This document shows positions 1-64,000 of a stretch of DNA of 64,000 nt, piece after piece. The translations under genes and the position numbers were made by a program. Each line of letters opens with the position of its first letter. The first letter of the stretch is position 1. The stretch lies in IMG/VR virus record IMGVR_UViG_3300037475_000071, positions 36,156 to 100,155 of that record. One strand, given 5' to 3'. The stretch is from a virus. The notes beneath the pieces were generated by a model. It had not been told where the DNA came from. It saw only the letters and a program-made list of their open reading frames with translations, and did not search any database.

Positions 1-17
1 TACTAAAGGAGACAAAC

Positions 18-359
18 GTGGTAACAGTAGAGATTAACGTCACTAAGAAAGACATTGCTCAAGGCGTGTGCTCTGACGGCACTAATTGCCCCATAGCGCG
101 TGCTGCTATTCGGGCAGGATTCGACGAAGTAGGTGTTGACAGTTTGGGACTGGTCTTCGGGTACGGGAACCTTGTACGCACAACATTTGGTAGCTATTTT
201 GAGGATGGTGGTTGGGCGAATCTGCCTAAAGTAGCTAAAACCTTTGTTGAAACTTTCGACGGACAAGGCGAAGTTAAACCATTCAAATTTCGAGTCAAAC
301 TTAAGAACTCCGTAGCTAAGCAGTTGAAACTACGCAAATCCGCGATTGTCTCCGCCTAA
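18..359 (+). CDS. hypothetical phage protein
   Basis: 113 aa ORF, AAGGAG RBS before GTG. Confidence 0.75.
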   Translation: MVTVEINVTKKDIAQGVCSDGTNCPIARAAIRAGFDEVGVDSLGLVFGYGNLVRTTFGSYFEDGGWANLPKVAKTFVETFDGQGEVKPFKFRVKLKNSVAKQLKLRKSAIVSA

Positions 360-360
360 C

Positions 361-990
361 ATGGACTTCACTTTCAACAACATCGCCGCCGAGGTTCAGC
401 AACTCAGTCCTCGTGCCGCCGTGGTTAGAGATAGCCTGAAGAAGTTGCAGGGTCGGATGAACGATTCCACCTTCGAACTGGCCGACTTGCTGGCCGAAGC
501 TCTGGAGAACAACTACCCGACCCAGCTTGGCTTCGCTGACCTCAATGCGTGGCTCGAAGACGCGGAACTGGACATTCGGCAGCGGCAGGCCGAACAACTT
601 GTTCAAATCAAGTATAGGAGCGAGGCTCTTGGCATACCACGCGAGACACTGCGCCACCTAGCGACTGGGAAACTCAAGGCCATCTTCTCCCTCGACGTTG
701 ATCGGCATTTTGGCGGGGATAAGGCCAAGTACGAAGCCGCCGTACGCGGACTGGTAGAAGAAGCCCCGAATACCAAGCTGGATGCGCTGGAATCCAAAGT
801 CCGGCAACAGAAAGGCATCGAGGAGGAAGGCACCGTTCTTCGCTCATACCGTATGAGCGAGGAAGGCTACGAGAACGAAGTCAAGCCAGCCATTGAAAGA
901 GTTAAAGGTTTGGCGGGGCAAGAGATGTCCGACGGGGCGGCACTGATTGAGATTTGCTCAGACTTCAACGCTGGGCCTGACAGTATTTAA
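361..990 (+). CDS. hypothetical protein (DUF3102-like helical, possibly DNA-binding)
   Basis: ATG at 361 directly after previous stop; FELADLLAEA...GFADLNAWLE pattern. Confidence 0.6.
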   Translation: MDFTFNNIAAEVQQLSPRAAVVRDSLKKLQGRMNDSTFELADLLAEALENNYPTQLGFADLNAWLEDAELDIRQRQAEQLVQIKYRSEALGIPRETLRHLATGKLKAIFSLDVDRHFGGDKAKYEAAVRGLVEEAPNTKLDALESKVRQQKGIEEEGTVLRSYRMSEEGYENEVKPAIERVKGLAGQEMSDGAALIEICSDFNAGPDSI

Positions 991-1056
991 GGTCAACTAT
1001 ATGGTACCTTAAGCCACATAAGCACAATTATAAGACACTTTAAAAGTAAATAAAAA

Positions 1057-1344
1057 ATGGGAATAACCTTCAAAATAGTTGCTTCTGAACGCAAACTGGT
1101 TGACAAGATTGAATGTGACCACTGCGGTAAAGAAATCAAGAAACATTCCGAGGGCAACTGGAATCCCTACGGAGAGCCATACAGCAAATTCCACAAGCCG
1201 TTGTTCGACGACTATTTTCTGCTGCAACACAGTTGGGGGTACAGTTCCCGCAAGGATTTAGAGACTCACGAAGCTGTAATCTGCGAGGACTGCTACGACG
1301 TTATTTTCAAGAACGTAAAGATTCATATTAAGCATTACGCATAA
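1057..1344 (+). CDS. hypothetical Zn-binding protein
   Basis: CDHC...CEDC pairs. Confidence 0.7.
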   Translation: MGITFKIVASERKLVDKIECDHCGKEIKKHSEGNWNPYGEPYSKFHKPLFDDYFLLQHSWGYSSRKDLETHEAVICEDCYDVIFKNVKIHIKHYA

Positions 1345-1354
1345 GGAGAACCCA

Positions 1355-1654
1355 TTGTTTATCTTCAATTCATGCCCCGACCACACGCACATCATCCTCG
1401 AAGGTGACGAACGGGACATCGTTCAGTCACTTCTGGAAGCCTCTGTATTTGGCGGCGATGGTGCTGTTGACTCTGAGCAACTATCCCACTACGTAGCGGA
1501 CGAGACTGGAGCTACGCCGCTAGGGGTTATGGTGACTACTTCAGAGTTGGCCGACCAGCTCATGTACGCACTCTGTAACCCTGACTACAACAACGACGAA
1601 GAGACGGAAGCTAAGCCTTTGACGACGGCTAGCAACACGACGACCATCAACTAA
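1355..1654 (+). CDS. hypothetical acidic protein
   Basis: AAGGAG RBS, ORF tiles with neighbours. Confidence 0.65.
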   Translation: MFIFNSCPDHTHIILEGDERDIVQSLLEASVFGGDGAVDSEQLSHYVADETGATPLGVMVTTSELADQLMYALCNPDYNNDEETEAKPLTTASNTTTIN

Positions 1655-1936
1655 GTGACGGACGATGAGTACAAGGCACTATGTCGTCGGGTACTTAAAC
1701 GCGACCATTACAAATGTGTGGTTCCTCTCTGTGGCGCACGGTCTGCGCTGCATTGCCACCCCGTACGTTATAGGTCGGCAGGCGGCCCAGACGAAAGCTC
1801 AAACCTGCTGACGGTGTGTAGTCGGTGTCACGACCGCATCCACGTCACTGGCGAAGTTCAAATCGTTGCACTCTGGGAAGGCACGGAGATAAACGCCGAC
1901 CTGAAGCACTACAAATTTGTTATTAGGAGGAAGTGA
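1655..1936 (+). CDS. HNH endonuclease
   Basis: VLKRDHYKC..C...H...GG....NL..CSRCH..IH. Confidence 0.85.
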   Translation: MTDDEYKALCRRVLKRDHYKCVVPLCGARSALHCHPVRYRSAGGPDESSNLLTVCSRCHDRIHVTGEVQIVALWEGTEINADLKHYKFVIRRK

Positions 1937-2245
1937 TTGTACGAGTTCTTAAAGCCTAGAAACGGCCCAGTAGTTGATGGGATGGAGTCGGAGGAAGTTG
2001 TGTACGCGGAAGACCAGCCTCAGTACATTCCACTGCGTACGCTAGTAAGTTCAGCCCCAGATGGACGTGTGGTATCCCGCTGGACGCCGACGGATGAGCA
2101 GCGAAAGCTAATCGCCGACGGCGCAGACATTTTCTTAGAGTTGCTAACTTTTCACCAACCATTAAACCCCATCCGAGTAGCTGTTTCTGACGGAAAGCTG
2201 GATAACGGGTGGGTACGGGTTTGCTTGCTAGGACGACACGCATAA
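1937..2245 (+). CDS. hypothetical phage protein
   Basis: AGGAGG RBS; YAEDQPQYIPL and SRWTPT motifs typical of a small phage family. Confidence 0.7.
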   Translation: MYEFLKPRNGPVVDGMESEEVVYAEDQPQYIPLRTLVSSAPDGRVVSRWTPTDEQRKLIADGADIFLELLTFHQPLNPIRVAVSDGKLDNGWVRVCLLGRHA

Positions 2246-2932
2246 ATGAGTAAATATGATAATTCAACTTGCAATTGGTGTGGTGCAATTATACCTAAAC
2301 CAAACAAGACGCAGCGGGCAGGATTACACAGGGCAGGCCATGCTTACTGCTCCACTGAATGCTCATCGGCCAACGCTTCTCATATAAGTTCAATAAGGAT
2401 GGCCGAGACTAACCGCAAGCACTGCTCAGCGCGTATGAAACGTAACAATCCTATGAAGCGCGAGGATGTTAGGCAGAAACAGTTAGCTAGTATACTTAGG
2501 GCTGGCGTAAAACCTCCGATACAGGGAGGTAACGGAAGAGGGCCGACCAAATGGGAAGCTATGTTGGCTGCTGCCACGGGTCTAGCCGTTAATGTAGTGG
2601 TTCCGACTAAAGTACCGCGAGGTACGGGATACCCTACGTGTTACAAGATAGACCTCGGCGATGAGTTTTACAAAGTTGGCGTAGAAGTTGACGGCAACTC
2701 ACATTACGGCGTTCGCAAAGTACAAGACAACAAGAAGGATTTGTTTTTACAGGAGCGAGGTTGGACTATTCTTCGCTTCAAGAATAAAGAAGTGGAAAAT
2801 AACCTACGAGCGTGTGTCGATAGCATAAATAGCACACTGGAGAAAAAACGTGAAGCTGAGACCCTATCAGGAATCTGCCTTGGAAGCAATCAAGCTCCAG
2901 TACCAGAATGGAGTCAATCGGCTACTCCTTAA
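2246..2932 (+). CDS. DUF559/Vsr-like endonuclease with N-terminal Zn finger (probable homing endonuclease)
   Basis: CNWC..YCSTEC; IDL...VEVDGNSH...D..KD.FL..RGW.ILRF.N. Confidence 0.8.
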   Translation: MSKYDNSTCNWCGAIIPKPNKTQRAGLHRAGHAYCSTECSSANASHISSIRMAETNRKHCSARMKRNNPMKREDVRQKQLASILRAGVKPPIQGGNGRGPTKWEAMLAAATGLAVNVVVPTKVPRGTGYPTCYKIDLGDEFYKVGVEVDGNSHYGVRKVQDNKKDLFLQERGWTILRFKNKEVENNLRACVDSINSTLEKKREAETLSGICLGSNQAPVPEWSQSATP

Positions 2933-4538
2933 TCTTCCCTGCGGAACCGGAAAAACTTGCTGCTTTAGTATGTTGCCACAACGCATGGAGTTGCCCGGAA
3001 AGTGGCTAATCTTGGTGCATCGCACCGAACTAGCGCAGCAGGCGTTCGACAAAATCAGCAAATGGAATCCCGACCTTAAAGTTGAAATTGAAATGGGTAG
3101 CGACCACGCCTGCGCCTCTTCTGACGTTGTTATAGCTTCCGTTCAGACTCTCGGTATGGAAGGCGGCACGCGGATTAACAAGTGGAATCCAGAAGAGTTT
3201 GCTGGCGTCGTAATAGATGAGTGTCATAGAAGTACGGCTGCTACGTACACCCGCGTGCTTGAGCATTTCGGCCTAGATAAACCAGGTGGTAAGCGATTAT
3301 TGCTGGGAGTAACTGCCACAGTCAATCGTGCAGACGGACAGGGGCTGGATAAGGTCTACGACGCCATTGCTTATGAACTGTCGCTTCTGGACGCTGTAAG
3401 GCAGGGCTGGCTGGTGGATTTAAAGGGTATTCGCGTGGTTACGGGCGTTAGCTTGGATGGAGTCAAAATTACGGCCGGGGACTTTAACCCAAAGCAGCTT
3501 GAGGATGCCATTAATACGCCAGCACGTAATAAAGTAATCGTTCAAGAATGGCTGAAACACGCTGAACGTAGACGTACGGTAGCGTTCACCGTTGACATCC
3601 AGCACGCGAAGGACTTGGCAGCAATGTTCCGTGAGCATGACGTTAAGGCGGAAGCAGTATGGGGAACCGACCCTAACCGTAAAGAAAAATTAGCACAGTA
3701 TGCTGCTGGCCAATTCGAAGTGCTGACCAACAGTTTTTTGTTGGTTGAAGGTTGGGACGACCCAGAGACAGCCTGTGTATTACAGGCAAAGCCCACCAGA
3801 AGCCTAGTAATGTATCAACAGCAGATTGGGCGAGGAGATCGTCTCCAAGCAAGTGTAGACAACCTCCTAGAAGCCAGAAAACTTGGCCAGAAACTGGAGA
3901 AGGAAGATTGCCTGATTATCGACGTAGTGGACAACACGACGAAGCACTCGCTCGTGACGGTTCCCTCGTTGATGGGCCTCAATCCTGACCTAGACCTTAA
4001 AGGCGAGAGCGTTGTTTTCGCCAAGGATAGGGCCGACGCACTACAGGCCGCCAATCCGCTGGCCGACATGTCCAAGGTTACGGACATTGAGCAACTACGT
4101 GGCGACACTATTCCGGTGGATTTGTGGAAGGTAGAGTTCGCGCCGGAGGTACTGAAGGAGACGAGGCTACAGTGGCACAAGACTGGAGAGAGCAGCTACC
4201 TGCTGTCTATGAAATCCGGCCAAGGTGCAGTGGTATGGCAGGACTCGCTGAATAAGTGGCATGTAAAAGCCGTGTATGGGCAGAACAAGTTCGACGAGAC
4301 CTTCGATACCCGCAAAGCTACGTTCGGGTTCGCTGAGAGAATGGCGGGTCTATGCAATGGGGACGACGCCAGATGGTTGACCCGTAATAATTCGTGGGGA
4401 GCCAAGCCAGCAACTAAGAACCAACTGGACTACTTACGTCGTCGTGGCGTGGCCGTCAAGGAAGATATTACTTCTGGACAGGCTAATCAAATTATTAACC
4501 GTTTGCAAGCAATTAACAGCGTAGGAGCAGCGCAATGA
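2850..4538 (+). CDS. SF2 DEAD/DEAH-box helicase
   Basis: LRPYQ, PCGTGKT, DECH, TAT, LVEGWD, QQIGRGDR. Confidence 0.93.
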   Translation: MKLRPYQESALEAIKLQYQNGVNRLLLNLPCGTGKTCCFSMLPQRMELPGKWLILVHRTELAQQAFDKISKWNPDLKVEIEMGSDHACASSDVVIASVQTLGMEGGTRINKWNPEEFAGVVIDECHRSTAATYTRVLEHFGLDKPGGKRLLLGVTATVNRADGQGLDKVYDAIAYELSLLDAVRQGWLVDLKGIRVVTGVSLDGVKITAGDFNPKQLEDAINTPARNKVIVQEWLKHAERRRTVAFTVDIQHAKDLAAMFREHDVKAEAVWGTDPNRKEKLAQYAAGQFEVLTNSFLLVEGWDDPETACVLQAKPTRSLVMYQQQIGRGDRLQASVDNLLEARKLGQKLEKEDCLIIDVVDNTTKHSLVTVPSLMGLNPDLDLKGESVVFAKDRADALQAANPLADMSKVTDIEQLRGDTIPVDLWKVEFAPEVLKETRLQWHKTGESSYLLSMKSGQGAVVWQDSLNKWHVKAVYGQNKFDETFDTRKATFGFAERMAGLCNGDDARWLTRNNSWGAKPATKNQLDYLRRRGVAVKEDITSGQANQIINRLQAINSVGAAQ

Positions 4539-4780
4539 AGATAGACAAATTCGAAGGGGACATATTCTGGAACGCTGAAGACAGGGAGATGGACGTAGAG
4601 CCCGAAGAGTATATGAACGAGGTTGGCTGCGGCATAGTAATTCAGTTTTCTCAAGCCAAGAGCTTACCTGACTTCTACGGTGTTCAATACTACGAGTCCG
4701 ACAAGGATGAATACGTTGATGTATTCTTCACAACGCTCGAAGAGGCAGAAGACTGGGTTAATGCACACCCAGAGAAATAA
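4535..4780 (+). CDS. hypothetical acidic protein
   Basis: ATGA overlap with helicase stop, AGGAG RBS. Confidence 0.7.
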   Translation: MKIDKFEGDIFWNAEDREMDVEPEEYMNEVGCGIVIQFSQAKSLPDFYGVQYYESDKDEYVDVFFTTLEEAEDWVNAHPEK

Positions 4781-4785
4781 CCTAT

Positions 4786-5910
4786 ATGCCGTTTAAGATT
4801 GTTACCCTGTCCAAACGGCCTGAAAACCTCATCCCGTTCGTGGAATCCATCTATCGGCAAGACCCCACCATACCCCGCGAGAACATCGTGGTGGTCAATG
4901 ATGGTGCCCGTGCTGAGGCGGAGATAGCCCTGCCTGGTATTACTTGGGTTGAGGGCGAGAAGCCGTTCGTGTTCTCCCGCAATGCCAACATCGGTATCCT
5001 TGCGGCGGATTCAGATGTAGTAATCCTGTGCAACGACGACATAACCCTGCAAACTCAGGGCGGATTCACCAAGCTGGCTACAGTCTCGGGTAGATTTGGT
5101 CTCACCTCGGCTGCGATACACGGCCCAGTAGGTAATCCAACACAGAGTTGGGTGCGCGGGGATAAGGAGCACGGCCTCCGCGAAGAACATATCCTGCTGT
5201 GCTTTGTCTGCGTGGCTATTCCCCGCTTCGTGTGGGACACTGTTGGCCCTCTGGACGAAAGGTTTGTCGGGTACGGCTATGAGGATGACGACTACAGCAA
5301 GCGGGTACAGGACGCCGGCCAGAAGCTGTACATCTACGATGGCTGCGTAGTCCAACACGGCGGGATACAGAAGTCCACGTTCCGAGACCAATACGATGAG
5401 AGTTTTGTTTCTCTCATGGCTCAAAGCAAGAAAGCATTCAAAGAAAAATGGGGAGAATCCTTGTCACTACGATTAAATCTGGGGTGCTCCGACGCGCATG
5501 TGTCGGGCTATACCAACGTAGATTTAGCTGAACCCGCCGATGTCATTGCCGACCTGTCGAAGCCGTGGCCGTGGGCCGACTCAAGCATAGAGGCTATCCG
5601 CGCTCACGACATCATTGAACACTTGCCTAACAAGATTCAAACCATGAACGAGATGTGGCGGGTGCTGAAGCCAGAGGGTAGGGCGGAAATAGTTGTGCCC
5701 ACCACTGGAGGTACGGGAGCATTCCAAGACCCCACCCATGTGAGTTTCTGGAACCGCCGTAGCTTCCTGTATTACGAGAGCGGCTGCCTGTATCGGGAGC
5801 GTTTCGCCAAAGCCTACGGCATTACGGCGGCGTTCAAGATGGTAGAAGATAGCGAGACACAGACTATGGACGGGCCGAAGCTGCGCATCGTGTTGCAGGC
5901 GGTGAAATAG
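4786..5910 (+). CDS. GT2 glycosyltransferase fused to C-terminal class I SAM methyltransferase
   Basis: VVVNDG, FSRNANIG, LCNDD, LDERF.GYG.EDDDY; then LNLGCS, AHDIIEHL, E..RVLKPEG, DPTH. Confidence 0.88.
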   Translation: MPFKIVTLSKRPENLIPFVESIYRQDPTIPRENIVVVNDGARAEAEIALPGITWVEGEKPFVFSRNANIGILAADSDVVILCNDDITLQTQGGFTKLATVSGRFGLTSAAIHGPVGNPTQSWVRGDKEHGLREEHILLCFVCVAIPRFVWDTVGPLDERFVGYGYEDDDYSKRVQDAGQKLYIYDGCVVQHGGIQKSTFRDQYDESFVSLMAQSKKAFKEKWGESLSLRLNLGCSDAHVSGYTNVDLAEPADVIADLSKPWPWADSSIEAIRAHDIIEHLPNKIQTMNEMWRVLKPEGRAEIVVPTTGGTGAFQDPTHVSFWNRRSFLYYESGCLYRERFAKAYGITAAFKMVEDSETQTMDGPKLRIVLQAVK

Positions 5911-6632
5911 TGCAGCTAATCGCAGCCATGCGTATCAAGGATGAATCGCGTTGGATAGTGGAAGTGCTGGAGTCCATCCTTCCCGTCTGCGAGAAGGTGT
6001 TTATTCTCGACGATCATTCCACGGACGGCACCGTGGAACTCTGTCGGTCATTCAATCGTGTGACGGTGTTGGAGTCTCCGTTTGAAGGGGTGGACGAGGC
6101 CAGAGACAAAACGTGGCTCATGGCACAAGTGCTATCCGTTCACGACGCGGAATGGGTCTTAATGATAGACGGTGACGAGGTTCTGGAATCAGCAGGCCCA
6201 CAGAAGATACGGCGGCTATTGCAATACCCACTCTACGAGTATTACTCATTCAACATCCTGTATCTGTGGAACGACGCGCACACTGTGCGTAGAGATGGGG
6301 TGTACGGCAGCTTCAAGCGCCCTTCGCTGTTTCGGGTGCAGCCTAATCAGTTGCCGATATGGAAGAGTACCAACTACGGCGGCAACTTTCATTGCAGCAA
6401 TATACCCAGCTACTTGATGAACCTGCCCTACGCCGCGTCAGAGATAAACCTATACCACTACGGCTACATCGACGCCTCCCTACGAGAGCGAAAGTATCGC
6501 TGGTACAACCAAATCGATCCCAACAACCTTGCTGAAGATTGCTACCGCCATACCGTACAAGGTGACCCGTGTGGCCCGCCAGCAGACATGAAGCTATTGC
6601 ACGCTGGGCCACTGAGATTGGAACGCATATGA
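5910..6632 (+). CDS. GT2 family glycosyltransferase
   Basis: IKDE, LDDHSTDGT, WVLMIDGDE, HYGY. Confidence 0.88.
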   Translation: MQLIAAMRIKDESRWIVEVLESILPVCEKVFILDDHSTDGTVELCRSFNRVTVLESPFEGVDEARDKTWLMAQVLSVHDAEWVLMIDGDEVLESAGPQKIRRLLQYPLYEYYSFNILYLWNDAHTVRRDGVYGSFKRPSLFRVQPNQLPIWKSTNYGGNFHCSNIPSYLMNLPYAASEINLYHYGYIDASLRERKYRWYNQIDPNNLAEDCYRHTVQGDPCGPPADMKLLHAGPLRLERI

Positions 6633-8557
6633 GCATCGAGTCTAAAGCAGTTCAATACTTCGAGAGCAAAGGGTGGATGGAAACAGCTAAGTTCTCTGAC
6701 GACCATGTAATGCTAGAACTCTGCCCCATCTGCGGCAAGGATGGCTGGCATTTCTACGTCAACATTTCTCCTGAGAAGGACGGCCTGTACTCCTGTAAGG
6801 TGGGAGGGTGCGAAGGAAACCTCACAAAACTCCGCCAAGAACTGGGAGACACCCAACAGAAAACGGAAGCACACACAGAGTTAACCTCGACTTCAGACTG
6901 GGCCAAGGACAAGAAGCCGGACGTGTTGCCCAACGTTGCTGCCTGCTACAGCCGACTCATCAACGACGTAGACGCGCTTGACTACCTCATGAATACACGG
7001 GGATGGTCACGTCGTGTTATCGACGAGTTGCAACTGGGTCTCATGGCCCAGCATGGCAAGAAGTACCTCGTCATACCCTACCTAGACCAGACTGGTCAGA
7101 TTGTTTTTTCTAAGTACCGCAGTTTGCCTCCCGCTGAGAAGGCGTTCTTCATTTCCAAAGGCCACCCGACGCGGCTCTACAACGAGACCTGCATTCAGCC
7201 TGAGATGGAAGAGCTCACCCTCCTAGAAGGTGAGGGAGATACTATAACGATGCTCGACTGGGGCATCACGTCGGTGGTCGGAGTTCCCGGTGCTGGAAAC
7301 AAGAAGACAGAATGGATAACCAAGATAGACAAGGCCCGACCGAAGAAAATCTATATCCTCTTCGATAATGACAAAGCTGGCCAACAAGGGGCGGCGGAGT
7401 TAGCCAAGAAGTTGATGCTGAACACGGAGTTGCCTACCCCGCTCAGTATAGTTCTTCCTCCGTTTGAAACCCATGATGGCGACGAAGGCAAGGATATAAG
7501 CGACTTCAAACGCGCTGGACACACTCGTGAAGAGTTTGAAGCACTGAAAGAGAAGGCACTCCCATTTGAAGTCAAGGGAGTGGCTACACTGGGAGACGCG
7601 CTCGATCGGCTGGAACAGGAACTGTTGGGTAAAGAGTTGCTGGCACCGCGGTACGCTACTCAGTTTGCTTCCCTGAATACCAAGCTGGGCGGGTTCGAAC
7701 GAGGAGACATCGTTGATATTATCGCAGGTGAAAAACAGGGTAAGAGCTCCTTCGCGCTTAACCTGATAGAGCACCTCGTATCGACGTACAACGAGTCGGG
7801 CTTATTCGAGTGCCTTGAAATGCCTGACACGCGGCTTGCTAGGAAATGGGTCAGCATGGTCACCAAGACTGACGACTCTCCTGCGAAGACACCAGAAGAA
7901 GCTAGGGCACGTATGCTGGTGATGCGGGAGGCCATTGTTACGGCTAAACAAATTGCAGGCTCACGCGAAGCCGACCTGTTGTTTGGTTTCACGCGGGTCA
8001 AAGACCCCGAAGAGATTTATGACACCATCAGACAGGCTGTGCGCCGATACGGAGTGCGCTTCGTAGTGGTGGACAACATTCAATTACTGGCTGACCAGAC
8101 CCTTAAGAATCAAAACCATCGTACAACCCACCTGAGCCAAATCAGTAAGAAGCTCAAGGCGTTGGCTCTGGAGCTAGAGATTGTGATGTTCCGCATCGTT
8201 CAGCCTAATCGCATCCGTGAAGGTGAAGTTGCCAGCCATTTGAACGCCGATGGAAGCAGTCAGTTGGCCAAGGACTGCGATGCAACCATAGCTCTACACC
8301 GTAACACGAAGATGAAGCTGAGTGCCGACGACCTCAAGCAGATTGGATTCATGGATGAAGACCAATCGTTCGAGCCTCAACTGTACACACGGGTCTCAAT
8401 CACCCGCTACGCTGCTGGCGGGATGTGCACGCTGAAGTTCCAAGGCGAATACAGCTTAGTTTCAGAGTGGACTTCCGACGAGGCCGCAGGGCTAACCAAC
8501 CCAGTGCAAGCAGGGCTGGACATGAAGACCATCGCCGTTCCTGTTGGCGGTTACTAA
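6629..8557 (+). CDS. primase-helicase (Zn finger + TOPRIM + DnaB-like helicase; T7 gp4/Twinkle type)
   Basis: CPIC..H..C; LEGEGD, FDNDKAG, KDISD; AGEKQGKS, LEM, VVDNIQ, GSSQLAKDCD; start moved to ATG 6629. Confidence 0.92.
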   Translation: MSIESKAVQYFESKGWMETAKFSDDHVMLELCPICGKDGWHFYVNISPEKDGLYSCKVGGCEGNLTKLRQELGDTQQKTEAHTELTSTSDWAKDKKPDVLPNVAACYSRLINDVDALDYLMNTRGWSRRVIDELQLGLMAQHGKKYLVIPYLDQTGQIVFSKYRSLPPAEKAFFISKGHPTRLYNETCIQPEMEELTLLEGEGDTITMLDWGITSVVGVPGAGNKKTEWITKIDKARPKKIYILFDNDKAGQQGAAELAKKLMLNTELPTPLSIVLPPFETHDGDEGKDISDFKRAGHTREEFEALKEKALPFEVKGVATLGDALDRLEQELLGKELLAPRYATQFASLNTKLGGFERGDIVDIIAGEKQGKSSFALNLIEHLVSTYNESGLFECLEMPDTRLARKWVSMVTKTDDSPAKTPEEARARMLVMREAIVTAKQIAGSREADLLFGFTRVKDPEEIYDTIRQAVRRYGVRFVVVDNIQLLADQTLKNQNHRTTHLSQISKKLKALALELEIVMFRIVQPNRIREGEVASHLNADGSSQLAKDCDATIALHRNTKMKLSADDLKQIGFMDEDQSFEPQLYTRVSITRYAAGGMCTLKFQGEYSLVSEWTSDEAAGLTNPVQAGLDMKTIAVPVGGY

Positions 8558-8572
8558 TCACACATGTTTTAG

Positions 8573-8601
8573 TTGACATTACACTCCGTTTCGTGTAGTG
8601 T
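8573..8601 (+). promoter_or_regulatory. sigma70-like promoter P1 with dyad in spacer
   Basis: TTGACA-17-TAGTGT; inverted repeat ATTACACT (8578-85)/AGTGTAAT (8597-8604). Confidence 0.7.
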
Positions 8602-8645
8602 AATAGCAGATGGGGAGAGCGGTATTTGGTCACTGCTCCAACCAA

Positions 8646-8795
8646 TTGTGCGGCGACCGTGGAAGGACACGCACGGCTTGGGAAGTAGCTTATCTGCAAC
8701 GTGTCAGTCTCAGCAGAATCAAGCATCCCTAGACAGCCGGAGTAGTGGAGGGACTGACAAACCCACTGAGTAGGAATCAAGCCCTACCCGCACAA
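8646..8795 (+). ncRNA. tRNA-like structured RNA with expanded central arm
   Basis: Terminal stem TTGTGCGG/CCGCACAA, D-like hairpin CGTG-GAAGGA-CACG, T-like arm GTAGG-AATCAAGC-CCTAC abutting the terminal stem, internal stem TGTCAGTCTC/GGGACTGACA; downstream of P1. Confidence 0.6.
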
Positions 8796-8806
8796 ACAAA
8801 ATTCAT

Positions 8807-9235
8807 ATGTTCGAAAACATACGCCGCGCTACACCCAAGGAACGCTCCGACCCACGGCAAACCAGCCTCTATGGTAGCCGACACGAGCAGGAGCTTCAAC
8901 ACTTTTATACAACCACGAGACAACCACAAGGGAGCGGAGACTTGTCAACTGAGTCATTTGCTATACCAGTTCCACTACAGCACGCCGAAGAGTACGACGT
9001 AATAAACGGCATCACCATCCGAGAAGCCAACCGCGCCACACGGTTTGAATACTACGCTTCTGAGATTGTCATCCTAGCGAAAATAGCCAAAGAAAACTAC
9101 CTGGACAAGGGCGTCAACGCGGTTCTCGTCAAGGTTCCCACCAAGCACAGGCCGTTCCACAAGGTTGCTGTCTACGTGGAAGAGGGCTTCCTTGTGCCAG
9201 TCTCACGCAGCTTCTCAGAACGGGACAGCGACTAA
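8807..9235 (+). CDS. hypothetical protein
   Basis: 142 aa ORF tiling the operon. Confidence 0.7.
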   Translation: MFENIRRATPKERSDPRQTSLYGSRHEQELQHFYTTTRQPQGSGDLSTESFAIPVPLQHAEEYDVINGITIREANRATRFEYYASEIVILAKIAKENYLDKGVNAVLVKVPTKHRPFHKVAVYVEEGFLVPVSRSFSERDSD

Positions 9236-9405
9236 TGGGCTGCGGACTGTGTACTGACGGGGTAAAGAAGATTGTGGGCGACAGGGGCTGGGAAGAAATA
9301 CCGTGCTGGTGTCCTGCTGGCCGGGCTATAGCGGAAGCACAACGTCAAGAGAAAGCTACCAACATTGCGGCGGAGCGGGAAATACTTCGCCAATCAAACA
9401 AGTGA
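9235..9405 (+). CDS. small Zn-finger protein (56 aa, not in ORF track)
   Basis: MGCGLCTDG...IPCWCPAG; TAATG and GTGA overlaps with neighbours. Confidence 0.6.
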   Translation: MGCGLCTDGVKKIVGDRGWEEIPCWCPAGRAIAEAQRQEKATNIAAEREILRQSNK

Positions 9406-9815
9406 CAAAGCAGAGTTCTAAGGACAGGGCAAGGGCAAGAAACCTCTGGTTATTTTACCGGATAACACCCGAAGAACACGCACTCATAAAGAAGTATCAG
9501 CAAGACCATTCAATTTACCGCCTACTGCTGGGTAAACGAAACTCCTGTGACCACGACCACACTAGCGGGGAAATCCGGGGCTTACTCGAATGGCGATTGA
9601 ATAAAGCATACGGCCTGTTTGAGAAGGTAGCTGGCGACAACCTACCAGACGTACTAAGAGCGTTGGCAACATATCACGAACACCCTCCAGCAGAACTCGC
9701 CTTGGGTGAAAAGAAATTCGGACTCATCGGCCTCGCTAAAAGGAAAAAAGTAATGACGTACGGCCCACCAGTCATAAAGAAAGGGAAAGAACCACGCACT
9801 AATAAACCTCAATGA
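9402..9815 (+). CDS. endonuclease VII-like (Holliday junction resolvase or homing endonuclease)
   Basis: Y.IT.EE, DHDHTSGEIRGLL...N...G; start moved to GTG 9402. Confidence 0.78.
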   Translation: MTKQSSKDRARARNLWLFYRITPEEHALIKKYQQDHSIYRLLLGKRNSCDHDHTSGEIRGLLEWRLNKAYGLFEKVAGDNLPDVLRALATYHEHPPAELALGEKKFGLIGLAKRKKVMTYGPPVIKKGKEPRTNKPQ

Positions 9816-10216
9816 CCGATTCGGTTTCACAGATGTCAGAAAAGAAATCAGTAGAGTTTAGAACGGCGTTCTCCCGGGTAATGGAGACGTACGAGGAGGC
9901 CAGATCAGCACAGGTCAGCCATCCCCGCCGCGTCCTCATGAGCGACTCCGGCCCTGGTCGGGTGGCTCCATCCACGGTGGACTTCATTTGCGACGTTGAG
10001 CTCGCCGCCCTGCGTACCTTGAACTCAGAAGACTTCCGTGTATTCAAGACTGTCTACTGCGACCAAGAAGAAATATCCATGTTCCTACGGCGTACAGAAG
10101 TGTTCAAGCACATCGAGGACAGGATTATGAGAACCGTAGGGCGGGCTTTCAAACAACGTGGCATATCGTCCGCTAACTATTTCAAACCAGTCTATATCAC
10201 AAGGAAAAAGAAATGA
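9812..10216 (+). CDS. hypothetical protein
   Basis: ATGA-coupled ORF. Confidence 0.7.
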   Translation: MTDSVSQMSEKKSVEFRTAFSRVMETYEEARSAQVSHPRRVLMSDSGPGRVAPSTVDFICDVELAALRTLNSEDFRVFKTVYCDQEEISMFLRRTEVFKHIEDRIMRTVGRAFKQRGISSANYFKPVYITRKKK

Positions 10217-10545
10217 TCGAATTACCCGATAACGACAAAGTACAACAAGCACCTCCGCCCCCGAAGCATATTAAAGACGTGCGCTTCGTTGTTGTTCACT
10301 CAGACGGCCAAGTCGAAGCTCATTGGAAGATTGGCTACAACGAACTGCCGCAGTTACATGGAAAGGTTCAGCAGCTTCTTCAGCAGTTCTCCATCACGGG
10401 CATTACAGACATGAGCGGACTTGAAAGCAAGAGCGAGATTTCACACATCCCCGCTCACCGCATCAAGCGCATCCACGCCCACATCGACACCAACGTTATT
10501 GAGGTTGTATCGCCGGCACAGATACAAGGAAAGCTCCATGTCTAA
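10213..10545 (+). CDS. hypothetical protein
   Basis: ATGA-coupled ORF. Confidence 0.7.
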   Translation: MIELPDNDKVQQAPPPPKHIKDVRFVVVHSDGQVEAHWKIGYNELPQLHGKVQQLLQQFSITGITDMSGLESKSEISHIPAHRIKRIHAHIDTNVIEVVSPAQIQGKLHV

Positions 10546-10729
10546 GATTCACTTCGCCGTTCGTACGATTAACGGCAAGCTGGTAGCGCGGGAGGGCAAG
10601 TTCGGAACTGGTAAGCGGCTGCATTTCTACTGCGGCTTCTGCAAGGGGTGGTTTGTGTCTCGTCGGCAGCGCAACGACCACGTTAGCGGCTGCGTGGAAT
10701 ACCAGCCACGCCAGAGGAGAACACGTTGA
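10538..10729 (+). CDS. small basic Zn-finger protein
   Basis: MSKIHF...CGFC...H...C. Confidence 0.6.
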   Translation: MSKIHFAVRTINGKLVAREGKFGTGKRLHFYCGFCKGWFVSRRQRNDHVSGCVEYQPRQRRTR

Positions 10730-12570
10730 GCACAAAGAAAGAGAAGCTGAAAGCCTTGGAGAACGCCGCCGAAGCACTGGAGAAGACCCACGGAGAAGGT
10801 TCAATCATGCGAGTTGGTTCGCGCAAGATTGTCCCCATCGACGTTATCCCTACCCAGATATTCGAGCTTGACCACTACGTCATCGGGGCTGGTGGGTTTC
10901 CACGGGGGCGCATCGTGGAGGTGTACGGCCCAGAAGCGTGCTTGGACGGGGATTCGTTCATACAATACAGTATAAGAACCAAGGAAGGACGCCGCCAGAA
11001 TCAAAAGGGGGGAACAATACGGCGGCTGTTCCAACGCTTCAATAGTATTCCCACCAAGGGAAAAGGCTATTACCAGAGAGCTTGCACAAAAGACGCAGTA
11101 TTTTTCGCTACCTCTATAAATGAAGAAGGCAGGGTCTTTCAGAACAGGGTATTGGGTGTATTTTATGCTGGCGACAAGCCTTGTTTTAAGTTAACAACAC
11201 AATCAGGCAGGGCAATATTAGCGAGTGCAGATCACAAATTCTTTGTGGGGAACAAATACGTTGAACTAGGGTCGCTGCAAGTGGGAGACACACTATACAT
11301 ACACAACAACACTCGCTTTAAGTGTGGCGACAATACAGAACGCCCCTATAGAAAAGACTTACTCGTTAAACATCACCCCGTTGCTGGTACCAAAGTAATT
11401 GAAGGTAAGTACACTTACCATCGTATAGCTCAGTCCAGAGCCACAGTTGAAGCAGAAATGAATGGCATGTCCCTAGATGCCTACGTCGCTCTGCTCAATG
11501 CAGGAGACATCGAGGGAATACGGGTGCTCTCCCGTGAAGACCATGTACATCACATTGATGAGAACCCCTCAAATGATGCGTTGTCTAATCTGGTTGTAAT
11601 TATAGGAGAGGAACATAATAGGTTACACGCTACATTAAATCACAACTATTTGCGTTTCACAGCCGTACCCGATTCCGTTGCCTCCGTGGAATATGCGGGC
11701 GTTCGGGACACATATGACATCCGTATGGCTGCCCCCTTTAACAATTACGTAGCTAACGAATTCATAGTTCACAACTCAGGAAAAACCACCATCGCCCTTC
11801 AAGTGGTTGCCAACGTTCAACAGGGCGGAGGCACGGCTGCCTACATCGACGCTGAACACGCTCTCGACCTCAACTACGCACAGTCTCTCGGGGTAGAGAC
11901 CAACGATGTCTTCCTAAGCCAGCCTGATAACGGCGAACAGGCTCTGGAGATCGCAGACGGTCTCATCGAGACAGGAATGGTAGACATTGTTGTAGTTGAC
12001 TCCGTTGCTGCGCTGATTCCAGCGGCGGAATTGAATGGAGAAATGACCGACCAATTCATGGGACTGCAAGCACGTCTCATGGGTAAAGCCATGCGCAAGC
12101 TGGCTGGCAAGGTGCGCAGAACTGGTACCTGTCTCGTGTTCATTAACCAGATACGCGAGAAGATTGGCGTTCAATTTGGCTCACCAGAAACGACACCCGG
12201 TGGACGTGCACTGAAGTTTGCAGCGTCGTTGCGACTGGATGTACGCCGTACTGAGCAAGTGAAAGATGGAGAAGCTATTGTCGGAGCTAAGACCAAGTTC
12301 AAAGCCGCGAAGAACAAAATAGCTGCACCACTAAGGGAGTGCTCGGTTGACCTGCTGTATGGAACTGGGTTCGATAAGGCTGGCAGCCTGGTTGCGGCGG
12401 GGTTGAAGTACGGCGTAGTAGAGAAGTCAGGCTCTTGGTACAACGTATTCGGAGACCGTATCGGACAGGGAGCACTCAATGCAGCGCAGACTGTGCGTAG
12501 TAGTCCGGAGTTGTTCACCAAGATTGCGGCGGCGATTCTAAAGATTAAGGAAGAGGAGACTAAGAAATGA
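10726..12570 (+). CDS. recA: RecA recombinase, intein-containing
   Basis: GGFPRGRIVEVYGPEA/SGKTT, IDAEHALD, VVDSVAAL, GLQARLM, FINQIREKIG, ETTPGGRALKF. Confidence 0.96.
   Translation: MSTKKEKLKALENAAEALEKTHGEGSIMRVGSRKIVPIDVIPTQIFELDHYVIGAGGFPRGRIVEVYGPEACLDGDSFIQYSIRTKEGRRQNQKGGTIRRLFQRFNSIPTKGKGYYQRACTKDAVFFATSINEEGRVFQNRVLGVFYAGDKPCFKLTTQSGRAILASADHKFFVGNKYVELGSLQVGDTLYIHNNTRFKCGDNTERPYRKDLLVKHHPVAGTKVIEGKYTYHRIAQSRATVEAEMNGMSLDAYVALLNAGDIEGIRVLSREDHVHHIDENPSNDALSNLVVIIGEEHNRLHATLNHNYLRFTAVPDSVASVEYAGVRDTYDIRMAAPFNNYVANEFIVHNSGKTTIALQVVANVQQGGGTAAYIDAEHALDLNYAQSLGVETNDVFLSQPDNGEQALEIADGLIETGMVDIVVVDSVAALIPAAELNGEMTDQFMGLQARLMGKAMRKLAGKVRRTGTCLVFINQIREKIGVQFGSPETTPGGRALKFAASLRLDVRRTEQVKDGEAIVGAKTKFKAAKNKIAAPLRECSVDLLYGTGFDKAGSLVAAGLKYGVVEKSGSWYNVFGDRIGQGALNAAQTVRSSPELFTKIAAAILKIKEEETKK
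10939..11775 (+). mobile_element. 279 aa intein with HNH homing endonuclease, inserted in the RecA Walker A
   Basis: Starts CLDGDS, block B ASADHKF, HVHHIDENPSND..NL...HNRLH, ends TYDI...HN followed by Ser(+1) of SGKTT. Confidence 0.93.
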
Positions 12571-12761
12571 CCTCACAACAATTTTTGAAGTCTGTTTACG
12601 CAGAGTTGCAGGCTGACGGCCATTGCGCAGCAGGGTACGTGGAGCAAGACAATGGCTTAGATGTTTATTACGAGAAGTACAACTATAAGACGTTTAGTTC
12701 TTGTCCATTTGGTAAGGCTATTACCAAAGCGTTCAACAAGCTAAACAGGGCTAAAAAGTAA
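12567..12761 (+). CDS. hypothetical protein
   Basis: ATGA/TAATG coupling on both sides. Confidence 0.6.
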   Translation: MTSQQFLKSVYAELQADGHCAAGYVEQDNGLDVYYEKYNYKTFSSCPFGKAITKAFNKLNRAKK

Positions 12762-13210
12762 TGCCCTTATTCGTTAAGAAGCTAGACCCGCGAGCAACGG
12801 TGCCCACCTGCGCTCATCCCGGCGAAGACCTTGCGTATGACCTCTATGCGTTGGAGGACATTAGGATTGGCGGCCCAGCCACTAAGGTGCGAACCGGAAT
12901 CGCCATGCAGCATGACCGTCAGTACGAATGCCTCACGCGCTTAGGGTTCCTGTTAAGAGACCGCTCTTCCATGGCGGCCAAGGGAGTGTTTGTTACAGGC
13001 GGAGTTATAGACGCAGGATACACTGGGGAAATAATAGTGTTGATGTCAACTATCTTAACTTCATACCAAATAAAGGCCGGAGATAAGATAGTACAAGCAG
13101 TTCCCTTCCCCGTTTTAACCGCCGAAATTGGCCCTATCACGTTGGTGGAAGGCGGCCAAGAGCTTATAGGCACCCGCGGCGACAAAGGCTTTGGTAGTTC
13201 CGGTAGATAA
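12761..13210 (+). CDS. dut: trimeric dUTPase
   Basis: AYDLYA, DRSSMA, GVIDAGYTGEI, GDKIVQ, RGDKGFGSSG. Confidence 0.95.
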   Translation: MPLFVKKLDPRATVPTCAHPGEDLAYDLYALEDIRIGGPATKVRTGIAMQHDRQYECLTRLGFLLRDRSSMAAKGVFVTGGVIDAGYTGEIIVLMSTILTSYQIKAGDKIVQAVPFPVLTAEIGPITLVEGGQELIGTRGDKGFGSSGR

Positions 13211-13251
13211 CCCTTAACAATTTAATACAGATTAGGAAAACTCATAAAGCA

Positions 13252-14922
13252 ATGGGTCAGGACGTAGTTACGCAATCATCGCAAGAAATGTCGGTATTCG
13301 CCCAAACAATCTTAGCTCAGAAGTACGCACATGATTTGAAAGATGGAGGTAAAGAGACGTGGCACGATGTAGCCACGAGAGTGGGGCGCACGGTGTTGCG
13401 TTCAGTGAACGCGCCGAAGTCTCTCATCGACCAAGCCGTTGAATTCATAGCTCTGCGTAAGTTCATTCCCGGTGGTCGCTACTTGTATGCAACTGGTCGC
13501 CCGTTCCACCAAGTTCAGAACTGTCTGCTCCTCAAAGCAGAGGACAGCCGCGAGGGTTGGTCTGAACTGATGCAAAAAATAACAATGGCTTTGATGACTG
13601 GGGCTGGTATCGGAGTGGACTACTCTGACATTCGCGCCGAGGGTAAAGCCATCCGTAAGACAGGAGGAGTAGCTACTGGGCCGATCGCCCTGGCTTGCAT
13701 GATTAACGAGGCGGGTAGGGGAATCATGCAAGGAGGCTCACGTCGCTCAGCAATATGGGCCGGGTTGTCTTGGAGCCACCCCGACGTAATGAAGTTTATT
13801 GCCATCAAGAACTGGATTCCGGAAGTCCGCTCATTAAAAGAACGTGACTTCAATTTCCCTGCAACTCTGGACGGCACCAACATCAGCGTCCAGTTGAACG
13901 ACGAGTTCTTCCGCGCCTACAACAATGAGAAGCATTCGCTACACGGCCATGCACACGCAGTTTACTGGGCTGTAGTCGGGCAGATGCTTAAGACCGCAGA
14001 GCCGGGCTTCAGTATTGACACTGGTGAAAACTCGAAAGAGACCCTACGCAATGCCTGTACCGAAGTGACCAGCGCAGATGATAGCGACATTTGCAATCTC
14101 GGCTCCATCAACATGGCGCGGGTCACTAGCCTCGAAGAAATGAAAGCACTGGTAGAAGTTGCCACAGCATTTCTTTTAGCTGGCACCGTGTATAGCGACG
14201 TTCCCTACGCCAAGGTGGACATGGTTCGCACGAAGAACCGCCGTCTCGGGCTGGGTTTAATGGGTGTGCACGAGTGGCTGCTGCTCAACGGCAAACGCTA
14301 CGGAGCGGATGCTGACCTCGATAAATACCTTGAGATATACGCCACTAGCACCGACGTTGCAGCGCAGTACGCAAACAAGTGGGACTTGTCTAAGCCAGTG
14401 AAAACAAGGGCGATAGCTCCTACAGGAACCATCGGAATTTTAGCAGAAACTTCAACCGGCCTTGAGCCCCTGTTCTGCGCGGCGTTCAAACGTCGGTATG
14501 CCAAGGGCAGCGTATGGAATTACCAATACGTATTAGACCCTACTGCTAAACGCTTAATTGAAGAGCAAGGCGTAGCTCCCGAGAGTATCGAAGATGCCTA
14601 CGTTCTGGCGGAAGATGTGGAACGCAGGGTAGCGTTTCAGGCTCACGTTCAGAAGTACGTAGACCATGCTATCTCCTCCACCATAAACCTGCCGCAATGG
14701 GGCAGCGAGCTAAACAATAGCGACACCGTGCAGAAGTTCGGAAAGATGCTTATCAAATATCTTCCACAGCTTCGCGGGATTACTACCTATCCTGATGGAG
14801 CCAGAAACGGGCAGCCACTAACTCCCGTCAAATGGGCCACCGCAATTAAGCACGTTGGGCAGACATTTATTGAATCTACTGACGTGTGCGACTTGACCCG
14901 TGGGGGAAGTTGTGGCTCTTGA
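13252..14922 (+). CDS. nrdJ: class II (B12-dependent) ribonucleotide reductase
   Basis: PGGRYL, NC, RRSA, NACTE, CNLGSIN, IAPTGT, GITTYPDG (no class I YY), C-terminal Cys pair; no small-subunit gene adjacent. Confidence 0.9.
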   Translation: MGQDVVTQSSQEMSVFAQTILAQKYAHDLKDGGKETWHDVATRVGRTVLRSVNAPKSLIDQAVEFIALRKFIPGGRYLYATGRPFHQVQNCLLLKAEDSREGWSELMQKITMALMTGAGIGVDYSDIRAEGKAIRKTGGVATGPIALACMINEAGRGIMQGGSRRSAIWAGLSWSHPDVMKFIAIKNWIPEVRSLKERDFNFPATLDGTNISVQLNDEFFRAYNNEKHSLHGHAHAVYWAVVGQMLKTAEPGFSIDTGENSKETLRNACTEVTSADDSDICNLGSINMARVTSLEEMKALVEVATAFLLAGTVYSDVPYAKVDMVRTKNRRLGLGLMGVHEWLLLNGKRYGADADLDKYLEIYATSTDVAAQYANKWDLSKPVKTRAIAPTGTIGILAETSTGLEPLFCAAFKRRYAKGSVWNYQYVLDPTAKRLIEEQGVAPESIEDAYVLAEDVERRVAFQAHVQKYVDHAISSTINLPQWGSELNNSDTVQKFGKMLIKYLPQLRGITTYPDGARNGQPLTPVKWATAIKHVGQTFIESTDVCDLTRGGSCGS

Positions 14923-15462
14923 GGAGAGTAATGCTATCAGGGTTGAATTAAGACAACGCGGCACACAGAAAGGGGGAAAATATAAGAGGAGAGAATCTTT
15001 TTATGTCTATCTCTGCTCTGCGTGTGGCAAAGAGATTGCTTTCACATACAGCGAACTGCGTCGTGTATCAGGCAGGTGCAAAACATGCTCGAATAAGGAA
15101 ACTGGAAAGAAAACATCAATTAGGGAGCGCCTTGAACCATACAAGGCGCTCTTCAATAAGTTTATGTATGACCGCGCAAGAGATAATCACGATGTCGATT
15201 TAACGTTTTTAGACTTTTTAGAGTTCACCGCGATAAGGTATGTCATTATTGTGGCAATACCGTTACTTGGGCGACTCACAATCTTCAGAAAAATGGTTAC
15301 CGCTATAATCTCGATCGCAAAGACAACGATGTTGGCTACCTAAAATACAACGTTGTTGTCTGCTGTTGGCGTTGCAACGAAACAAAAGCTGACCGATTTA
15401 CGTACGAGCAGTTCGTTCAGATAGGAGCCGTCATTCGTTCGTGGTCGTTAAATACCAGTTGA
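14900..15462 (+). pseudogene. HNH-type endonuclease broken by a frameshift near 15239
   Basis: ORF 14900 reads ...LTFLDFLEFTAIR; the -1 frame from 15241 reads CHYCG...NLDRKDNDVGY...NVVVCCWRCNETK to TGA at 15460-62. Confidence 0.8.
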
Positions 15463-15488
15463 CATCACACATGTCCTTGGTGTATCTT
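15459..15488 (+). promoter_or_regulatory. sigma70-like promoter P2
   Basis: TTGACA-18-TATCTT with ACAC...GTGT dyad. Confidence 0.6.
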
Positions 15489-15492
15489 CACT

Positions 15493-15580
15493 GAAGTGGG
15501 GCCACAGTAGTCATATTCATTTCCCTGCTACGCAGTAGGAAATAACACAAGCGACGTAATCCTGTGGCCATCCCGCTTCC
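15493..15580 (+). ncRNA. rod-like structured RNA or 5' leader
   Basis: Nested stems GAAGTGGG/CCCGCTTC, GCCACAG/CTGTGGC, ATTTCC/GGAAAT, CTGC/GCAG immediately after P2. Confidence 0.5.
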
Positions 15581-15600
15581 CACCTTGAAGGAGACCTTAT

Positions 15601-15759
15601 TTGTCAGCGAGTGAACACTACAACCGAGTCAACGAACTACTCAAAGAAATCTTCACGGACAAGAAAGAAGATTCAGGCCAGCCGGGGCCACACTACGTCC
15701 CCAACTCAGTAGTCGTCGTTCCACCCAGCCCACGGCCATCTCAGGGCGAGAAATACTAG
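15601..15759 (+). CDS. small hypothetical protein (52 aa, not in ORF track)
   Basis: GAAGGAG RBS, TTG start, MSASEHYNRVNELLKEIF... Confidence 0.55.
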   Translation: MSASEHYNRVNELLKEIFTDKKEDSGQPGPHYVPNSVVVVPPSPRPSQGEKY

Positions 15760-15777
15760 AAAGGCTCAGACAACCAC

Positions 15778-16188
15778 ATGGATTTGTTAGTACAGAGAAA
15801 GATATTTTCAGACAACAGCACCATCGGCGACCTGCTCATCAATGGCGAGAAATTCTGCAACACGCTGGAGCCGCGCAAAGACCAGTCCAAAGGCAAACCA
15901 TACCTCACGCCTGCGGGAACCTACGAAGTCAAAATCTTCTTCTCACCAAAGTTTAATCGCAAGATGCCGCACGTCATGGATGTGCCGGGGTTTGACGCCA
16001 TAGAAATTCATAATGGTTCGCTACCGGCAAATACTCACGGATGCACGATGGTAGGAGTTTATCACCCAGGTACTCCCGACTTCATTAACCACAGCGTGGA
16101 CACCTTCGACAAGTTCTACGACCTGTTGGTTAAGGAAGAGTCCGGCAACAAGAATACATTCATCACCTACGTGGAGGTGACGGCGTGA
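15778..16188 (+). CDS. DUF5675-like protein (L,D-transpeptidase-like fold, candidate endolysin)
   Basis: STIGDL..NG..FC.TLE, PAGTY, SPKF, VPGF..I.IH.G......GC..VG. Confidence 0.8.
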   Translation: MDLLVQRKIFSDNSTIGDLLINGEKFCNTLEPRKDQSKGKPYLTPAGTYEVKIFFSPKFNRKMPHVMDVPGFDAIEIHNGSLPANTHGCTMVGVYHPGTPDFINHSVDTFDKFYDLLVKEESGNKNTFITYVEVTA

Positions 16189-16409
16189 TAGATGATTACG
16201 CTAACGAGTACCGTCAGGACTATTGCCGAGTCATGGTATGGAGCAATGAACCGATACCTGACGATGAAATGAAGAAACTTCAATATGCTCTGGGAGAAAC
16301 CTTAAAGCAATTCCCTTGGGCTAACTTCGGTATAGAAGGATCATCCTCCACGGCTGTAAAGACTACCAAACCCGCAATGCATTGGGCTACAGCAAAGGAC
16401 GACCAATGA
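16185..16409 (+). CDS. hypothetical protein
   Basis: GGAGG RBS, GTGA overlap. Confidence 0.6.
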   Translation: MIDDYANEYRQDYCRVMVWSNEPIPDDEMKKLQYALGETLKQFPWANFGIEGSSSTAVKTTKPAMHWATAKDDQ

Positions 16410-16648
16410 GACTCCGCACAATAGACCCAGAAGCAGAACGCGAACGCCGTCGCCTACTGGCCATCAACAAGGGAGACGAGGTTACCTACGAAGGCGTCAC
16501 CTACATCGTCACCCAGGTCGGCAGCAAGTGGGTGCACATGTACCGCAAGGTTGACCCACAGCGGCGGGACTCGGTGGCCTTCAAGTCAACGTTGAGCAAG
16601 GCCATCCCTATGCCGGTTCAGGAAGCATTGCCGGGACTGCCTAAATAG
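16406..16648 (+). CDS. hypothetical protein (SH3-like)
   Basis: ATGA overlap; KGDEVTYEGVTYIV. Confidence 0.6.
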   Translation: MRLRTIDPEAERERRRLLAINKGDEVTYEGVTYIVTQVGSKWVHMYRKVDPQRRDSVAFKSTLSKAIPMPVQEALPGLPK

Positions 16649-16650
16649 CT

Positions 16651-17007
16651 ATGGAATACGAAGATTTTCCTAGGAGTAACAAAGCACTTCTTTCAGAAAC
16701 ATCCACGCGAGAGCAGTTTCTAATTGAGTTGCTAGACCTACTGAAAGAGCACCACCAAGTCGCGCTAGCTTCTCTGAAGTACAAAGAGGGACTAGCAATG
16801 ACTGAAGTGGAGATCAAATTGAGGCACGCCATTGACATTCTCAATAACGTTTATGACAAGTATGGCGTTGAGGCTTCTGGATCGTTTGGATTTTATCGTG
16901 ATGAGGTGGATGCCTCACACAGGTACCGTACTAGCGATATGGATAGGGAGCGTATTGCTGGGGATACTGACAAGCCATCTGTGGACGATGCTACGGGGCA
17001 ATCGTGA
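16651..17007 (+). CDS. hypothetical protein
   Basis: ORF tiles the operon. Confidence 0.6.
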   Translation: MEYEDFPRSNKALLSETSTREQFLIELLDLLKEHHQVALASLKYKEGLAMTEVEIKLRHAIDILNNVYDKYGVEASGSFGFYRDEVDASHRYRTSDMDRERIAGDTDKPSVDDATGQS

Positions 17008-17450
17008 GTGAACTGTGGGATAGGCGGTTTTTAGCTATGGCCAAGCTTGTGTCCACGTTCAGCAAAGACCCCTCGACGCAAACAGGGGCAGTCATTGTTC
17101 GCCCCGACAAATCCGTGGCGTCTGTTGGGTACAACGGGTTCCCTCGTGGTATGTCTGATTATCCAGAGTTGCTAGAAAACCGTGAGGAAAAGTATTCACG
17201 CATCGTGCACTGCGAAATCAACGCATTGATACACGCGAACGAACGTGTCGTAGGACACACCCTATATACGGTTCCTTTTCTCTCATGCGAGCGGTGCTGT
17301 GTTCAGATGCTTCAAGCTGGTATTGCCAGATTCGTAGCTCCCAAGGCAACACCAGAGCAGTTAACTAGGTGGGGAGCTGCCTTCGATAGGACAAAACGCT
17401 ACTGCCAAGAAGTCGGCGTACCCGTAGAGGAGATTGATGCAAACCTATAA
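17004..17450 (+). CDS. dCMP deaminase
   Basis: WDRRFL, SKDPSTQTGAVIV, GYNGFP, HCEINA, CERC. Confidence 0.93.
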   Translation: MSELWDRRFLAMAKLVSTFSKDPSTQTGAVIVRPDKSVASVGYNGFPRGMSDYPELLENREEKYSRIVHCEINALIHANERVVGHTLYTVPFLSCERCCVQMLQAGIARFVAPKATPEQLTRWGAAFDRTKRYCQEVGVPVEEIDANL

Positions 17451-17664
17451 CCCCGCAACAAAGTGCCCCAAGTGCGGCCACGACAAAGTTGAAACGTCAT
17501 ACCGCGACACACTTGACCTCTTACGGCGTACTTGTGAGAGGTGCAGCTACAACTGGCAGGAGTTGCCGCTGGACAGCGTAGGGCAGGTACTGCCTATCAG
17601 TCCGGTGCCGGTAATTGCCCTGAACGACCCTGTTACGGACAAAAATAATGACCTGCCGTTCTAA
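17434..17664 (+). CDS. Zn-ribbon protein with DLPF C-terminus
   Basis: CPKC...CERC; ends NNDLPF. Confidence 0.65.
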   Translation: MMQTYNPATKCPKCGHDKVETSYRDTLDLLRRTCERCSYNWQELPLDSVGQVLPISPVPVIALNDPVTDKNNDLPF

Positions 17665-18049
17665 AAACAAATGGTTCATTCAGGAATGGGGAACGCTTCC
17701 CAACGAGACCTTGGTTATCGTCGGCATGACGCAGAAGCAAATCGTTGCGCGGATGAAGCGCAGCAAGTTCCACAAGGATGTAGTAGATGCGTTCAAGCGT
17801 AGTGAACCACTGGAAGACGCCAGCGCATGGGTGTGGTTGAGGCAGGGCAGAACTGTGTTGTGGTTTCCAGACTGGAAGGACGATTGGAGTCACTACAACA
17901 CCCTGCTCCACGAGACCAACCATCTGGTCTACCACATCATCCGCGACAAGGGCATGACGGACGAGATAGAAGCGCAGGCATACCAGCACGAGTACCTGTT
18001 CGACAACATCCGGCGCAGACTGTGCGCCAAACCAAAGAGGAAAAAGTAA
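17648..18049 (+). CDS. HExxH-motif protein (putative metallopeptidase)
   Basis: LLHETNH...EAQAY. Confidence 0.7.
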   Translation: MTCRSKNKWFIQEWGTLPNETLVIVGMTQKQIVARMKRSKFHKDVVDAFKRSEPLEDASAWVWLRQGRTVLWFPDWKDDWSHYNTLLHETNHLVYHIIRDKGMTDEIEAQAYQHEYLFDNIRRRLCAKPKRKK

Positions 18050-18552
18050 TGGTCACAGTAATCTTCAGCACTGAGAAAGATTTAGTCAGCGGCACCATCC
18101 GCGCTTTTACTTGGTCGTCAGTGTCGCACGTCGATATTCGCCTTCCGGCCGGATTGAAGTACGGCAATGGCCGCGTCACCGAGAATGGAGACCTCGTTGG
18201 AGCGCGGTTCGCCCAAGACAAAGGGCTCAACAAGGGCGTCAGCGTCCGGCCTTGGAACTACCACAAGACCTCGAAGGAAATCTGGACGGTTAGCGACACC
18301 ACGCCAGAGACCGACGCCAAGATTTACGAAGCGGCTCTGTCGCAGGTGGGGAAGCCATACGACTTGAGCGGCATTGCAAACTTCGCTTTACACCGCGATT
18401 GGCGCGAGGAAGATAGCTTTTTTTGCAGCGAGCTGGTTGCGTGGGCGTTTGAACAGGCTGGAGCACCTCTGCTTAACGGCAACTGCAATCGCATTACACC
18501 GGGAATGCTGCTGATGTCTCCCCTCTTAAAGGTAGTCGCAGAAAAGCGGTAG
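18049..18552 (+). CDS. permuted papain-like NlpC/P60 enzyme (YiiX/YebB-like)
   Basis: TWSSVSHV, A.SQVGKPYD, FCSELVAWAF, ITPG.L; His precedes Cys; start moved to ATG 18049. Confidence 0.85.
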   Translation: MVTVIFSTEKDLVSGTIRAFTWSSVSHVDIRLPAGLKYGNGRVTENGDLVGARFAQDKGLNKGVSVRPWNYHKTSKEIWTVSDTTPETDAKIYEAALSQVGKPYDLSGIANFALHRDWREEDSFFCSELVAWAFEQAGAPLLNGNCNRITPGMLLMSPLLKVVAEKR

Positions 18553-18558
18553 AACTCA

Positions 18559-19146
18559 ATGACAAAACAGTGCTCCATGTGCAGAGAGGTGAAACCTGTC
18601 TCTGAGTTTAATAAAACCAATTCCAAGCACCCTAGCCATAGGTATTGTCGTTACTGTAGAGAATGTCAGAAATTCGCCTACTCTGAATGGGTAGCCAAGA
18701 ACAAAGAAAGAAAACTCAAAGCCGTTAAAGAGTATCAAAGAGCCAATGTATCTTGGATAGCCATCCAGGACAAACGCCGATACGACAACGGGGGAAAGGA
18801 AAGACAACAAGCACATATCAGTGCAAACAGAGACCAATACAACAGTTACAACAACGCGGCCAGAGCACGCAAGAAAAATGCTGAAGGAGCCTATACCGCC
18901 GAAGATGTTCAACGTATGCTGCTCGCCCAATCAGGTCTCTGTAACGGCTGCGGAAAACCCATGATGCCCTACTGCGTAGACCACATAATCCCTCTCAACG
19001 ACCACGGCACCAACTGGCCGGACAATCTCCAGTTGCTGTGCCGGAGTTGCAACTGCAAGAAGAGCGACTTGGACTGGGAAGAATTCCTCTCACGATTGTC
19101 AGCGGAAAAAATTTTGCTTGACGCTACACATGAGTTGTGTGTATAG
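18559..19146 (+). CDS. HNH endonuclease
   Basis: N-terminal CSMC..CREC; CNGC, VDHIIPL..HG.N...NLQLLCRSCN..K. Confidence 0.9.
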   Translation: MTKQCSMCREVKPVSEFNKTNSKHPSHRYCRYCRECQKFAYSEWVAKNKERKLKAVKEYQRANVSWIAIQDKRRYDNGGKERQQAHISANRDQYNSYNNAARARKKNAEGAYTAEDVQRMLLAQSGLCNGCGKPMMPYCVDHIIPLNDHGTNWPDNLQLLCRSCNCKKSDLDWEEFLSRLSAEKILLDATHELCV

Positions 19147-19147
19147 T
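19118..19147 (+). promoter_or_regulatory. sigma70-like promoter P3
   Basis: TTGACG-18-TATAGT with ACAC...GTGT dyad. Confidence 0.65.
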
Positions 19148-19172
19148 CACATCATCAGGTCAGGAGGTTTGT

Positions 19173-19418
19173 ACGCCAATAATACAGTTCACTTGCTCAT
19201 GCGGAAACGAGTTTGAAAAGATACTGCCCTTCCGCAAAGTCCACGACAAAATGAAACACGCTTGCCCTTCCTGTGGCAAGAGCGCACCCAGAATCTTATT
19301 CTCCCGTGTGCTAGAGCCCCATTTTTATGGGAGTCCAGAAGGCTATCACAAGCCAAGCGCAGCGCGTAGATACAGCTACAAACTTGCAGCGGCCAACGGA
19401 AATGGAAACGCTATATGA
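19173..19418 (+). CDS. FmdB-type Zn-ribbon protein, probable ACG start
   Basis: (M)PIIQFTCSCGNEFE...CPSCG; AGGAGG 5 nt before ACG. Confidence 0.7.
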   Translation, partial: TPIIQFTCSCGNEFEKILPFRKVHDKMKHACPSCGKSAPRILFSRVLEPHFYGSPEGYHKPSAARRYSYKLAAANGNGNAI

Positions 19419-19600
19419 GACTACTAAGAATTTGGTTATGGACGTTAGGACTTGCCGGCATTCTGTCATTCCTATTCTCGGTGTGCATGGTAATCGGCAA
19501 CATCATCTACGACGCGGCCCCGTTTACCTCGGTGGCCGTTGCTTTCGTCAGCTTCACGCTGTTAATAGCCTACCTCATCAAGGAAGCTACAACACTGTAA
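19415..19600 (+). CDS. small two-TM membrane protein
   Basis: Two hydrophobic segments; ATGA and TAATG coupling. Confidence 0.65.
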   Translation: MRLLRIWLWTLGLAGILSFLFSVCMVIGNIIYDAAPFTSVAVAFVSFTLLIAYLIKEATTL

Positions 19601-20199
19601 TGACTATACACGCTCCTAAGATCGTACCTGAAATCTCAGTACCAAATGCTGAGTGCCCCTTCCCCCAGCGTTACAGCATGTATGAGGGCATGAGCAGTGA
19701 ACTGGAAGTTTTGGAATTCCTCCATTCGTTGGTGCGCCTACTCAAACCTGAAGTAGCTATAGAGACGGGTACCTACGTCGGCTGGTCGGCGTTGAACATG
19801 GTTCAGGCCATGCACAAGAACGGCTTCGGCGTTCTCCACACAGCAGAACCCTGCCGGGAACTATGGGAGGCCGCCGCCCAGCGCCTAGTAGGATACGAAG
19901 ACCACGTACAGTTTCACCATTGCACGGGAGAAGAAATGATTGACCGCATTCCCGACATCATTGACTTCGCGTTCTTGGATTCCAACATCGACACACGCAT
20001 TAGAGAGATGCGAGCTCTGATGCCGCGGCTAAAGGAGAACGGCGTCGTTGCGGTGCACGATTGTAGTAGTTTCCACCAGCAGAATAGCAATGGGCCGAGA
20101 AAAACCTTCATGGCCTTTGCCGCCACCCACAGAATGCAGATCATAAATCTAGATTCACCAAGAGGCGTTGCAGTTCTAAGGAGATGGCCTACCGTATGA
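19600..20199 (+). CDS. class I SAM-dependent methyltransferase (O-methyltransferase/Methyltransf_24-like)
   Basis: IETGTYVGWSA, DFAFLDS, L..NGVVAVHD; start moved to ATG 19600. Confidence 0.85.
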   Translation: MTIHAPKIVPEISVPNAECPFPQRYSMYEGMSSELEVLEFLHSLVRLLKPEVAIETGTYVGWSALNMVQAMHKNGFGVLHTAEPCRELWEAAAQRLVGYEDHVQFHHCTGEEMIDRIPDIIDFAFLDSNIDTRIREMRALMPRLKENGVVAVHDCSSFHQQNSNGPRKTFMAFAATHRMQIINLDSPRGVAVLRRWPTV

Positions 20200-20321
20200 C
20201 CGCAGCAATGCTTTACGAGGACTGGGAGAGCACTGGCCCTGGTCAGGAAGGCCCAGACGTAATTCTAATTCTACTTGTCTTGCTGCTGGTGGGACTTCTG
20301 GCAAAGGCGGTGTTCGGATGA
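20196..20321 (+). CDS. small single-TM protein (41 aa, not in ORF track)
   Basis: ATGA overlaps at both ends; VILILLVLLLVGLLA. Confidence 0.5.
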   Translation: MTAAMLYEDWESTGPGQEGPDVILILLVLLLVGLLAKAVFG

Positions 20322-20668
20322 AGGGTAAACGCGGCAGTCCAACCCAGTTAGAACTCAATCAAAAGCTGAAGGACAAGGTTGCAAAGCTGGAAGAGGAAGT
20401 CAAGACACTCCGGCGCAAGCTGAAGTCAAGCGAGTTCTGGTCGAAGTTCGTTTACCCAGAAGGGGCCAAGGCTACCGACATCCAGAACGAATTGATGGAT
20501 TACCACGAGATGTTGGGCGAGGTGGACAAGGTTTACGACCACATTACGTGCGGCCGGATTTCAAAGCCCAACACCAAAGCATCGTCGGTAATAGCTGTAG
20601 CCAATGAAGTGGCGCAACGGGACATACAGAACGCTATAGAAGATCACCACGAGGTCTATTCAGAGTAA
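20318..20668 (+). CDS. hypothetical coiled-coil protein
   Basis: VYDHITCGRISKPNT motif seen in small phage proteins. Confidence 0.7.
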   Translation: MKGKRGSPTQLELNQKLKDKVAKLEEEVKTLRRKLKSSEFWSKFVYPEGAKATDIQNELMDYHEMLGEVDKVYDHITCGRISKPNTKASSVIAVANEVAQRDIQNAIEDHHEVYSE

Positions 20669-21103
20669 ATGCCAACCAAATACTCATTGGGTCTATCGTT
20701 CAACAAGACTGGCAGCCGAGTGGTGCTCATTCGTAAAAAGCGTCCCAAGTGGCAGCTAGGCAGGTTGAACGGCGTCGGAGGCCATGTGGAACCCAGCGAG
20801 AGCTTCCGTCAGTGCATGGTGAGGGAGTTCAAGGAAGAGACTGGGGTAGCGACTGACCCTTATTCGTGGCAGGACTTTGGTCACTTGAAGAACCCCGCCG
20901 CGACCGTAGCCATGTTCATGCGCTTTGACGACGACGTGTACGACGTTCAAACCATGACCGACGAAGCTGTGGAGTTATGGGAGGTGAGTGATCTGCATAA
21001 AGAGCCGGACTCTGGACTCATGACAAACCTGCGATGGATTATTCCGTCAGCCGTGGACAAGTGGGAGCACAACAGTGGGTTGTACATTGAGGCTACGCTG
21101 TGA
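20669..21103 (+). CDS. Nudix (MutT-like) hydrolase
   Basis: GGHVEPSESFRQCMVREFKEETG Nudix box. Confidence 0.92.
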   Translation: MPTKYSLGLSFNKTGSRVVLIRKKRPKWQLGRLNGVGGHVEPSESFRQCMVREFKEETGVATDPYSWQDFGHLKNPAATVAMFMRFDDDVYDVQTMTDEAVELWEVSDLHKEPDSGLMTNLRWIIPSAVDKWEHNSGLYIEATL

Positions 21104-21121
21104 GCGACATGGAGAGAACTG

Positions 21122-21496
21122 GTGACAATCGAAGAACTGGCTAAGACCTACAAGCTCAAAACCAAGAAGGTCTGCGAGGGTGAGTACGTCATTCCCGGCA
21201 AGCTGGGGGAAATCTACATGTACGACGAGGACGAAGGTCTGGTCGGGGCGATGTTCCTGTCAGAGACTCCGACTAAAGGATGGGCGTTCCGCAAGAAAGA
21301 GTTCACTAAGGCGGGGGCCAGCATCGTTCAAAACGGTGAATACGAAGGAGCGGTATCATTCCCCGCCACCGACAAGGCACTAATGAAGCTAGCCATCAAG
21401 CTACTCGGCGTTAGAACCAAGAGAACGGTGTCGGAAACAGAGCGCAAGAAGCTGACAGACAGGCTTACTAAGGCGCGGCAGGCTAAAGGACGATAG
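21122..21496 (+). CDS. hypothetical protein
   Basis: GGAG RBS, 124 aa. Confidence 0.7.
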   Translation: MTIEELAKTYKLKTKKVCEGEYVIPGKLGEIYMYDEDEGLVGAMFLSETPTKGWAFRKKEFTKAGASIVQNGEYEGAVSFPATDKALMKLAIKLLGVRTKRTVSETERKKLTDRLTKARQAKGR

Positions 21497-21647
21497 CAAC
21501 CTCTGCGACGTTTTTAAAAGGGTACAGAAAACAGGGGGAATTCGTCCTAGAAACGATTGATACTGTACTGCCCACGTCGTACTGTCTAGCGATAAATTGT
21601 CATTACGGTTCATTAACCACGTAACCTATTAAGACACAAGGAGATAC

Positions 21648-21740
21648 ATGGCAAACGCAAAGATACTTAACAAAACTAACCTTAAACTTAGCACCAAAGA
21701 ACTAAAACTCCTTGTGGCTTTGCTTTGGAAAGGAATATAA
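21648..21740 (+). CDS. small basic peptide (30 aa, not in ORF track)
   Basis: AAGGAG RBS; MANAKILNKTNLKLSTKELKLLVALLWKGI; stop abuts next start. Confidence 0.5.
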   Translation: MANAKILNKTNLKLSTKELKLLVALLWKGI

Positions 21741-22106
21741 GTGAGCACAGCAGCCATCGCAGTTACCAACGCCAGCATCCAGCAATCCGGCGACAACGCA
21801 TCCGATGAACTCAAACGTCAACTGGCGGGTGCCATACTGGGCGTTGCCAAAACCAAGAGCGAGTTCACGACCGACGATGTTTGGACGGAGTTTGAACGTC
21901 GTGGAGGTACGTCCTACCTGTCCGCGGCTGAGCGATCAGTGCTTGGTTACGTCGTTAGGCAGGGTGTGCGGCTGGGCTATATCAATGCCAGCCAGAAGTC
22001 GCGGCGGTCAAAGCGGCCCTCATCACACAGTCGGCTTCTAACCGTGTTCGTATCCAACCAGAACAAGCTGAGTGACATTCAGGAAGGGCGGAACTATGTC
22101 TCCTAA
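21741..22106 (+). CDS. hypothetical protein (possible winged helix)
   Basis: FTTDDVW...LG.V...G.I....RS.RP.SH. Confidence 0.65.
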   Translation: MSTAAIAVTNASIQQSGDNASDELKRQLAGAILGVAKTKSEFTTDDVWTEFERRGGTSYLSAAERSVLGYVVRQGVRLGYINASQKSRRSKRPSSHSRLLTVFVSNQNKLSDIQEGRNYVS

Positions 22107-22335
22107 GAAGAGAGCAAAGCGCAAGGCGGCCGCAGCAAAGCCAATGAGGTTTAGATTTGTGAAAGATAATGATGGGCATACCTATCTTATAGAAGCAGAC
22201 CAGATAGGGCAGTTCGAAACATGGTTGGAAGCTGGGCCATACTGGGACTGGAATGGATACGAGGGAGAAGACTTCAACATCTACCGAGTAGACGGCACAG
22301 GGCAATACACCTTCACCGACCCACAGCAAGACTAG
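22096..22335 (+). CDS. hypothetical protein
   Basis: DNDGHTYLI motif. Confidence 0.65.
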   Translation: MSPKKRAKRKAAAAKPMRFRFVKDNDGHTYLIEADQIGQFETWLEAGPYWDWNGYEGEDFNIYRVDGTGQYTFTDPQQD

Positions 22336-22354
22336 CTCCTTTACAAACACAAAT

Positions 22355-22406
22355 AGACCCAAAGCCGCCTACCTGTACCTTGGTAGATGACTTTGGGTCT
22401 TTTTTA
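22355..22406 (+). terminator. intrinsic terminator
   Basis: AGACCCAAAG...CTTTGGGTCT followed by T-tract. Confidence 0.75.
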
Positions 22407-22435
22407 TTGTATGCTATAAAGCCTTGGAGGTAGCA

Positions 22436-22648
22436 ATGAACCTTGAACCAATCAAGCAACAACTGAAGGCGGAATTAGAGCGGATACAAACTGCACTGAC
22501 TGCGCTCGATGAACTAGACGGCGCAAAGCCAGCACAAGAGTACCGTTCAGTCAAAACAAACAAACGCCACATGAGCGAAGCAGCGCGTAAGCGCATTTCT
22601 ATGGCACAGAAAGCACGCTGGGCCAAACAACGTAAGGAAGCCGCATAA
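22436..22648 (+). CDS. small coiled-coil + basic tail protein (putative nucleoid/DNA-binding)
   Basis: GGAGG RBS; LKAELERIQTALTAL...KRHMSEAARKRISMAQKARWAK. Confidence 0.8.
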   Translation: MNLEPIKQQLKAELERIQTALTALDELDGAKPAQEYRSVKTNKRHMSEAARKRISMAQKARWAKQRKEAA

Positions 22649-22654
22649 CGAATC

Positions 22655-22686
22655 GGGCCGCGGAAGGAGACAGCAACCGCGGCCCA
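22655..22686. terminator. GC-rich hairpin at convergence of the two arms
   Basis: GGGCCGCGG...CCGCGGCCC. Confidence 0.6.
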
Positions 22687-22703
22687 ACCTCGTTCCCTCA
22701 ACT

Positions 22704-23528
22704 CTAAAAAATCTTCTGCACCGGAATCGGATACGGCCCTGTCAGCGTGTTTATCTTGTTGGTAGCACTCTGGCTTGTAGGGGTCGCGGGGTACACGCCG
22801 TTCACCGCATCGTATTCAAACCAAGCAATCGGCCCATAGCCACGCCGGAACTGCTTGGTCTCTTTGGCTGTGTATTGAACCACACCATTAACCAGCGCCC
22901 CACCGCGCTCGTAATCCGCAAACCAGTCCTCACCTGCCGGAAGGTCGCCAATCGCAGCCGAGTTCAGGTACGGCCCACGAACCGTGCAACGGCACAGCTT
23001 ATTGGAGTATCTAACCGCGTCTGGAACCCCACCCGTTTCGTAGGTAAGGTAGTCGGTTTCTGGAGGGGCTAAAGTAAACGACCACGAACCAGGTTCTGGC
23101 AATAATGTCACTGTCGGCATCACTGGATCAGGGGCGGCCATATACGCCACAGCCACGCCGGGGATGTCCGACGACGCACTGCCGGCCGTGTAGACCGGAG
23201 GTGGAACTACCAACGTTGAAGGAGTGTAGTCTAAATAACGTGGGAAACGACGTGCGCCGTTTTGGAAGAACATCTTCCCTGTTGACGGGTCTGTCCATAC
23301 CTTTTCCGTCAGGAGCTGGCGAATCCACGGGCCAGAGGCTCTGCACCAGTCCCACGGATACGTAGTGTTGTTCGTGGTGTTTATCCCTTTGGAGAACACA
23401 ACATCAATCGAACCATCTGCTGCGGCTGGGAAAGCGTAGACGTAGCTGGGCGTGCTGCCTGACAAGTATTTACCAGCCATCAGCGTCGGCGACGGCATCA
23501 TAATGTCGTTCAAAAAATCTATCCGCAT
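22704..23528 (-). CDS. hypothetical protein
   Basis: 274 aa, GGAG RBS. Confidence 0.75.
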   Translation of the reverse strand: MRIDFLNDIMMPSPTLMAGKYLSGSTPSYVYAFPAAADGSIDVVFSKGINTTNNTTYPWDWCRASGPWIRQLLTEKVWTDPSTGKMFFQNGARRFPRYLDYTPSTLVVPPPVYTAGSASSDIPGVAVAYMAAPDPVMPTVTLLPEPGSWSFTLAPPETDYLTYETGGVPDAVRYSNKLCRCTVRGPYLNSAAIGDLPAGEDWFADYERGGALVNGVVQYTAKETKQFRRGYGPIAWFEYDAVNGVYPATPTSQSATNKINTLTGPYPIPVQKIF

Positions 23529-23552
23529 TGGTACTCCATACTTAAAATTTGA

Positions 23553-23813
23553 CTAGCAGGGGCGCATGTTGGAATCGAAGTGGCTGCCGCCCCACGCGGC
23601 TATATAACGATAGTCGGCGTACAGGCATGAAGCGCAGAGGAGCACCTCGCCGGGATTAGCGAACTGCCCCCAGTAAATAGAAGACATCTCGAACGTCGCT
23701 GGCGCAGGCGGTAAGAACACGAATTTATCACACCGACTACACGCAGAGACAATCTCATCCGTGGCCATGCTACTGGTAACGTTTAGGCCAATTGAGGCAT
23801 CGTAGTCAGCCAT
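23553..23813 (-). CDS. hypothetical Zn-binding protein
   Basis: CSRC...CASC. Confidence 0.55.
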   Translation of the reverse strand: MADYDASIGLNVTSSMATDEIVSACSRCDKFVFLPPAPATFEMSSIYWGQFANPGEVLLCASCLYADYRYIAAWGGSHFDSNMRPC

Positions 23814-24169
23814 TAGCTAGGATCGGGGAGGCCCTCTCGGTCACCCTGCTTCCCGTCTCCTGCTTTGGTGAAGTATCTGCCTATAGAATTACCAACGCCG
23901 TTGGCTCCCAGAACGGTGAGCATAGTAGGAAAGTCCGTTCGGTCTTTAGCAAACATGAATGCCACAGTTACGGCTATAATTCCGAACGCCGTCGCAATTC
24001 CGTGGAGCAGGTAAACCATTCTCGACATTTCCTCTGGTTTCTCAAGACACCCGGTAAGGATGGTTTTCAGGAAATCAATCACCCTAGAGCGCATCTTAAC
24101 CCCAGCAATGAACGCCAGAGACGATGACGATAAAACAATAATGAGAACTTTCAGTACAGTGATAATCAT
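23813..24169 (-). CDS. holin-like membrane protein
   Basis: 2-3 hydrophobic segments, charged C-tail, distal end of late arm. Confidence 0.55.
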   Translation of the reverse strand: MIITVLKVLIIVLSSSSLAFIAGVKMRSRVIDFLKTILTGCLEKPEEMSRMVYLLHGIATAFGIIAVTVAFMFAKDRTDFPTMLTVLGANGVGNSIGRYFTKAGDGKQGDREGLPDPS

Positions 24170-24918
24170 AGATGCCCTATCTCATAACCGACAGCAGCGC
24201 CGAGAGCGATCTCTCCAACCTTTGTCACGCCGTCGAAGATGCGCCGTATCTTGGATTTCTTAGCAACCTTCTCGAAGGCGGCAACGGTGTCATTGCACTT
24301 GTCTAGTGTCTTGGTCACCGTCAGCAGTTCCCCAGTCAATGCCTGCGTCTTTCCCTGCTCGATCTGGTAGAGATTGGTCGTATCTTTCAGGTCGGATACA
24401 GCGGTGTCGCCCTTAATCTTGTCCTGAATGGCTCCTTGCACCTGTGCCGGCGTGAAGGCCAGCTTCTGGTCTGGGGTAATCTGTGCTTGCGCGTCGTAAT
24501 ACTGCTTTACGGCCTTGGCAACATCGTCTGGAGTGACCAGTGCTTGAACCGCCTGCGTCTGTTGCGCAGACTGTGCGTCACGTTGTACGACCGTGCGCGT
24601 TACTACTTGCTGCTGGGCCGTAGCGTTCTTTAGTTGCTGCTCAACCTGCGCCTTCTCGACCTGCATCTGCTTTAACTGCGCTTGATACCCAGCCTGAACC
24701 TGCTCGGCTGCGGCGAGTGCCTTATCATACCCAGTAATCTCGTGTTTCACCACGAAACCCAGTACGAGCAAAGCAGCCAGCAACACTGCTACGAGCAGTC
24801 CACTGACTTGGAGGTGCTTATTGCTTAGGATTTTGGCTTGGTTCTCGAAGCTGGTGAGGATTAACGAAAGGTCACTTTCTATCTTTTGTCCGGTCGTTGG
24901 TAAAGTCGGGGAAGCCAT
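24166..24918 (-). CDS. spanin-like membrane-anchored coiled-coil protein
   Basis: TM VSGLLVAVLLAALLVLGFVV, Gln/Ala coiled coil, hydrophobic Gly-rich C-terminus. Confidence 0.55.
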   Translation of the reverse strand: MASPTLPTTGQKIESDLSLILTSFENQAKILSNKHLQVSGLLVAVLLAALLVLGFVVKHEITGYDKALAAAEQVQAGYQAQLKQMQVEKAQVEQQLKNATAQQQVVTRTVVQRDAQSAQQTQAVQALVTPDDVAKAVKQYYDAQAQITPDQKLAFTPAQVQGAIQDKIKGDTAVSDLKDTTNLYQIEQGKTQALTGELLTVTKTLDKCNDTVAAFEKVAKKSKIRRIFDGVTKVGEIALGAAVGYEIGHL

Positions 24919-25615
24919 CGAAGTCCTCCTTCTTTTGTTCCTCTTTCGGCGTAGGTGGAACGAAGGTCTTGGCGCGTTTCCACTGAAACTCAGTCAGCTC
25001 TACCGGCAAAGATTCCATGTATTTATTGTTAATCGCTGCATGGACTTGGTTGCTAACGAAGCTGAGAACACCTACAATCTTTCCTTTATCGTTGAAAACC
25101 CCTGACCCAGAATCGCCGAAGAACCCGTTGAGGTCATACATCGTTATGCTCTCGGAGTCGGTATCCTCGTCGTCTTTTTTATCGAAGCTGGGACTGTCAT
25201 CGTCGTCAGTTGTTTCGTAGCCGCTAACGTATCCGCGGCGAAACACATCGTTGTTAGCGCCAGGATTACCGAAGATAAAAACCCCGTCACCTTGTTCTGG
25301 GGGCTTTACACTCATCTCTGCTATGTCGGTGAACGTAATACCATCCAGCAAATAGATGGCGTGGTCTAGCCCGTCTTCCATCACTTCGACAACTTTGACA
25401 GACTCCCCGTCTATCTCTATCGTGCGCGTGATTCCCACACAGTGGGCCGCCGTCAATAAAGCATTGGGGCCGACCGCCGTGCCGGAGCATTTCCCTCTAC
25501 CCTCGTTGATGCTACTAACGCGCAAGCGGTGAGTGGACTTGTGGGCGGTGCTCACAACCGAGTCCGCACCGAAGCCGAGGACGGAGCACATCAATATCAT
25601 TAAAAACGTTTTCAC
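24872..25615 (-). CDS. trypsin-like (S1) serine protease with signal peptide
   Basis: CSGT, LTAAHC, DHA, GDSGSG; N-terminus MKTFLMILMCSVLGFGA. Confidence 0.92.
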   Translation of the reverse strand: MKTFLMILMCSVLGFGADSVVSTAHKSTHRLRVSSINEGRGKCSGTAVGPNALLTAAHCVGITRTIEIDGESVKVVEVMEDGLDHAIYLLDGITFTDIAEMSVKPPEQGDGVFIFGNPGANNDVFRRGYVSGYETTDDDDSPSFDKKDDEDTDSESITMYDLNGFFGDSGSGVFNDKGKIVGVLSFVSNQVHAAINNKYMESLPVELTEFQWKRAKTFVPPTPKEEQKKEDFDGFPDFTNDRTKDRK

Positions 25616-25738
25616 TTCTGGTTCTCCTTGTCCTTCTTGGCGGCATCTAGTTTGTCTTTTACAGCTTGGCGGTATCGCGGATCGCGTTTATATCTATCGC
25701 GGGAATATTGCCACAGGATTTCTCGGAAGGTGCCTTCC

Positions 25739-25984
25739 TTATACGTTGGCGGTTTCGGCATTGTCTAACCTCTCCTCAACAACTCTGACCGCCGAGCGAA
25801 TGGTGACTTCGGCATCTTTCATTTCGTACCCAGTGGACTGAATATCCATATGTGGAACGCTGGCAGGAGCCAGTCCCCTCTTGGCTAGGTCTTTTTTGTA
25901 CTCGTCAAACAACGCCTTAATGTCGATGTTCAGTGAGCCAACGGTCTTTGGTTTGGAGCAGTGGAAATAGAGAACTTCACCCAT
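25739..25984 (-). CDS. hypothetical protein
   Basis: Overlaps kinase stop, 81 aa. Confidence 0.55.
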   Translation of the reverse strand: MGEVLYFHCSKPKTVGSLNIDIKALFDEYKKDLAKRGLAPASVPHMDIQSTGYEMKDAEVTIRSAVRVVEERLDNAETANV

Positions 25985-26711
25985 TCACTTCCTCCGTGGA
26001 AAGCAGCACAGTGTGCGCCCAGCTATTCAACTCTTCGGCGGTAGGGCCGGGAACGGAGTCAGCAACAATGGTGTCGAACAAAACTACTGCGTCTTTTTTA
26101 AGTTCTTCAAGACTGTTGTCGGGGCATACTATCTCATAATCGAATTTGTATCCGTCTAGCTTTGATTCGGAAGGATGAGTCAAACCGTTGTCGAAGCCGT
26201 AACGTTCAACCTTAACGGTAACGCCGTCCATGCGATTACGAATGAACCAGTACTCGTTAGGAAATCTTAAATCTGTCACGAGTGCTACTTGAGGCCGTTC
26301 TTTGTCCACCGTTGCCTGTAGGCGTCCTATCCAATAAAAGGGATTTTGAAACCTACGGTACTCAGTTCCCCAAAATTGTAAAAGCAGCCGTTGCTTACCG
26401 TAAGGGCAAAGGGGGTCAGCCATGTCTGGTGCTGGGTCGTAAGAGATACGAAGAGGTTGCCCTACGGCATCCTTGTACCCGTTCTGCACACAGAGCTTAT
26501 CCGCCCAATGGCAAAGGTGAGCAACAGCGTCTTGCGCAGACAAGTTGTGCTGCACCATCGTAAACTCTATGGCTTGGGTGTACTCTTTTTTCAATTCGTC
26601 AGCGAAGGCGTACTTGCGTATGTCGTACTGCCCACCGCGAGCCTTGATGATCTCAGCGGCAACCGTGTCCTTCCCGTTTCTTGCGCGAAACCCAATTCCT
26701 ATAAGCAACAT
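25977..26711 (-). CDS. deoxynucleoside monophosphate kinase
   Basis: IGIGFRARNGKDT, FADELK, RLLLQFWGTE, VTDLRFPNE, HPSE. Confidence 0.92.
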   Translation of the reverse strand: MLLIGIGFRARNGKDTVAAEIIKARGGQYDIRKYAFADELKKEYTQAIEFTMVQHNLSAQDAVAHLCHWADKLCVQNGYKDAVGQPLRISYDPAPDMADPLCPYGKQRLLLQFWGTEYRRFQNPFYWIGRLQATVDKERPQVALVTDLRFPNEYWFIRNRMDGVTVKVERYGFDNGLTHPSESKLDGYKFDYEIVCPDNSLEELKKDAVVLFDTIVADSVPGPTAEELNSWAHTVLLSTEEVNG

Positions 26712-27040
26712 TATCCCCTCCTCAGTTTGTCGAACTCTTGTACAAAGACATGGCGGACTGCTCGCTGTAGAACAACGAGAGCAACCTCGACTGCCATAGC
26801 CAAAAGGTAGGTTCGAACAACGCCGAGCACAGGGACGTGCAGTGCGAAATGAAGTAGAACATTAACGACGAACACTGCAACCGCAGTCAGAACATTTCCT
26901 AGTCCAAACAACAAAGCAATCACAGGGACTGCTACCGCATACCGTGCGGTGATCGTCTTTAGGGTTGTGTCTTCCTTCTTGATGGGCACGAGCAACTTAC
27001 CCAACCAAGCGTTTAATTTCTGCGATAGTCTCACCAACAT
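26711..27040 (-). CDS. membrane protein
   Basis: AAGGAG RBS; three hydrophobic segments. Confidence 0.65.
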   Translation of the reverse strand: MLVRLSQKLNAWLGKLLVPIKKEDTTLKTITARYAVAVPVIALLFGLGNVLTAVAVFVVNVLLHFALHVPVLGVVRTYLLAMAVEVALVVLQRAVRHVFVQEFDKLRRG

Positions 27041-27080
27041 CAGTTGGTTGTCTCCTTGTTTATGGGGTTAGAGGTTGACC

Positions 27081-27113
27081 ACAAGGTCTGCCAGTTTCCC
27101 CAGCAGACCTTGT
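27081..27113 (-). terminator. hairpin after the 1138 aa gene
   Basis: ACAAGGTCTGC/GCAGACCTTGT inverted repeat. Confidence 0.55.
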
Positions 27114-27121
27114 AGCGAAGT

Positions 27122-30100
27122 TTACGGGGTTCTTGTTCCTACGAGTACAGCAGAAACTGCGGCATTAACCGTGGTTACATCAGCACCTAAGTCAGTTCCG
27201 TCACTAGCTTGGTCGGCCTGTCCAGCAGCAAACACGCTATTAGTAGCGCATCCCCTAACTGTAGTGCACAACCTGTAGTCGCCACCGCTAGCATTGTTGT
27301 AGTTAACAAACCCTACCGCCGTATGCGATAACTGCCAGATTGGTGAACTCGAAAACACGGTAGGACTAGCCGTAGAGTCCATTAAGTTGTTGTGATCGAA
27401 TACGTACGGAGAGACAAGAACAAATCCGGGAGGAGTTGCCACGGGAGCATATGCTCCTCCGTTGCTTGATAGCTCCCACCCCGTACCAGACACGTTGCAG
27501 TAGAAGGTGTTGCCTGATGCCGGATGTTTGCAACTAGCTAGCGCGACTGCATTCCAGCCTGTGCCTTGGAAAGCCAGCGCCTCGGTATCTGTTGCACCTG
27601 TGCCCTGCGCTTGGTCGGCATCATTGTTCTCCCCGTTCGCATTGATAAACGTAGAAGACCCTGCTGCTGCAATGATGTTGTCCTGAATCTTGAAGTTTAT
27701 AAGCTGGTACTGAGCGATATAGTTATTCAGCCAGAACGGATTGACAGCATCGCCTATCAGAGTGTTGTGGGTAACAAAGATGTTGGCGGCCAGCGGCGTA
27801 GTCGGCGATGTCCAGCTTAGGACATTTATACTGGCCGTTCCACCCAACTGGAACTGCGCTGTAAGTTTTGCAAACCCATTACTCCATCGGTTAAAGCTGC
27901 AATCATCACACACGTTGTTAGTAAACAACACATTGTGAGTGCCTTTAGCGACGTTCAAAGGAACAATAGCAAATCCGGCACCAAAATGCCTGAACATGTT
28001 ATAACGAAGAGTAAAGTCTTGATTATAAGAAGGCCCATACCCAACGGTCACACCATTTCCGTCGGTGACCTGACTGGCTTGGTTAATCGCTTGTACAAGA
28101 CCTGCACTTCCCGTCTGTCCGCCGCCGTTACCCTGCGATCCCCACGCTAACTCAATGAGGTTTTTCTCCAAGAGCAGACGGTTACCGCATTTAGCTTCCC
28201 AGCCATTCTTACTGGTGAACGGCTTGAAATCATAAGCAACAATCGGGGCTGAGGTGCTAACATTGATAGCACTGGAGCCCGTTGTAGTTCCGTCCGTCGC
28301 AAACACAGTGTGTGTGCCGACGCCGGTACCTGAACAATAGATAGCCTCGCCAGCCGCAACGCCTGTAGGGGTAGTGACTGTACCGATAGTGCTATTGCCG
28401 CTGCCATTTCCGGGTGCATCTACGTACCACGTAATACTGCTTGGGGTAAAGTTAGCAAACTCAAATATCGTGTAGCAGAATTGCCGGATGTTCCCCCGAG
28501 CATCTGAATACGATGGCTGTATTTGTAAATCAGATGCCTTGGGACTAACCGCAATCACGTGTGTGGGGCTTGAGCTAACAACCGTCACGGTAGAAGATGC
28601 AGACAGTGTTCGGTTATTCCCTAAATTACCTGCCCTAGAATCGCTAGTTAGAGCGTTCGCTGTAACCACATGGTCACCTAACGTCGTTGCCACGGTGCAC
28701 ACAATGAGTGGAGCCCCTGAGCCAGTACAAACCGTATAGGTGTAGGTTATTTGGTTTGCACTAGCGTAAGGCGTAGTGCCCACATTGTGCTCTCCGTTTT
28801 TAGTTATCACCCCTAGACTAGAACTACCGCCCACCATGCAGGTAAGACTTGTAAATACACAGGTACTTCCGTCAATCGAGAATGATCCCCCTCCAATGGT
28901 GTTGGCATTGCTCATGCGGTTTAAGCCGCCAAAAGAGTCATTGCCCCAATACAATTGCAACTGAAGAGACTGTCCGGGAGTCAACTGCACAGCCGTCGGC
29001 GTTATCGTTAATTCTTGGTCATTAGCTGGCGGGTACGTAGCACCTTCTATTGTTTCTGATTCAAGCAGCGTCTGGCCGTTCTGCGTATTCCAGAGCGGGT
29101 TCTTAAAGAAATGATTTTGCGCCCACCACACATCGTGGGGAACTCCGTCGAACCCTGTTACTGGATTTAATGCTTCGGTGAAAGCACCGCAGAACAGAGA
29201 ACCCATCGTAGAAGACACGGTAAAATTGTTTACAAACTTACCGAAGCCGACGTTGGTATAACCATGACCGCCTCCCCAGAAATAAAACTGTGCGTCTCCT
29301 GAGCCGCCTGCCGCAGTTAAACCAATATCATCCCCGTAGCTATCAAGCAGCGCGACATGTCGTATGCCCGCAAAGTTAAAAGCTCTGCTGGTTTGTCGCT
29401 GAGCATCGCCATGCACGTACACTTGGTCGAAAATAATGTCATTTGGCTGCACATTCATACACGCTGTGGGAGTAACCATAAGCGCGGTGTCCCCTACCGT
29501 CTGGTTGGGATACGGAGCCAATGGATTAGTGGCGCAGTCCTGACCCACAGCAGCAGGTGAGTAGGTCAAATCAACCACCACCGTCAACAAATCGGTCGTC
29601 TGGTCTCGGGTTAATTCAAGCCCAATAAATCGCCAGAATGAAGGCGCAGTTATGCCTGTGCCGCTGCTTGGTACCTTGAGAGAAATAGTAGGAGTGCCTA
29701 ACGATGCTTTGCCAATTAGCACGGGCATGTGCCGTGTTGTGGCGTTAGGCGAGGTGTTCCACGTCGGGTATGGATACTCCGTCAACACCGAATGAGGCAG
29801 GCCAGCAAAAGATGGATCAACCCTTTGTCCCTCGGCCGGAAACGTGGTATCGGTAAAGTCTCGCGTCACCCAAATCCAATTAGAATTGGTGCATACTACG
29901 TCAGGAATAGTGAGATTAGTTTGGCTATATACAGTGTTCTGCATCACCAAAATGTTGCCGCAGACAAGACTGTTGATTGCAGTTTGTAATTGGGCCGTAG
30001 TAAACGAAGCGGAACAGCCCCCAGACAACGCAGCTACGTTAGCCAACGTACCGACACAGACGTAAGGCCCACTGGCAGGAGTCGCAGACCGTGCGGTATT

Positions 30101-30538
30101 CCACGCCAATAAAGTTGAATCAGGAAGAAGGGGAGCCCCTCCTGTGGGAGCCGCCACAATACTAAGGCCGGCATCAAAGATGTCTGTATTAAAAAGACTG
30201 TCCACTACACCAACACGGAATGAACTAGTTCCTGAACTTGTAGGAGTTCCGGTGATTGCACCAGTCGTAGCGTTAAGCGAGAGACCAGCAGGCAACGCCC
30301 CAGAAGTAACAGACCACGTTAGAGTCCCTATGCAATTTACCTGCGCAAGCGTAGCTGAGTAAGCAACACCTTGAGTGCCGGAAGGCAGAGTAGAAGTAGT
30401 GATGTTGCACGTAGCCCCTTGCGAGGCCACGCTGCTACCCACGGACGTACTGGAACCTACGGATGAAGATTGTGCGTAAACACTCGCTGGGCAAAGAATG
30501 CCAATAGCTAGCCCCAGAAGCAAACAAAGTTTTCTCAT
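27122..30538 (-). CDS. large signal-peptide protein with putative Ig (He_PIG) domain and beta-helix (adhesin/depolymerase-like)
   Basis: Signal ...PASVYA/Q; ITTSTLPSGTQGVAYSATL...LPAGLSL..TGAITGTPT; beta-helix-like repeats; C-terminal DGTDLGAD. Confidence 0.8.
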   Translation of the reverse strand: MRKLCLLLGLAIGILCPASVYAQSSSVGSSTSVGSSVASQGATCNITTSTLPSGTQGVAYSATLAQVNCIGTLTWSVTSGALPAGLSLNATTGAITGTPTSSGTSSFRVGVVDSLFNTDIFDAGLSIVAAPTGGAPLLPDSTLLAWNTARSATPASGPYVCVGTLANVAALSGGCSASFTTAQLQTAINSLVCGNILVMQNTVYSQTNLTIPDVVCTNSNWIWVTRDFTDTTFPAEGQRVDPSFAGLPHSVLTEYPYPTWNTSPNATTRHMPVLIGKASLGTPTISLKVPSSGTGITAPSFWRFIGLELTRDQTTDLLTVVVDLTYSPAAVGQDCATNPLAPYPNQTVGDTALMVTPTACMNVQPNDIIFDQVYVHGDAQRQTSRAFNFAGIRHVALLDSYGDDIGLTAAGGSGDAQFYFWGGGHGYTNVGFGKFVNNFTVSSTMGSLFCGAFTEALNPVTGFDGVPHDVWWAQNHFFKNPLWNTQNGQTLLESETIEGATYPPANDQELTITPTAVQLTPGQSLQLQLYWGNDSFGGLNRMSNANTIGGGSFSIDGSTCVFTSLTCMVGGSSSLGVITKNGEHNVGTTPYASANQITYTYTVCTGSGAPLIVCTVATTLGDHVVTANALTSDSRAGNLGNNRTLSASSTVTVVSSSPTHVIAVSPKASDLQIQPSYSDARGNIRQFCYTIFEFANFTPSSITWYVDAPGNGSGNSTIGTVTTPTGVAAGEAIYCSGTGVGTHTVFATDGTTTGSSAINVSTSAPIVAYDFKPFTSKNGWEAKCGNRLLLEKNLIELAWGSQGNGGGQTGSAGLVQAINQASQVTDGNGVTVGYGPSYNQDFTLRYNMFRHFGAGFAIVPLNVAKGTHNVLFTNNVCDDCSFNRWSNGFAKLTAQFQLGGTASINVLSWTSPTTPLAANIFVTHNTLIGDAVNPFWLNNYIAQYQLINFKIQDNIIAAAGSSTFINANGENNDADQAQGTGATDTEALAFQGTGWNAVALASCKHPASGNTFYCNVSGTGWELSSNGGAYAPVATPPGFVLVSPYVFDHNNLMDSTASPTVFSSSPIWQLSHTAVGFVNYNNASGGDYRLCTTVRGCATNSVFAAGQADQASDGTDLGADVTTVNAAVSAVLVGTRTP

Positions 30539-30595
30539 TTTAGAATAAAGTCCCTAATAGAATTGATTGCGCAGCGATACGCACGACTTGGTTGT

Positions 30596-30625
30596 CTCGT
30601 CCTTCTACGTGGGTAAAAGGACGAG
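30596..30625 (-). terminator. intergenic hairpin
   Basis: CTCGTCCTT...AAGGACGAG. Confidence 0.5.
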
Positions 30626-30633
30626 CACCTGTT

Positions 30634-32319
30634 TTATGTCAGTTGAAGGTTGTAAATTAAACCGGTTGTACCCGTGGTTCCATTACTACCTGCGGTGCCG
30701 TTAGCACCAGTTCCAACGCCGCTTCCAGCAGCACCACCTGTGCCGCCTGTGCCACCACTAACATTGTCAGTGCCGCTGTTAGTAAGGGTGTTATAGATGC
30801 GCACGATGATTCCAGCATTTCCGCCATCACCGCCAGCACCGCCTCCGCCACCACCACAACTACCTGCAGTGGGAGTCCCGCCAGCACCGCCAGCACCGCC
30901 TCCGCCTCCGGAAACGTTGATAACTGAGCCAGTATTGAAAGTCATGGCCGGCGAAATTAAAACTATGAATCCGCCTTGACCGCCTCCGCCGCCAGAACCG
31001 CCGCCACCGCCACCTGTGTTAGTTAAATCACCCGCACCAGCCGCTCCTGAACCTCCAGAGCCATTACCACCTGTAACTTGAAAGCCATTGGCTGAAGTGT
31101 CGAACAGCTTGGAAGCTAAAGCCACCTCATGGGGAGAGGCTTTGTCCAATGTAGTGGGGCCGGCACTTCCACCTGCTCCACCAGTGGCACCAGCCTGACT
31201 ACCGCCTGATGCTCCAGAGCCGCCGCCATTGCCCCCTGCGGTGCCAGCATTGGCTCCGAATATAAGATTGAAGGCTACAGAGCCGCCTGTGCTACCCGCC
31301 GTACCAGATACGCCCACCCCAGTAGTACCCGTGGCTCCGGTTTTACCGGCCAACGACACAATCGGGGCGGCCAACGAACCCGAAGCTAAAACACTGCTAT
31401 TACCGCCGTTCGTACCTCCAGTAGACTTATTGGTGCCTGTAGCCGCTCCACCGACTCCACCACCAGTGCCGGCGTTCTGAATGGTGCCGGAATTGGTGAT
31501 GCTGGTAGAAGCTAAAATGCGGTTTGAAACTGTCTTGATAGTTACGCCAGTATTGTTTATGAACGTGGTGAAATAGCAATCCCGCGTCATGGTGTAGACG
31601 CTGGCCACAGGTGCACCTAAGCACGCAACAGTGCTCGTACCGTCCGCAGTAACCGCACCGTCTGAGCCGTCTCCTGCCCAGCTTTCTACGGGCGCACTGC
31701 CGCCAGATGCACTGATAACATTGTTAGACTGAGCAGTAGCCCGGCCCTTAGCGTCGAATGTTATAGAACAAGAGTGTGTTGCGTCTCCGCATGAACCAGG
31801 AGTGACTCCACTCGCGGCTAGGGTGGGAGCGGGGTAGTTTCCAGCTAAATCACCTAAAGCTGGCCCGTTTGGGGCCGGGTCGCAATTGATGCCAAATCCG
31901 CGGCATCGCATACGACCAACTGTGCTGTCACCCCACCACCTAAAATTACCGCTTGATGGGTCTGCCGGAGCAGCTTGAGACTGGAAGGTAAAAGTATAGC
32001 CGGTACCAATAGTCGTGATGCTGCTGAATGTCGCCCCGGTACCCGTGATGTTTACTAGGTTAAGGCTGCCGTCAGAACTCCAGGTTGCGTTTTGGTTGCA
32101 AAAATTCAATGATCCATTAAAGTAAATTACTGCGGGAGTTCCCGCTGCGCACGGCGACAAACCTTTAAGAAGGCTGTCCAGAGTATTGAAGTTGTTGTTT
32201 ACATTTGAGTCCCAATTGGATAATCCATGTGGAGGCAAGTCAAGACCCACGTTCGGCGTCTTAGGTACCTGTGCACCAGCAAGGCAACACGCCAGCAGTA
32301 CAAATAATATTTTCTTCAT
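30634..32319 (-). CDS. Gly-rich tail-fibre-like protein with signal peptide
   Basis: MKKILFVLLACCLAGA/Q then TPNVGLDLPPHG..NW...NNNFNTLD; ITFDAKGRAT; GDGSDG + Gly-rich C-domain. Confidence 0.8.
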   Translation of the reverse strand: MKKILFVLLACCLAGAQVPKTPNVGLDLPPHGLSNWDSNVNNNFNTLDSLLKGLSPCAAGTPAVIYFNGSLNFCNQNATWSSDGSLNLVNITGTGATFSSITTIGTGYTFTFQSQAAPADPSSGNFRWWGDSTVGRMRCRGFGINCDPAPNGPALGDLAGNYPAPTLAASGVTPGSCGDATHSCSITFDAKGRATAQSNNVISASGGSAPVESWAGDGSDGAVTADGTSTVACLGAPVASVYTMTRDCYFTTFINNTGVTIKTVSNRILASTSITNSGTIQNAGTGGGVGGAATGTNKSTGGTNGGNSSVLASGSLAAPIVSLAGKTGATGTTGVGVSGTAGSTGGSVAFNLIFGANAGTAGGNGGGSGASGGSQAGATGGAGGSAGPTTLDKASPHEVALASKLFDTSANGFQVTGGNGSGGSGAAGAGDLTNTGGGGGGSGGGGGQGGFIVLISPAMTFNTGSVINVSGGGGGAGGAGGTPTAGSCGGGGGGAGGDGGNAGIIVRIYNTLTNSGTDNVSGGTGGTGGAAGSGVGTGANGTAGSNGTTGTTGLIYNLQLT

Positions 32320-32999
32320 TACACATCCTTTATCTGGTTGTCTTGTTGTTCTCGATGAGGACAGACACCATAAATAAATTTCGCCATATTGCAGTTATGG
32401 CACAGCACTTGAAAACCTTCAGGGAAGTTGTGAGTTTTTAGCCACTGGTACATAGATGGAAACTTTCCCTCACGTCTATGTTTGCTACCGCCGCCGTTTA
32501 TATGGTCGATGCAAAGAAAATGCAACATACTTTCCCCGCAACACGCACATTGTGGTGTACCGTTGCTATAGTGTGTCAATACACTGAGACGTAGTTTTCT
32601 TCGTCTTGACCGTTTGGCTTCCGCAAGCTCAACGGAGTACACTTTATGCCTGCGATTACAGTTTTTCCTATGAGCTTGTCTGCATTTAACACACATCGTA
32701 GCTCCCTCATCCGGAGGAAACTTACCACACGTCTGACATAAGCCCTTGCTTTTCCACTCAGAACGCTGCTGTTTGCTTTTATCGTTCTTACAGCGCTTGC
32801 ACTTACCTCTTTTGTCTCTGTTTTCTTCTGTGAGCGCGTGACCCCGCTTGCAGTGCGTCTTCTTGTGGTATGTCTTAGGTGTGAACTTATTATGATGGCC
32901 TTTAAGGAACCGTTTGGGTTGACCCTTCACCATCCCTCGCGGTCGATTAGTGCTGCCGTACACACCTGCATCCTGCCCACAACCGCACTCACAGAGCAT
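32319..32999 (-). CDS. HNH-type endonuclease with multiple Zn fingers
   Basis: CECGCG, KTHCKRGH, CACCGE...IDHINGGG...FQVLCHNCN. Confidence 0.85.
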   Translation of the reverse strand: MLCECGCGQDAGVYGSTNRPRGMVKGQPKRFLKGHHNKFTPKTYHKKTHCKRGHALTEENRDKRGKCKRCKNDKSKQQRSEWKSKGLCQTCGKFPPDEGATMCVKCRQAHRKNCNRRHKVYSVELAEAKRSRRRKLRLSVLTHYSNGTPQCACCGESMLHFLCIDHINGGGSKHRREGKFPSMYQWLKTHNFPEGFQVLCHNCNMAKFIYGVCPHREQQDNQIKDV

Positions 33000-34443
33000 T
33001 TGCCAACACTCGCTTGGTTATAATTGGCTCAAACGCTTGATCGGTATAGGTAAACTGTGCAATCAGTCCCTCGGTTTTAGACCAAACAAAGGACTCAGCC
33101 GTACGCAGATTTCCTACGTAACCGTGGGCCGCGTGATACTCGTCGGCAGTGCTAAGAGAGCTGAGAATACGTACACGTACGCCGTGGAACTCCTGAGTAC
33201 GAGTGGAATGATTATGTCCAGTGTGAATCTCCCTAAACTTTGTTGCACCAAATAGGCTAGGGTTCTCAGTTGCAAAGAGCAAGGGCATATCTTCACGATT
33301 ACCTAAGTCGCCGTGAACAAAGAGCAAGCCAACTTCTCCCCACTGACAATACTTTCTCAACGTCGGACTGTTATCTACCTGCACCAGTGGGTCATTGTGG
33401 AAGAAGCACTCCAGTGAATCTCCAAGAGCCCAGCTTGAGAAGCGATCATGGTTACCCACGCATACAATTACCTTCACTGGAGCAATCTCTTTCAACATCT
33501 CTATCGCCGCACACATCGCCTTACGCGCTGTCCAGAATGCCTTTTGAAAGCGCCCATCTGAGTCCACAACTGTGTCGTTGGCCGTGCGGGATTCAAGGTC
33601 ATTGCTGTGAAGCAAGTCGTTGCCAACGATGAACACCACCTGCTCATATTCAAATCCACGCGAACGCTCAATGAGACGTTCCAGAGCGCGGAAAAACATA
33701 GCCTCCGTAATCTTTACATCGTACGGGCGGTCACCTGTCTCGTTAGGCCACGCATTCTTGCCGAAGTGTAGGTCGAACAGGTCTACTTCCAACATCAGGC
33801 CCGTCTGCTTTACAGGTTTGTTCTTAAGGAGGGGGCGCTTGATTACCGTCTTCGCGTGCTGCTTGAGGTCATCAATTTCCTCTAGCACTTCGCGGGTACG
33901 ATCTAATTTATCGGTTTCATCTTTGCGTTTCAGCTTGGTTATGCGTCTCTGGAGACGTACATTCTCGCGGAGCACATGGGAAATCAGAGACCCAGACGTA
34001 TCACCTAGCGCGTACTGCACAGTGGCTTTGGTCTCAGCACGCACAGGCTGCGCTTCTAAACTATTAGCAATCTTAGCCACGTCATTGCTGACTACGTACT
34101 TGAGAATGTTTTGAGCGGTATCCTTACTACATTCCAGTAGGCGTGTAAGTGTTTCAACTGAGGGGTATTCGTAGGTCTCTGATTTGGTTTCTTGGATTGT
34201 CGGGAGGGCCAGTTTCAATAACTCCATCTCCACAGGGGAGAGAGTCACTTTACCCAACCCAGCCGCGGCCAGGAAGTCATTGAATTTGGGGAAGAATTTT
34301 TGCCAGTCGGCTTCGGAATACTGACTGTTCTCGCGGTAGAAATTGCGGGTAACGCTGGAATTGGATTTCGACGCTAGTTCCTGTAGTTCTTTCAGCACGG
34401 CCGATTTAGTCGGCGAGGCTTGTTTTTTTGATGATGAAGCCAA
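32989..34443 (-). CDS. calcineurin-like metallophosphoesterase with N-terminal helical domain
   Basis: DLHFG, GNDLLH, GNHD, HGD, HTGHNH; start moved to TTG 34443 because a promoter overlaps the track start. Confidence 0.85.
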   Translation of the reverse strand: MASSSKKQASPTKSAVLKELQELASKSNSSVTRNFYRENSQYSEADWQKFFPKFNDFLAAAGLGKVTLSPVEMELLKLALPTIQETKSETYEYPSVETLTRLLECSKDTAQNILKYVVSNDVAKIANSLEAQPVRAETKATVQYALGDTSGSLISHVLRENVRLQRRITKLKRKDETDKLDRTREVLEEIDDLKQHAKTVIKRPLLKNKPVKQTGLMLEVDLFDLHFGKNAWPNETGDRPYDVKITEAMFFRALERLIERSRGFEYEQVVFIVGNDLLHSNDLESRTANDTVVDSDGRFQKAFWTARKAMCAAIEMLKEIAPVKVIVCVGNHDRFSSWALGDSLECFFHNDPLVQVDNSPTLRKYCQWGEVGLLFVHGDLGNREDMPLLFATENPSLFGATKFREIHTGHNHSTRTQEFHGVRVRILSSLSTADEYHAAHGYVGNLRTAESFVWSKTEGLIAQFTYTDQAFEPIITKRVLANAL

Positions 34444-34545
34444 GTGTATAGCCCTTTCTGAACTGAAATGAAAATTAAGGGATGCAGCCAAGGTAGGAAA
34501 TGAAAAAGCCGCATCCCTAAGCAGAACGAACTGCGGGATGATTTG

Positions 34546-34574
34546 ATTGTTGCACACTTCCAGTGCGTTGTCAA
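34546..34574 (-). promoter_or_regulatory. sigma70-like promoter P4
   Basis: TTGACA-17-AACAAT with GCAC...GTGC dyad. Confidence 0.5.
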
Positions 34575-34579
34575 CTGCT

Positions 34580-34987
34580 TTATGTGTGTTTGCCGTTGCT
34601 GTCGGTGCTTTGAAAATTAGGGGTTAAAAACCGGCTGATGTCAGTACGCAATTGAGCGATGTCCGACCTCAGTTCCCCCTTCATGGAATTGACCAATGAC
34701 GTTACGCGATCTACCATCTCGGTACGACGCCGCTCTTCATGCTCGAACATCGTCTTAACCTCGGTGTGATGGGCTAATGATTGAGCCTCGGCTTTTTCTA
34801 TCTTTCGTTCCAACTCCATCTTGTTTTCCTTGGCGGCATTCTCGGCTTTTTCAACCCGCGTTTCCATCTCCGATTTGTTCTGTTTCAGAGTCTGGTAAGC
34901 ATCCTTGATGAAGTACCCTACGATGGCAAAAATGCCAGCGATTATAGCACCTACTACTTTAAGAATTTCAACTATGAGTTGTTCCAT
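34580..34987 (-). CDS. single-TM coiled-coil protein (holin/XhlA-like)
   Basis: N-terminal TM then charged coiled coil. Confidence 0.6.
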   Translation of the reverse strand: MEQLIVEILKVVGAIIAGIFAIVGYFIKDAYQTLKQNKSEMETRVEKAENAAKENKMELERKIEKAEAQSLAHHTEVKTMFEHEERRRTEMVDRVTSLVNSMKGELRSDIAQLRTDISRFLTPNFQSTDSNGKHT

Positions 34988-35013
34988 TGCTCTCGCGTTC
35001 TTGACCCCAGTAT

Positions 35014-37440
35014 TTATGCCGAATACAACCCAACGCAGTACACCTTGACATGAGTGCTGTCTGAAACGTTTCCATTGGTGTCTACGCCTTCTATATAAAT
35101 CTCGTGGGTTGCTTTAGTGCTCAGTGGTACATACTTGTCTATCGCGTACGTGCTTACATTTTCAGGAACATCGAACACGATCGCACCATCTACGAAAATC
35201 CGCACATGGGCGAATGTTGCCGTGGTTCCGGTAACAAGCGTGCCTTGAATACGTATAGGAGAGTAAACGTACGCTCCATCAAACAGCGACAAAACAGAGC
35301 CGCCAAAGAAGTCTCCGCCGCCGTAGCCATCAGTCCCATAACCAACAGTTCCGTAGCCGGTCTGACCTCCTGTGACTGTAACCAAGCCTGCCGTCATAGC
35401 CTGAAGGCCAGTGGTATCGGAAACCGCCAAACTAACGGTAAATTGTCCTGCCGTTCCAAAGATATGACTGCTCGTCCAAGGCGGAGACAACGCTACTGGC
35501 GAACTTCCATCTCCCCACGTTAACTGCTGGGAAGATATAGTACCGTTGGAAGAACTGCTCCCTGAAGCATCAGCAGATACCGTGAGCGGAGCAGTGCCGG
35601 ATGTAGGCGTGAGCACAAGAGAGGCTACGGGAGGATTTGAAATCAACGCATATTTCTGGGCCGTTGATATGGAGTTCTTCATCGACGACTTAGCAACCAT
35701 TTGTACGTACAGGTAGTACGTTCCCGAGCCCAAATTGTAATTTGCCAAATTGAGGCTACTTGAACCAGCCGCGATGTTGTCTTGCAGCACAGCCAGATTA
35801 TTCTGGTCTGTGCTGATATAAACGGTGAAATGGTCGATATTATTCGCAGACCCTGCGCCGGAGGTTGACCAGCTCAATACCGCCGAAGCCAGAGACGACG
35901 ATATGGTAAGGCAACTGTCGATTCCGGATTCAATCTCAGTACCCTCTTCGTAGTCGCTCCACGTCACAGGCTGCAAGTATGGAAGCTGATGGCCAGAACT
36001 GAAATACCCGCTCACACCCCACTCAGAGAAGGTGTCCAACCAGGTTTTACCGCACTGCTGTGCTATGAGCCTGCCGGAGCCCCAACTGGCTATAGAGTCG
36101 TTGAAACCTTTCCAAGAACCCGCCCAAGGAATAAGGGTCGCATGGTTTTTGGCGGCATTGACGAAGGCATCAATAACCAATAGCCCTTCGTCCGTAGAGA
36201 AAGAAGCACTCATGGAATGCGAATTACCTGCCCACTGATAGGCACCCGCCGTATCCGACTTAGTGAATCCGGGGCTGTTCTCGAAGATCAGTTCAATATG
36301 AGTGGCGTAAGTATTGGTGTGCGCGATTACCGCGTCCCACACTGTCTGCCAGCAAGTCTGCGAAGTCGTAGTACAGCCAGCGTTGAACTCAGGGGCCGTG
36401 CTGGTAATGAACGGTACCACTGGAATCTTGCTGGTCGCTGGGTTGATATACTGCGCTGCCCCACCGAAGTAGTGAGTATGAAGATAATCCAAATCGGCGT
36501 TGATTTCACCTGTCATACAGGCAGTCATGCTCGCGTAGCCCATCGTTGTCCAGCCGGGCGTACCACTAGAGCCGGGAGCGTTGTTCACGCCGCAGGTGTA
36601 CGAATAGGAGTGGTCTAACATCCACGTGTATTTCAACGGAGTGCCACTACGACCGTTCATGTCATTAACGAAGTTAGCCGCGTGTGAATCTTGATTGGCG
36701 AAGTTGGCAATCGTGTTGCCACGGCCATACCAGTCCAACAGCATACCGTCTATGTGCCGCCCGATTGCATCGGTATCGACGCGAGCAATGTCGTTAACGT
36801 CGTCGTAGTTATTTGCGTTCTCAACGTGGCTGCGGCAGGCAGTGAACGAAGTAGACACGACGTGCTTGCCGATGCCTCCAGCTTGGCACCACCACAGAAT
36901 TACGGTTGGAAATATCTTGGTGGTGTTCCCGCTGTACAGTAGATTGTGCATGTCCACGTGGCTGATGTTGGTAGCCGCGAGGTCGCCATTTGAGAAACCA
37001 GTGAAGAACGGAGACGCGCCGGAGTTGTTTCCCTGCTGCAAGGCCAACGTAGTAGTAGGATTGATGGTGAATGTTCCGCCCCCACCCGTACCGCCTGTAC
37101 AAGAAGAACTAACAGTGACCGGATTGACAGCCGTGCTATTACTAAACCCACCGGAGTCGAACGCTTTAACGATTAAGTTATACGTCCCCACCGCTAGCGT
37201 CAGATTTTGCGACAGCGTAGCGGAATTGGTAGTAGCGTTCCACAAAAGAGTGTTGCCGTTATTGATTTGCCATCCCGTAACTGTGGCACCTAACGTAGTA
37301 GTCGTTGCAGACGCATTGACAGTCAGCGGTGAGCACACTGTGCTGCTCGCAACTGGCGAGGATACCGTGACCGTCACTCCTGCGGATGCGACCATAGACG
37401 ATAGCAACAGAATCGCCAATGCGTAAAAACGTTTAAGCAT
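35014..37440 (-). CDS. signal-peptide glycoside hydrolase (GH99/GH71-like) with Ig-like and PKD domains
   Basis: Signal ...VASA; LLDWYG, WKGFND, VTWSDYEEGTEIE; PKD PTSGTAPLTV..DAS..S...WGDG...H; YGTVGYGTDGYG. Confidence 0.7.
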   Translation of the reverse strand: MLKRFYALAILLLSSMVASAGVTVTVSSPVASSTVCSPLTVNASATTTTLGATVTGWQINNGNTLLWNATTNSATLSQNLTLAVGTYNLIVKAFDSGGFSNSTAVNPVTVSSSCTGGTGGGGTFTINPTTTLALQQGNNSGASPFFTGFSNGDLAATNISHVDMHNLLYSGNTTKIFPTVILWWCQAGGIGKHVVSTSFTACRSHVENANNYDDVNDIARVDTDAIGRHIDGMLLDWYGRGNTIANFANQDSHAANFVNDMNGRSGTPLKYTWMLDHSYSYTCGVNNAPGSSGTPGWTTMGYASMTACMTGEINADLDYLHTHYFGGAAQYINPATSKIPVVPFITSTAPEFNAGCTTTSQTCWQTVWDAVIAHTNTYATHIELIFENSPGFTKSDTAGAYQWAGNSHSMSASFSTDEGLLVIDAFVNAAKNHATLIPWAGSWKGFNDSIASWGSGRLIAQQCGKTWLDTFSEWGVSGYFSSGHQLPYLQPVTWSDYEEGTEIESGIDSCLTISSSLASAVLSWSTSGAGSANNIDHFTVYISTDQNNLAVLQDNIAAGSSSLNLANYNLGSGTYYLYVQMVAKSSMKNSISTAQKYALISNPPVASLVLTPTSGTAPLTVSADASGSSSSNGTISSQQLTWGDGSSPVALSPPWTSSHIFGTAGQFTVSLAVSDTTGLQAMTAGLVTVTGGQTGYGTVGYGTDGYGGGDFFGGSVLSLFDGAYVYSPIRIQGTLVTGTTATFAHVRIFVDGAIVFDVPENVSTYAIDKYVPLSTKATHEIYIEGVDTNGNVSDSTHVKVYCVGLYSA

Positions 37441-37462
37441 TTGATACTCCGAAAGGTTTTAA

Positions 37463-37807
37463 TTACAGTACGGTCGGGCGGAAGGATGGCCGACTCTTAC
37501 CGACCTTCAACATGAAGGTGAAAACAGGTTCGCGCTCTACATGGCCGTAGCGACGCTTCATAATGTCTAAGTGCTGCTGGGTTAACCCGTGTTCCAGATG
37601 CAGTGATGGGCCATTGGTCAGTAAATGGGGATAAGCCAACACACCCGGCGTATTTTCCGACCATTTTAATTCGTGTACTTCGTGGGCAAACCTAGCCACA
37701 AGCAACACATGGTCTAGGTCGTCTTCCAGATGCTCAGCGTGCCAATCGGCAAAATTCTGGGCGAACGAATGCACAAGTTTTTTAGGAGCTAAGTAATATA
37801 GTTTCAT
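37463..37807 (-). CDS. hypothetical His-rich protein
   Basis: 114 aa ORF in late operon. Confidence 0.65.
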   Translation of the reverse strand: MKLYYLAPKKLVHSFAQNFADWHAEHLEDDLDHVLLVARFAHEVHELKWSENTPGVLAYPHLLTNGPSLHLEHGLTQQHLDIMKRRYGHVEREPVFTFMLKVGKSRPSFRPTVL

Positions 37808-37808
37808 A

Positions 37809-39413
37809 TCAGCACGGTAGAATAACGTTGTGGGCCAAGATTAGCGGTGCCTTCTCCCCGGCCCAAAACTCGTGCTCTGGCTCGCAGGTGATTTTAGCTT
37901 TGTAATCCGCAATGGGATTGCCCTCACTGTTACACGCAATAGCTAATGAAGTTATTTGGTCTAGTTTGTTTACCGCGTGCTGCACAAACAAACAGTCCGA
38001 TAAAGTTAAGTCGGCGCATTGTTTTGTACCTTCACCTTGGGAAGAAGGCACTGTGAATGGGTGTGTTGGAGTTGCTTGGATATACCCTGACTCGCGCAGC
38101 CCTATACGAACAAATCCGTTCGTCCACCATATAAGGTCTAGCGCAATTATTTGCGTCCAGTCCGTACGCCCCATAATCCATTCACCGACTTTACAAGACC
38201 CTAACTGAACGATGCCGCGCTCCAAGGAGCGTACATACATCGTATAACGCAAACAATTACCTAAGCCACCGCCCCCACCCCCACCACCCCCAGAACCAGT
38301 GGAAGAAGGTGCAGGGGTAGATATAGTTATGCTTCCGTTAGTCAAAGGAATATGCGATTTAAGCCCTTGCTCCTGAGCGGCAGGGTAATTTGGGGCAGGA
38401 TAAGCAAACGGGCCTATAGGCAATCCGCTGCCTAGCCCTGTACCCCCAGCCGTTGAGAACCACACATTTTGTAGAACCTCTTGAAAATACGGGTAAAAAT
38501 AGTAAGGCTTAGATGCAACAAGAGAAAAGCATTGAATATAAGCAGGTACAACCGCCGTAGTTGTCCCGTCGTTGCGGTAAATTGTGAGTGGCGTAGAACC
38601 AGCATCACCGTTCCAGTGAAAAGTAATAGTCGCTACCCCATTAGCGTCCGTACTAGCGGAGTATGTCATGTTCCCCGGATTTTGCCACATAGGGCCAATT
38701 GAGCCCTTTTGCAACACCCCCTGCTGCATCAAGTCCACGTTGCCGCTTGTTATAGCGGTACCGAGAACTTTGCTATACGTAGGCCCATCAGCTACGTTGT
38801 CAAGCGTTCCTCCCGTCATCGGGCCGCCCGTTAGGAGAAGCCACGACGATGCTTGCTGAGCCCCGTTGACAGTGCGTACATACACCCACACTTGCTGCCC
38901 TGAAGCAGTCGGAACCGTCACCCAGATATTGTTGTTGGAGTCAGCTTGCCCCTTCCACATCGGGATCGAAGAATCACTTGGTGCCGAACCATCATACGTC
39001 CAGCTTACCTCGTAGTGGTCATTGTCCAGCCCAACGTTTGTGGGCTGTAGAGGCAGTATTATTCCCGCCGCCGTAAACCCAATAATCAACCCCGGAGTAA
39101 ACTGCCAAGTGTTGGTAGGAGGGGAATCCGTCCCAGCGATTTCAGCAAAAGGCGTAGACCAATCTATCTGCCCCGTGATGGGTGTTACCGCTCCAGCACG
39201 AAGGTAATATGTATTTCCGAGAACCAACCCACCGAACACAATCAAATCGTGCTGCACACTGTACGCTGTGCCGTCCCACACCGCAGAAGAGGTACCGCGG
39301 CTGACCAAAGTAGTCAGGGCTTGATCGGCGTAGCATTCAACCACGAAGTGGTCTAACCACTTGGTAGCCACTTGTAATCCCGCAACAATGATGCTCGCTA
39401 CCTTAGTTGACAT
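37809..39413 (-). CDS. tail protein with C-terminal Hint domain
   Basis: FN3-like segments, TLDNVADGPTY, Gly linker, then CLRY...TPTHPF...AHN. Confidence 0.8.
   Translation of the reverse strand: MSTKVASIIVAGLQVATKWLDHFVVECYADQALTTLVSRGTSSAVWDGTAYSVQHDLIVFGGLVLGNTYYLRAGAVTPITGQIDWSTPFAEIAGTDSPPTNTWQFTPGLIIGFTAAGIILPLQPTNVGLDNDHYEVSWTYDGSAPSDSSIPMWKGQADSNNNIWVTVPTASGQQVWVYVRTVNGAQQASSWLLLTGGPMTGGTLDNVADGPTYSKVLGTAITSGNVDLMQQGVLQKGSIGPMWQNPGNMTYSASTDANGVATITFHWNGDAGSTPLTIYRNDGTTTAVVPAYIQCFSLVASKPYYFYPYFQEVLQNVWFSTAGGTGLGSGLPIGPFAYPAPNYPAAQEQGLKSHIPLTNGSITISTPAPSSTGSGGGGGGGGGLGNCLRYTMYVRSLERGIVQLGSCKVGEWIMGRTDWTQIIALDLIWWTNGFVRIGLRESGYIQATPTHPFTVPSSQGEGTKQCADLTLSDCLFVQHAVNKLDQITSLAIACNSEGNPIADYKAKITCEPEHEFWAGEKAPLILAHNVILPC
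37827..38255 (-). other. Hint (intein-like) autoprocessing domain, 143 aa
   Basis: Cys1 after GGGGGGGGLGN, block B TxxH, terminal HN followed by Val. Confidence 0.8.
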
Positions 39414-39419
39414 GAAACC

Positions 39420-40379
39420 TCACCCGTATCGGCCATTGTTGCTGGCGTAATTTTTCCAACTCTCGGCTATAATCTCTGACGAGAACTGAGCAAAGAAAGA
39501 CCCTGTTGGTATGGTCGGGTCGGTTTTACCATTGAGCGGAGCCGGAACATCCTGACACTCATTGGCCCCGAACTCTAGCAGACTCGGAGCTTCGAACTGA
39601 TGACTTGTTTGGCCAGATAGACCAGAACCAATGTCGTCAATCGCTGTCACCCTGATGTACCGAGTTGGAAAGAAATCAGAATCATCCAGCACGTAGAAGT
39701 TGTCCGGCGTGTTAACGGAGCGAATGATGTTCGCCATGTTTGCACTGGTGGCGTCGATTTCCACCAAGTACATAGAGGAGTTAACTCCCGTCCAGGTCAG
39801 CTTCTTGGTGCTATCATCCACAGCCAAGTTTGAAATCTGAGGCGTCGGGATAACAGTTGCGTTAGTGGTCGTGTCCCACGCCGTGCTGAACTCACCTAGC
39901 AAGTTATAGGTGTACACGAAGTACGCTGGGTTCCTTGCGGAATTTCCGTTGTTCGTGAACTGGTACTGGCCTGCAATGATGTCCGTCGATTGCCCGTCAA
40001 TGATGTCCTGATGCAGTAGCACTGTCTTATTGTCAGCAGCCCTAATTTCGTAGCCCCACACATTGTCCTGCACAGCAGGCAGCGTGACCGTAATCACTGG
40101 CGCGGTGATGGTAGTGGTGTCCACGGTCGCTGTGGGAGCATTGGGAATTAGAGGCAGCGCAATGTGGAGTCCAGCGGCGTAGCGGGACAACGCTCCGTAA
40201 GGAACACTGGCTGTCTTCGCATACAGAGTTTCTGTCAGTGTGCCCACCTCCAGGGAGGCTCGCGTTATTTTTACCCCGATGTTCAAAGACAGGTCATAGT
40301 TTTCAAGAAGTATGAAACTAGACCCGTCTTCTTCAACGAGGAAATCTACGCCGTTTTCCAACAGAAATGCGGTATCCAT
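39420..40379 (-). CDS. tail protein (FN3-like) with N-terminal acidic-hydrophobic LLE.G motif
   Basis: FLLENGVDFLVEEDGSSFILLEN; GYEIR, Y.VY.YN..G..S. Confidence 0.7.
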   Translation of the reverse strand: MDTAFLLENGVDFLVEEDGSSFILLENYDLSLNIGVKITRASLEVGTLTETLYAKTASVPYGALSRYAAGLHIALPLIPNAPTATVDTTTITAPVITVTLPAVQDNVWGYEIRAADNKTVLLHQDIIDGQSTDIIAGQYQFTNNGNSARNPAYFVYTYNLLGEFSTAWDTTTNATVIPTPQISNLAVDDSTKKLTWTGVNSSMYLVEIDATSANMANIIRSVNTPDNFYVLDDSDFFPTRYIRVTAIDDIGSGLSGQTSHQFEAPSLLEFGANECQDVPAPLNGKTDPTIPTGSFFAQFSSEIIAESWKNYASNNGRYG

Positions 40380-40398
40380 GTATGCCCCTTAACTGTGG

Positions 40399-42519
40399 TT
40401 ACTGCATTTTGTATTGCACAATTACATTGAGGTTAGTTGGAGGGGTGCCCCCAACAGATGCGGTATTTAATCTTATAAGCAGAGTTGCCCCAGCAGCAAT
40501 GTTGAGTGAAATTGCTCCGGAATCAAAGTTACCGGTGGAGTTGGCAATAGTTGTGTCTTGGTTATTTGTACCGTCTCCTACTCTCACGATTGCCGCGGTA
40601 GTCTGCCCAGTTGCACTAGACCCTGCTACAATTTGCACACGAGTTATCGTGATAGCTTTGTCAAGAGTAGTATTAGCCCATGTTCCTACTCCAGTAGTTG
40701 ATGGAATAAATCCCGAAAGATACGAACGCGGGTTGGCACTCATAGCCGTATCTCCACCAACACTTAATGACTTAGGAACTTGTACGGCTGTTGTGCCCCC
40801 AAATGATACCGTTCCGGAACCATCGCTTTTACCTCCAATCACTAAAGCGTGAGTCCCATCACCGAATACATCAGGAAATGCAGTATTGCCGGCCGACCGT
40901 ACGAATGCCGCGTCATATAGTGTTACTGGGAGGTATGTATTCGTAGGCATACTCGTCACGGAGCCTGAGTCGAATACTGATACGTTTGGACTGGTAAAAC
41001 TACCTCCCGCAAAGCTTACCCCCACTGTGCTCTTTACCCTGTTGTTCCTAATGGACACCACTGCGGCCGACACAGCAGCGGTAGTTGAAAAAAGAATACC
41101 GGAATCAGAACCCCCACCACTAGTAATGAAATTATTGCTGATATGAATTTCATCAGTGTAAGTAGCGGTACCGGACGTTTCATTAAGTGCGTTTATATAG
41201 ATATTGCCAGATACCGACGTTGTGCAACTAAGATGATTTCCTCTTATGGAAATCTGCTTTCCCCATTGAATACCTATCAATGCGTTTGCAGATGAAATTG
41301 ACGCCATCAGAATTGAGTTATTGGCTATAATCAAACCAGTAACCACGTTGGTAGGAGGGGTCGCATCTGACGACACGTCTATGCAGTTCCATCCAGCTTG
41401 CTGCCCAAATATTACGTTGTTAGAGACTACAATATTCTGCGTTAACGCAAATGCAAGGGTGGTGGTATCCGCAGAAAACACCTGAATGGATACGTTTTTT
41501 GCACCATCAATTATATTTCCTATGATAACTGAATCAGAACCCCTCCCATACTCAATGGCAGCACCGCCAGCGGAAGTTTGCGTTCCTCCGTGATTACGGA
41601 TATAATTTCCTGCGCAGTAATAACCTCCGCCTGTAGCCATATAAATGCTATGCCGTTGGCAATCTTCAATGTGGTTATTTACTATCTTGGTGCCGGAAGG
41701 GCCACTAGCGTTCAGTGCCATACCATAGCCACTACCGGGAGCAGTTCCCGTAATACCGCTTATCCAGTTATTCTCAATAGTGTTATTAAACGACGGATCA
41801 GTGAAATCAGTGCCTATGTATATTCCCGCACCAAACATGTTAGACAACTTGCATCGTCTAATGGTTACATGAGTAATATGATCTTCCAGTTCTATTCCAA
41901 ACTGGTTTGCACTATTTGTGGTTAAAGAGTCTCCATTAATAGTTACGTCGTCAAGCAGTACATTGTTAATCGGGGTACCACTATTGTTAATAAAAATTCC
42001 GATACAGTTGATACCATTCATTTGCAGGCTTCCACCATTGATTACCACATTGCTGGACTTAACCTGAATTGCATGGAGACTGCTAAACGTGAAAGTAGCT
42101 GCGGAGGGGGCTGGCAAAAGCAGCACGCACGGCTTGGTGATAACAATGGCTGCTGAGAAAGACTGGCTGCCAACCAAACCTTTTGCGTTTATAACTCCTC
42201 CCGTGGAAGGCAAAGCAGCAAGAGCCGCATTAATCTTAGCGTCTGCTGTAGCTCCCGGAAAAGCGTCCGCAAATAGCGTGGTGTTGCAAGAATATAGCTC
42301 GGCTATCCAAGGTGCAGAAACACTGCCTAGGGATTGCGTGGTATTCCCGCTAGCAGGAAGAATATGGTGGGCACTAACACTCTGGTCTGCTCCGGGAGCT
42401 TTAAGAAGAAAATCCGAAACAGGCAACTTGACGTTACTTCCAGAACGCGCCGCTGGGATAGCGTCTGTAGGTTGCGCGGGTGACCCAGAAGGTAGTGTTG
42501 AAATCGTGGAATTACTCAT
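40399..42519 (-). CDS. tailspike with pectin-lyase-like beta-helix (no signal peptide)
   Basis: N-terminal ISTLPSG...DAIP anchor; ADAKINAALAAL; I.NN.I repeats. Confidence 0.82.
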   Translation of the reverse strand: MSNSTISTLPSGSPAQPTDAIPAARSGSNVKLPVSDFLLKAPGADQSVSAHHILPASGNTTQSLGSVSAPWIAELYSCNTTLFADAFPGATADAKINAALAALPSTGGVINAKGLVGSQSFSAAIVITKPCVLLLPAPSAATFTFSSLHAIQVKSSNVVINGGSLQMNGINCIGIFINNSGTPINNVLLDDVTINGDSLTTNSANQFGIELEDHITHVTIRRCKLSNMFGAGIYIGTDFTDPSFNNTIENNWISGITGTAPGSGYGMALNASGPSGTKIVNNHIEDCQRHSIYMATGGGYYCAGNYIRNHGGTQTSAGGAAIEYGRGSDSVIIGNIIDGAKNVSIQVFSADTTTLAFALTQNIVVSNNVIFGQQAGWNCIDVSSDATPPTNVVTGLIIANNSILMASISSANALIGIQWGKQISIRGNHLSCTTSVSGNIYINALNETSGTATYTDEIHISNNFITSGGGSDSGILFSTTAAVSAAVVSIRNNRVKSTVGVSFAGGSFTSPNVSVFDSGSVTSMPTNTYLPVTLYDAAFVRSAGNTAFPDVFGDGTHALVIGGKSDGSGTVSFGGTTAVQVPKSLSVGGDTAMSANPRSYLSGFIPSTTGVGTWANTTLDKAITITRVQIVAGSSATGQTTAAIVRVGDGTNNQDTTIANSTGNFDSGAISLNIAAGATLLIRLNTASVGGTPPTNLNVIVQYKMQ

Positions 42520-42535
42520 TACGGGTTATCCTCAA

Positions 42536-45517
42536 TTAGGTGCCTGAAATAAATACAGCGTAATCTGAGCCATTAACCGTGCTCGCGGCTGTGTAAGAAA
42601 CCGATACACGTTGCCAGTCCGTTGTCAGCACCACGCTTTGGCTAGCGTACACAGTGTTCGTTGACGAACTGCGTATGCCCACCACTACGGTCTTACCTAT
42701 GTCGGTGAGTGTATCCGCCTTGACATCCACGGAGTAGGTCAACAGCGTACCCACGACTTCCGGAACCGCTGTCGTCTGGAAACACTTGCCTGACGGCACT
42801 ATCGTCACCTTACTGATTAGCGACTTGGTTCCGTCGGGGTTTATATCCATCTTGTTGACTGTCGGCGTTATGCCTCCAGTAAGCAGTTGCCACGCGGAAG
42901 CAGTGAAGTCTTCCGAAAACAGCACTTGGTTTCTACCATCCTGCGCTTTGACCCACACGGCTTGGCCGCGTAATGTGCGAGGAACTTGGAAGGCTCTACC
43001 AAGCGAGCGCATCACAAGGTTCTTAGCGTCGTCACATCCCCATGACTCGTTGGTGTAGCGGATTTCAAATCCACCACCACCGGGCGGGTCTTGGTTGGTG
43101 GTAAGGTAGTAGTTGCCACTGTCCCACGAGAGCAACGAAGGCCCGATTACGTCATCTGCAAACGTAGTGCCTACGGTACTGATGCTGATTGCATTAGGAA
43201 TTTCGGCATCGTCTTGCGGCTGCCACGGAGTATTAGGCTTGGTGAACTTAGCGAGGAACTTCTGTTCCATGCTCTGCCGGCCAAACGTAATCTGTAGGTC
43301 AAACACTTCCTTGGGGATCAAGGAACTAAACGTAGTTGCCACCTGTGTAATAGACTCGGCTGTGAGCGTTGGCGGAAACTGCGTAGGCATGTTCTGAAAC
43401 TTCAGAACCGTACCCGACAGAATTTCCCCAGTAGCCTCGAACAGATTAGTCAGGGAATATGTCCCGTCCCAGTGCTGTCTGCCTTGGTCTCCCACTATTG
43501 CTTGGGCGGCCACCTCGCACTCGCCAGATGTTCTCGGCAAAGGCGACAGGTTGGAAGTCACTGCCGAACGCAGGCCGTTATCCCCCCACGCCGCCGACTC
43601 CGTAGCAACAGAGCCCTTATCCTGAACACGTCCAATAGACGCTCCGGCTCGTCGGTAGGTAAACCAAATAAGGTCACCCACATTCGGCATAGTCTGCGTT
43701 TGATTCACCGTGTCAACGAAAAACTCCAGAGCAGCGTTGCCGGGGTTGTACTGAATTCTGCCCAGCAGAGACGACCGCGTAGTAGCGCCTTGGTTAGAAT
43801 CCACCACAGTGGCTACAGGAGTGTTGCCGTCATAAGAATCAATCTCATTAGGCCCAATCAGCTTGGTACTAAACACCGTGCTGCCCTTTGGCCTAACCTT
43901 CAAGCCAGCGTGCAGCGGGGTTGATATGGTCAGCCCTGTAAAGCTACAATGCAGATCATTCAAAACCACAGGGATGTAAAAAGCGAAACCCAAATCTGCA
44001 CTTATAGGCACAGTGTTGGTGCATTCCATGAATGCTGTCGAACCGTTAGCCTGTGTAATAACCGTGCCCGTCTCTGGGTCGATGGCTATAATCTTTGTCT
44101 CTGCCGTCATCGTGTCGGGCAGCATTGGCTGGCCAACAGTTTGCACGGCACCGTTCGCGTCAAGGTACGAATAGTTCTGGGTAAAACGCTTGCTGCGTTG
44201 GAATGTATAATTGGTACGAACCACGTAGCGAAGATTGTAGTTACCCAGCAACACGCCTTGAGTGGTGTCCACAAGCCCGTTAACAATCGGGTTAACCAGC
44301 ATGGCCGCTACGCCATTTTGTATAGTCGTAGTCTTAGTGAGCTTCAGTCCGTAAAGAACTTTGGCCAGAGTATTCGTCGGCTCCCCAGTCCAAAGACCAC
44401 AAATCACTCCGTCTGAGGATTGAACAAAGTCATACTCCCCGTGGGTGATTCGCATACTGCCTTCCAGCGGAAACTGGAACTGGGTCTGCATCCACACGTC
44501 GTACTGGCCGTTGTTGTTGCCCCCAAGGGCATTACAAAATCCGTTGGAGACCTGGATGAACTGAGTGGGAGTGTCGAACACATCCCACTTCTGCTGGGTG
44601 TCTATCGAAGAGCCAGAGAAGGTCTCGTCGAATAGTAAATTTGTATCAGCTCCGTAGCACGAAGCAATAAGCGGGAATTTACCGTTCCAGCCATCGCCAA
44701 CGAAATATTCGCTCATGTAGTCCTGCGGCTCAATGTCACCGAGAACAACAGCGTCGTTTACGATAGGGTCGTTGCTAGGAGTAAGGCTAAGGTTCGCAGG
44801 CGTAAAATCCACAACTTCGCCGTCGATGATGAGCGGAGCGATGCGGCTGTCGATTGGCTCGAAATACAGCTTGCCCTGCCGTGCCGCAAAACGGTAATTG
44901 GCCGCCTTGCAAAAAGCGTCAACCACGTCCTTCCACTTTTGCGTGGGGTCAACGATGTACCGCGCCATCATCAGGCCGTCCTGAATGTTGGAAACATCGA
45001 AGTTCCACTCAGGTGCCATCACCCCAGCCAAGGTCTTGAGTATCTGGCCTTGGGTAATGTTCATGAACGGAGACAGCAGAGGCAGCGGGTTGAGATTGAG
45101 AAGATAATCTTCCCCAGATGCCTCGTACACATAACCGAAGACAGGCTGGCCGCTTCTCGAACCTAAATAAGTAAGGTTTGGATCGCTGGTAATGAAACCC
45201 GTGAACCAAGGGCCGTATGAAGCTGTATCTAGCTGAATGTACGCCCCGCGCTGTAGCTTTACGAACGCAGAGTCTGCGGGGAATACTGAGAAATCCAACA
45301 CATCGGGTGTATTGAGTACGTCCTTCTTTATCGGCGCATTAAAAAGATAAGGCAAATAATCATAGCTAGAACCGGCCAAGGTGCTCCACAACCTAGCAAC
45401 CATCGGCGATACAGCAGGCTGGGTATTAGGCCATGCAGTATTGGGCCAGAACATGCCTCCCGCCGCTCTAGGGGCAGGAGACGGAGTAGGAGAAACATCT
45501 TGCCCTAAAATACTCAT
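42536..45517 (-). CDS. large tail tip/hub protein
   Basis: 993 aa downstream of tape measure; FVGDG, D..S...ES..WG.G; C-terminal partial beta-sandwich. Confidence 0.7.
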   Translation of the reverse strand: MSILGQDVSPTPSPAPRAAGGMFWPNTAWPNTQPAVSPMVARLWSTLAGSSYDYLPYLFNAPIKKDVLNTPDVLDFSVFPADSAFVKLQRGAYIQLDTASYGPWFTGFITSDPNLTYLGSRSGQPVFGYVYEASGEDYLLNLNPLPLLSPFMNITQGQILKTLAGVMAPEWNFDVSNIQDGLMMARYIVDPTQKWKDVVDAFCKAANYRFAARQGKLYFEPIDSRIAPLIIDGEVVDFTPANLSLTPSNDPIVNDAVVLGDIEPQDYMSEYFVGDGWNGKFPLIASCYGADTNLLFDETFSGSSIDTQQKWDVFDTPTQFIQVSNGFCNALGGNNNGQYDVWMQTQFQFPLEGSMRITHGEYDFVQSSDGVICGLWTGEPTNTLAKVLYGLKLTKTTTIQNGVAAMLVNPIVNGLVDTTQGVLLGNYNLRYVVRTNYTFQRSKRFTQNYSYLDANGAVQTVGQPMLPDTMTAETKIIAIDPETGTVITQANGSTAFMECTNTVPISADLGFAFYIPVVLNDLHCSFTGLTISTPLHAGLKVRPKGSTVFSTKLIGPNEIDSYDGNTPVATVVDSNQGATTRSSLLGRIQYNPGNAALEFFVDTVNQTQTMPNVGDLIWFTYRRAGASIGRVQDKGSVATESAAWGDNGLRSAVTSNLSPLPRTSGECEVAAQAIVGDQGRQHWDGTYSLTNLFEATGEILSGTVLKFQNMPTQFPPTLTAESITQVATTFSSLIPKEVFDLQITFGRQSMEQKFLAKFTKPNTPWQPQDDAEIPNAISISTVGTTFADDVIGPSLLSWDSGNYYLTTNQDPPGGGGFEIRYTNESWGCDDAKNLVMRSLGRAFQVPRTLRGQAVWVKAQDGRNQVLFSEDFTASAWQLLTGGITPTVNKMDINPDGTKSLISKVTIVPSGKCFQTTAVPEVVGTLLTYSVDVKADTLTDIGKTVVVGIRSSSTNTVYASQSVVLTTDWQRVSVSYTAASTVNGSDYAVFISGT

Positions 45518-45771
45518 TCCATGTGCCCCTGTAAGCGATTAGTTACCAAGTCAATTAACGACTGCACAGTGGTGAGAGCGGCGACATCTTTACCGCCGAG
45601 ACTAGCTTTCGTTCCCAGTGCGTCTTCTAAATCAACGCTGACAAGTAGTAAGTCCAAAGAGTCTAGTTCCAGAGATTCAAACGTATCCCACGGATGAACA
45701 CAAGTAGGGTCTACCTCTTGTACACGAGCTATTGATGCGGTTACTACTTCTTCTACGCTTGGGGAGCTCAT
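45514..45771 (-). CDS. acyl carrier protein
   Basis: Small acidic protein, DTFESLELDSLDLLLVSVDLEDALG...LTTVQSLIDLV; phosphopantetheine Ser codon at 45658-60; GAGG RBS favours ATG 45771. Confidence 0.85.
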   Translation of the reverse strand: MSSPSVEEVVTASIARVQEVDPTCVHPWDTFESLELDSLDLLLVSVDLEDALGTKASLGGKDVAALTTVQSLIDLVTNRLQGHME

Positions 45772-45779
45772 GATTTTCC

Positions 45780-46175
45780 TCACTCATTTCCGGGATAGTA
45801 AGCATTCAATAAATCTGATACTCGACGTTTGCCACCCAGTGCATCTATTAGCTTCAGGCGTTTATTAGTATTGCCTTTGCTTCTAATCAAGAGAAGGGTA
45901 AGGTAATCAAACACCTGCTCAGATAGCTCAACATTGGCAAAGCTAGCGCAGTCCAGCGTCATTGTGAATCCAAGCATCTCTTCGATATTAGTAATGTCAA
46001 ACTTGGAATCGGTGAGGCAGCAGTTTATGAGAGTTGCGCCACTACACTTGGTAATGACGCACTCCCTAAACAGTGCATCCCTGTATATGCGGGGTTCGAG
46101 CTTCACATTATTTTCGCGGATGTGAATCTCAGTCCACGAACGCAATGAGGGTCTTCCGTTGGCTAATACAGGCAT
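45780..46175 (-). CDS. hypothetical protein with pentapeptide-like segment
   Basis: RDALFRECVI..SGATLINCCLTDSKF. Confidence 0.65.
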   Translation of the reverse strand: MPVLANGRPSLRSWTEIHIRENNVKLEPRIYRDALFRECVITKCSGATLINCCLTDSKFDITNIEEMLGFTMTLDCASFANVELSEQVFDYLTLLLIRSKGNTNKRLKLIDALGGKRRVSDLLNAYYPGNE

Positions 46176-46186
46176 GGCTTTTATTC

Positions 46187-49100
46187 CTATAAAGTGACGC
46201 CGAATCTGCGCCAGTTGTCTAACTCGTTAGCAATCCCGCGTGCCACATCGGAACCGCCTTTCATTCCCGGCAAGTTAACATGGATAGGCCCATTGATAAC
46301 AATCGAAGACGGGGGCGGAGTAGATGAACCCGTAGCACCGAATCCTGGCAAACCTCCGGGCAACTGTGCAGGATTAAACGGAGATGTGCCGTTAAAATAG
46401 CCAGTATTAGGGTTGGCCTGCAACCCGCTTATGGCTTGTATAATGGCATACATCTCTTTGTAATTTGCCAACTGCTCGTTCAAAGAATAAGCCTGTAAAG
46501 CAGCGTCTTCTTTGTGCAAAGCATTGATGTCGGTAGTCAACCCAAATAGTGCATTCTCTTGGCTGACCTTGTTCTGTTCAATGCTTATCTGGTTGTCGGT
46601 GTCACTCAACTGTTGCTTCAACTGCTCTAGTTGCAGCTTGGTCTGTTGCGCGGCCAACCCCATAGCAGGAGCCTGTCGGCGCTCGATTGAGTCTGACATC
46701 TGATTCTCAAGCTGAAGAATAGACAACTGAATAGACTGTCTACTCAACATCAAGCCGTTCAACGTGTAGTTGTCCTGAACTGCCTGCTGAAGCCCTTGGT
46801 TATATTGGTCTTGTAGCTTCCTAGCTTGGTCAGCTAACTCAACGTCTTGATAGCGTGTGGCAAGAGCGGTATTGCCTCCGTCTTTATCAATGTACTGCTT
46901 AACTTGTTGCTCAATTGTCGCCCAAGTCTGCATCCACTGTTGCCCAACCTGAGTAGATTGAGTCATCGTAGCCGCTAGAATGCCCATCTGGTCACGGCCA
47001 GCTAATGCCTGAGCATTTAACGCATCCTCAGTTTGTTTAACCTGTAACAGAATTTGGCTGAGATAGCCTTCCCCACCTTTTACACCGGAGAGTTGCGAAA
47101 TCGCCAGTTGCTGCTCTTGTTGCAAAGCCGCCATTGTTTGCGCGAACGTAGCAGTGTTGTTCTGGAAGTTCTGAAGAATACCGTCAAACTTCTTTTGAAT
47201 ATCATCAGCTATGTTTTTTGCTTGTTTAGCAAACATGCCGCCTATCATTCCGATGATAGAACCAACTGCTCCAACGGCTGCGCCAATTCCAGGAAGAGCT
47301 GAGCCGATGGAACCCATCATGCCGCCCATCTTAGATAAAACATCCCCACCCTGCTGCGCGACACCGCTAATACCCCCCGCTACTGCACCTATCTGCTCAT
47401 AGCGATTGCCTTGGGCTTGCAGCAATTTCTGAGTAGTTTGCTCTAGGAGGGCGAACGCTTGAGATACTTTGTCAGAACCTTGTTTAAGGTCGTCAAAGAA
47501 CCCAGCACTCTGCATAGTGCCGCTGCTATCCAACTGCTTTTGGAATACGTGAGACGAATTGTATTCAGACAACTGTGCTTGCTGATCTTGCGTTACATTA
47601 GATTGAGCGGCTCTCTTCTGCTCCATAGTAGAAGAGGCGTTCGCATTGACGGCTGCCAGATATTCTTGGTCGGCCTTCAAACGCTGAGCCAGCAACGCAT
47701 TTAATTGCTGCTGCTTCTCTGCCCCGTCCTTTACGGTTGAGGCATAAGCAATCTGCGCGTTGATGAGAGCGGTATCGTTTTCGTGTTTTTCAGAAGAGTC
47801 CTTAAGACTGCCAGTAGCCAGCGTATGTGAATCCTGTGAGCGTTGACCAGCCTGACTGGAATCCAGCACACTTAGTTTATCCGTGTACCCTTGGTATTCT
47901 TTCGTACCGGGAACCGCTCCAGAGGCATCTCGTTGCTTGACTATAGCCGCTCGTGCTTCGTTGTAGAGGCTAATCTGCAGGGCAATCTCTGCTTTAGCCG
48001 CATCCTCATACGACATCAAACCTTCCTGTGCGGAACGTTTGAATAGCATGTTCATAATGCTATAATGCTCCTCAGCCATTTTCTGCTGAGTCTGGTACTT
48101 CATTTGGTCGATGCTGACCGTGGTTTTGAAATCTTCGGTGGAGTCGGCAGTACCCTGCTTTTTGGCATCCGCTTTTAGCTTGTCTACGGTGTCGCCCATC
48201 CCGCTGAGTTTGTCAGGAGCACCCTTTATGCTGCCATACTTGGCCCGCATTTGGTCTAGCAGTTGCTGAGCTTCAACCAACTCCCCGCGGCGCAAAGCCA
48301 TGCGGTGTTCGGTACCAGCGTGGACGGTCTCCGTTGATTCAGCTTCCATCTGCTTCTGAGAATCTAGGAGTTCTCCGTATTTGGATTTAATCTCCTCCAA
48401 ACCGTGAGACCACTCTTCGCGCATTTTAGCGATGGCGTCTTTGCTCTTGTCGGTCGGGAGAGGAACTCGTCCTCCACTGAATGCGTTATTCTTGCCGCCG
48501 CTCTCTGCGTCGGTTGCTTTGCTAGCAAACCTGTCAGCATCTACGCTCTCAACCATAAGAGCAAGGCGCTGGCGTTCTGCCTCAAGCTCCGCTGACTGCT
48601 TCTCTTGCGAAGCCTTAACAGCCGCTGAAGCAGACTCCATCGCGGCTTTGACGTTTCCGCCTAGCGGGGTCTTTAGTACGTTCCACAACTGTCGTGCCGC
48701 TTCCGCCGTAGTAGCGAGAGTGCCTCGGAACGTCTCCACTATCAGCGTTACTTGCGCGAAACCTTCCGCCAAGAACGCTAGAACAGGATGGCCCTCTCCG
48801 CCTGCGGCGGTGAGTGCCGGGCCAAGTTTCAATATCTCAGCAACTAACTGCCCCGCGGCATTAGCCAGCAACTCAATGCTGTTTTTATTTGAATTGATAT
48901 AATCCAGAGTTCCCTTGATAATCTCGGAGAACTCTTTTACTACTGGAGCAGCAAAAGCACTTTCAATCTTTTCTTTTTGACGGCCCAGTTGCTTTTCTAA
49001 CACTTCTTGGTTATCTTGCGCCGTTTTAACCTGAGCATTGTAGGGAGCAAAGGCGGGAGCCAAAAGCTCCAGCAAGTTCTTGTGCTCTAATGCCTCTTGC

Positions 49101-50107
49101 CTAATGGCTTCCCATTGTACTTTAGTGAGATTTAAGGTCTGAAGTAGTTTCGAGCTAGGAGCTTCTGTGCCTTCCAATAACTTAGGAATTTCGCTCACCA
49201 AAGCGCGGGTGCCTTCGCTGCTTTTGCCAGCAGCTTTCATTGCCAGCGCGAACTCCGTGGTCAACTGAACAAGCTGATCCACGTCTTTGGTCATAGCTCC
49301 GCCACCGCTGTCAACGATGGACTTGAAAGAATTCTCCAATTGCTTTGGGTCTAGGTTAGCTGCGGCGGCGTTATCACGGAGATGCGACACCGCATACTGT
49401 GCGCTCTCGCCAGCCATCTTGAAGTTGGTAGCAAAGTCGCTGCTGAACTTCAGATTGGAAGCCATCACGCCTTGTAGGTCGGAGGCTTCCTGCTGAAACT
49501 TTTCCATGTAAGTAATGCCGTCCATAAGCGCGTGCGGAATCGCCATGAACAATTCAGTAATACCGTTAATAACCGCATACAATGCGGTACCAACTGTTGC
49601 CATAGTGGTAAGATAGCCCGCCATAGCCGCAATACCAGCCGCACCTTGGCCCCCCATCGTAAGGCCACTCATGAAGTTGCTAACCACGCCTGCTTCTGGG
49701 TCTACGCCAAACATTGAGGCGCGTTTGCCACCACGCTTGGTAGGAGCGAAGCCTCCGCCTGCCCCAGCTTGTGTTTCTTTTAACTTAGTTAAGTTCTCCT
49801 CAGTGCGTGCAACTGCGGAATCAATCTGGCTGAGTTCTTTAACAACAGCGTTGCCCATCAGCGTGAAGTCTTCCTTCACCTGTGAACTAAGGCCATCTAC
49901 TTGAGCACCCAGTTCGGCCAATGTGTCTTGAAGACCTTGCGTAGATATAATCTGGGAAGGGTCAATCCCGGCCTTTTTAGCGGACTCTGACATGCGCCCC
50001 AAGGACTCATTCCACATCTTTTCTATCGACGATAAATCCGCAGCAAACGCATCGGTGTCGATACAAAGTGAGAGTACATCCTTAAACGCGGACTGATCTT
50101 CTGCCAT
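46187..50107 (-). CDS. tape measure protein
   Basis: 1306 aa Ala/Gln-rich helical protein after tail chaperones; C-terminal IVINGPIHVN. Confidence 0.88.
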   Translation of the reverse strand: MAEDQSAFKDVLSLCIDTDAFAADLSSIEKMWNESLGRMSESAKKAGIDPSQIISTQGLQDTLAELGAQVDGLSSQVKEDFTLMGNAVVKELSQIDSAVARTEENLTKLKETQAGAGGGFAPTKRGGKRASMFGVDPEAGVVSNFMSGLTMGGQGAAGIAAMAGYLTTMATVGTALYAVINGITELFMAIPHALMDGITYMEKFQQEASDLQGVMASNLKFSSDFATNFKMAGESAQYAVSHLRDNAAAANLDPKQLENSFKSIVDSGGGAMTKDVDQLVQLTTEFALAMKAAGKSSEGTRALVSEIPKLLEGTEAPSSKLLQTLNLTKVQWEAIRQEALEHKNLLELLAPAFAPYNAQVKTAQDNQEVLEKQLGRQKEKIESAFAAPVVKEFSEIIKGTLDYINSNKNSIELLANAAGQLVAEILKLGPALTAAGGEGHPVLAFLAEGFAQVTLIVETFRGTLATTAEAARQLWNVLKTPLGGNVKAAMESASAAVKASQEKQSAELEAERQRLALMVESVDADRFASKATDAESGGKNNAFSGGRVPLPTDKSKDAIAKMREEWSHGLEEIKSKYGELLDSQKQMEAESTETVHAGTEHRMALRRGELVEAQQLLDQMRAKYGSIKGAPDKLSGMGDTVDKLKADAKKQGTADSTEDFKTTVSIDQMKYQTQQKMAEEHYSIMNMLFKRSAQEGLMSYEDAAKAEIALQISLYNEARAAIVKQRDASGAVPGTKEYQGYTDKLSVLDSSQAGQRSQDSHTLATGSLKDSSEKHENDTALINAQIAYASTVKDGAEKQQQLNALLAQRLKADQEYLAAVNANASSTMEQKRAAQSNVTQDQQAQLSEYNSSHVFQKQLDSSGTMQSAGFFDDLKQGSDKVSQAFALLEQTTQKLLQAQGNRYEQIGAVAGGISGVAQQGGDVLSKMGGMMGSIGSALPGIGAAVGAVGSIIGMIGGMFAKQAKNIADDIQKKFDGILQNFQNNTATFAQTMAALQQEQQLAISQLSGVKGGEGYLSQILLQVKQTEDALNAQALAGRDQMGILAATMTQSTQVGQQWMQTWATIEQQVKQYIDKDGGNTALATRYQDVELADQARKLQDQYNQGLQQAVQDNYTLNGLMLSRQSIQLSILQLENQMSDSIERRQAPAMGLAAQQTKLQLEQLKQQLSDTDNQISIEQNKVSQENALFGLTTDINALHKEDAALQAYSLNEQLANYKEMYAIIQAISGLQANPNTGYFNGTSPFNPAQLPGGLPGFGATGSSTPPPSSIVINGPIHVNLPGMKGGSDVARGIANELDNWRRFGVTL

Positions 50108-50133
50108 TGAGTTTATTCCTTGGGTAAATGAGG

Positions 50134-50658
50134 CTAGAGTTCTTCTATGCGAACGTTGGCGGCAAACGCTTCAGCGGCGGATTCGCCCTGAAGTCTGCCC
50201 TCGACACTAGTTCCGGGAAGTTGCTCTGCAAAACTAGTGGTAATGCGGTCTACAGCGTAAGGCAGCACATTAGACATGAGAGCTTCGTGCGCAGCCTCTG
50301 GGTCTAGGTTGCCTTGAAGAGCTATGCCTATTGTCTGTGCCGCGTATTTAAGTATGTCATCTACTACTTTACCAACCATGTGACGAGCAGCGATGGGCGG
50401 GTGCATCTCGGTGTATGGAGGGCCGACTCTAGGTACGTATGTGGCCTCTGGGAATTGGGCGGTTTCAGGCAGCCTAAGGTCTTTGGCAAAAACTACGTCG
50501 ATAGGGTATGCCGTGGCCGTTCCGAACTCGTGGTAATACCACCAACGAAGTTCATCGGGCACCGTCAGCTTTCCAGCTATCTTGGTGCCTTGGAACTTAC
50601 TACGCATACTCTGCAACTTGCTGGCGAGGGCTCCATTGGACTTCAATTCGAAACCCAT
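50134..50658 (-). CDS. tail completion/neck protein (HK97 gp10-like)
   Basis: YHEFGT...HP.I.ARH; GAGGAG RBS before ATG 50658. Confidence 0.65.
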   Translation of the reverse strand: MGFELKSNGALASKLQSMRSKFQGTKIAGKLTVPDELRWWYYHEFGTATAYPIDVVFAKDLRLPETAQFPEATYVPRVGPPYTEMHPPIAARHMVGKVVDDILKYAAQTIGIALQGNLDPEAAHEALMSNVLPYAVDRITTSFAEQLPGTSVEGRLQGESAAEAFAANVRIEEL

Positions 50659-50669
50659 TGGAAAGCTCC

Positions 50670-51020
50670 TCAGTTCAGAAAGTCCTTGTAATAATGCTTC
50701 CACTGCTTAGAGTCCATATTCTTCAACTCAGGTGAACCAGCATCCTGCACCGATTTAGGCGTAGGCTCTTGGCCCTCTTCCTGTTTCTCCCGCTCACGCT
50801 TTGCGTCGAATCGGCGTTGACTCCGCTCACGATTGACCCACGCAGCATGGTTCAAAAGAACAAGCTGAGGAACGGTGAGCTTCATGGCATCTGCGTACGA
50901 CCAGTGATAAGCCTCACACAGGGACGCGACTACCAAAAGCGGGTTCCCTTTGTCCTCTATTCCGAAGGTTGGGTCTTCAATCCAAGCATCTTCATCAGCG
51001 GAAGAATCTGTCCGAAAAAA
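50670..51020 (-). CDS. tail assembly chaperone GT extension, reached by -1 frameshift
   Basis: -1 frame open from slippery site to stop at 50670; LCEAYHWSY...LT.PQL. Confidence 0.8.
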   Translation of the reverse strand, partial: FFRTDSSADEDAWIEDPTFGIEDKGNPLLVVASLCEAYHWSYADAMKLTVPQLVLLNHAAWVNRERSQRRFDAKREREKQEEGQEPTPKSVQDAGSPELKNMDSKQWKHYYKDFLN

Positions 51021-51463
51021 CTTGTAAACTGTGCCACTACGTTGTTCCGCACCAGTTGTTTAACCACAATGGCGGCGAGCACAAACGGGGTTTTACCGTT
51101 GGTCTTAACTTCCTCAACAGTGATGTCGGGAACGGTCTGAGCACAAATTAGGCGCACCATCTCTGGCAAGTCGGCGATGCAAAAGTCAATCAGGCGAGTT
51201 GCGGAGAGGGAACTTTCAGGCAGTTCAATGCTGGGGATGGAGATGCCTTGGCGTTGAGCCATGCCGGAGGCAACTGCATTGATGAGGGGCCTGAGATACG
51301 CGAAGAAACGAATGTAGGAATCATAGTCAAGGTCAATCACCTTGAACACACGGTCACCGAGTTTGAACTCGTCCGTAGCTAATTGAGGGTTATTAGTAGC
51401 AGCCTGTACGATGGCTTCGGGGGTTGGAGGAGTGACGGGGGTGGTTTGTTTTCTCTTGGGCAT
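50957..51463 (-). CDS. tail assembly chaperone G
   Basis: Position between tail tube and tape measure; slippery site near 3' end. Confidence 0.8.
   Translation of the reverse strand: MPKRKQTTPVTPPTPEAIVQAATNNPQLATDEFKLGDRVFKVIDLDYDSYIRFFAYLRPLINAVASGMAQRQGISIPSIELPESSLSATRLIDFCIADLPEMVRLICAQTVPDITVEEVKTNGKTPFVLAAIVVKQLVRNNVVAQFTSFFGQILPLMKMLGLKTQPSE
51014..51020 (-). promoter_or_regulatory. -1 ribosomal frameshift heptamer T TTT TTC
   Basis: In-frame AGT TTT TTC in chaperone gene. Confidence 0.8.
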
Positions 51464-51473
51464 AATTTAATAA

Positions 51474-51507
51474 AATGACGGGCCCAGGCTAAACCCTGAC
51501 CCGTCAT
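51474..51507 (-). terminator. hairpin/terminator after major tail gene
   Basis: ATGACGGG...CCCGTCAT followed by T-rich run on - strand. Confidence 0.6.
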
Positions 51508-51524
51508 AGTTGTGTGTCTTATCC

Positions 51525-52184
51525 TTATTCGAACAAGGTGGCGCGAAGAACTTCTTGGTTGCTCTGTCCAGAGCAGGTGAACCACGGACAGGTAGCGGTC
51601 AGCTTCAGGTTAATCTGGTCGGACTTCTGTTCCAGTTCAAAGTTAACGTAGGCAGCAGGGTTGATGAACTGCCATTCCACGCCGTCCAGTTTGTTCTGGG
51701 TAACGAACAGCAATCCGACGATGTTCAAATCTTCCTGACCAAAGCCGTAGCTGATAATCGAACCAGACTGCAACACTGAAGCGGTAAGACCAGTTGCCTT
51801 TTCCAGAACGTAGTCACTGAACTGAGTGAACGAACCTTCGAGGACGCAGGTCTTTTCGTTGACGTACTGCGCACGCAGAACCTGGTCAATTCCAGTGCGT
51901 ACGTCTTTGGTTTTCTTCTGATAGGTAATCTTAAGCTGGCCGTCGATTATACCTAGGTCTAGCCAAGTATTACCATTTCCCGGCGTGGGAGTAGTTCCGT
52001 TTGATTTCGTAGCGTACATCGACACCGGAAATGCCGTCAATGACTCCGCAATCGTCACTCCGGTATTGTTAGCCAGAATGTACACACGAGGTGCCTCAAT
52101 ATGCTTAATCGACTGCTGGGCGATTCTGCCCACACCCGCTGCTAACGGGGTTTGTTGAGTATTCCTATTATTTTGGATTGCCAC
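51525..52184 (-). CDS. major tail tube protein
   Basis: WLDLGIIDG...ITY; size and position. Confidence 0.72.
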   Translation of the reverse strand: MAIQNNRNTQQTPLAAGVGRIAQQSIKHIEAPRVYILANNTGVTIAESLTAFPVSMYATKSNGTTPTPGNGNTWLDLGIIDGQLKITYQKKTKDVRTGIDQVLRAQYVNEKTCVLEGSFTQFSDYVLEKATGLTASVLQSGSIISYGFGQEDLNIVGLLFVTQNKLDGVEWQFINPAAYVNFELEQKSDQINLKLTATCPWFTCSGQSNQEVLRATLFE

Positions 52185-52234
52185 TTAGTTATGATTCCTT
52201 TCCTTCTAACGAAGGTATGATTATTGCGAGAGGA

Positions 52235-52687
52235 CTACAAATTACTGGTATGGAGGGTTATCTTGCAGGTGTAGTGAGCGTAGAAGTCGCTGTGCACCTT
52301 GAGGAACTTTACAGACTTGTTCCAAAATATGTTAGAGCTTTGATACACGGGAGTGCCCGTTTTGTACGACTCTTTAGGGGTCATCAACGCGGCGTTAAGC
52401 AATCCCCAAATCTGATCTACCCAGTCCACCGCGGAGAGTTCATCATCATTCACCACGTCCAACGACAACTGCAATATACTTACGTGGATGTCGGGGTCTA
52501 ACGCCATTATAGAAACGTTGAATGCGTTCATTTCCAGACGGTCGGCATTGGCATCGGTGGATTGCCGGCGCACTGGGTGCACTGGGATACCGACTAGGTT
52601 GTCAGCTAAGAAATGGAGGAAGGTGTCGTAGCAATTCCTGATCGAGCCGCCATCCGAAGGAGAAGGTAGTTGCCCGAGGATGCCCAT
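52235..52687 (-). CDS. tail terminator-like protein
   Basis: 150 aa directly upstream of tail tube; position-based. Confidence 0.55.
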   Translation of the reverse strand: MGILGQLPSPSDGGSIRNCYDTFLHFLADNLVGIPVHPVRRQSTDANADRLEMNAFNVSIMALDPDIHVSILQLSLDVVNDDELSAVDWVDQIWGLLNAALMTPKESYKTGTPVYQSSNIFWNKSVKFLKVHSDFYAHYTCKITLHTSNL

Positions 52688-52705
52688 ATTTTCAAATCTC
52701 CATTT

Positions 52706-54508
52706 CTAATGCACAAACCTTGAGACAAACCATTTGGTCAGCATCACTGAGGGAGCAATAGCTGGCGTGACACCGGAAGAAAACTGATAAGCGCCGATGT
52801 CCCATGCTGTGCTTCCCGTTGGCCGTGAATTAGAAGTTCTCTGCGAACACACGGACTGAACTACTCCGCTGACGGTTTGCTCGGTACACGCATAAGTCGT
52901 ATCGCTGGTCGAGAATCCGCCGCCGGGCAGCCATGCGGAAGTCAGATTCGTGCCCGTACCGACCGTAGCCGCCGATCCGTTAGGCGGGAAATATACATAG
53001 GGACTCTGGGCACTGGTATATCCCTGCGATGTGCCTGTAGCCTGACTTTCCACTAAATTATTGGAGAAGGTGATGGTGGTTGCGCCCGTGATGGATGCGC
53101 CTCCCGACAACAGGTTTCCACTCTGCGCTGTGCCGCTTGGCGTACCGCTGGTTAGGCACATATTGTTTTGGAAGATGGCGAAGCTGGTCCAGTTAGCCCC
53201 AGAGCATCCGCTATAGGACAGGCATGAATTGCGGCCATCGACGTTCGTATTGTTCACATACCAAATGCCAGTTACGCCGGTCGAGCAACTTTGCGGGATG
53301 TTTGGGCCGTTTGTGCCATTGTCGTTATAGAAAAGGTTGTTCCATACATAGTCGGTTTCGCTGGGATTTCCGACCTGCAAACTCTCGCAGGTTACATTGT
53401 CGTGAATGCGGTTGTCGTGAATATAGTACGGGGTAGCGGTTCCCCCAAGTGTCTCGATGCAGTTGGCATGTACCCCGGCTATACCTTGGCCTAACTGAGT
53501 GATGTCATTGTACGCATACTCTCCGCCAGTTGCGGGCTTGATGCAGTTCGAAAGATAAGAACAGATCGAATGTTGCAAAGGGAACTGTATCCCACCTGCG
53601 GTGAAATGTGTACCGTCGGAGTTGTCGATTACGCTGAACGTTACCGCGCAGTTCGGGCAGGTGTTCGCACCTTCGGCGGAAATCATGCCATCATTGTCGA
53701 GAGACGATGCGCCATTCACTGTAGAGTGGATGTAAAAATCATTGAATGTCTGGTGATCCCCGGTTGTGCCAGGAATGATCCAACCGTCGCGAGTAAAGCA
53801 TCCTGTCCCTGAGCCGTTATTGCTGAAGTAATTTGCAAGCTCAATCCAGTTCCAATCGACAAAGCTGGTTGAGCCGGTGCGGATAAAGATATTATGATTC
53901 GATGTTCCGCATTCAGGTGGGTTGATTACTGAGCCTCCACCATCGAATATCGGTCGGTTCCACGTTAATAAGCCGGAGTTGTACCATGTGCAATTATTGT
54001 CGGTGGTTGTCCCGCCTATGGTTTGATTCCATGTTGCTGGCTGGGTTCCGCCGCTGGTACAGGACGCATGTGTCGGAATCTGCGGACTGTAGGCAAATCC
54101 CCCGGCATTGCCGGTGGTCGGGATGATGACTGTATTAGTGAAGTAACTGGTAGCCGCCGCCCATGCTGGCGCTGTGCAGGTGGAAGACCATGTTTGATCT
54201 ACCCCGATAGTAATGTGCGATCCGCTCGTTCCACTCCATGCCCACGTAATCGGGAAATTCGCGTTCCCCCAATCATCGCAGCCCTTTAGGACGAAGGTAT
54301 CTCCCGCGACCGGAGTGTAAGCGGCAACGTTTCCCGATGCAGACAACATTCCGGGAAGATGCGCCCAGGGCGTCGTCTTTGACTGCGCCTGCGTCGAGGT
54401 ATTTGTATCTGACCCAGAAGTGGAGATGAAATAGGTATGCTGCGCAAACGCAGGCGAAAAGCATACCGCGACAAATATCCACAACGCATATCGTCGTAAG
54501 TGGTTCAT
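52706..54508 (-). CDS. signal-peptide beta-helix protein with inserted carbohydrate-binding-like module
   Basis: MNHLRRYALWIFVAVCFSPAFA/Q; YFISTSGSD.N...PW.H, GDT..LK.G, WDIGAYQF; insert WAAATSY...SGGTQP.W...TTDNNCTW. Confidence 0.78.
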   Translation of the reverse strand: MNHLRRYALWIFVAVCFSPAFAQHTYFISTSGSDTNTSTQAQSKTTPWAHLPGMLSASGNVAAYTPVAGDTFVLKGCDDWGNANFPITWAWSGTSGSHITIGVDQTWSSTCTAPAWAAATSYFTNTVIIPTTGNAGGFAYSPQIPTHASCTSGGTQPATWNQTIGGTTTDNNCTWYNSGLLTWNRPIFDGGGSVINPPECGTSNHNIFIRTGSTSFVDWNWIELANYFSNNGSGTGCFTRDGWIIPGTTGDHQTFNDFYIHSTVNGASSLDNDGMISAEGANTCPNCAVTFSVIDNSDGTHFTAGGIQFPLQHSICSYLSNCIKPATGGEYAYNDITQLGQGIAGVHANCIETLGGTATPYYIHDNRIHDNVTCESLQVGNPSETDYVWNNLFYNDNGTNGPNIPQSCSTGVTGIWYVNNTNVDGRNSCLSYSGCSGANWTSFAIFQNNMCLTSGTPSGTAQSGNLLSGGASITGATTITFSNNLVESQATGTSQGYTSAQSPYVYFPPNGSAATVGTGTNLTSAWLPGGGFSTSDTTYACTEQTVSGVVQSVCSQRTSNSRPTGSTAWDIGAYQFSSGVTPAIAPSVMLTKWFVSRFVH

Positions 54509-54643
54509 AATTTTATGGGTACTCGAAGGTGTAGACCCCAGCTTCCTGAGAAGCTGCGGCGGTAGTTGTCGTAAGTGGTTCATAATTTTATGGGTACTCG
54601 AAGGTGTAGACCCCAGCTTCCTGAGAAGCTGCGGCGGTAGTTG
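54493..54643. repeat. perfect 75 bp tandem duplication spanning a gene junction
   Basis: 54493-54567 identical to 54568-54642. Confidence 0.95.
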
Positions 54644-55343
54644 CTGTACCGGAGACTGTGTAACTACCAACGGATGTTTCAACTGCATAGCATCCAATCA
54701 GGGCCGACGAAGTTCCGTTGCCTAGAACGGCTTGCGTAAATCCGCCGCCGCAGGAATATCCGGGATTCGCAGTGAACTGCGAAATCCATCCAAAGACGAG
54801 TTCGTGGCCTTGGGCTGTGGTTCCACTTGCATTCGTGGCCCAAGTGGTCGTGTTTTGGGCCAGCATTGCAGGGTTTTTGTCTAAGCAAGCACTGGTATTG
54901 ACGCCGGAAAATTCTAAGACCGCATCATTTTGCGAGAAGCCGCCAAAATCAATCGCAGTGAAGGCTACCGATGAGCACGTGTACCATGCCTGATCCTGTA
55001 CGCCAGCGCCAGACAACTGCGTCCAGGTCGCTGAAGGAGTTGAGACTGGGCCAGTAGACACGCAATTGTCGTTTGAATCCGCTCCGCACAAGGCAATGAC
55101 CAGGTGCCCGGTTCCAGTCGTGGCCAATGTTGGAGTGTTGTTGCACTGCGGACTTCCTGAGGTATTGATTACGCAGTGCGTGGCTGTGTTTTTGCAGTCG
55201 CAGTTGAGGTTTTGGATTAGGGCGACGCTCCCGCCGCCCCCACCCGTCACTTGGAAATCCCCGGTACCGGGATCGCCAGCCACCCCTTGGCCAAAGCAAA
55301 CAACGGAGCATAACAACATTACACTAAGAATTATTGATCGCAT
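54588..55343 (-). CDS. Cys-rich signal-peptide beta-sandwich protein
   Basis: MRSIILSVMLLCSVVCFG/Q; Gly linker; LEFSGVNT..LD. Confidence 0.75.
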   Translation of the reverse strand: MRSIILSVMLLCSVVCFGQGVAGDPGTGDFQVTGGGGGSVALIQNLNCDCKNTATHCVINTSGSPQCNNTPTLATTGTGHLVIALCGADSNDNCVSTGPVSTPSATWTQLSGAGVQDQAWYTCSSVAFTAIDFGGFSQNDAVLEFSGVNTSACLDKNPAMLAQNTTTWATNASGTTAQGHELVFGWISQFTANPGYSCGGGFTQAVLGNGTSSALIGCYAVETSVGSYTVSGTATTAAASQEAGVYTFEYP

Positions 55344-57346
55344 TCGAGTTGTACCTGTACCATTTTGGAGGTTGCAACAGCGGTGATGTTTGCCGCCACA
55401 ATATCATTCGGCGTCACCGTCGTAGTAGTGAAATCCGTAAGCGTAGTTGAATGGAGTGCCGTACCTGTTGCCAAAGAAACGCCACTGGTAGAAATTGAGT
55501 TAGATACAGTGGGAATTGCCGTACCGCTGGCAATCTTCCAGAACTTTACAGTGAACGTTCCAGCGTCAGCTAGTAGATTGTAGGCCGACACTGTACAGCC
55601 GAACGGAACTGTCACATACCGAGTAATGCTGCTTGATAGTGCCGAGCCTTCCGCCGCGCCAAATGTAAAGGTAATGGTGCGAATCTTGATGCGGTCTACA
55701 TAGGCGGTCGTTGCCACTTTGGTGGAATTGTCATCCGCGGACTGCGTAGTTGCCGTTATGCCACTCGGCAAAGCCGTGGCTGGAGTAACTCCTCCATTAG
55801 CATCACCAACAGCTATTTTCGTGGCATCGAAGGTTCCCGTACCTGTCTGCACATTAGCGTCGGTGCCGTTCAGGGCCTTAGAGGACGTAATTGTCGTTGC
55901 ACTGCCGGCCACTGCAACCTGTCCTACAGTCATCCCAGAAAGAGAACCGGAAGATGGCGCAACAAGCCTTGCATTCCAAATAGTGCTTTCGCCGTTACTG
56001 ACGGTCGCGCTGCCAGAATCAACGATTGTGAAGCTAGTCTGTGCAGTAGCTTTAGCCACCGTGCCAGTGAGGTTGATTGTGTCGCTTCCACCGCGATTGA
56101 CTGTGAGGGTAGAACCACTCTCATTGATGAGAGCGAATACCATACTGCTACCGCAGCCAGTTGCCGTGTGATCTGGTAGAGTCACTACGCTGGCACCGGA
56201 ATCAAATACAATCGTCGTATTGCGGTCTATAAGTGCCGTTGAACTATCGCACTGAACTACATAAGGCGTGGTAGTAACGTGTGCTCCGCTGTTCCCATCC
56301 TTTAAGCCGGGAGAAGCAAACGCCATCGCTGAGCCATTGGTCGCGGTTGGAACCTGGCCAGTCTTCGCAGCGGTATCATTGATAGGGGTATCCCAAGATG
56401 TATTGGAGCCAGTGTGATGAGCAATTCCAGTGCCGGATGGCCAAGTCATTGAACCAGCACCGGTAGCCAGAGCCGTCCATGTATTAGTCGCCGAGCAAAA
56501 CTTCATCGCTACACCGACCGAGTTAAACTCAATCTGCCCAGCCGTACAAGTAGCGGGGTCAGACGAATGAATCGGCTGCAACACATCCATAGCGCTGAAG
56601 TCCTGTAACCCCCCGCCTGAATAGGTGTTTGCCTGGTTCTTAAAAATAATGTTCGCAACGTCAGACAAATCCGCAGACGCAGGCTGTGCTTTTGTGAACG
56701 CGCCTGTTGTACTGTTATACGCACTAAAGAACTGGTGCGTAGTAGCAGTGGTATTAGCAGCAAGAGTCGGCGTACCAGTCAGACTGGAATAGGCCGTACC
56801 ATTGCAAAATGCACTAGCGTCTGATAGGTCAGCGCAGGCCGGGCGGAAATATGCAGGCGTTCCTAATACCCCAGTGTTATTACCAAAGAAAGTATGTGCC
56901 GCCGCTTGCGACAGAGAAAAAGCAGGTGTAGTAGTTGGATTAGCTACAGTAAATAACGGAGCCAAGCCGCTCACAGTGGTTACGGTTCCTGAGCCACCAC
57001 CGACACCTGTAGTGGCGCTTATCTGGCACCGAGTAATGGATGTTGCAAACCCTACTGCCGATTCCTGACACCAGTAAATGCCGGGTGTAGCGAAGAATAT
57101 ATAATTAGCATTCAAATCTGCTACGGTGGTGGTTCCTAAAGATTGGGTGAGGGCTGCATCGCTGTACAGAGTAATAGGACTGGCGCACGCTTGGTCAGTG
57201 CATACCTTAATAGTTGCGCCGGGAATAGCAATCAATGCGTTGCTGTTTATCAGCTTACCTTCGGCCTTGTCTTTATACAGACCACCTTGGGCAAACGCAC
57301 CACACGAGGACAGAAGCAAAAATACAACAAAATGTCTCAATGACAC
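55331..57346 (-). CDS. fibre/spike-like protein with signal peptide
   Basis: MSLRHFVVFLLLSSCGAFA/Q; IPGATI.V...LYSD.........AD...Y.FFA.PG.Y anchor-like domain; TQSADDNSTKVATTAYV fibre repeat. Confidence 0.8.
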   Translation of the reverse strand: MSLRHFVVFLLLSSCGAFAQGGLYKDKAEGKLINSNALIAIPGATIKVCTDQACASPITLYSDAALTQSLGTTTVADLNANYIFFATPGIYWCQESAVGFATSITRCQISATTGVGGGSGTVTTVSGLAPLFTVANPTTTPAFSLSQAAAHTFFGNNTGVLGTPAYFRPACADLSDASAFCNGTAYSSLTGTPTLAANTTATTHQFFSAYNSTTGAFTKAQPASADLSDVANIIFKNQANTYSGGGLQDFSAMDVLQPIHSSDPATCTAGQIEFNSVGVAMKFCSATNTWTALATGAGSMTWPSGTGIAHHTGSNTSWDTPINDTAAKTGQVPTATNGSAMAFASPGLKDGNSGAHVTTTPYVVQCDSSTALIDRNTTIVFDSGASVVTLPDHTATGCGSSMVFALINESGSTLTVNRGGSDTINLTGTVAKATAQTSFTIVDSGSATVSNGESTIWNARLVAPSSGSLSGMTVGQVAVAGSATTITSSKALNGTDANVQTGTGTFDATKIAVGDANGGVTPATALPSGITATTQSADDNSTKVATTAYVDRIKIRTITFTFGAAEGSALSSSITRYVTVPFGCTVSAYNLLADAGTFTVKFWKIASGTAIPTVSNSISTSGVSLATGTALHSTTLTDFTTTTVTPNDIVAANITAVATSKMVQVQLECDQ

Positions 57347-57375
57347 AGTGATTCCTTCTTTGTGTAGGAGTTTAC

Positions 57376-57819
57376 TTACGGGCGGGAAATGCTTTTCGCA
57401 TAGACCATGAACATGATGTCCACACCACCCATTGCCACGGGGTCGTAATCCGTTATCTCAAATATCTCTTTGTTGCTTGAAGCATCAACGAGGACAAGAT
57501 ATGTTAAGCCACCATCTAACTCAGCCAGAGACATAGCCGTGGGCGAGCAGATAAAGGCATACATGTTTGCCACTTCCTGCTTTGACCCTTGGGCGAGCAT
57601 TTCTGAACGCGAACCAGGCCCAACATCGTATCTAGCCAAGCGCGTATATGTCGGTTGTGGGCTGAGAATAGTATCCACAGTGCTAGAAGTCGCACGTCCT
57701 ATAAGGGCGTCCCCACTTCCGGTCGTCACTGCTCTCTTGTAAACTATGCGGTCTCCGGGGCCGAACTTCTTAAGCGCATTGTCGAGTCTGTTGCGAATAC
57801 TGAGGGCTCTGCTGGCCAT
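57376..57819 (-). CDS. head closure/head-tail joining protein
   Basis: 147 aa after adaptor; position-based. Confidence 0.55.
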   Translation of the reverse strand: MASRALSIRNRLDNALKKFGPGDRIVYKRAVTTGSGDALIGRATSSTVDTILSPQPTYTRLARYDVGPGSRSEMLAQGSKQEVANMYAFICSPTAMSLAELDGGLTYLVLVDASSNKEIFEITDYDPVAMGGVDIMFMVYAKSISRP

Positions 57820-58418
57820 TAACCCCTCCGCAACTTAGGCCCGCGCATCAGATAAGGCTTAACCATTTCATAAGCCACTGGCGCGAACATGCTTCCTTCG
57901 AATCCATACTGCTGGCTGACGTGAATCTGGCCGCGGCCAATGGACACGGAGTCAGTCACAATGCCTTGCATACGATTGGCGAGGGCCGTCTGGTCGAACG
58001 TCAGCATATAGACGGCCTGCTCACACTGCGCCATCATGATAGGTTCAGGAATAAAGTTGGCACCGGTAACGGGGTCGATGTCCAGATTGCGAGGAAACTG
58101 AAGAAACTGGTAGTAATAGAACTTAACCGGCTCCCGCAGAAGCTGGAAGTTCATAATCAACCCAGTTTGGCGGTTGTAGTAACTCTTCCAAACTGACGCA
58201 TCCCGTATTATCGGCGTCGTGAACCGCGCCGACTCTATCGTCCGGCACGCGCTTATCAGCAACAGCGGCTTAGCCGCCACAGAAACCGCAGACCATGCGG
58301 AACTGAGAGACGCGCTCCAGTGATTGGCGAAGTAGTTGTCCGCGTATGGCACGTCAACGTAGCTATTGGTACCGTCATCGACAGTACCCATTATCGTGTT
58401 GTCTAACGCGATTGCCAT
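57819..58418 (-). CDS. head-tail adaptor (DnaT-like annotated family)
   Basis: NSYVDV.YADNYF, L.FPR, IP..I..AQCEQA; start moved to ATG 58418. Confidence 0.75.
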   Translation of the reverse strand: MAIALDNTIMGTVDDGTNSYVDVPYADNYFANHWSASLSSAWSAVSVAAKPLLLISACRTIESARFTTPIIRDASVWKSYYNRQTGLIMNFQLLREPVKFYYYQFLQFPRNLDIDPVTGANFIPEPIMMAQCEQAVYMLTFDQTALANRMQGIVTDSVSIGRGQIHVSQQYGFEGSMFAPVAYEMVKPYLMRGPKLRRG

Positions 58419-58768
58419 CAGAACTCCTCTAACTCCACGGTCTTGCCGGCCAACTCGTGCGTGCAATCAGCTAGGTAAATAATTTTGCCGTCGTTAACGT
58501 GTGAATGACAGCGGTAGCAGACAAATGGCGCAGGGTCTGCGGGATGTTCCTTGTTATAGGTACACCAACAGTAGTCGCCGGGCTTGTGTTGTGGGCAGTA
58601 GTGACCTGACGTAACGAGAACGGAAGGCATAAACGTAGGCCGTTCCCTGTCACCGTTCCAAGTCCATTTACCGATTGTTACCGCGTGGGCTTCTTTACAG
58701 CCCGGACACCAAAACGCTATGCGCCCGTCATCTGTTGTCCGCGTCTTCTTGCCGACATGCGGCTCCAA
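58418..58768 (-). CDS. DUF6527-like Cys/His protein
   Basis: CPGC..H, WTWNG....PTF.PSV, CHS....G.I....DCTH.LAG.TV.L. Confidence 0.8.
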   Translation of the reverse strand: MEPHVGKKTRTTDDGRIAFWCPGCKEAHAVTIGKWTWNGDRERPTFMPSVLVTSGHYCPQHKPGDYCWCTYNKEHPADPAPFVCYRCHSHVNDGKIIYLADCTHELAGKTVELEEF

Positions 58769-58773
58769 ATGAG

Positions 58774-58986
58774 TTACTGCTTTCCCTTTTCAGCTTCTTC
58801 TGCGAGCCTGAGTTCTTCTTGGTAGGCGGCTTCGAACTTGGGGTCTTTTCTCAAGTCGGCGAGCAAACTGGAAGTAACGTTAGTTGGCGGAACGGACTCA
58901 GTTGATGGTGTAGCCGGCTTCGGAGCTTCCGGAGTTGGCGTATTCTGGCGAAGGTGGTAATGACGGCGAAGCGCTCCTAATCCCAT
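58774..58986 (-). CDS. hypothetical protein
   Basis: AAGGAG RBS; MGLGALRRHY. Confidence 0.65.
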   Translation of the reverse strand: MGLGALRRHYHLRQNTPTPEAPKPATPSTESVPPTNVTSSLLADLRKDPKFEAAYQEELRLAEEAEKGKQ

Positions 58987-59617
58987 CTTGGTTGGTCTCC
59001 TTTAATTCTGCGGGAAGTTCTATTCCCATGTCGTTACAACGTTGTTGCAGTCGTTCTAAATCAATTTTGCGTTCTCGTCGGCGGTGGCAGTTTGAGCACA
59101 ACAAGGTACACTTCTTTAACTCTGAAAGTATTTTGTCCCACCCCGATCTGAGAAGGTCTCCTACTCCATTTTCTTTAATAGTAGGATCAGTGTGGTGGAA
59201 ATCATACACATCAATGTCTTCGGTGCGTAAACCGCAATCAACACACTCACCACCGCAGAACTTTACCGCAGTTCTTTTGTTTTCCCTGTTTCTAACGGCA
59301 ATATTGAGCCTCAGTTTCAAAGCACACGTAGGGCAGCGTTTCTGGCCGCTATCTCTCGGGCCTCCACACGACATACAACTATTGTCCGCGTCTCTCTTTA
59401 CGCGCTGCTCTTTAGCCAGCACAGCAGTGCAGTCCGAACAGTAAGAAGAAACGTAGGGCTTACCCGACTTCCTCTTGCCCTGTTCTCTGGGGTTAATATT
59501 GCAGCGTTTACACAACGAATACACCATGTAATCAGTATACCTTAACGTGGGCGACTTCACAACTGTTTTATGTGGCTTCGGGTACATGCTAAAGTCGGGA
59601 GAACCCGCGAACAACAA
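58898..59617 (-). CDS. HNH endonuclease with Zn fingers (true start uncertain, possibly near 59527)
   Basis: GGECVDCG...YDFHH.DP..K...ELKKC.LLCSNCHR. Confidence 0.85.
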   Translation of the reverse strand: MLFAGSPDFSMYPKPHKTVVKSPTLRYTDYMVYSLCKRCNINPREQGKRKSGKPYVSSYCSDCTAVLAKEQRVKRDADNSCMSCGGPRDSGQKRCPTCALKLRLNIAVRNRENKRTAVKFCGGECVDCGLRTEDIDVYDFHHTDPTIKENGVGDLLRSGWDKILSELKKCTLLCSNCHRRRERKIDLERLQQRCNDMGIELPAELKETNQDGIRSASPSLPPSPEYANSGSSEAGYTIN

Positions 59618-59683
59618 GGTATTCTCCCGACCCAGCGTTTAAATTGCTCTAATCTGTCAGAAATGTTTCTGACACCGTTGTCA

Positions 59684-60598
59684 TTAGTAGCTTGTGACCT
59701 TCACAACGTGAATTGATTTTGCCTGCTCAGCGACAACTGCGGTCGTCTGATCGTCGTATCCCCACAAATGTGGCGCAAAATGTACGTTGCTGGAAACAAT
59801 GTCAGCCAACAGCAAAATATCACGGTCGAACTCAACCATGACCTGTCTCTGATAGAACAGAGCCAGTGCCGCAGGCCCAACGATGTACGAGGTGTACAAA
59901 GTCTTAGCAGACTGAGTGGCAGTGGTCACCAAGTCCGAAATCATGATAGGCAAGCCCATCACGGTCGGAATGACGCCTTTCTGCAACACGTCGCCGCCGA
60001 ACTGGTATTGGTTCTGGATAGCCGCGGTCTGGAGTAAGTCTCCATAGACCTTGGAGTGGCAGATTAGTGCGCCGCCACCTTGCATCAGCTTACCGAAGTT
60101 GTCTCCGAGAGTTGAAGTGCACGCTACTGGAATCACGTTCTGATCCCACGTACCGTTAGCGTTGGTCTTGGTGGCACCGATTGACTGGTCGAACGTATTC
60201 GGAGTCAGGTTAGCCTTCAGAACCAATTTACCGTCGATGTATTCAGCCGCACGCCGTGCGATCTGGTCAGCGATTTCGCCAACCGGATCAGCCTTGGACA
60301 CCAACTCGGCGGTATCCAAAACTTCGAAAGCCGCTCCGCCGCGTAGGACGGTAGCGAATTCCGAACCAGAAGTGATTTTGCCGGGGGTCATCGCGGTGCC
60401 TTCAGTTAAGTCGGCGAACGCTCCAACGCGCTTCCAGAACGGCATTTTGAACTGCGTGCCGGGCGCACCCAGCGGAAAATCTCCGTCGAGCTGTACCAAG
60501 CTGGAGTTCCCGAAAACCAACATATCGGGAAACTTCGCAGCGATCTGATCCCCGAGCACTTCTGGATTGATAATGTCTGCAATTGCTGTATTAGCCAT
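59684..60598 (-). CDS. major capsid protein
   Basis: T.IADIINPEV, G.PG....MPFW..., EG, VE.DRDIL; follows scaffold. Confidence 0.9.
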   Translation of the reverse strand: MANTAIADIINPEVLGDQIAAKFPDMLVFGNSSLVQLDGDFPLGAPGTQFKMPFWKRVGAFADLTEGTAMTPGKITSGSEFATVLRGGAAFEVLDTAELVSKADPVGEIADQIARRAAEYIDGKLVLKANLTPNTFDQSIGATKTNANGTWDQNVIPVACTSTLGDNFGKLMQGGGALICHSKVYGDLLQTAAIQNQYQFGGDVLQKGVIPTVMGLPIMISDLVTTATQSAKTLYTSYIVGPAALALFYQRQVMVEFDRDILLLADIVSSNVHFAPHLWGYDDQTTAVVAEQAKSIHVVKVTSY

Positions 60599-60669
60599 TT
60601 ATTTCTAAATACTCCTTATGAGTGCCGTGCCGGTTTTAAGGGCACAGTATGAAAATCTGTTCCACAGAG

Positions 60670-61524
60670 CTAGCCGATTAGTCGCCTCTGCTTAGCTTCC
60701 GTTTTGAGGCGTTTGTACTCGTCAGGACTCTTTTTCATCAAGTCGTTGGCGAGTCTAGGATTTGAACCTTTGCCAAAAATTTCCTCAACCTTATAGACCT
60801 GTCGGCCAGTAGAAAGACCTGTTCGCGTAGAACCCTCAGAGCCAGAACCAGTACGAGCATCGCTCTTGACCATGTAAGGCTTCTTTGTGGCGAAGTCTTT
60901 GAAGAATTCTTCCGGACTCATTGGATCGTAAGACGCATTGAGCTTCGGAGTTCCGTCATCGTTAACCACGACGAAACGTCCTTCTTCGTCTTTCCACTTA
61001 AAGTTCTTATCAGTCAAGGCAGCAATCGCGTCTGTATCGACGAACTGCTCCTGTGCCGCCACGCTGGTAATCAAGTTACGTTTGCGTTCAGCAATAAGCT
61101 GTTCCTGGATAGCCTTGGTGCTTTTTTCTTGGTCGGTCAGCTTCCGCTTTACGTTCTCAAAGTCAGTATCCTTGTTGACGCGAGCTCTCTGCATTTCAGC
61201 AATCTCGGCCTTCAACTTTTCAACGTCGTCTTTGGCGTCTTTCTTGTCGCCGGGAGTGGCCGTTTTAAGAGCTTCCTGAGCAGCCTTTAGGTCGGCTTCA
61301 AGCTGGGTAGCTCTCTGCCTATCCGCTTCAGCCTGTGTTTTAGCTTCAGCACCTGCGCGACCCATCGCTTTCTTAACGATGTCGTCAATTTTGGCTTGCT
61401 GTTCCGGGGTAAACGTTACTTCCTTGTCGTCGGCGGCTTGGTCACCACCAGAAACGGTGCGACCTTCAGCGATGTACTTGTCAACGGTTTCCGACCACTT
61501 TTGATTGAGGTAATTCTTAGACAT
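60670..61524 (-). CDS. capsid scaffolding protein
   Basis: FTPEQQ..ID.IV, coiled coil, KPY.VK...GSGS. Confidence 0.82.
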   Translation of the reverse strand: MSKNYLNQKWSETVDKYIAEGRTVSGGDQAADDKEVTFTPEQQAKIDDIVKKAMGRAGAEAKTQAEADRQRATQLEADLKAAQEALKTATPGDKKDAKDDVEKLKAEIAEMQRARVNKDTDFENVKRKLTDQEKSTKAIQEQLIAERKRNLITSVAAQEQFVDTDAIAALTDKNFKWKDEEGRFVVVNDDGTPKLNASYDPMSPEEFFKDFATKKPYMVKSDARTGSGSEGSTRTGLSTGRQVYKVEEIFGKGSNPRLANDLMKKSPDEYKRLKTEAKQRRLIG

Positions 61525-61544
61525 TTGTTTCTTTCTGCGTCCAA

Positions 61545-61585
61545 TAAAAAAGACCCGTTCAGCGGTGGACTAAGCCGCAGGGTCT
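61545..61585 (-). terminator. intrinsic terminator directly upstream of scaffold gene
   Basis: - strand AGACCC...GGGTCT followed by TTTTTATT. Confidence 0.6.
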
Positions 61586-61648
61586 GCCTCACGATGTCTG
61601 CCCCCGATTGGTGAGTTCTCTCGGGTGTAGGTTTCTTACAAACTTGGT

Positions 61649-62023
61649 TTAGAGCGAGCCGCCCGTAGGTGGGCGTCGGCCAGGAGCCTTGTTGACTCCA
61701 CTGCGATTCTTGATTGGATCGGGGTTCTGAACAGCCGGATAAATCTTTGAACGATAAGCATTCAAAGGGTCTTTCAGGTCAGAAGTTCCCTTTTCGTTTT
61801 TGGCGAGTTGCACTTGGTTACCAGATTCACGGGTAACATCGGTATAGCGCTTTCCAAGGCCACCTGAAGTAGAAGGAGCAACGGTGCGCGTACCTTTTCC
61901 AGTAAATTGCTCCTGGTTAGATTCTTTCCCGCTTACCTTCGCGTCGGACTGCAAATCACTTTTCGGATTAGTCAGGTCGGCAAGGCTGTCGCGGCCGGGA
62001 GCTTTCTTCGATGAATATGCCAT
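61649..62023 (-). CDS. hypothetical basic, hydrophilic protein
   Basis: AGGAG RBS; low-complexity, likely disordered. Confidence 0.7.
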   Translation of the reverse strand: MAYSSKKAPGRDSLADLTNPKSDLQSDAKVSGKESNQEQFTGKGTRTVAPSTSGGLGKRYTDVTRESGNQVQLAKNEKGTSDLKDPLNAYRSKIYPAVQNPDPIKNRSGVNKAPGRRPPTGGSL

Positions 62024-62177
62024 TGTTTATTAGTTCTCCTAAAATATTGCGATATGAAATGTTGAGCAGGGGCCGGTTATGTTTCCCGGCGCACTTCGGG
62101 GATGCGATTCAGGAACCGGCCCCCTGCCTATCCCGGTCTTTGTAGGTAGCGAGTTACTTGGACAGGCATATCTTTTT

Positions 62178-63860
62178 CTACGACTTTACTTTCTTCGTTG
62201 CGGCGGTACTGCTAGTGCCTGACTCAGCGGCAGCTTCTGCCATCGTGCCACTGCTCTTTGGCTTCTGCTGGGCACCGGGAGAACTGCCTTCCGGCTTGTT
62301 CTGGCCTATCAGAGCCTGCTTCTGTACGTCCTGCCACTCAGCGAACTTGGCCGGAGCATCGAAGAAGTTGCCGATTTCCTTGAGAACGGTTTCCCGTTGC
62401 TCAGTCGTCAGCTTTCCGTCGTATTGCGCAACTAACTGTTCCAACTCAATCTTCACGAACGTCGGTGAAGGCATTTGCAGGTCTCTTGCGAGAGTCAGCA
62501 ACTGCGTCATAGCGTCGGTAAGATTTGTAAGTTCGTAACGGTCTTTGTATTTAACGGTTCCGTCCCATTTTTTATTCATGAACTTCATCGTAAGCACCAT
62601 CAACCGATACTCTGTTCTTTGCAGAACGTCGGCGCGGGAAGCGATGAATGGAACCGTTTTAGAAAAAGATTGTGCCTGACTAAAACCACTAGCCTTTTCG
62701 CCATTGAAGAGTTCGTTCAGCGTGTCTTGTGCGGCACGTCGGAACATCTCCTGCTTGATCCTCTCGCGTTCATCCTGAATGAACTTAGCTGGGTCTGCTG
62801 GCGGGGTAATGTAGGAAGGGGGTTTTGCTCCCTTCGGATATTCAAGTACGTTGGCCGTACCAATCACGCCGTCTTCTTGGCTATTGGTTGGTATGGACAT
62901 CTCAGTCTCTTTGGCAAGAATGTTAAACGCCTGTCGATACAGGAACTCTTGCAGGAGACTGGTTAAATTCATAATCTCGCGGTTGTTGTACGCGAGGTCT
63001 CGCAGGAAGCTGTTACCCATATAAGAGTAACGCTTGCTGCGTTGGAAACGGGTCACTTCCAGAGGAATTAGGCCAAGTGAGTTGCCGACTTTTTCCCGAC
63101 TTTTAATTAGCTTGGGATTACGTGCATCGGTAATATCAACTTCGCTGATCTCATAGTTATCGGCGTAATACTCAGTGAATTTCTCAATGGACTTCTTGCC
63201 CCCATTTTCCATTACGTCGATGAGTTGTCGTCGCTTGGCATAGGTGAACGAATCAAAGCTGTCCACCACCCAGTCCAGAATCTCTTCTGGCGGTATCTGC
63301 ACCCAATAAGGTTGAAGTTTGTAGTCCTTCTCAATTTGCTTGGTCAGAGGGCGGTCTGCTATGTCAGGGCGTTGCGGAGCCGTGACCTCGGTGTAACGCA
63401 TCCCATAAATCTGCATGTCGTCGCAGACTTGTTCCATGAACTCGTCAATGGTTTCCTGCTTACGGTTCACATCTTTAACGAACTCGTCGTAGAAGGCTTT
63501 GTTTGAGCCTCCGTCCCGCTGAATGGTATCCGCGAAAATGAAGTTGGAAAAGAAGTCCACCAAGGGTGCACAATAATTCAAATAGTGCAGCCGCTTTACA
63601 CGCTGGTAATAATCGTCGTCGGTCTCACGCACATGCTTGAATAGGTTGGACGTGTGTGTGAAACTAGGGCCGCCCTCATAAGCGGATAGATACAAAGCCC
63701 ATTCTGGGAGATACTCTTCGTACAGAAGATGTTGGCTTCGTAGGCGCTCTATTTCTTTCTTATCTTTTTCTTCTTGGGACGTGTCTCCGTCGGACAATAC
63801 CATCTGCCCTGGAGCAAAGCCCGGTGCCCCAGTGACGGGTACGCTTGCTACCTTTGCCAT
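62178..63860 (-). CDS. portal protein
   Basis: AYEGG...E....Y..R......NYC, PYW..I.PE.I.DW, YITP; position upstream of scaffold and capsid. Confidence 0.88.
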   Translation of the reverse strand: MAKVASVPVTGAPGFAPGQMVLSDGDTSQEEKDKKEIERLRSQHLLYEEYLPEWALYLSAYEGGPSFTHTSNLFKHVRETDDDYYQRVKRLHYLNYCAPLVDFFSNFIFADTIQRDGGSNKAFYDEFVKDVNRKQETIDEFMEQVCDDMQIYGMRYTEVTAPQRPDIADRPLTKQIEKDYKLQPYWVQIPPEEILDWVVDSFDSFTYAKRRQLIDVMENGGKKSIEKFTEYYADNYEISEVDITDARNPKLIKSREKVGNSLGLIPLEVTRFQRSKRYSYMGNSFLRDLAYNNREIMNLTSLLQEFLYRQAFNILAKETEMSIPTNSQEDGVIGTANVLEYPKGAKPPSYITPPADPAKFIQDERERIKQEMFRRAAQDTLNELFNGEKASGFSQAQSFSKTVPFIASRADVLQRTEYRLMVLTMKFMNKKWDGTVKYKDRYELTNLTDAMTQLLTLARDLQMPSPTFVKIELEQLVAQYDGKLTTEQRETVLKEIGNFFDAPAKFAEWQDVQKQALIGQNKPEGSSPGAQQKPKSSGTMAEAAAESGTSSTAATKKVKS

Positions 63861-63873
63861 GTCAAGCCCTTCT

Positions 63874-63999
63874 TCAGTCCCATGCAACCTGCTGCGTAAC
63901 AAACAGCTTTAGTTGCTCGTCCAATGTTCTCTTGCGGATTAAGGCCAATTCAGCGGCGTGGTCTTTACTGCGATCGAACGCCTCCGTCATGAGCTCGTA
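63874..63999 (-). CDS. 3' end of a gene running off the window
   Basis: Open frame ...YELMTEAFDR...QVAWD stop. Confidence 0.4.
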   Translation of the reverse strand, partial: YELMTEAFDRSKDHAAELALIRKRTLDEQLKLFVTQQVAWD

Positions 64000-64000
64000 C

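Follow-up and report, generated by a model that had tools for sequence, protein, structure and literature searches.

Seven late genes for predicted Sec-exported proteins, several resembling glycan-active enzymes, in a soil phage of Acidobacteriota type

The phage studied here, a soil virus with a ~100-kb genome and of Acidobacteriota type, encodes seven large late proteins, here SP1 to SP7, with predicted bacterial export signals. Sec export of the seven is well supported at the sequence level, because the signals are of canonical host type, are retained in divergent homologues and precede Cys-enriched mature parts. We give about an even chance to the reading that these genes form an accessory set whose Sec-exported products act on glycans of the envelope or matrix. 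Judged from sequence and models, the set would comprise three proteins resembling glycan-active enzymes (SP2 and SP5, which are beta-helix lyase/hydrolase-like, and SP4, which is GH71/GH99-like), an S1 protease (SP1), a mosaic fibre- or adhesin-like protein (SP7), and SP3 and SP6, which have no assigned fold. The folds found fit the 'fibres, adhesins and depolymerases' proposed in an earlier sequence-only reading of the window (the whole 64,000-nucleotide stretch of DNA that was analysed). All seven ORFs are present on the minus strand (Table 1), and the single positions by which that reading listed them are their 3' ends. One or two further signal-bearing genes lie beyond the window in the same phage genome.

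Table 1. Signal-bearing genes and neighbouring features in the window (a slash marks the predicted cleavage site).
Feature	Position	Strand	Remarks
Two membrane proteins, 250 aa (TM + coiled coil) and 118 aa (multiple TMs)	23813..24918	-	adjoin SP1
SP1: predicted exported trypsin-like (S1) serine protease, 247 aa	24872..25615	-	Pfam, PHROG, motifs
SP2: predicted exported, 1138 aa, He_PIG Ig domain, right-handed beta-helix, inserted Ig-like domains	27122..30538	-	
SP3: predicted exported Gly-rich protein, 561 aa	30634..32319	-	signal MKKILFVLLACCLAGA/Q
SP4: predicted exported, 808 aa, Ig/FN3-like, GH71/GH99-like centre, PKD, C-terminal beta domain	35014..37440	-	
Signal-less distal tail set: 993 aa, 706-aa beta-helix-like, 319 aa, 534 aa	37809..45517	-	
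Tail-terminator-like protein	52235..52687	-	downstream border of SP7-SP6-SP5 insertion
SP5: predicted exported, ~600 aa, right-handed beta-helix (Pel9A/DUF1565-like)	52706..54508	-	signal MNHLRRYALWIFVAVCFSPAFA/Q
Tandem duplication, 75 bp, 2.0 copies, perfect	54493..54643	.	spans SP6 stop and SP5 start
SP6: predicted exported Cys-rich protein, 251 aa	54588..55343	-	signal ...LLCSVVCFG/Q; 12 Cys
SP7: predicted exported or lipidated mosaic fibre-like protein, 671 aa	55331..57346	-	signal MSLRHFVVFLLLSSCGAFA/Q
gp7-like neck protein	57376..57819	-	upstream border of SP7-SP6-SP5 insertion

Signals were called with a heuristic applied to all 100,155 bp of the genome, and lambda, Tunturi 3 and Tunturi 4 served as comparisons. 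All seven proteins rank among the genome's highest scores, and in each a positively charged n-region is followed by a hydrophobic core free of charges and by a small-x-small cleavage motif, which confirms the earlier claim of seven signal peptides once the start of SP5 is corrected. The signals are Sec-type and mostly end in A-x-A/Q; the individual ends include VYA/Q (SP2), AGA/Q (SP3), ASA/G (SP4), CFG/Q (SP6), AFA/Q (SP7) and GFG/A (SP1, whose signal is MKTFLMILMCSVLGFG). Among ORFs of at least 200 aa, flagged proteins hold 4,547 of 19,815 residues in this phage, as against 206 of 9,279 in lambda, 420 of 10,893 in Tunturi 4 and 0 in Tunturi 3, an excess that is more than chance. In lambda the scan flagged the known envelope proteins Lom, Rz, Bor and RexB, together with a single small ORF, and nothing else. 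Glutamine at +1 is also the commonest residue in the predicted signals of an Acidobacteriota MAG (11/54, against a background of 3.9%), and the A/Q ends of the phage signals thus look both canonical and host-type.

That these N-termini are not export signals, but start artefacts, inner-membrane assembly anchors or chance, seems to us very improbable. Such a reading can point to the two candidate starts of SP5 and to the SP1 homologue of the relative G302, which has a hydrophobic N-terminus and no clear cleavage motif. The start first listed for SP5 (TTG 54697) overruns; the signal (MNHLRRYALW...AFA/Q) begins at ATG 54508, which the Atlas gene call also uses, and the alternative in-frame ATG at 54583 has its source in the 75-bp duplication (TRF: period 75, 100% matches, score 302), which repeats 25 codons in frame. 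Against this reading, dozens of divergent homologues have a signal at their true N-terminus (the signal sequences themselves are unconserved), the cleavage motifs and +1 glutamine agree with host usage, the lambda control was specific, and Cys enrichment goes with the signal in two phages. Relatives do keep the signals: they are retained in ~37 of 42 mosaic homologues of SP7, in all examined full-length SP2-family members lacking N-terminal truncation, in the SP3 homologues P0045 (60% over the N-terminus, full length) and L056 (76%), and in an SP6 homologue 85% identical (P0203, with its own signal, ...EVCG/Q). Several of the proteins had also been described as Cys-rich, and at 4.8% (SP6), 3.2% (SP5, 19 Cys), 2.1% (SP2) and ~1.95% (SP3 and SP7) they stand far above the TMP (0.08%), portal (0.35%) and MCP (0.66%), with conserved Cys pairs in the mature parts.

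The sequence-only reading placed all seven genes among core morphogenesis genes. This holds for only three, SP5, SP6 and SP7, which lie inside the morphogenesis block, bordered by the gp7-like neck gene on one side and the tail terminator on the other; SP4, SP3, SP2 and SP1 come after the tail genes, in the company of genes for exonuclease, HNH and dNMP kinase and of lysis-like membrane genes. In relatives the neck-protein homologues (33–48% identical) directly abut the homologue of the tail-terminator-like protein, which itself shares 36% identity with Tunturi 4 gp8 (annotated tail terminator) and 47% with its G302 counterpart. G302, the closest complete relative (94 kb, CheckV 100%), and the cultured siphovirus Tunturi 4 are both without SP2–SP7, their neck and tail-terminator genes being adjacent, so that, judged by these genomes, the nearest relatives can do without SP2–SP7. 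At the corresponding slots, further relatives have other genes, some of them signal-less.

The absence of these genes from the same positions in close relatives is one point in favour of lysogenic-conversion cargo (morons), which would be expressed from a prophage and change the host surface (phage exclusion, adhesion, matrix turnover), the late-region placement merely reflecting tolerance of insertions. The genome also encodes a tyrosine integrase (G000 28387–29460, PF00589, E = 2e-32), the P0045 homologue of SP3 lies on a 1.5-Mb contig, and in an Acidobacteriota MAG island, where the genes examined included none for phage structure, a homologue of an SP7 module neighbours an integrase and defence genes. 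Lambda lom and bor, both recovered by our heuristic control, are the textbook precedent. We nonetheless consider moron cargo unlikely. Promoter-like or terminator-like sites do not frame the signal-bearing genes and are not in excess there, and the gaps around them are tiny or negative (-13 to 123 bp; SP6 overlaps the SP7 stop by 13 nt). Their GC content (0.505–0.546) is phage-like and not that of the host-type MAG (0.594), L056 preserves the order SP4-SP3-SP2 inside a late block, and related signal-bearing genes occur in Tunturi 1, which was isolated as a plaque-forming virus.

The sequence-only reading itself held that the proteins are virion appendages, which fold oxidatively after export and dock onto particles once lysis mixes the compartments; in such a model, SP7 and SP3 above all, and perhaps the beta-helices, would be fibres or spikes that fold in the periplasm and bind finished particles upon holin triggering. 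Our comparisons lend docking after lysis no support, and we regard it as improbable. The nearest relatives form particles without SP2–SP7, and the phage has a complete signal-less tail set of its own, whose 993-aa member shares 41% identity with Tunturi 4 gp15 and whose 534-aa member shares 35% with gp16, a Tunturi 4 product annotated as tail protein. The heuristic scan flagged none of this set except for a weak score on the 534-aa protein, and BLAST found no paralogy between it and SP2 or SP5. No recognisable virion-anchor domain follows any of the seven signals, and the lipobox-like Cys of SP7 (LSSC) and of several SP2 relatives would tether those proteins to a membrane. The SP3 motif was seen only on signal-bearing proteins, isolated phages giving no match; the nearest relatives of SP2 and SP4 are secreted bacterial enzymes; and SP1 stands at a lysis position. 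The literature searched describes no such route of assembly for tailed phages.

Several placements do favour appendages. At the neck/tail slot occupied here by SP5–SP7, the relatives L021 and L009 have genes for collagen- or fibre-like proteins that lack signals. In the complete phages G304, G305 and G306, signal-bearing giants end the structural block, the expected place of fibres or spikes, and in the structural block of the cultured Tunturi 1 four consecutive signal-bearing Cys-rich genes follow a tail protein gene, one of them (gp14) annotated as the tail spike. The placements in G304–G306 and Tunturi 1 also weigh against an action on glycans. The families are, moreover, phage-associated and rare in host genomes.

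SP7 bears most directly on this question. Its residues 344–465 form a confidently predicted beta-sandwich (pLDDT ~90) that resembles the Pa223 capsid spike (Z 10.5), a KP1 baseplate protein (9.2), the Solidus tailspike (8.5) and the N-terminal domains of CBA120 TSP4 (8.1), and the model thus suggests a domain like the XD domains of phage spikes, as the appendage reading would have it. The C-terminus matches phrog_35197. A repeat in SP7 also recurs in a signal-less protein whose gene, in a related phage, lies between those for capsid and adaptor; this repeat and the spike-like domain both sit uneasily with the glycan-directed reading.

The three enzyme-like proteins are best described from their folds. 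SP2 (Pfam He_PIG, E = 1.3e-11) gave an AF2 model of pLDDT 64 and pTM 0.62, which VIA-align matched to alginate lyase 6kfn (Z 21.7), the VPS lyase RbmB (9ozd, Z 20.6) and AlgE4 (Z 20.2), with phage tailspikes (Z 15–19) slightly below these secreted lyases. SP4 has Pfam PKD_4 (E = 1.2e-9) and FN3-like and PKD matches to PDB chains, and in the ESM Atlas it falls with mostly Acidobacteriota clusters (features 0.93–0.95, TM 0.77–0.82), some of which carry Glyco_hydro_71/99. SP5 falls in the Atlas with beta-helix/Pel9A-like clusters (features 0.93, TM 0.54–0.63), and a distant signal-bearing homologue occurs in phage G306. L056 carries SP4 at 94% identity, against 47% for the adjacent exonuclease, and SP2 at 75% in the same gene order. 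SP3 matched nothing in Pfam or PHROG; the motif just past its signal has the same placement in Tunturi 1 gp13. Since SP3 was not found in 401 Acidobacteriota genomes and SP5 has one marginal match in 301, these are not simply borrowed host enzymes. This near-absence also counts against the glycan-directed reading.

The polysaccharide-active-enzyme folds of SP2, SP4 and SP5 might instead mark auxiliary metabolic genes, whose secreted products would feed the infected host from environmental polymers, as soil virus literature reads viral CAZymes (PMC13507307). We think this quite improbable: the set includes a protease, a fibre-like protein, SP3 and SP6, late co-expression just before lysis would leave little time for nutritional gain, and the mosaic, fast-evolving architecture is of the kind usual in cell-surface recognition proteins.

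SP1 has Pfam Trypsin_2 (E = 2.7e-15) and Trypsin (6.3e-10) domains and matches the protease family phrog_9683, and the TAAHC and GDSGSG motifs can be read directly in its sequence. Family searches gave no match for the two adjacent membrane proteins, homologues of both of which also follow the SP1 homologue in G302. Because SP1 is conserved with these two proteins where Tunturi 4 has gp26–gp29, an endolysin among them, the three make a candidate lysis cassette and SP1 probably belongs to the lysis step.

Under the glycan-directed reading, which corresponds to the cell-surface or matrix remodelling that the sequence-only reading offered as its alternative and which fits better than docking, the proteins would be produced together with the late genes, their own genes being packed in the late transcription direction. 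Precursors would cross the inner membrane via SecYEG and be cleaved by signal peptidase I (SP7 and some SP2 relatives may be cut by signal peptidase II), with disulfides forming in the periplasm. Sec by itself takes proteins only to the periplasm in diderms, and an extracellular role therefore needs lysis or a second secretion step. The targets would be polysaccharide and protein of the envelope or matrix, attacked either in the periplasm and envelope before lysis or in the surroundings after release by lysis. Exopolysaccharide and receptor-bearing debris could so be cleared from round the burst cell, and progeny would not be trapped.

Parts of this arrangement have parallels. Lambda Lom and Bor, T5 Llp and T4 Spackle are exported by Sec or lipoprotein signals, act at the host envelope without being part of the virion, and are encoded beside tail or lysis genes; they are, however, small single proteins, binders or outer-membrane components, whereas here there are several large multi-domain enzyme- or fibre-like proteins, with no sign of promoters of their own. 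Exported endolysins, by Sec or SAR signals, are known from Oenococcus phage fOg44 (Lys44) and P1 (Lyz). SP1 is likewise a predicted exported hydrolase beside holin- or spanin-like membrane proteins, but is an S1 protease without a known muralytic domain, its lysis role being suggested by position. Phage depolymerases (CBA120 TSP2, K5A lyase, those of Klebsiella phages) share the beta-helix fold with SP2 and SP5 and, likely, host surface polysaccharide as substrate. To our knowledge, known phage depolymerases are synthesised in the cytoplasm and bear no signal peptide; SP2, in contrast, best matches monomeric secreted bacterial lyases, and no virion-anchor domain was found in it.

The MAT fibres of Bdellovibrio bacteriovorus are mosaic, tail-fibre-like proteins in which a signal peptide is followed by a conserved beta-rich domain, and they are exported to a cell surface (Caulton et al., 2024; PMC10769870). 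SP7 is similarly built, with a signal, then beta domains and swapped distal modules, although MAT fibres are encoded by a predatory bacterium and not a phage, and the structural likeness of the SP7 C-terminus to MAT 8ok3 is weak (Z 3.6). Soil prophage CAZymes are also phage-encoded and in part predicted to be secreted, with SignalP signals on 3,261 of 64,678 (5%), but they are catalogued singly as metabolic genes (PMC13507307), whereas here a clustered late set, including a protease and fibre-like proteins, lies in or beside the morphogenesis block. The nearest precedent in print is that of the Porphyromonas gingivalis phages, in which five genes of no assigned function obey the Bacteroidetes Q-rule, which the authors took as a sign that the phages enlist host secretion to alter the envelope (Matrishin et al., 2023; PMC10367356). 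In those phages, as in this one, the Sec signals are host-typed and cleavage leaves glutamine as the first residue. Their host, however, belongs to the Bacteroidota and no enzymes or fibre-like proteins are named among their products, while the present phage, of Acidobacteriota type, carries seven such genes in one late arm, for proteins of 251–1138 aa, some of them resembling glycan-active enzymes.

The window takes in bases 36156–100155 of the IMG/VR record of this phage (100,155 bp), which is rated 100% complete. Its late arm opens with a portal (phrog_145, E 1.9e-45), a scaffold and an HK97-type major head protein (phrog_247, E 1.4e-29), followed by an HNH insert and the head–tail adaptor Ad1, then by homologues of gp7, the tail terminator gp8 and the major tail protein gp9 of phage Tunturi 4, and further on by a tape measure and homologues of Tunturi 4 gp15 and gp16. 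Most of the tail genes had no match in a PHROGs search. Its portal shares 49% identity with the portal of Tunturi 4, a cultured siphovirus with an Acidobacteriota host (PMC11924767), so an acidobacterium is, on portal similarity, the most likely host. A tyrosine recombinase (Phage_integrase, E 2e-32) is encoded outside the window, and the phage may be temperate. The HNH insert is one of two Cys-rich HNH-type endonuclease genes inserted in the late arm; it separates the major head protein gene from the adaptor gene, and the second is directly upstream of SP3, whose start it overlaps by 1 nt. Within the tail module, a gene for an acyl-carrier-like protein (Pfam PP-binding, E 1.6e-6) lies between a 131-aa gene and the 993-aa tail protein gene, with a 4-nt overlap on each side, and just downstream of SP4 is a gene whose product, with a transmembrane helix at its N-terminus and a coiled coil, weakly matches an Rz-like spanin (phrog_739, E 3.8e-4).

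Coordinates of the late-arm genes, neighbouring features and related loci discussed in the text
Feature	Location	Strand	Size
Late arm	window, from about 64000 down to 22700	minus	
SP1 and two membrane proteins	window 23813–25615		
SP1	window 24872–25615	minus	247 aa
SP2	window 27122–30538	minus	1138 aa
SP3	window 30634–32319	minus	561 aa
HNH-type gene upstream of SP3	window 32319–32999		
Protein with weak spanin match	window 34580–34987		135 aa
SP4	window 35014–37440	minus	808 aa
Acyl-carrier-like protein	window 45514–45783		89 aa
SP5	window 52706–54508	minus	about 600 aa
Tandem duplication	window 54493–54643		75 bp, 2.0 copies
SP6	window 54588–55343	minus	251 aa
SP7	window 55331–57346	minus	671 aa
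HNH-type gene between head and adaptor genes	window 58898–59617		
Additional strong signal	whole genome (G000) 16111–16701	early strand	196 aa
Tyrosine recombinase	whole genome (G000) 28387–29460		
Possible ninth exported candidate	whole genome (G000) 33903–34529	early strand	208 aa
SP1 and membrane-protein homologues	complete relative G302, 38469–40682		
SP4–SP2 order	metagenome contig L056 (Ga0207664_10002960), 127–9755		11-kb contig
SP7-module pair	Acidobacteriota MAG locus L022 (CAVPFO010000002.1), 9500–13083		524 and 670 aa
Consecutive signal-bearing genes	Tunturi 1 (L077, PP887698), 10371–23028		

Seven late-arm genes (SP1–SP7) had been read from the sequence alone as beginning with signal peptides, and all seven ORFs are real. 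To every ORF of the genome we applied a rule-based scan requiring an n-region of net non-negative charge, an uncharged core of 8–16 residues with a mean Kyte–Doolittle hydropathy of at least 1.6, and small residues at –3 and –1. It bore the reading out in full (7/7), each protein having a positive n-region, an uncharged hydrophobic core of about 7–15 residues and small –3/–1 residues, with SP3 (5.0), SP2 (4.54), SP4 (4.41), SP7 (4.38) and SP1 (3.64) among the top scorers of the genome. In a control on lambda, the script's hits were Lom, Rz, Bor, RexB and one small ORF, with no head or tail protein among them. Among ORFs of at least 200 aa, flagged proteins account for 4,547 of the 19,815 residues in this phage, or about one-quarter, compared with 206 of 9,279 in lambda, 776 of 17,191 in G302 (the closest complete relative) and, over the first 50 kb of each genome, 420 of 10,893 in Tunturi 4 and 0 of 12,291 in Tunturi 3. 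The signal-bearing design is also found among complete genomes of unrelated soil phages and in one cultured phage of Acidobacteriota. Neither Pfam nor a reading of the C-termini revealed a T9SS C-terminal domain or a PEP-CTERM signal.

For SP5 the start had to be moved to ATG 54508, where its signal begins. The stop of SP6 and the start of SP5 are both covered by a perfect 75-bp tandem duplication (100% identity), which happened recently or else is an artefact of assembly. It makes a second in-frame ATG (54583) 25 codons upstream, from which translation would add 25 residues before the signal. Outside the window, the early strand encodes a further protein with a strong signal (ending LATA↓Q, the arrow marking the predicted cleavage site) and a 208-aa protein with a hydrophobic N-terminus. 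BLAST among the window proteins gave no similarity except a minor one, a 92-aa domain that SP4 (residues 499–590) shares with this 208-aa protein at 30% identity.

Homologues keep their signals. In the SP7 family, 32 of 42 mosaic homologues carry one by rule and about five more have one behind over-extended starts; in the SP2 family, signals occur in all of the full-length homologues examined that are not N-terminally truncated, most of them ending in A↓Q. The sole SP3 homologue found beyond this phage group, P0045 of a 1.5-Mb contig, has a nearly identical signal, an SP6 homologue (P0203) follows the same logic with a different signal sequence, and an SP5-like protein in the complete phage genome G306 is likewise signal-bearing. 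Across these families it is the feature that is conserved and not the signal sequence itself, and the expectation that related proteins would retain their signals, as opposed to starting downstream of the hydrophobic segment, held. This favours the signals being real, and the alternative that the hydrophobic N-termini are not export signals at all is very improbable given their retention despite such divergence.

Glutamine occupies position +1 in six of the eight strong signals of the phage genome, and it is also the commonest +1 residue (11 of 54 predicted signals, background 3.9%) in an Acidobacteriota MAG (G001, L036–L055, contig 5, 1.0–1.4 Mb), where, by the same kind of heuristic, several more predicted signals have AQ just downstream of the predicted site. 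Because +1 Q usage is alike in phage and MAG, the phage signals look tuned to the signal peptidase of the host. Most homologues of the SP proteins likewise expose Q after the predicted cleavage site. The Q-rule was described as specific to Bacteroidetes, in a study that does not mention Acidobacteria (PMC5837995); as a side observation on a heuristic basis, a Q-rule-like pattern appears here outside Bacteroidetes, in the Acidobacteriota MAG and the phage. Lipobox-like ends are present in SP7 (LSSC), its closest homologue (LSAC), SP2 relatives (LTGC or LSGC) and SP3 (LLAC), with A↓Q a few residues further on in all of them, and some of the signals could instead be of the lipoprotein (signal peptidase II) type.

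Several of the same proteins had been called Cys-rich, and cysteine content does set the signal-bearing proteins apart from the signal-less ones: the share is 4.8% in SP6, 3.2% in SP5, 2.1% in SP2, about 1.95% in SP3 and SP7, 1.4% in SP4 and 1.2% in SP1, against 0.08% in the tape measure, 0.35% in the portal, 0.66% in the major head protein and 0.9% in the 993-aa tail protein. C366 and C398 are invariant in the alignment of the SP7 module, and C193, C216, C335 and C360 are nearly so in the SP2 family. As far as sequence can tell, export and periplasmic maturation of the SP proteins are likely.

SP1 is by sequence an S1 (chymotrypsin-fold) serine peptidase (Trypsin_2, 57.8 bits, cut-off 27.6), with readable TAAHC, DHAI and GDSGSG motifs. 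SP2 has a He_PIG Ig domain and is modelled (pLDDT 64) with a long right-handed beta-helix into which Ig-like domains are inserted. Foldseek on the whole protein was dominated by the Ig domains; the beta-helix matches came from VIA-align, led by a Paenibacillus alginate lyase (6kfn, Z 21.7, rmsd 2.6, 285 aligned), the Vibrio cholerae biofilm-matrix lyase RbmB (9ozd, Z 20.6) and AlgE4, an alginate epimerase (Z 20.2), with Pel9A (1ru4) at Z 15.4 and phage tailspikes at Z 15–19, slightly lower than the best lyases. A scan of IMG/VR for the SP2 family gave no match, and a metagenome scan gave three family members and one short Ig-domain match. SP5 resembles Pel9A/DUF1565-type beta-helices (ESM Atlas features 0.93, TM 0.54–0.63). 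The predicted folds of SP2 and SP5 are thus of the right-handed beta-helix, PL6/PL9/GH28-like kind, with Pfam Beta_helix and Pel9A undetected in the beta-helix candidates even at E 5. SP4 begins with an FN3-like domain and also contains a PKD domain; the ESM Atlas clusters nearest its centre are mostly from Acidobacteriota (features 0.93–0.95, TM 0.77–0.82) and in part GH71/GH99, 13–49% of their members carrying Glyco_hydro_71. As Pfam does not detect it, the GH71/GH99-like centre is a lead and not a family assignment. SP3 is Gly-rich. At E up to 5, Pfam had no match for the SP2 body, the central 486 residues of SP4, SP5, SP6 or the ends of SP7.

SP7 is a tail-fibre-like mosaic in which only residues 344–465 fold confidently (full-length pLDDT 52). 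This beta-sandwich matched a capsid spike from a Pseudomonas phage (Z 10.5), a baseplate protein from a Klebsiella phage (Z 9.2), a tailspike from an Acinetobacter phage (Z 8.5) and the domains at the N-terminus of CBA120 TSP4 (Z 8.1), whose attachment region it resembles; these values are slightly above the tool background of 7–8, and the top five matches are all phage spike proteins. The protein types first proposed, namely depolymerases, adhesins and fibres, agree with the predicted folds. A fibre or beta-helix fold is predicted for SP2, SP5 and, as a spike-type beta-sandwich, SP7, a fold that secreted bacterial enzymes have as well. It is improbable that the set represents auxiliary metabolic genes.

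The comparative anatomy of related late arms is the decisive evidence at hand. A portal alignment fetched 19 related loci from IMG/VR, while a single-sequence scan of that database with the Ad1 adaptor gave no match. G302, a genome of 94,356 bp whose major head protein is 70% identical, is syntenic throughout the late arm, has its gp7-like gene followed directly by the tail-terminator homologue, and contains none of SP2–SP7. Three other loci (L008, L010 and L017) show the same adjacency, as does cultured Tunturi 4, from which SP2–SP7 are again absent, the flanking genes being adjacent there. Other relatives carry different genes at these positions: signal-less fibre-like genes, one of them collagen-like, at the gp7/tail-terminator slot in L021 and L009; two large signal-less genes, one sharing a repeat with SP7, between the capsid and adaptor genes in L012 and L020; and a 799-aa signal-bearing gene directly after the portal in L006. 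These differences mark the positions as variable cargo slots, and since G302 and Tunturi 4 do without SP2–SP7, these genes are not required for particle building in this lineage. The phage also retains distal tail genes without signals, four in number (993, 706, 319 and 534 aa), of which the first and last are homologous to Tunturi 4 gp15 and gp16, respectively. The idea that SP2 or SP5 is an exported twin of the signal-less 706-aa spike was rejected, as neither shows BLAST similarity or paralogy to the tail set.

These comparisons divide the original proposal, in which exported fibres, adhesins and depolymerases, encoded among core morphogenesis genes, dock onto virions. Three of the seven genes do lie inside the morphogenesis block and the other four outside it; export and periplasmic maturation are likely and the protein types agree, but docking is unsupported for this phage, given the absence of SP2–SP7 from G302 and Tunturi 4 and its own signal-less tail set. 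We accordingly consider it unlikely that the SP proteins are exported virion appendages, a reading against which their lack of conservation in the tail module of close relatives counts directly. Evidence in its favour comes from other phages. The SP7 module occurs in nine other IMG/VR contigs, three of them complete (G304, G305 and G306), in giant signal-bearing proteins (527–2448 aa) that are placed in tandem where the structural block ends. In Tunturi 1, a cultured podovirus, four consecutive genes (gp12, gp13, gp14 and gp17) right after the ‘tail protein’ gp11 encode large proteins with classical signal peptides and 1.5–2.7% Cys, versus 0–0.6% in its signal-less structural proteins; gp14 is annotated as ‘tail spike protein’ and gp17 as ‘virion structural protein’, although these labels are homology-derived. 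Tunturi 1 gp13, to which Tunturi 2 gp13 is 99.7% identical, has just past its signal the same motif as mature SP3, a motif found only after signals among the loci compared. The paper describing these phages reports neither signal peptides nor proteomics (PMC11924767). With SP7, SP3 and the SP3 mature N-terminus as queries, tblastn (E up to 10) gave no matches in 50,697 isolated phage records.

If the appendage reading were nonetheless correct, Acidobacteriota phages including cultured Tunturi 1 and 2 would send Cys-rich spikes or fibres through Sec for periplasmic maturation, by signal cleavage, disulfide formation and perhaps an N-terminal pyroglutamate, and these would join cytoplasmic particles at or after holin triggering; in the window this would concern at least SP7 and SP3. 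We hold such a route to be doubtful. It would make phage assembly span two compartments, which would be new for tailed phages.

Borrowing of the genes from hosts was rejected: SP3 was found in none of 401 Acidobacteriota genomes and SP5 as a marginal match in one of 301, counts that also lean towards a virion role. One Acidobacteriota MAG (L022) encodes a homologue of the SP7 middle module and an adjoining signal-bearing protein; the chromosomal island that holds them also has genes for ThiF, RiboL-PSP HEPN, TIR and an integrase, and no phage structural genes were among the neighbours examined. Exchange between phages is seen on a related 11-kb metagenome contig (L056), where SP4 (94% identical), SP3 (76%) and SP2 (75%) are kept in order and with their signals. 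The full order there is SP4, a 113-aa homologue of the 135-aa gene, an exonuclease, an HNH-like gene, SP3 and SP2. The exonuclease adjacent to SP4 is 47% identical, and this disparity shows recent mosaic exchange of SP4 between phages.

Presence or absence between conserved neighbours, as seen for SP2–SP7 among the relatives, is what a moron would show, and together with the integrase it would suit lysogenic-conversion cargo expressed from a prophage. Against this, the GC content of the SP genes (0.505–0.546) matches that of the phage (about 0.51) and does not set them apart from their surroundings, and promoter- or terminator-like consensus sites are neither in excess nor framing the SP genes, although the host's promoter types may differ from the consensus. 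The genes are also tightly packed, with gaps to their neighbours of –13 to 123 bp. Phage-like composition, packing and the lack of framing sites argue that the genes are co-expressed late and have long resided in phage genomes, and we think prophage-expressed cargo an unlikely description of the set.

SP1 differs from SP2–SP7 in that its homologue is conserved in G302, where it too has a hydrophobic N-terminus and is accompanied by homologues of the 250-aa and 118-aa membrane proteins. In our phage these three genes lie just after the dNMP kinase, and at the equivalent position Tunturi 4 has gp26–gp29, which include its endolysin. A non-exhaustive search with Tunturi 4 endolysin, SLT and Phage_lysozyme queries found no canonical endolysin in the genome. 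From gene position we infer that SP1 is part of the lysis step, in which its protease may act.

Taken together, the reading we rate best, at about an even chance, is that the SP set is an accessory toolkit, expressed late and secreted, which is directed at glycans of the host envelope or matrix, SP1 being linked to lysis. If its members are free or envelope-bound enzymes, they would represent a phage strategy for escape from the thick exopolysaccharide matrix of soil Acidobacteria, and acid-stable, disulfide-bonded depolymerases could be drawn from them. The question is directly testable in a cultured system, that of Tunturi 1 and 2 with Tunturiibacter psychrotolerans X5P2.

The usual teaching is that tailed phages assemble in the cytoplasm and routinely export lysis and exclusion factors only, and Lom, Bor, Llp and Spackle are known exported accessory proteins. 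In the literature searched we found no description of signal peptides on virion fibres or receptor-binding proteins of tailed phages. Q-rule signal proteins of Porphyromonas phages have been interpreted as envelope modifiers (Matrishin et al., 2023; PMC10367356), and a 2026 survey reported SignalP signals on 5% of soil prophage CAZymes (PMC13507307). The MAT proteins of Bdellovibrio are exported, phage-fibre-like adhesins with a conserved beta-rich domain after the signal peptide (PMC10769870). Residues 553–671 of SP7, whose full-length model is poor, matched the MAT structure 8ok3 at a Z of only 3.6. In design, SP7 is similar to the MAT fibres, which combine a signal, a beta-rich domain that is conserved and spans ~130 aa, a trimeric beta-prism and a variable tip.

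Follow-up and report, generated by a model that had tools for sequence, protein, structure and literature searches.

A Phage Tail-Fiber Module behind a Predicted Signal Peptide: Hints That Some Phage Fibers May Be Exported before Meeting the Virus Particle

Introduction

In the textbook account, all steps of tailed-phage assembly are cytoplasmic. Assembly of inoviruses occurs by extrusion at the membrane, and their pIII protein is made with a Sec signal peptide. As a virion adsorption protein that carries such a signal and matures outside the cytoplasm, pIII offers one parallel to the protein described here, which differs in being encoded by a tailed phage whose genes include those for a portal, a capsid, and a tape measure. 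The closest described systems are the N-terminal anchors of phage fibers and tailspikes (gp112 of phage Tunturi 4, the fiber of L010, and gp20 of Bacillus phage 056SW001B), which belong to the same motif family, carry the motif at the protein start followed by a variable remainder, and are encoded in tail or baseplate modules. These anchors are leaderless, whereas in the protein described here and in most of its subfamily a cleavable leader precedes the module, which becomes N-terminal only after the predicted export. The absence of signal peptides has been used as a mark that distinguishes phage fibers from bacterial surface proteins (PMC6199706), and no tailed phage with exported virion fibers or other exported virion parts was found in the literature.

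Two further systems share individual features with this locus. The MAT fibers of Bdellovibrio bacteriovorus are Sec-exported, phage-fiber-like trimers in which the signal peptide is followed immediately by a conserved part; their tips are swapped, and some have an S74 domain. They are encoded by cellular genes, and the N-terminal domain through which they bind the cell surface is beta-rich and ~130 aa long (Caulton et al. 2024, PMC10769870). Compared by description only, the protein analyzed here differs in being phage-borne and linked to tail operons, and its conserved part is a turn-plus-helix of ~31 aa that is also found on leaderless phage fibers. Phages of Porphyromonas gingivalis carry genes with a predicted signal-peptidase-I cut that exposes Gln (Matrishin et al. 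2023, PMC10367356), as is predicted here, but those leader genes are not fiber-like and the host in the present case is probably not a member of the Bacteroidota.

Here, a 561-aa fiber-type protein of a soil phage and the family that shares its short N-terminal module (the plug) are described. The novelty lies in a matched comparison: within homologous tail operons, the same short fiber module is located either right after the initiator Met or right after a predicted signal-peptidase cut, so that a common plug motif is seen both with and without a putative leader. This arrangement hints that the route by which some phage fibers reach the virus particle may include export.

Results

The analyzed window is the right-hand 64 kb of the 100,155-bp IMG/VR virus record IMGVR_UViG_3300037475_000071, which is rated complete, and all coordinates refer to this window. 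The record represents a soil phage of ~100 kb in which the fiber-type gene, a 561-aa ORF at 30634-32319 on the minus strand (ATG at 32319-32317), belongs to the late arm without being part of the core tail block. Genes for a portal, a scaffold, a major head protein, an adaptor, a 1306-aa protein of tape-measure size, and large tail proteins (the tail-tip ORFs being 42536-45517, 40399-42519, 39420-40379, and 37809-39413) lie on the same strand, and the order of genes after the tail genes is spanin-like, exonuclease, HNH-like, the 561-aa ORF, and then a 1138-aa leader-bearing He_PIG protein. The stop codon of the upstream HNH-like gene (32319..32999, minus strand) overlaps the ATG of the fiber gene (TAATG), and the downstream 1138-aa gene (27122..30538, minus strand) encodes its own predicted signal peptide and an Ig-like domain of the He_PIG type. 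Both neighbors are conserved in L019, a relative for which DNA is available and which is syntenic with the phage across seven genes; the 1138-aa protein is 75% identical between the two. Exported-type proteins with Ig (He_PIG) and PKD domains are among the neighbors of the 561-aa ORF, and no fewer than six further late genes have leader-like starts.

A moron of the lambda lom type was considered for the fiber gene and rejected: no flanking promoter or terminator above shuffle expectation was identified, the start codon overlaps the upstream stop codon, and the offset in GC content (0.55 compared with ~0.50) is accounted for by Gly codons. The fiber gene is coupled to the late operon and is not a free-standing moron. 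This coupling weighs against a reading in which the protein is an exported fiber-like adhesin that never joins the virion and is displayed on, or released from, the envelope of the infected cell in the manner of the MAT fibers, with the plug binding the envelope or a co-exported partner and the distal domain binding glycans, debris, or neighboring cells. Such a role is considered unlikely overall, but several features would suit it: the exported PKD and He_PIG neighbors, the position of the gene outside the core tail block, the design shared with MAT fibers (a leader, a conserved N-terminal part, and a variable trimeric body with or without S74), and the precedent of the Porphyromonas phages, whose leader genes with Q at +1 have been read as envelope modifiers (PMC10367356).

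Translation of the 561-aa ORF is predicted to start at the ATG that follows, at a distance of 7 nt, a Shine-Dalgarno sequence AAGGA (32326..32330, minus strand) that is conserved in L019 (TAAAGGA), where the start codon is kept as well. The stretch 32180-32319 comprises the codons for residues 1-46. The initial annotation had placed a fiber motif directly behind a signal peptide in this stretch, and exactly this layout is found on the minus strand, where the translation given earlier proved exact. The predicted signal peptide (residues 1-16, 32272..32319, minus strand) consists of an MKK n-region, a hydrophobic core of 10-12 residues with two conserved Cys, and A-G-A at positions -3 to -1, followed by Q at +1. 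The predicted cut after residue 16 (AGA|Q) yields a mature N-terminus Q17-V-P-K (32260..32271, minus strand). The basic n-region, the uncharged h-region, and the small residues at -3 and -1 conform to the sequence criteria for Sec and signal peptidase I; leaders were called by our own hydropathy rule, and export and cleavage are thus predicted. The n-region, the two-Cys core, the small-x-small site, and the Gln are all kept in four orthologs with 67-76% identity, as is the motif. Relative to L019, the leader codons display many synonymous differences while the character of the peptide is kept, which indicates that the leader segment is translated and under selection. Export of the 561-aa protein by Sec is well supported by its sequence, and its subsequent cleavage is predicted from sequence rules.

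An alternative start behind the leader was rejected based on the conservation of the Shine-Dalgarno sequence and the leader and on the lack of any in-frame ATG, GTG, or TTG codon in the short segment that separates leader and motif. The first start-like codons after it, at residues 24 and 28, already belong to the motif, and consequently the motif could not be exposed by any start that omits the leader; the hydrophobic segment is therefore part of the translated protein, as the initial annotation had assumed.

A lipobox (L-[AS]-[GA]-C) is expected to place its Cys about 15-35 residues from the start according to the PROSITE lipobox rule. A lipoprotein reading (signal peptidase II) was rejected for the present leader, in which LLAC ends at Cys11, too early in the protein and with Leu at -2. 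Many members of the motif family either have no Cys or carry it in a context other than a lipobox. A different doubt about the leader is that the hydrophobic start might not act as a cleaved export signal at all, being either an uncleaved tether or a signal that is ignored late, in which case the protein would stay in the cytoplasm and be assembled conventionally. The shortness of the core (10-12 residues), its two conserved Cys, and the weak lipobox-like LLAC ending at Cys11 could be taken that way. This reading is nevertheless very improbable: more than 30 clusters of the motif family keep a small-x-small site and Q right before the motif, a signature of cleavage and not of a tether, the leaderless forms described below demonstrate that the motif is functional at a free N-terminus, the position of Cys11 is earlier than the lipoprotein rules allow, and the covariation of a Cys pair in the shaft suggests an oxidizing compartment.

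The N-terminal fiber module itself covers 31 residues (T21-L51, residues 21-51; 32167..32259, minus strand) with the pattern TPNxGL..P..G...WD...N.NF..LD..L and starts four residues past the predicted cut. The residues T, P, N, P, G, W, N, and N are invariant or nearly so in the two alignments that were inspected (A2 and A4). When AF2 was run with the family alignment, pLDDT reached 84-90 over the 30 N-terminal residues of the predicted mature protein, which are modeled as a turn packed on a helix (residues 36-52). The motif matches the leaderless Tunturi 4 gp112 with a pairwise E value of 1e-7 and a family-profile E value of 2.6e-10. Neither the whole protein nor the motif has a match in Pfam, PHROGs, or NCBIfam, and a profile search of the PDB with the motif returned spurious antibody matches only. 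As a lead only, the Atlas pointed to the N-terminal domain of T4 gp9/gp10 (score 0.87-0.88).

A search with phmmer (residues 17-60) against 1.84 billion representatives identified 38 matches (protein clusters) at E ≤ 1e-3. The 38 motif proteins range from 62 to 1666 aa and are unrelated to each other past the first 40-50 residues, and such a pairing of conserved start and exchanged body is the hallmark of fiber anchors. A leader followed by the motif is present in 31 of the 38 clusters, with the motif beginning at residue 15-37 and the leader nearly always ending in A-x-A|Q, whereas six clusters are leaderless and carry the motif 1-6 residues after Met. The remaining cluster (P0121) contains three copies of the motif at its C-terminus, which demonstrates that the motif need not be terminal. 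In those leader forms where a cut could be placed, TPN mostly lies 2-7 residues behind the predicted cut, similar to the spacing from Met in the leaderless forms. The leader-plus-motif arrangement is therefore the majority form of the subfamily, with dozens of relatives in uncultured phages, and not a peculiarity of the 561-aa gene.

The distribution of the motif was further examined with a back-translated DNA pattern that carried ~46 bits. Matches were obtained in eight IMG/VR viral contigs, in 15 metagenome contigs, and in two contigs among 185,579 species genomes. These matches, the 38 phmmer clusters, and the four orthologs show that the pattern did not arise by chance. Far from being confined to cellular proteins, the motif occurs mostly in viral or metagenomic sequences and is very rare in cellular genomes, a distribution that would not be expected of an adhesin serving the cell envelope in the way MAT fibers do. 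A tblastn search with the protein and with the 44-aa motif against 50,697 phage records returned nothing even at E 10. The motif is too short for a database of that size; the leaderless relatives did reach cultured phages when used as queries. No relatives were identified by the whole protein or by alignment A1 in the viral and genome contigs searched. The portal protein provides no link between this phage and other motif-bearing phages, so the motif is spread over unrelated phages.

The leaderless carriers place the motif in the context of tails. In L010, the tape-measure gene is followed by one for a leaderless 711-aa fiber that ends in a Peptidase_S74 chaperone and has PHROG matches to tail fibers; L005 encodes a leaderless 159-aa motif protein between the baseplate wedge gene phrog_6 and phrog_587 in a myophage baseplate operon. 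In Tunturi 4, a cultured siphophage of the Acidobacteriota, gp112 is a leaderless motif protein that is followed by the leader-bearing gp113 and gp114, and gp113 has a CGDATH...DAKGR repeat in common with the 561-aa protein; the labels "tail" and "virion structural" in this phage rest on homology, and its paper reports no proteomics. Looser versions of the motif open gp20 of Bacillus phage 056SW001B, a tail fiber, and a tailspike of a Streptomyces phage. The motif had been identified in the initial annotation as one that normally forms the N-terminus of tail fibers, and this identification was borne out, as the motif opens leaderless fibers 1-8 residues after Met. The prediction that signal cleavage would turn the motif into the mature N-terminus agrees with these forms as well, since the cut would leave only a few residues ahead of the motif, just as Met does in the leaderless proteins. 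Judged by its sequence relationships, the motif is a genuine N-terminal module of phage tail-fiber and tail-module proteins.

Homologs with and without the signal peptide were compared in four homologous myophage tail modules (L002/L015, L005/L016, L006/L025, and L011). Across the four modules, the W, J, and I proteins are 30-56% identical and the motif is 46-59% identical, but no relationship extends to the remainder of the motif protein. Each module contains a single motif gene; the predicted leader is absent in one module (L005) and present in the other three, so that both forms of the motif protein occur in homologous tail modules. The motif genes of L005 and L006 lie between phrog_6 and phrog_587 and occupy the same slot, bounded by the J-like gene and phrog_587, and the motif gene of L011 follows W/J/I. 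That the same plug opens leaderless fibers within tail modules, and that its conservation across the modules equals that of the baseplate proteins J and I, is a further point at which a purely envelope-bound adhesin fits poorly.

A strict hydropathy rule was applied to the four modules. No leader was flagged on the identified sheath, tube, tape-measure, or W/J/I genes. Behind the baseplate genes, most of the large variable genes are flagged, and two more of these look leader-like by eye. The one other gene flagged is a 266-aa ORF of L011, located upstream of the sheath gene.

Behind the motif, the protein continues with a Cys-bearing shaft (residues 52-215; 31675..32166, minus strand). The shaft includes a tail-fiber repeat, ..YP.PTL....G..GDATH....T.DAKGR.T (~31729-31854, minus strand), which is also present in the leaderless P0095 and in Tunturi 4 gp113. 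The distal domain (residues 216-561; 30637..31674, minus strand) opens with GDGSDG and is modeled as a beta-helix with a glycine-rich, polyproline-II-like bundle. In an AF2 model built with 37 homologs, residues 216-561 have pLDDT values >90 and the N-terminal 210 residues, including the shaft with its low values in this monomer model, have values <50, as expected for a trimeric shaft that is modeled alone.

The distal domain, modeled as a glycine-rich PPII-like bundle placed on a beta-helix, may resemble the PGII/PPII adhesin domains known from the snow-flea antifreeze protein, the gp38 tips of T-even phages, and the Bxb1 tail tip. VIA comparisons gave Z values of 8.9 (rmsd 1.2 over 81 residues) to the PPII bundle of the snow-flea antifreeze protein (2pne), 8.7-8.8 to beta-helices of the TpsA type, and 5.7 to a Bxb1 tail-tip chain, all of which are middling values for a domain of repetitive composition. 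A Foldseek search against the PDB gave no significant match, and a BFVD search retrieved uncultured Caudovirales proteins at E 1e-14 and gp38 only as a weak row.

T5 Llp, Cor, and TP-J34 Ltp are exported phage proteins that act in receptor masking or exclusion. With this role established for exported phage proteins and with a distal domain that looks adhesin-like, the 561-aa protein might be thought to act on the phage receptor of the producing cell and of its debris, masking or destroying it, and thereby exclude superinfection or protect the progeny from re-adsorption. A masking copy should, however, mirror a virion-borne receptor binder, yet the distal domain and the motif are each present in a single copy in the genome, with neither a leaderless paralog nor a second motif, and a plug for the virion would serve no purpose in this role although it is strictly conserved. 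Receptor masking is accordingly judged to be decidedly unlikely.

The predicted mature protein contains nine Cys, an odd number, of which seven are invariant among the orthologs compared. Cys178 and Cys185 are both present in three orthologs and both absent in two, and their joint gain or loss fits a disulfide and hence an oxidizing compartment. Oxidative folding in the periplasm is suggested by this one co-varying pair. The Cys content of the leader forms is 1.7% compared with 0.9% in the leaderless forms, a modest excess in a small sample.

Discussion

The 561-aa protein is very probably an exported fiber-type protein that carries a genuine fiber N-terminal module, as judged from its predicted leader and the relatives of its motif. 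A mechanism that could connect these features begins with a tail-fiber-type adhesin made late in infection. Sec would export the protein and signal peptidase I would cleave it behind Ala16, exposing a new N-terminus at Gln17 that is possibly cyclized. The cut would place the plug four residues into the mature protein, comparable to the leaderless phage fibers that carry the plug at their very start, and the body, consisting of the shaft repeat, the beta-helix, and the glycine-rich bundle, would fold in the periplasm with disulfides. A holin would then open the inner membrane, finished tails would meet the periplasmic fibers inside a still intact outer membrane, and the plug would dock these fibers on the tail tip. 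Lysis of the lambda type involves micron-scale holin lesions and a transient stage bounded by the outer membrane, and a mixing of tails with periplasmic fibers would be physically possible under these circumstances.

This full chain, up to docking on the virion after the inner-membrane breach, is the likeliest single mechanism for the protein and is proposed tentatively, with docking, for which the initial annotation saw its best single clue in the motif, as its speculative step. A docking role for the module is suggested by analogy with the general modularity of fibers. Several sequence-based observations speak in its favor, namely a conservation of the plug that equals that of its baseplate partners, the shared slot of the motif genes, the mostly distal placement of predicted leaders, the coupling to the late operon, and the lack of a leaderless paralog. 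Other observations speak against it. The core tail block does not include the gene, which follows a spanin-like gene and two genes for nucleases and has exported Ig/PKD proteins as neighbors. This position also fits a non-virion role in the envelope, and both the C-terminal triple motif in P0121 and the odd number of Cys in the predicted mature protein count against the proposed chain as well. Extended beyond this one phage, the proposal would describe a soil-phage lineage that comprises myoviruses as well as siphoviruses, whose hosts are probably Acidobacteriota, and in which Sec-exported and periplasm-oxidized variable fibers plug into cytoplasm-built tails after holin opening by means of a module of the leaderless type; this is conceivable but doubtful.

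If the exported forms do reach the virion, the host-range determinants of many soil phages would mature in the periplasm, and tailed phages would possess a two-compartment assembly route that is undescribed for them. Such a route would change the expression and engineering of fibers, the annotation of virion genes, and the view of how lysis timing is linked to assembly. If the exported forms miss the virion, phages would instead recycle a fiber plug for a role in the envelope, which would be new as well. The question can be tested directly in culture, since Tunturi 4 (PP885687), grown on Tunturiibacter empetritectus M8UP27, carries the same set of genes.

Acidobacteriota are favored as the host of the phage because the only cultured carrier of the motif, Tunturi 4, infects them, and the style of the leader would fit such a host. 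The predicted Q at +1 recalls the Q-rule of the Bacteroidetes (PMC5837995). A host within the Bacteroidota is nevertheless improbable, given that the cultured carrier grows on Acidobacteriota and that roughly one in two late genes has a Shine-Dalgarno site.

Short leaderless motif proteins and large leader-bearing neighbours

The cultured Acidobacteriota siphophage Tunturi 4 (PP885687.1) encodes, within positions 6001-10125, a leaderless protein of 147 aa carrying the N-terminal fibre motif (gp112, annotated as a tail assembly protein), followed by two large leader-bearing proteins, gp113 and gp114. The annotations of the latter two (tail and virion structural protein) are based solely on homology. 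Tunturi 4 is a test system at hand.

Leaderless motif proteins of 134-159 aa are recurrent (L021, 2251-4040; L017, 2987-3436; L016, 10533-11012) and could be adaptors instead of fibres. Large leader-bearing genes are often located immediately downstream of such short genes. In the related myophage tail modules, large genes (419-1700 aa) follow a short leaderless MPG..NF.QWNP fibre protein (L016, 221-9156; L025, 1757-6045; L002, 10494-11963), and most of them have signal-peptide-like starts.

A divergent leaderless variant of the motif (TPNHGYN.P..GA..WD...N.NF..D.DIEIRD) is found twice in the marine metagenome contig L018 (GC 0.66), at 869-937 and 3679-3747; contig L020 is listed with L018, and the variant possibly derives from another virus group. 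Among the cases seen, the only motif placement that is not N-terminal is in the metagenome protein P0121 (694 aa), which has an N-terminal signal peptide and carries its motif copies within the final 120 residues: there the motif's second half (W...LN.NF.C.D..L) occurs as three repeats, and a full copy forms the C-terminal end.

Genes surrounding the fibre gene

The leader-bearing PKD protein of the window (35014-37440) is 94% identical to its counterpart in the syntenic relative L019 (127-2070), whereas the flanking genes display only 47-78% identity, a sequence difference that suggests either recent exchange or strong constraint. Between the tail genes on one side and the nuclease genes and the fibre gene on the other, positions 34580-34987 encode a protein of 135 aa that combines a membrane helix at its N-terminus with a coiled coil and has a weak PHROG match to an Rz-like spanin. 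These nuclease genes are embedded midway in the late structural arm: one (32989-34557) encodes an exonuclease (phrog_704) extended at its N-terminus by HTH and homing-endonuclease-repeat parts, and the other (32319-32999) is HNH-like. The arrangement is maintained in L019.

Follow-up and report, generated by a model that had tools for sequence, protein, structure and literature searches.

The virus record analysed here (IMG/VR IMGVR_UViG_3300037475_000071) is complete at 100,155 bp, and the window, a 64,000-nucleotide stretch of it, contains among its tail genes a gene for a stand-alone acyl carrier protein (ACP; Table 1). The gene order is tape measure, a 131-aa predicted beta-solenoid protein, ACP, and a 993-aa tail-tip protein, which agrees with the layout given in an earlier sequence-only reading of the region: an ACP two genes after the tape measure and overlapping the start of the tail-tip gene. 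The ACP gene runs from an ATG at 45771 to a stop codon at 45514–45516 on the minus strand; the earlier reading did not give the strand. Only 8 nt separate it from the preceding 131-aa gene, whose TGA stop is overlapped by the GAGG ribosome-binding site of the ACP gene, and its own stop codon overlaps the start of the tail-tip gene as ATGA. There are no promoter-like or terminator-like sites flanking the gene on its own strand as judged by the sigma-70 consensus, which may not suit the presumed Acidobacteriota host, and such sites are no more or less numerous in this region than in shuffled versions of the sequence. Because of the short gap with its GAGG, the ATGA overlap, and the lack of a promoter or terminator of its own, the ACP gene appears to be tightly coupled in translation to both of its neighbours, on the tape measure side and on the tail-tip side.

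Table 1. Coordinates of the ACP gene and adjoining features in the window.
Feature	Coordinates	Strand	Remarks
Large tail-tip ('hub') structural protein, 993 aa	42536..45517	-	Counterpart of the N-terminal region of Tunturi 4 gp15
Stand-alone acyl carrier protein (ACP) gene	45514..45771	-	85 aa, pI 4.1; predicted phosphopantetheine site Ser38 in LDSL
GAGG ribosome-binding site of the ACP gene	45778..45781	-	Identified by inspection of the sequence; 6 nt before the start codon
131-aa core tail-module gene	45780..46175	-	Homolog of Tunturi 4 gp14, 43% identity
Tape measure protein, 1306 aa	46187..50107	-	Similar to Tunturi 4 gp13

Among cultured phages the nearest relative is Tunturi 4, a siphovirus that infects Acidobacteriota, and the phage in the window is itself a siphovirus with kin among the Acidobacteriota phages; it encodes an integrase and is probably temperate. 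The tape measure protein shares 36% aa identity over 351 aa with Tunturi 4 gp13, annotated as 'tail length tape measure protein', and the C-terminal part of its counterpart on the metagenome contig L004 is 78% identical to the window protein. The tail-tip protein is 40% identical over 86% of its own length to Tunturi 4 gp15, annotated as 'virion structural protein', and 43% identical to a 1822-aa protein of the 94-kb viral genome L006. We considered whether the tail-tip protein carries a feature linked to the ACP, but the candidate, a Pro-rich extension of 45 residues at the N-terminus, occurs in the proteins of the window phage and L004 and not in that of L006, and so is not tied to the ACP. 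The 131-aa gene is found in all 11 of the related loci. AlphaFold2 models its product (pLDDT 86.7) as a short pentapeptide-repeat-like beta-solenoid followed by three helices; it has a weak Pfam match to Pentapeptide_4, its Foldseek matches are all weak and all to pentapeptide-repeat folds, and Cys39, Cys52 and Cys76 are invariant.

The 85-aa product has several properties of ACPs. It matches the Pfam PP-binding family (PF00550) with 28.5 bits, above the gathering score of 20.8 (E 1.9e-6), and the PHROG phrog_5934 'acyl carrier protein' over residues 18–81 (E 3.1e-4, 21.8 bits; PHROGs carry no curated cut-off), and a profile built from it and its homologs matches solved ACPs in the PDB with E values down to 1.8e-20. 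The attachment serine, Ser38, is unchanged in all 11 aligned homologs and also in the L006 copy, a twelfth found later; within the surrounding L-D-S38-L motif Leu39 is invariant and Asp37 is present in ten of the 11, and the L006 copy likewise has both. The AlphaFold2 model (pLDDT 86.8, pTM 0.73) is a four-helix bundle in which helix II begins at Ser38, and its top Foldseek matches in the PDB are all ACPs (TM 0.68–0.82), including Escherichia coli AcpP and mycobacterial AcpM at 0.7–0.8. The ACP fold and the invariant attachment serine together identify this product as a genuine ACP, and the sequence-only assignment of a clear ACP with a DSL site is upheld by the profile score, by the conservation of the serine and by the modelled fold.

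The gene is under strong purifying selection, with a dN/dS of ~0.08 relative to the L004 copy. That it could be a chance open reading frame, or a decaying pseudogene with superficial similarity to ACPs, might be suggested by its short length and by the scarcity of relatives, in that a set of 1.8 billion representative proteins yields just 12 homologs at E<1e-3; however, the Pfam score, the fold, the invariant serine, the dN/dS ratio, the good ribosome-binding site, and the presence of a 37% identical ACP at the same slot in the distant L006 genome refute this, and we give it negligible weight. The window ACP belongs to a small subfamily whose known members all come from viral records or from metagenome contigs that are unplaced. 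A copy of the housekeeping AcpP it is not, since it scores only 22.3 bits against TIGR00517, the AcpP equivalog, for which the cut-off is 70.45; it is also far below the cut-offs of all other ACP equivalogs in NCBIfam. Compared with five of the aligned homologs, which are more distant, it has two extra residues in the loop between helices II and III. Alignment by eye indicates that the acidic end of helix II is kept among the homologs and that the position matching E. coli Glu41 varies. The D-alanyl carrier protein DltC was considered as an alternative identity and rejected, as NF003464 does not match the window protein and no AMP-binding or MBOAT genes were found.

Three ACP-bearing loci were examined, those of the window phage, L004 and L006, and the same order of tape measure, beta-solenoid, ACP and tail-tip genes is repeated in the close relative L004 and in the distant L006. 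Other homologs, P0003, P0009, P0015 and P0023, lie on metagenome contigs of 7.6, 17.6, 5 and 4.7 kb. In both comparisons the ACP is less conserved than the genes beside it: the L004 copy is 68% identical to that of the window and its neighbours 78, 81 and 87%, and the L006 copy (PP-binding, 36.1 bits) is 37% identical with neighbours at 48% and 43%. No ACP is present at the slot in L005 (Tunturi 4), L007, L008, L009, L012 or L013, all six of which have homologous tape measure, beta-solenoid and tail-tip genes, and none was found anywhere in the Tunturi 4 record; in L011 and L014 the slot is filled by unrelated genes. Being missing from relatives with a homologous tail module, the ACP is not a core tail component. 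In a tree of an ACP-neighbouring gene the ACP-bearing loci form one clade (support 96/98) with a long branch to the loci lacking it, and genome-wide the L006 phage is nearer to the window phage than Tunturi 4 is; the tail-tip gene tree does not resolve the sister status of the ACP-bearing phages. These comparisons indicate that the ACP is accessory cargo and that its slot in the tail operon is variable, because six relatives lack it there and two have unrelated genes in its place, and that it was gained once, in one clade, and kept since, because of the single clade in the neighbouring-gene tree and the genome-wide proximity of L006.

Relatives in viral collections were retrieved only by alignment-based scans. 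A cultured-phage collection was queried with the nucleotide sequence of this region and with the ACP, the latter by tblastn against 50,697 phage records, and neither query gave a match; single-protein scans of IMG/VR with the ACP, P0005, the metagenomic homolog P0009, the tail-tip N-terminus and the 131-aa protein were likewise without a match. A tail-tip profile search of reference genomes revealed no prophage relatives. A search of reference genomes with the ACP alone gave just one unrelated Streptomyces ACP (35% identity).

The enzymes with which an ACP would be expected to work are not apparent in these phages. The sequence-only reading had noted that the window contains no fatty-acid, polyketide synthase (PKS) or phosphopantetheinyl transferase (PPTase) gene, and this can be extended to the whole 100,155-bp genome. 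PF01648 has no match in either the window phage or the L006 genome, and Pfam scans of ~75 proteins from the 100-kb window phage genome identified no FAS, PKS, AMP-binding or ACP-type acyltransferase families and no fab genes around the ACP, which is not embedded in a fatty-acid synthesis cluster. A BLAST comparison with the L006 genome, which together with the PF01648 check constitutes its coverage here, identified no acyltransferase common to the two. As there is no PPTase in either ACP-bearing genome and no shared acyltransferase, the ACP would therefore rely on host enzymes.

Several candidate partners within the phage were discarded. The only GNAT in the window phage genome, at genome coordinates 2193–2645, is a typical Acetyltransf_1 protein encoded beside the terminase gene and is missing from the L006 genome. 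A 202-aa protein that shares 71% identity with its L006 counterpart resembles a solved phage 'structural protein'. The 131-aa neighbour was considered as an LpxA-like acyl-ACP acyltransferase, but it is kept in relatives without the ACP and its fold matches are weak and to pentapeptide-repeat proteins only. A novel acyltransferase could nonetheless be present, because many of the tail-module proteins lack recognisable domains. A Peptidase_C92 gene at window positions 17827–18552 lies in an early or middle gene block and has no counterpart in the L006 genome.

What the ACP does can be approached from its location, its conservation and its distribution. We consider it reasonably probable that it is accessory cargo in a variable slot and serves an ACP-dependent process of the host, not the building of the tail. 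Its transcription and translation would accompany those of the tail genes late in infection; a host AcpS-type enzyme would convert it to its holo form, and host enzymes would load it, if it is loaded at all. It may then act on a host process that depends on ACP, for instance through the diversion of acyl chains or the occupation of enzymes that bind ACP, and it would not be a tail building block. The gene's close coupling to the tail-tip gene and its lack of a separate promoter are atypical of a moron, and they would also be compatible with a part in the assembly or modification of the tail tip. A related but more specific proposal, a form of the decoy role that the sequence-only reading had put forward, is that the ACP, in its apo or holo form, is made in bulk late in infection and ties up host AcpS, glycerol-phosphate acyltransferase, SpoT-type stringent-response enzymes or SMC complexes, leading to a shutdown of membrane synthesis or signalling. 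Apo-ACP is toxic in E. coli. This is consistent with a lone ACP in genomes that have neither a PPTase nor a recognisable partner, with its far divergence from the housekeeping AcpP, and with the retained acidic end of helix II and the variable Glu41-equivalent position; nevertheless, it overlaps in part with the broader host-process explanation and not every contact between an ACP and a protein needs an invariant serine, and we regard it as doubtful in this particular form.

The remaining proposals tie the role of the ACP to the virion, and both had also been raised in the sequence-only reading. By analogy with the activation of HlyA by HlyC, an ACP loaded by host fatty-acid synthesis could donate its chain to the tail-tip, tape measure or beta-solenoid protein and so help the tail tip to interact with the host membrane or to pass through it. 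The placement of the gene between the tape measure and tail-tip genes, its apparent coupling to the latter, a position that is unchanged across deep divergence, an invariant serine that implies that the prosthetic group matters, and the long branch in the neighbouring-gene tree between ACP-bearing loci and the rest all point in this direction. However, no acyltransferase is conserved alongside the ACP, the sole GNAT being missing from L006, the beta-solenoid neighbour is present in all of the relatives without the ACP and does not have LpxA-like fold matches, and relatives with homologous tails manage without an ACP; the lipidation donor role therefore finds no support from an acyltransferase, and we think it unlikely. 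A slightly broader version, in which holo-ACP late in infection gives a fatty acyl group, or else the phosphopantetheine arm that it bears, to the tail-tip, the cysteine-rich beta-solenoid or the tape measure protein through a host acyltransferase or an unrecognised one of the phage, seems to us unlikely as well. If it were true, virion-directed acylation or thiol transfer would provide the ACP clade with a lipid-modified tail tip for membrane penetration. Alternatively, the ACP might be a structural or assembly subunit, or a chaperone, on the tail-tip or beta-solenoid protein, similar to the ACPs of mitochondrial complex I, MmpL5, EmbAB and MukBEF. Such roles of ACPs in unrelated complexes are well documented, complexes of this type are among the Foldseek matches, and co-translation with the tail-tip gene at a conserved slot would be in accord with them. 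The distribution described above weakens this, in that the six relatives with homologous tail-tip and beta-solenoid proteins include the cultured Tunturi 4 with normal siphovirus tails, unrelated genes take the slot in two others, and the ACP is less conserved than its gene neighbours; we judge a structural role to be very unlikely.

Stand-alone ACPs have been described in other phages (PHROG 5934). They include gp186 of Salmonella phage ViI/Sajous1, gp30 of Alteromonas phage R22Y, the ACPs of cyanophages P-HM1 and P-HM2, and the proteins with the ACP fold of Achromobacter phage Motura, Serratia phage BF and Caulobacter phage phiCbK. Like the window ACP, these are small acidic PP-binding proteins of tailed phages, in most cases without a full lipid pathway; the window ACP differs in its weak sequence similarity and in its location inside a tail operon, to which it is apparently coupled in translation, and unlike the ACPs of P-HM1 and P-HM2 it is not accompanied by an ACP synthase. 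Features in common with AcpP and AcpM are the four-helix fold, a helix II that begins with the D-S-L site and has an acidic end, and a 'TVQ..ID' sequence in helix IV, and identity in structural alignments is 24–30%; the window ACP, however, is virus-encoded, has no nearby fab genes and falls under the TIGR00517 cut-off. The HlyC/HlyA system, in which an acyl-ACP chain arms a membrane-active protein, offers a conceptual parallel only; the searches of the window phage turned up neither a HlyC-type acyltransferase nor any other that depends on ACP. In organisation the gene resembles moron or cargo genes in the tail operons of temperate siphoviruses, with patchy presence, a variable slot and an integrase in the phage, although unlike a classical moron the ACP gene is coupled on both sides and has no promoter and terminator of its own by a consensus that may not suit the host.

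On present evidence the window ACP is a modest addition to a known but unexplained class and not a new mechanism, stand-alone phage ACPs being already on record. Such genes occur in many unrelated phages and published examples are routinely labelled as 'auxiliary metabolic genes', and we found no demonstrated function for any phage-encoded ACP in the literature. The phages described here provide a natural comparison: a single clade of soil siphoviruses has retained its lone ACP at one fixed position in the tail operon although its members diverged long ago, and sister phages that have the same tail genes lack the ACP; one of the latter, Tunturi 4, is culturable.

An earlier sequence-only reading had taken an 85-residue protein encoded in the tail gene module to be an acyl carrier protein (ACP), and profile, alignment and fold comparisons all bear this out. 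The Pfam PP-binding model scores 28.5 bits (gathering score 20.8), phrog_5934 ('acyl carrier protein') matches with an E value of 3e-4, and HMMER, run exhaustively over 1.8 billion representative proteins, returns only 12 homologs at E<1e-3. In an alignment of 11 small homologs out of these 12, Ser38 and Leu39 never vary and Asp37 occurs in 10, and the resulting profile matches solved ACPs, including mitochondrial ACP, Aquifex ACP, AcpM and E. coli AcpP, with E values of 1e-20 to 1e-15. The AlphaFold2 model (pLDDT 86.8, pTM 0.73) has four helices, with helix II beginning at Ser38, and its top Foldseek PDB matches are ACPs without exception (TM 0.68-0.82). With both the conservation of the serine and the ACP four-helix bundle checked and found, the window protein is a true ACP. 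It is not a housekeeping AcpP copy: with the TIGR00517 equivalog it reaches 22 bits where the cut-off is 70, and it falls far short of the cut-offs of all other curated ACP models. The protein is highly acidic (pI 4.1; 15 Asp/Glu and 4 Lys/Arg). Its helix II-III loop, like those of its closest relatives (P0003-P0006, P0009 and the copy in the distant 94-kb viral genome L006), is two residues longer than in five more distant alignment members, with a long-loop consensus of roughly G-x-x-A-(S/Y)-(L/M)-(G/S)-(G/S)-x-D.

The source record (100,155 bp, GC 50.5%), of which the window covers bases 36156-100155, is an IMG/VR genome rated complete by CheckV. Its late operon is on the minus strand and encodes a major head protein, a head-tail adaptor, a Beta_helix tailspike, PKD- and Ig-bearing proteins and a trypsin-like protease; genes for DNA polymerase A, an integrase, a helicase-primase, an intein-containing RecA, ribonucleotide reductase and nucleotide metabolism lie outside it. 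Among cultured phages, only Tunturiibacter phage Tunturi 4 has a homolog of the 993-aa tail-tip protein (40% identity over 86% of its length); this siphovirus of Acidobacteriota comes from Arctic tundra soil and has an 88-kb genome, a prolate head and a tail of 204 nm (PMC11924767). Judged solely by similarity to Tunturi 4, the window phage presumably also has a host among the Acidobacteriota. Genome-wide, sequence identities to the window phage are higher for the L006 phage than for Tunturi 4 (portal 59% versus 49%; TerL 52% versus 46%), and the major head protein is 70% identical in L006 with no match in Tunturi 4. A tyrosine integrase is common to the window phage and L006 and absent from Tunturi 4, and the ACP-bearing clade is therefore probably temperate.

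The ACP gene is on the minus strand, which the earlier reading left unstated. It lies two genes past the tape measure gene, and its 3' end overlaps the beginning of the large tail-tip gene; this layout had been read correctly, since the window 1306-, 131- and 993-aa proteins are homologous to Tunturi 4 gp13 (tape measure), gp14 (135 aa) and gp15 ('virion structural protein'), which occur in that order. A GAGG ribosome-binding site 6 nt upstream of the ACP start codon shares bases with the TGA that ends the 131-aa gene before it, and the ACP stop and the ATG of the following gene overlap as ATGA. A motif scan of the region, using a sigma-70 consensus that may not suit the presumed host, finds no promoter-like or terminator-like site flanking the ACP gene on its own strand, and counts of such sites are at the level in shuffled sequence.

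Coordinates of the ACP gene, its neighbours and other features discussed in the text
Feature	Position	Strand	Description
ACP gene	window 45514-45771	-	85 residues; ATG 45771, stop codon 45514-45516 (read from sequence)
Tape measure gene			1306 aa; Tunturi 4 gp13 homolog
gp14-like gene	window 45780-46175	-	131 aa; Tunturi 4 gp14 homolog
Large tail-tip gene	window 42536-45517	-	993 aa; matches N-terminal part of gp15
Beta_helix tailspike gene	window 40399-42519	-	706 aa; between 993- and 319-aa genes
319-aa gene	window 39420-40379	-	later part of gp15, 38% over 277 aa
534-aa tail protein gene	window 37809-39413	-	
RecA homolog	window 10726-12570	+	intein-interrupted
Tyrosine integrase	L003:10387-11460 (genome 28387-29460)	+	
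Pentapeptide-repeat protein	L003:4271-5083 (genome 22271-23083)	+	fused to DUF5758; early region
GNAT acetyltransferase	genome 2193-2645		
TerL gene	L002:2652-4147 (genome coordinates; outside window)		
L011 slot	L011:3156-3971		271-aa gene
L014 slot	L014:1440-3867		684-aa and 119-aa genes

Three ACP-bearing loci were compared. The 2.6-kb metagenome contig L004 has the identical four-gene order, with neighbours at 78, 81 and 87% identity and an ACP at 68%; the ACP dN/dS between it and the window is 0.08, an approximate value as dS is saturated. L006 has a tape measure gene, a gp14-like gene (48% identity), an ACP gene and a gene for a tail-tip protein of 1822 aa (43% identity). The L006 ACP contains GVDSL, scores 36 bits with PP-binding, and is 37% identical to the window ACP over 52 residues, a divergence of the same order as that of its neighbours (43-48%). 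In Tunturi 4 the gp14-gp15 gap is 27 bp, and no PP-binding match occurs in the entire record. An IMG/VR profile scan with the tail-tip N-terminus as query yielded seven further loci, all with the gp14-like gene and none with an ACP; five of these show a gap of ~30 bp between the end of the gp14-like gene and the tail-tip gene, and in L011 and L014 the slot holds genes unrelated to ACP, with no Pfam match exceeding the gathering score. The content of the slot therefore varies between phages, the ACP being one among several alternative occupants. The ACP gene is co-oriented and tightly coupled with the tail genes, restricted to one clade and dispensed with by relatives, and its product is a selected member of a small, divergent subfamily so far seen solely in viral records and unplaced metagenome contigs.

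In the gp14-like gene tree, the three ACP loci and three metagenomic proteins, whose genomic context is not known, form one clade on a long branch (support 96/98), apart from every ACP-less locus; the tail-tip gene tree leaves the number of gains unsettled. The simplest reading is a single ACP acquisition in the clade ancestor, followed by vertical retention under selection.

As had been noted for the window, no fatty-acid, polyketide or phosphopantetheinyl transferase gene turns up in the phage: PF01648 is absent from both its genome and that of L006 (where we used this transferase search and a BLAST comparison), and Pfam scans of ~75 proteins, nearly all window-phage ORFs of at least 130 aa, give no match to families of fatty-acid, polyketide or non-ribosomal synthesis, nor to adenylating, MBOAT or ACP-type acyltransferase families. 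Three candidate partners were rejected. The GNAT protein is an ordinary Acetyltransf_1 encoded beside the terminase gene, with no homolog in L006 or Tunturi 4; a 202-aa protein (71% identity), the best conserved gene exclusive to both ACP-bearing genomes, resembles a solved phage structural protein; and the 131-aa neighbour, considered as an LpxA-type acyltransferase, is present in every ACP-less relative and has weak fold matches to pentapeptide-repeat proteins, not to LpxA-type enzymes. No ACP-specific partner is visible, and a novel one may be among the many unannotated tail-module proteins.

Stand-alone phage ACPs are already a known, unexplained kind to which the window ACP belongs. Annotations of such genes exist for many phages. 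They include Vi01-like phages, where one peptide of gp186 was detected by virion mass spectrometry (PMC10892097), and Alteromonas phage R22Y (PMC11705849), and 'acyl carrier protein' is listed among moron/AMG genes of Acidobacteriota-linked viral genomes (PMC11924767); cyanophages P-HM1/2 encode an ACP together with its synthase (PMC3037559). These papers treat the genes as putative and report no functional test. At least a dozen phage groups are represented among the ACP-fold proteins in BFVD. The window ACP differs from these in its fixed slot between tape measure and tail-tip genes and, unlike that of P-HM1/2, has no partner found. Distinctive here is a natural comparison with and without ACP that includes a cultured relative, Tunturi 4.

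We lean towards an accessory, host-dependent carrier, which would be expressed late along with the tail genes and activated by host AcpS, would owe any loading to host enzymes, and would act on some host ACP-dependent process. Decoy or inhibitory action on host ACP-binding proteins overlaps with this but is in itself rather unlikely, and we consider it a little less probable still that the ACP is an acyl donor lipidating a tail protein. A structural or assembly role in the tail tip would fit the position of the gene, but is the alternative most weakened because homologous tails occur without an ACP, and we regard it as improbable.

Several other features of the genome were noted. In the window phage the counterpart of Tunturi 4 gp15 and of the 1822-aa L006 protein is divided between the 993-aa and 319-aa genes, and the 534-aa tail protein has no Hint or intein Pfam match at E<=0.01. 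The RecA homolog matches Pfam RecA (E 4e-107) in two stretches and also Intein_splicing. Alignment of TerL with its L006 homolog changes frame, from -3 for residues 1-62 to -2 for residues 63-462, which points to a frameshift, a short intervening sequence or an error in sequencing; immediately downstream are the GNAT gene and a 469-aa ORF, each unique to the window phage. The gp14-like gene is kept in all 11 related loci, ACP-less relatives included, and the model of the 131-aa protein (pLDDT 86.7) is a short beta-solenoid with three helices, its fold matches being all weak and all to pentapeptide-repeat proteins; another pentapeptide-repeat protein, of canonical type (Pentapeptide E 1e-52), is encoded elsewhere. 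In the gp14-like alignment (A5) Cys39, Cys52 and Cys76 are invariant and His18 nearly so, and these residues could form a metal site.
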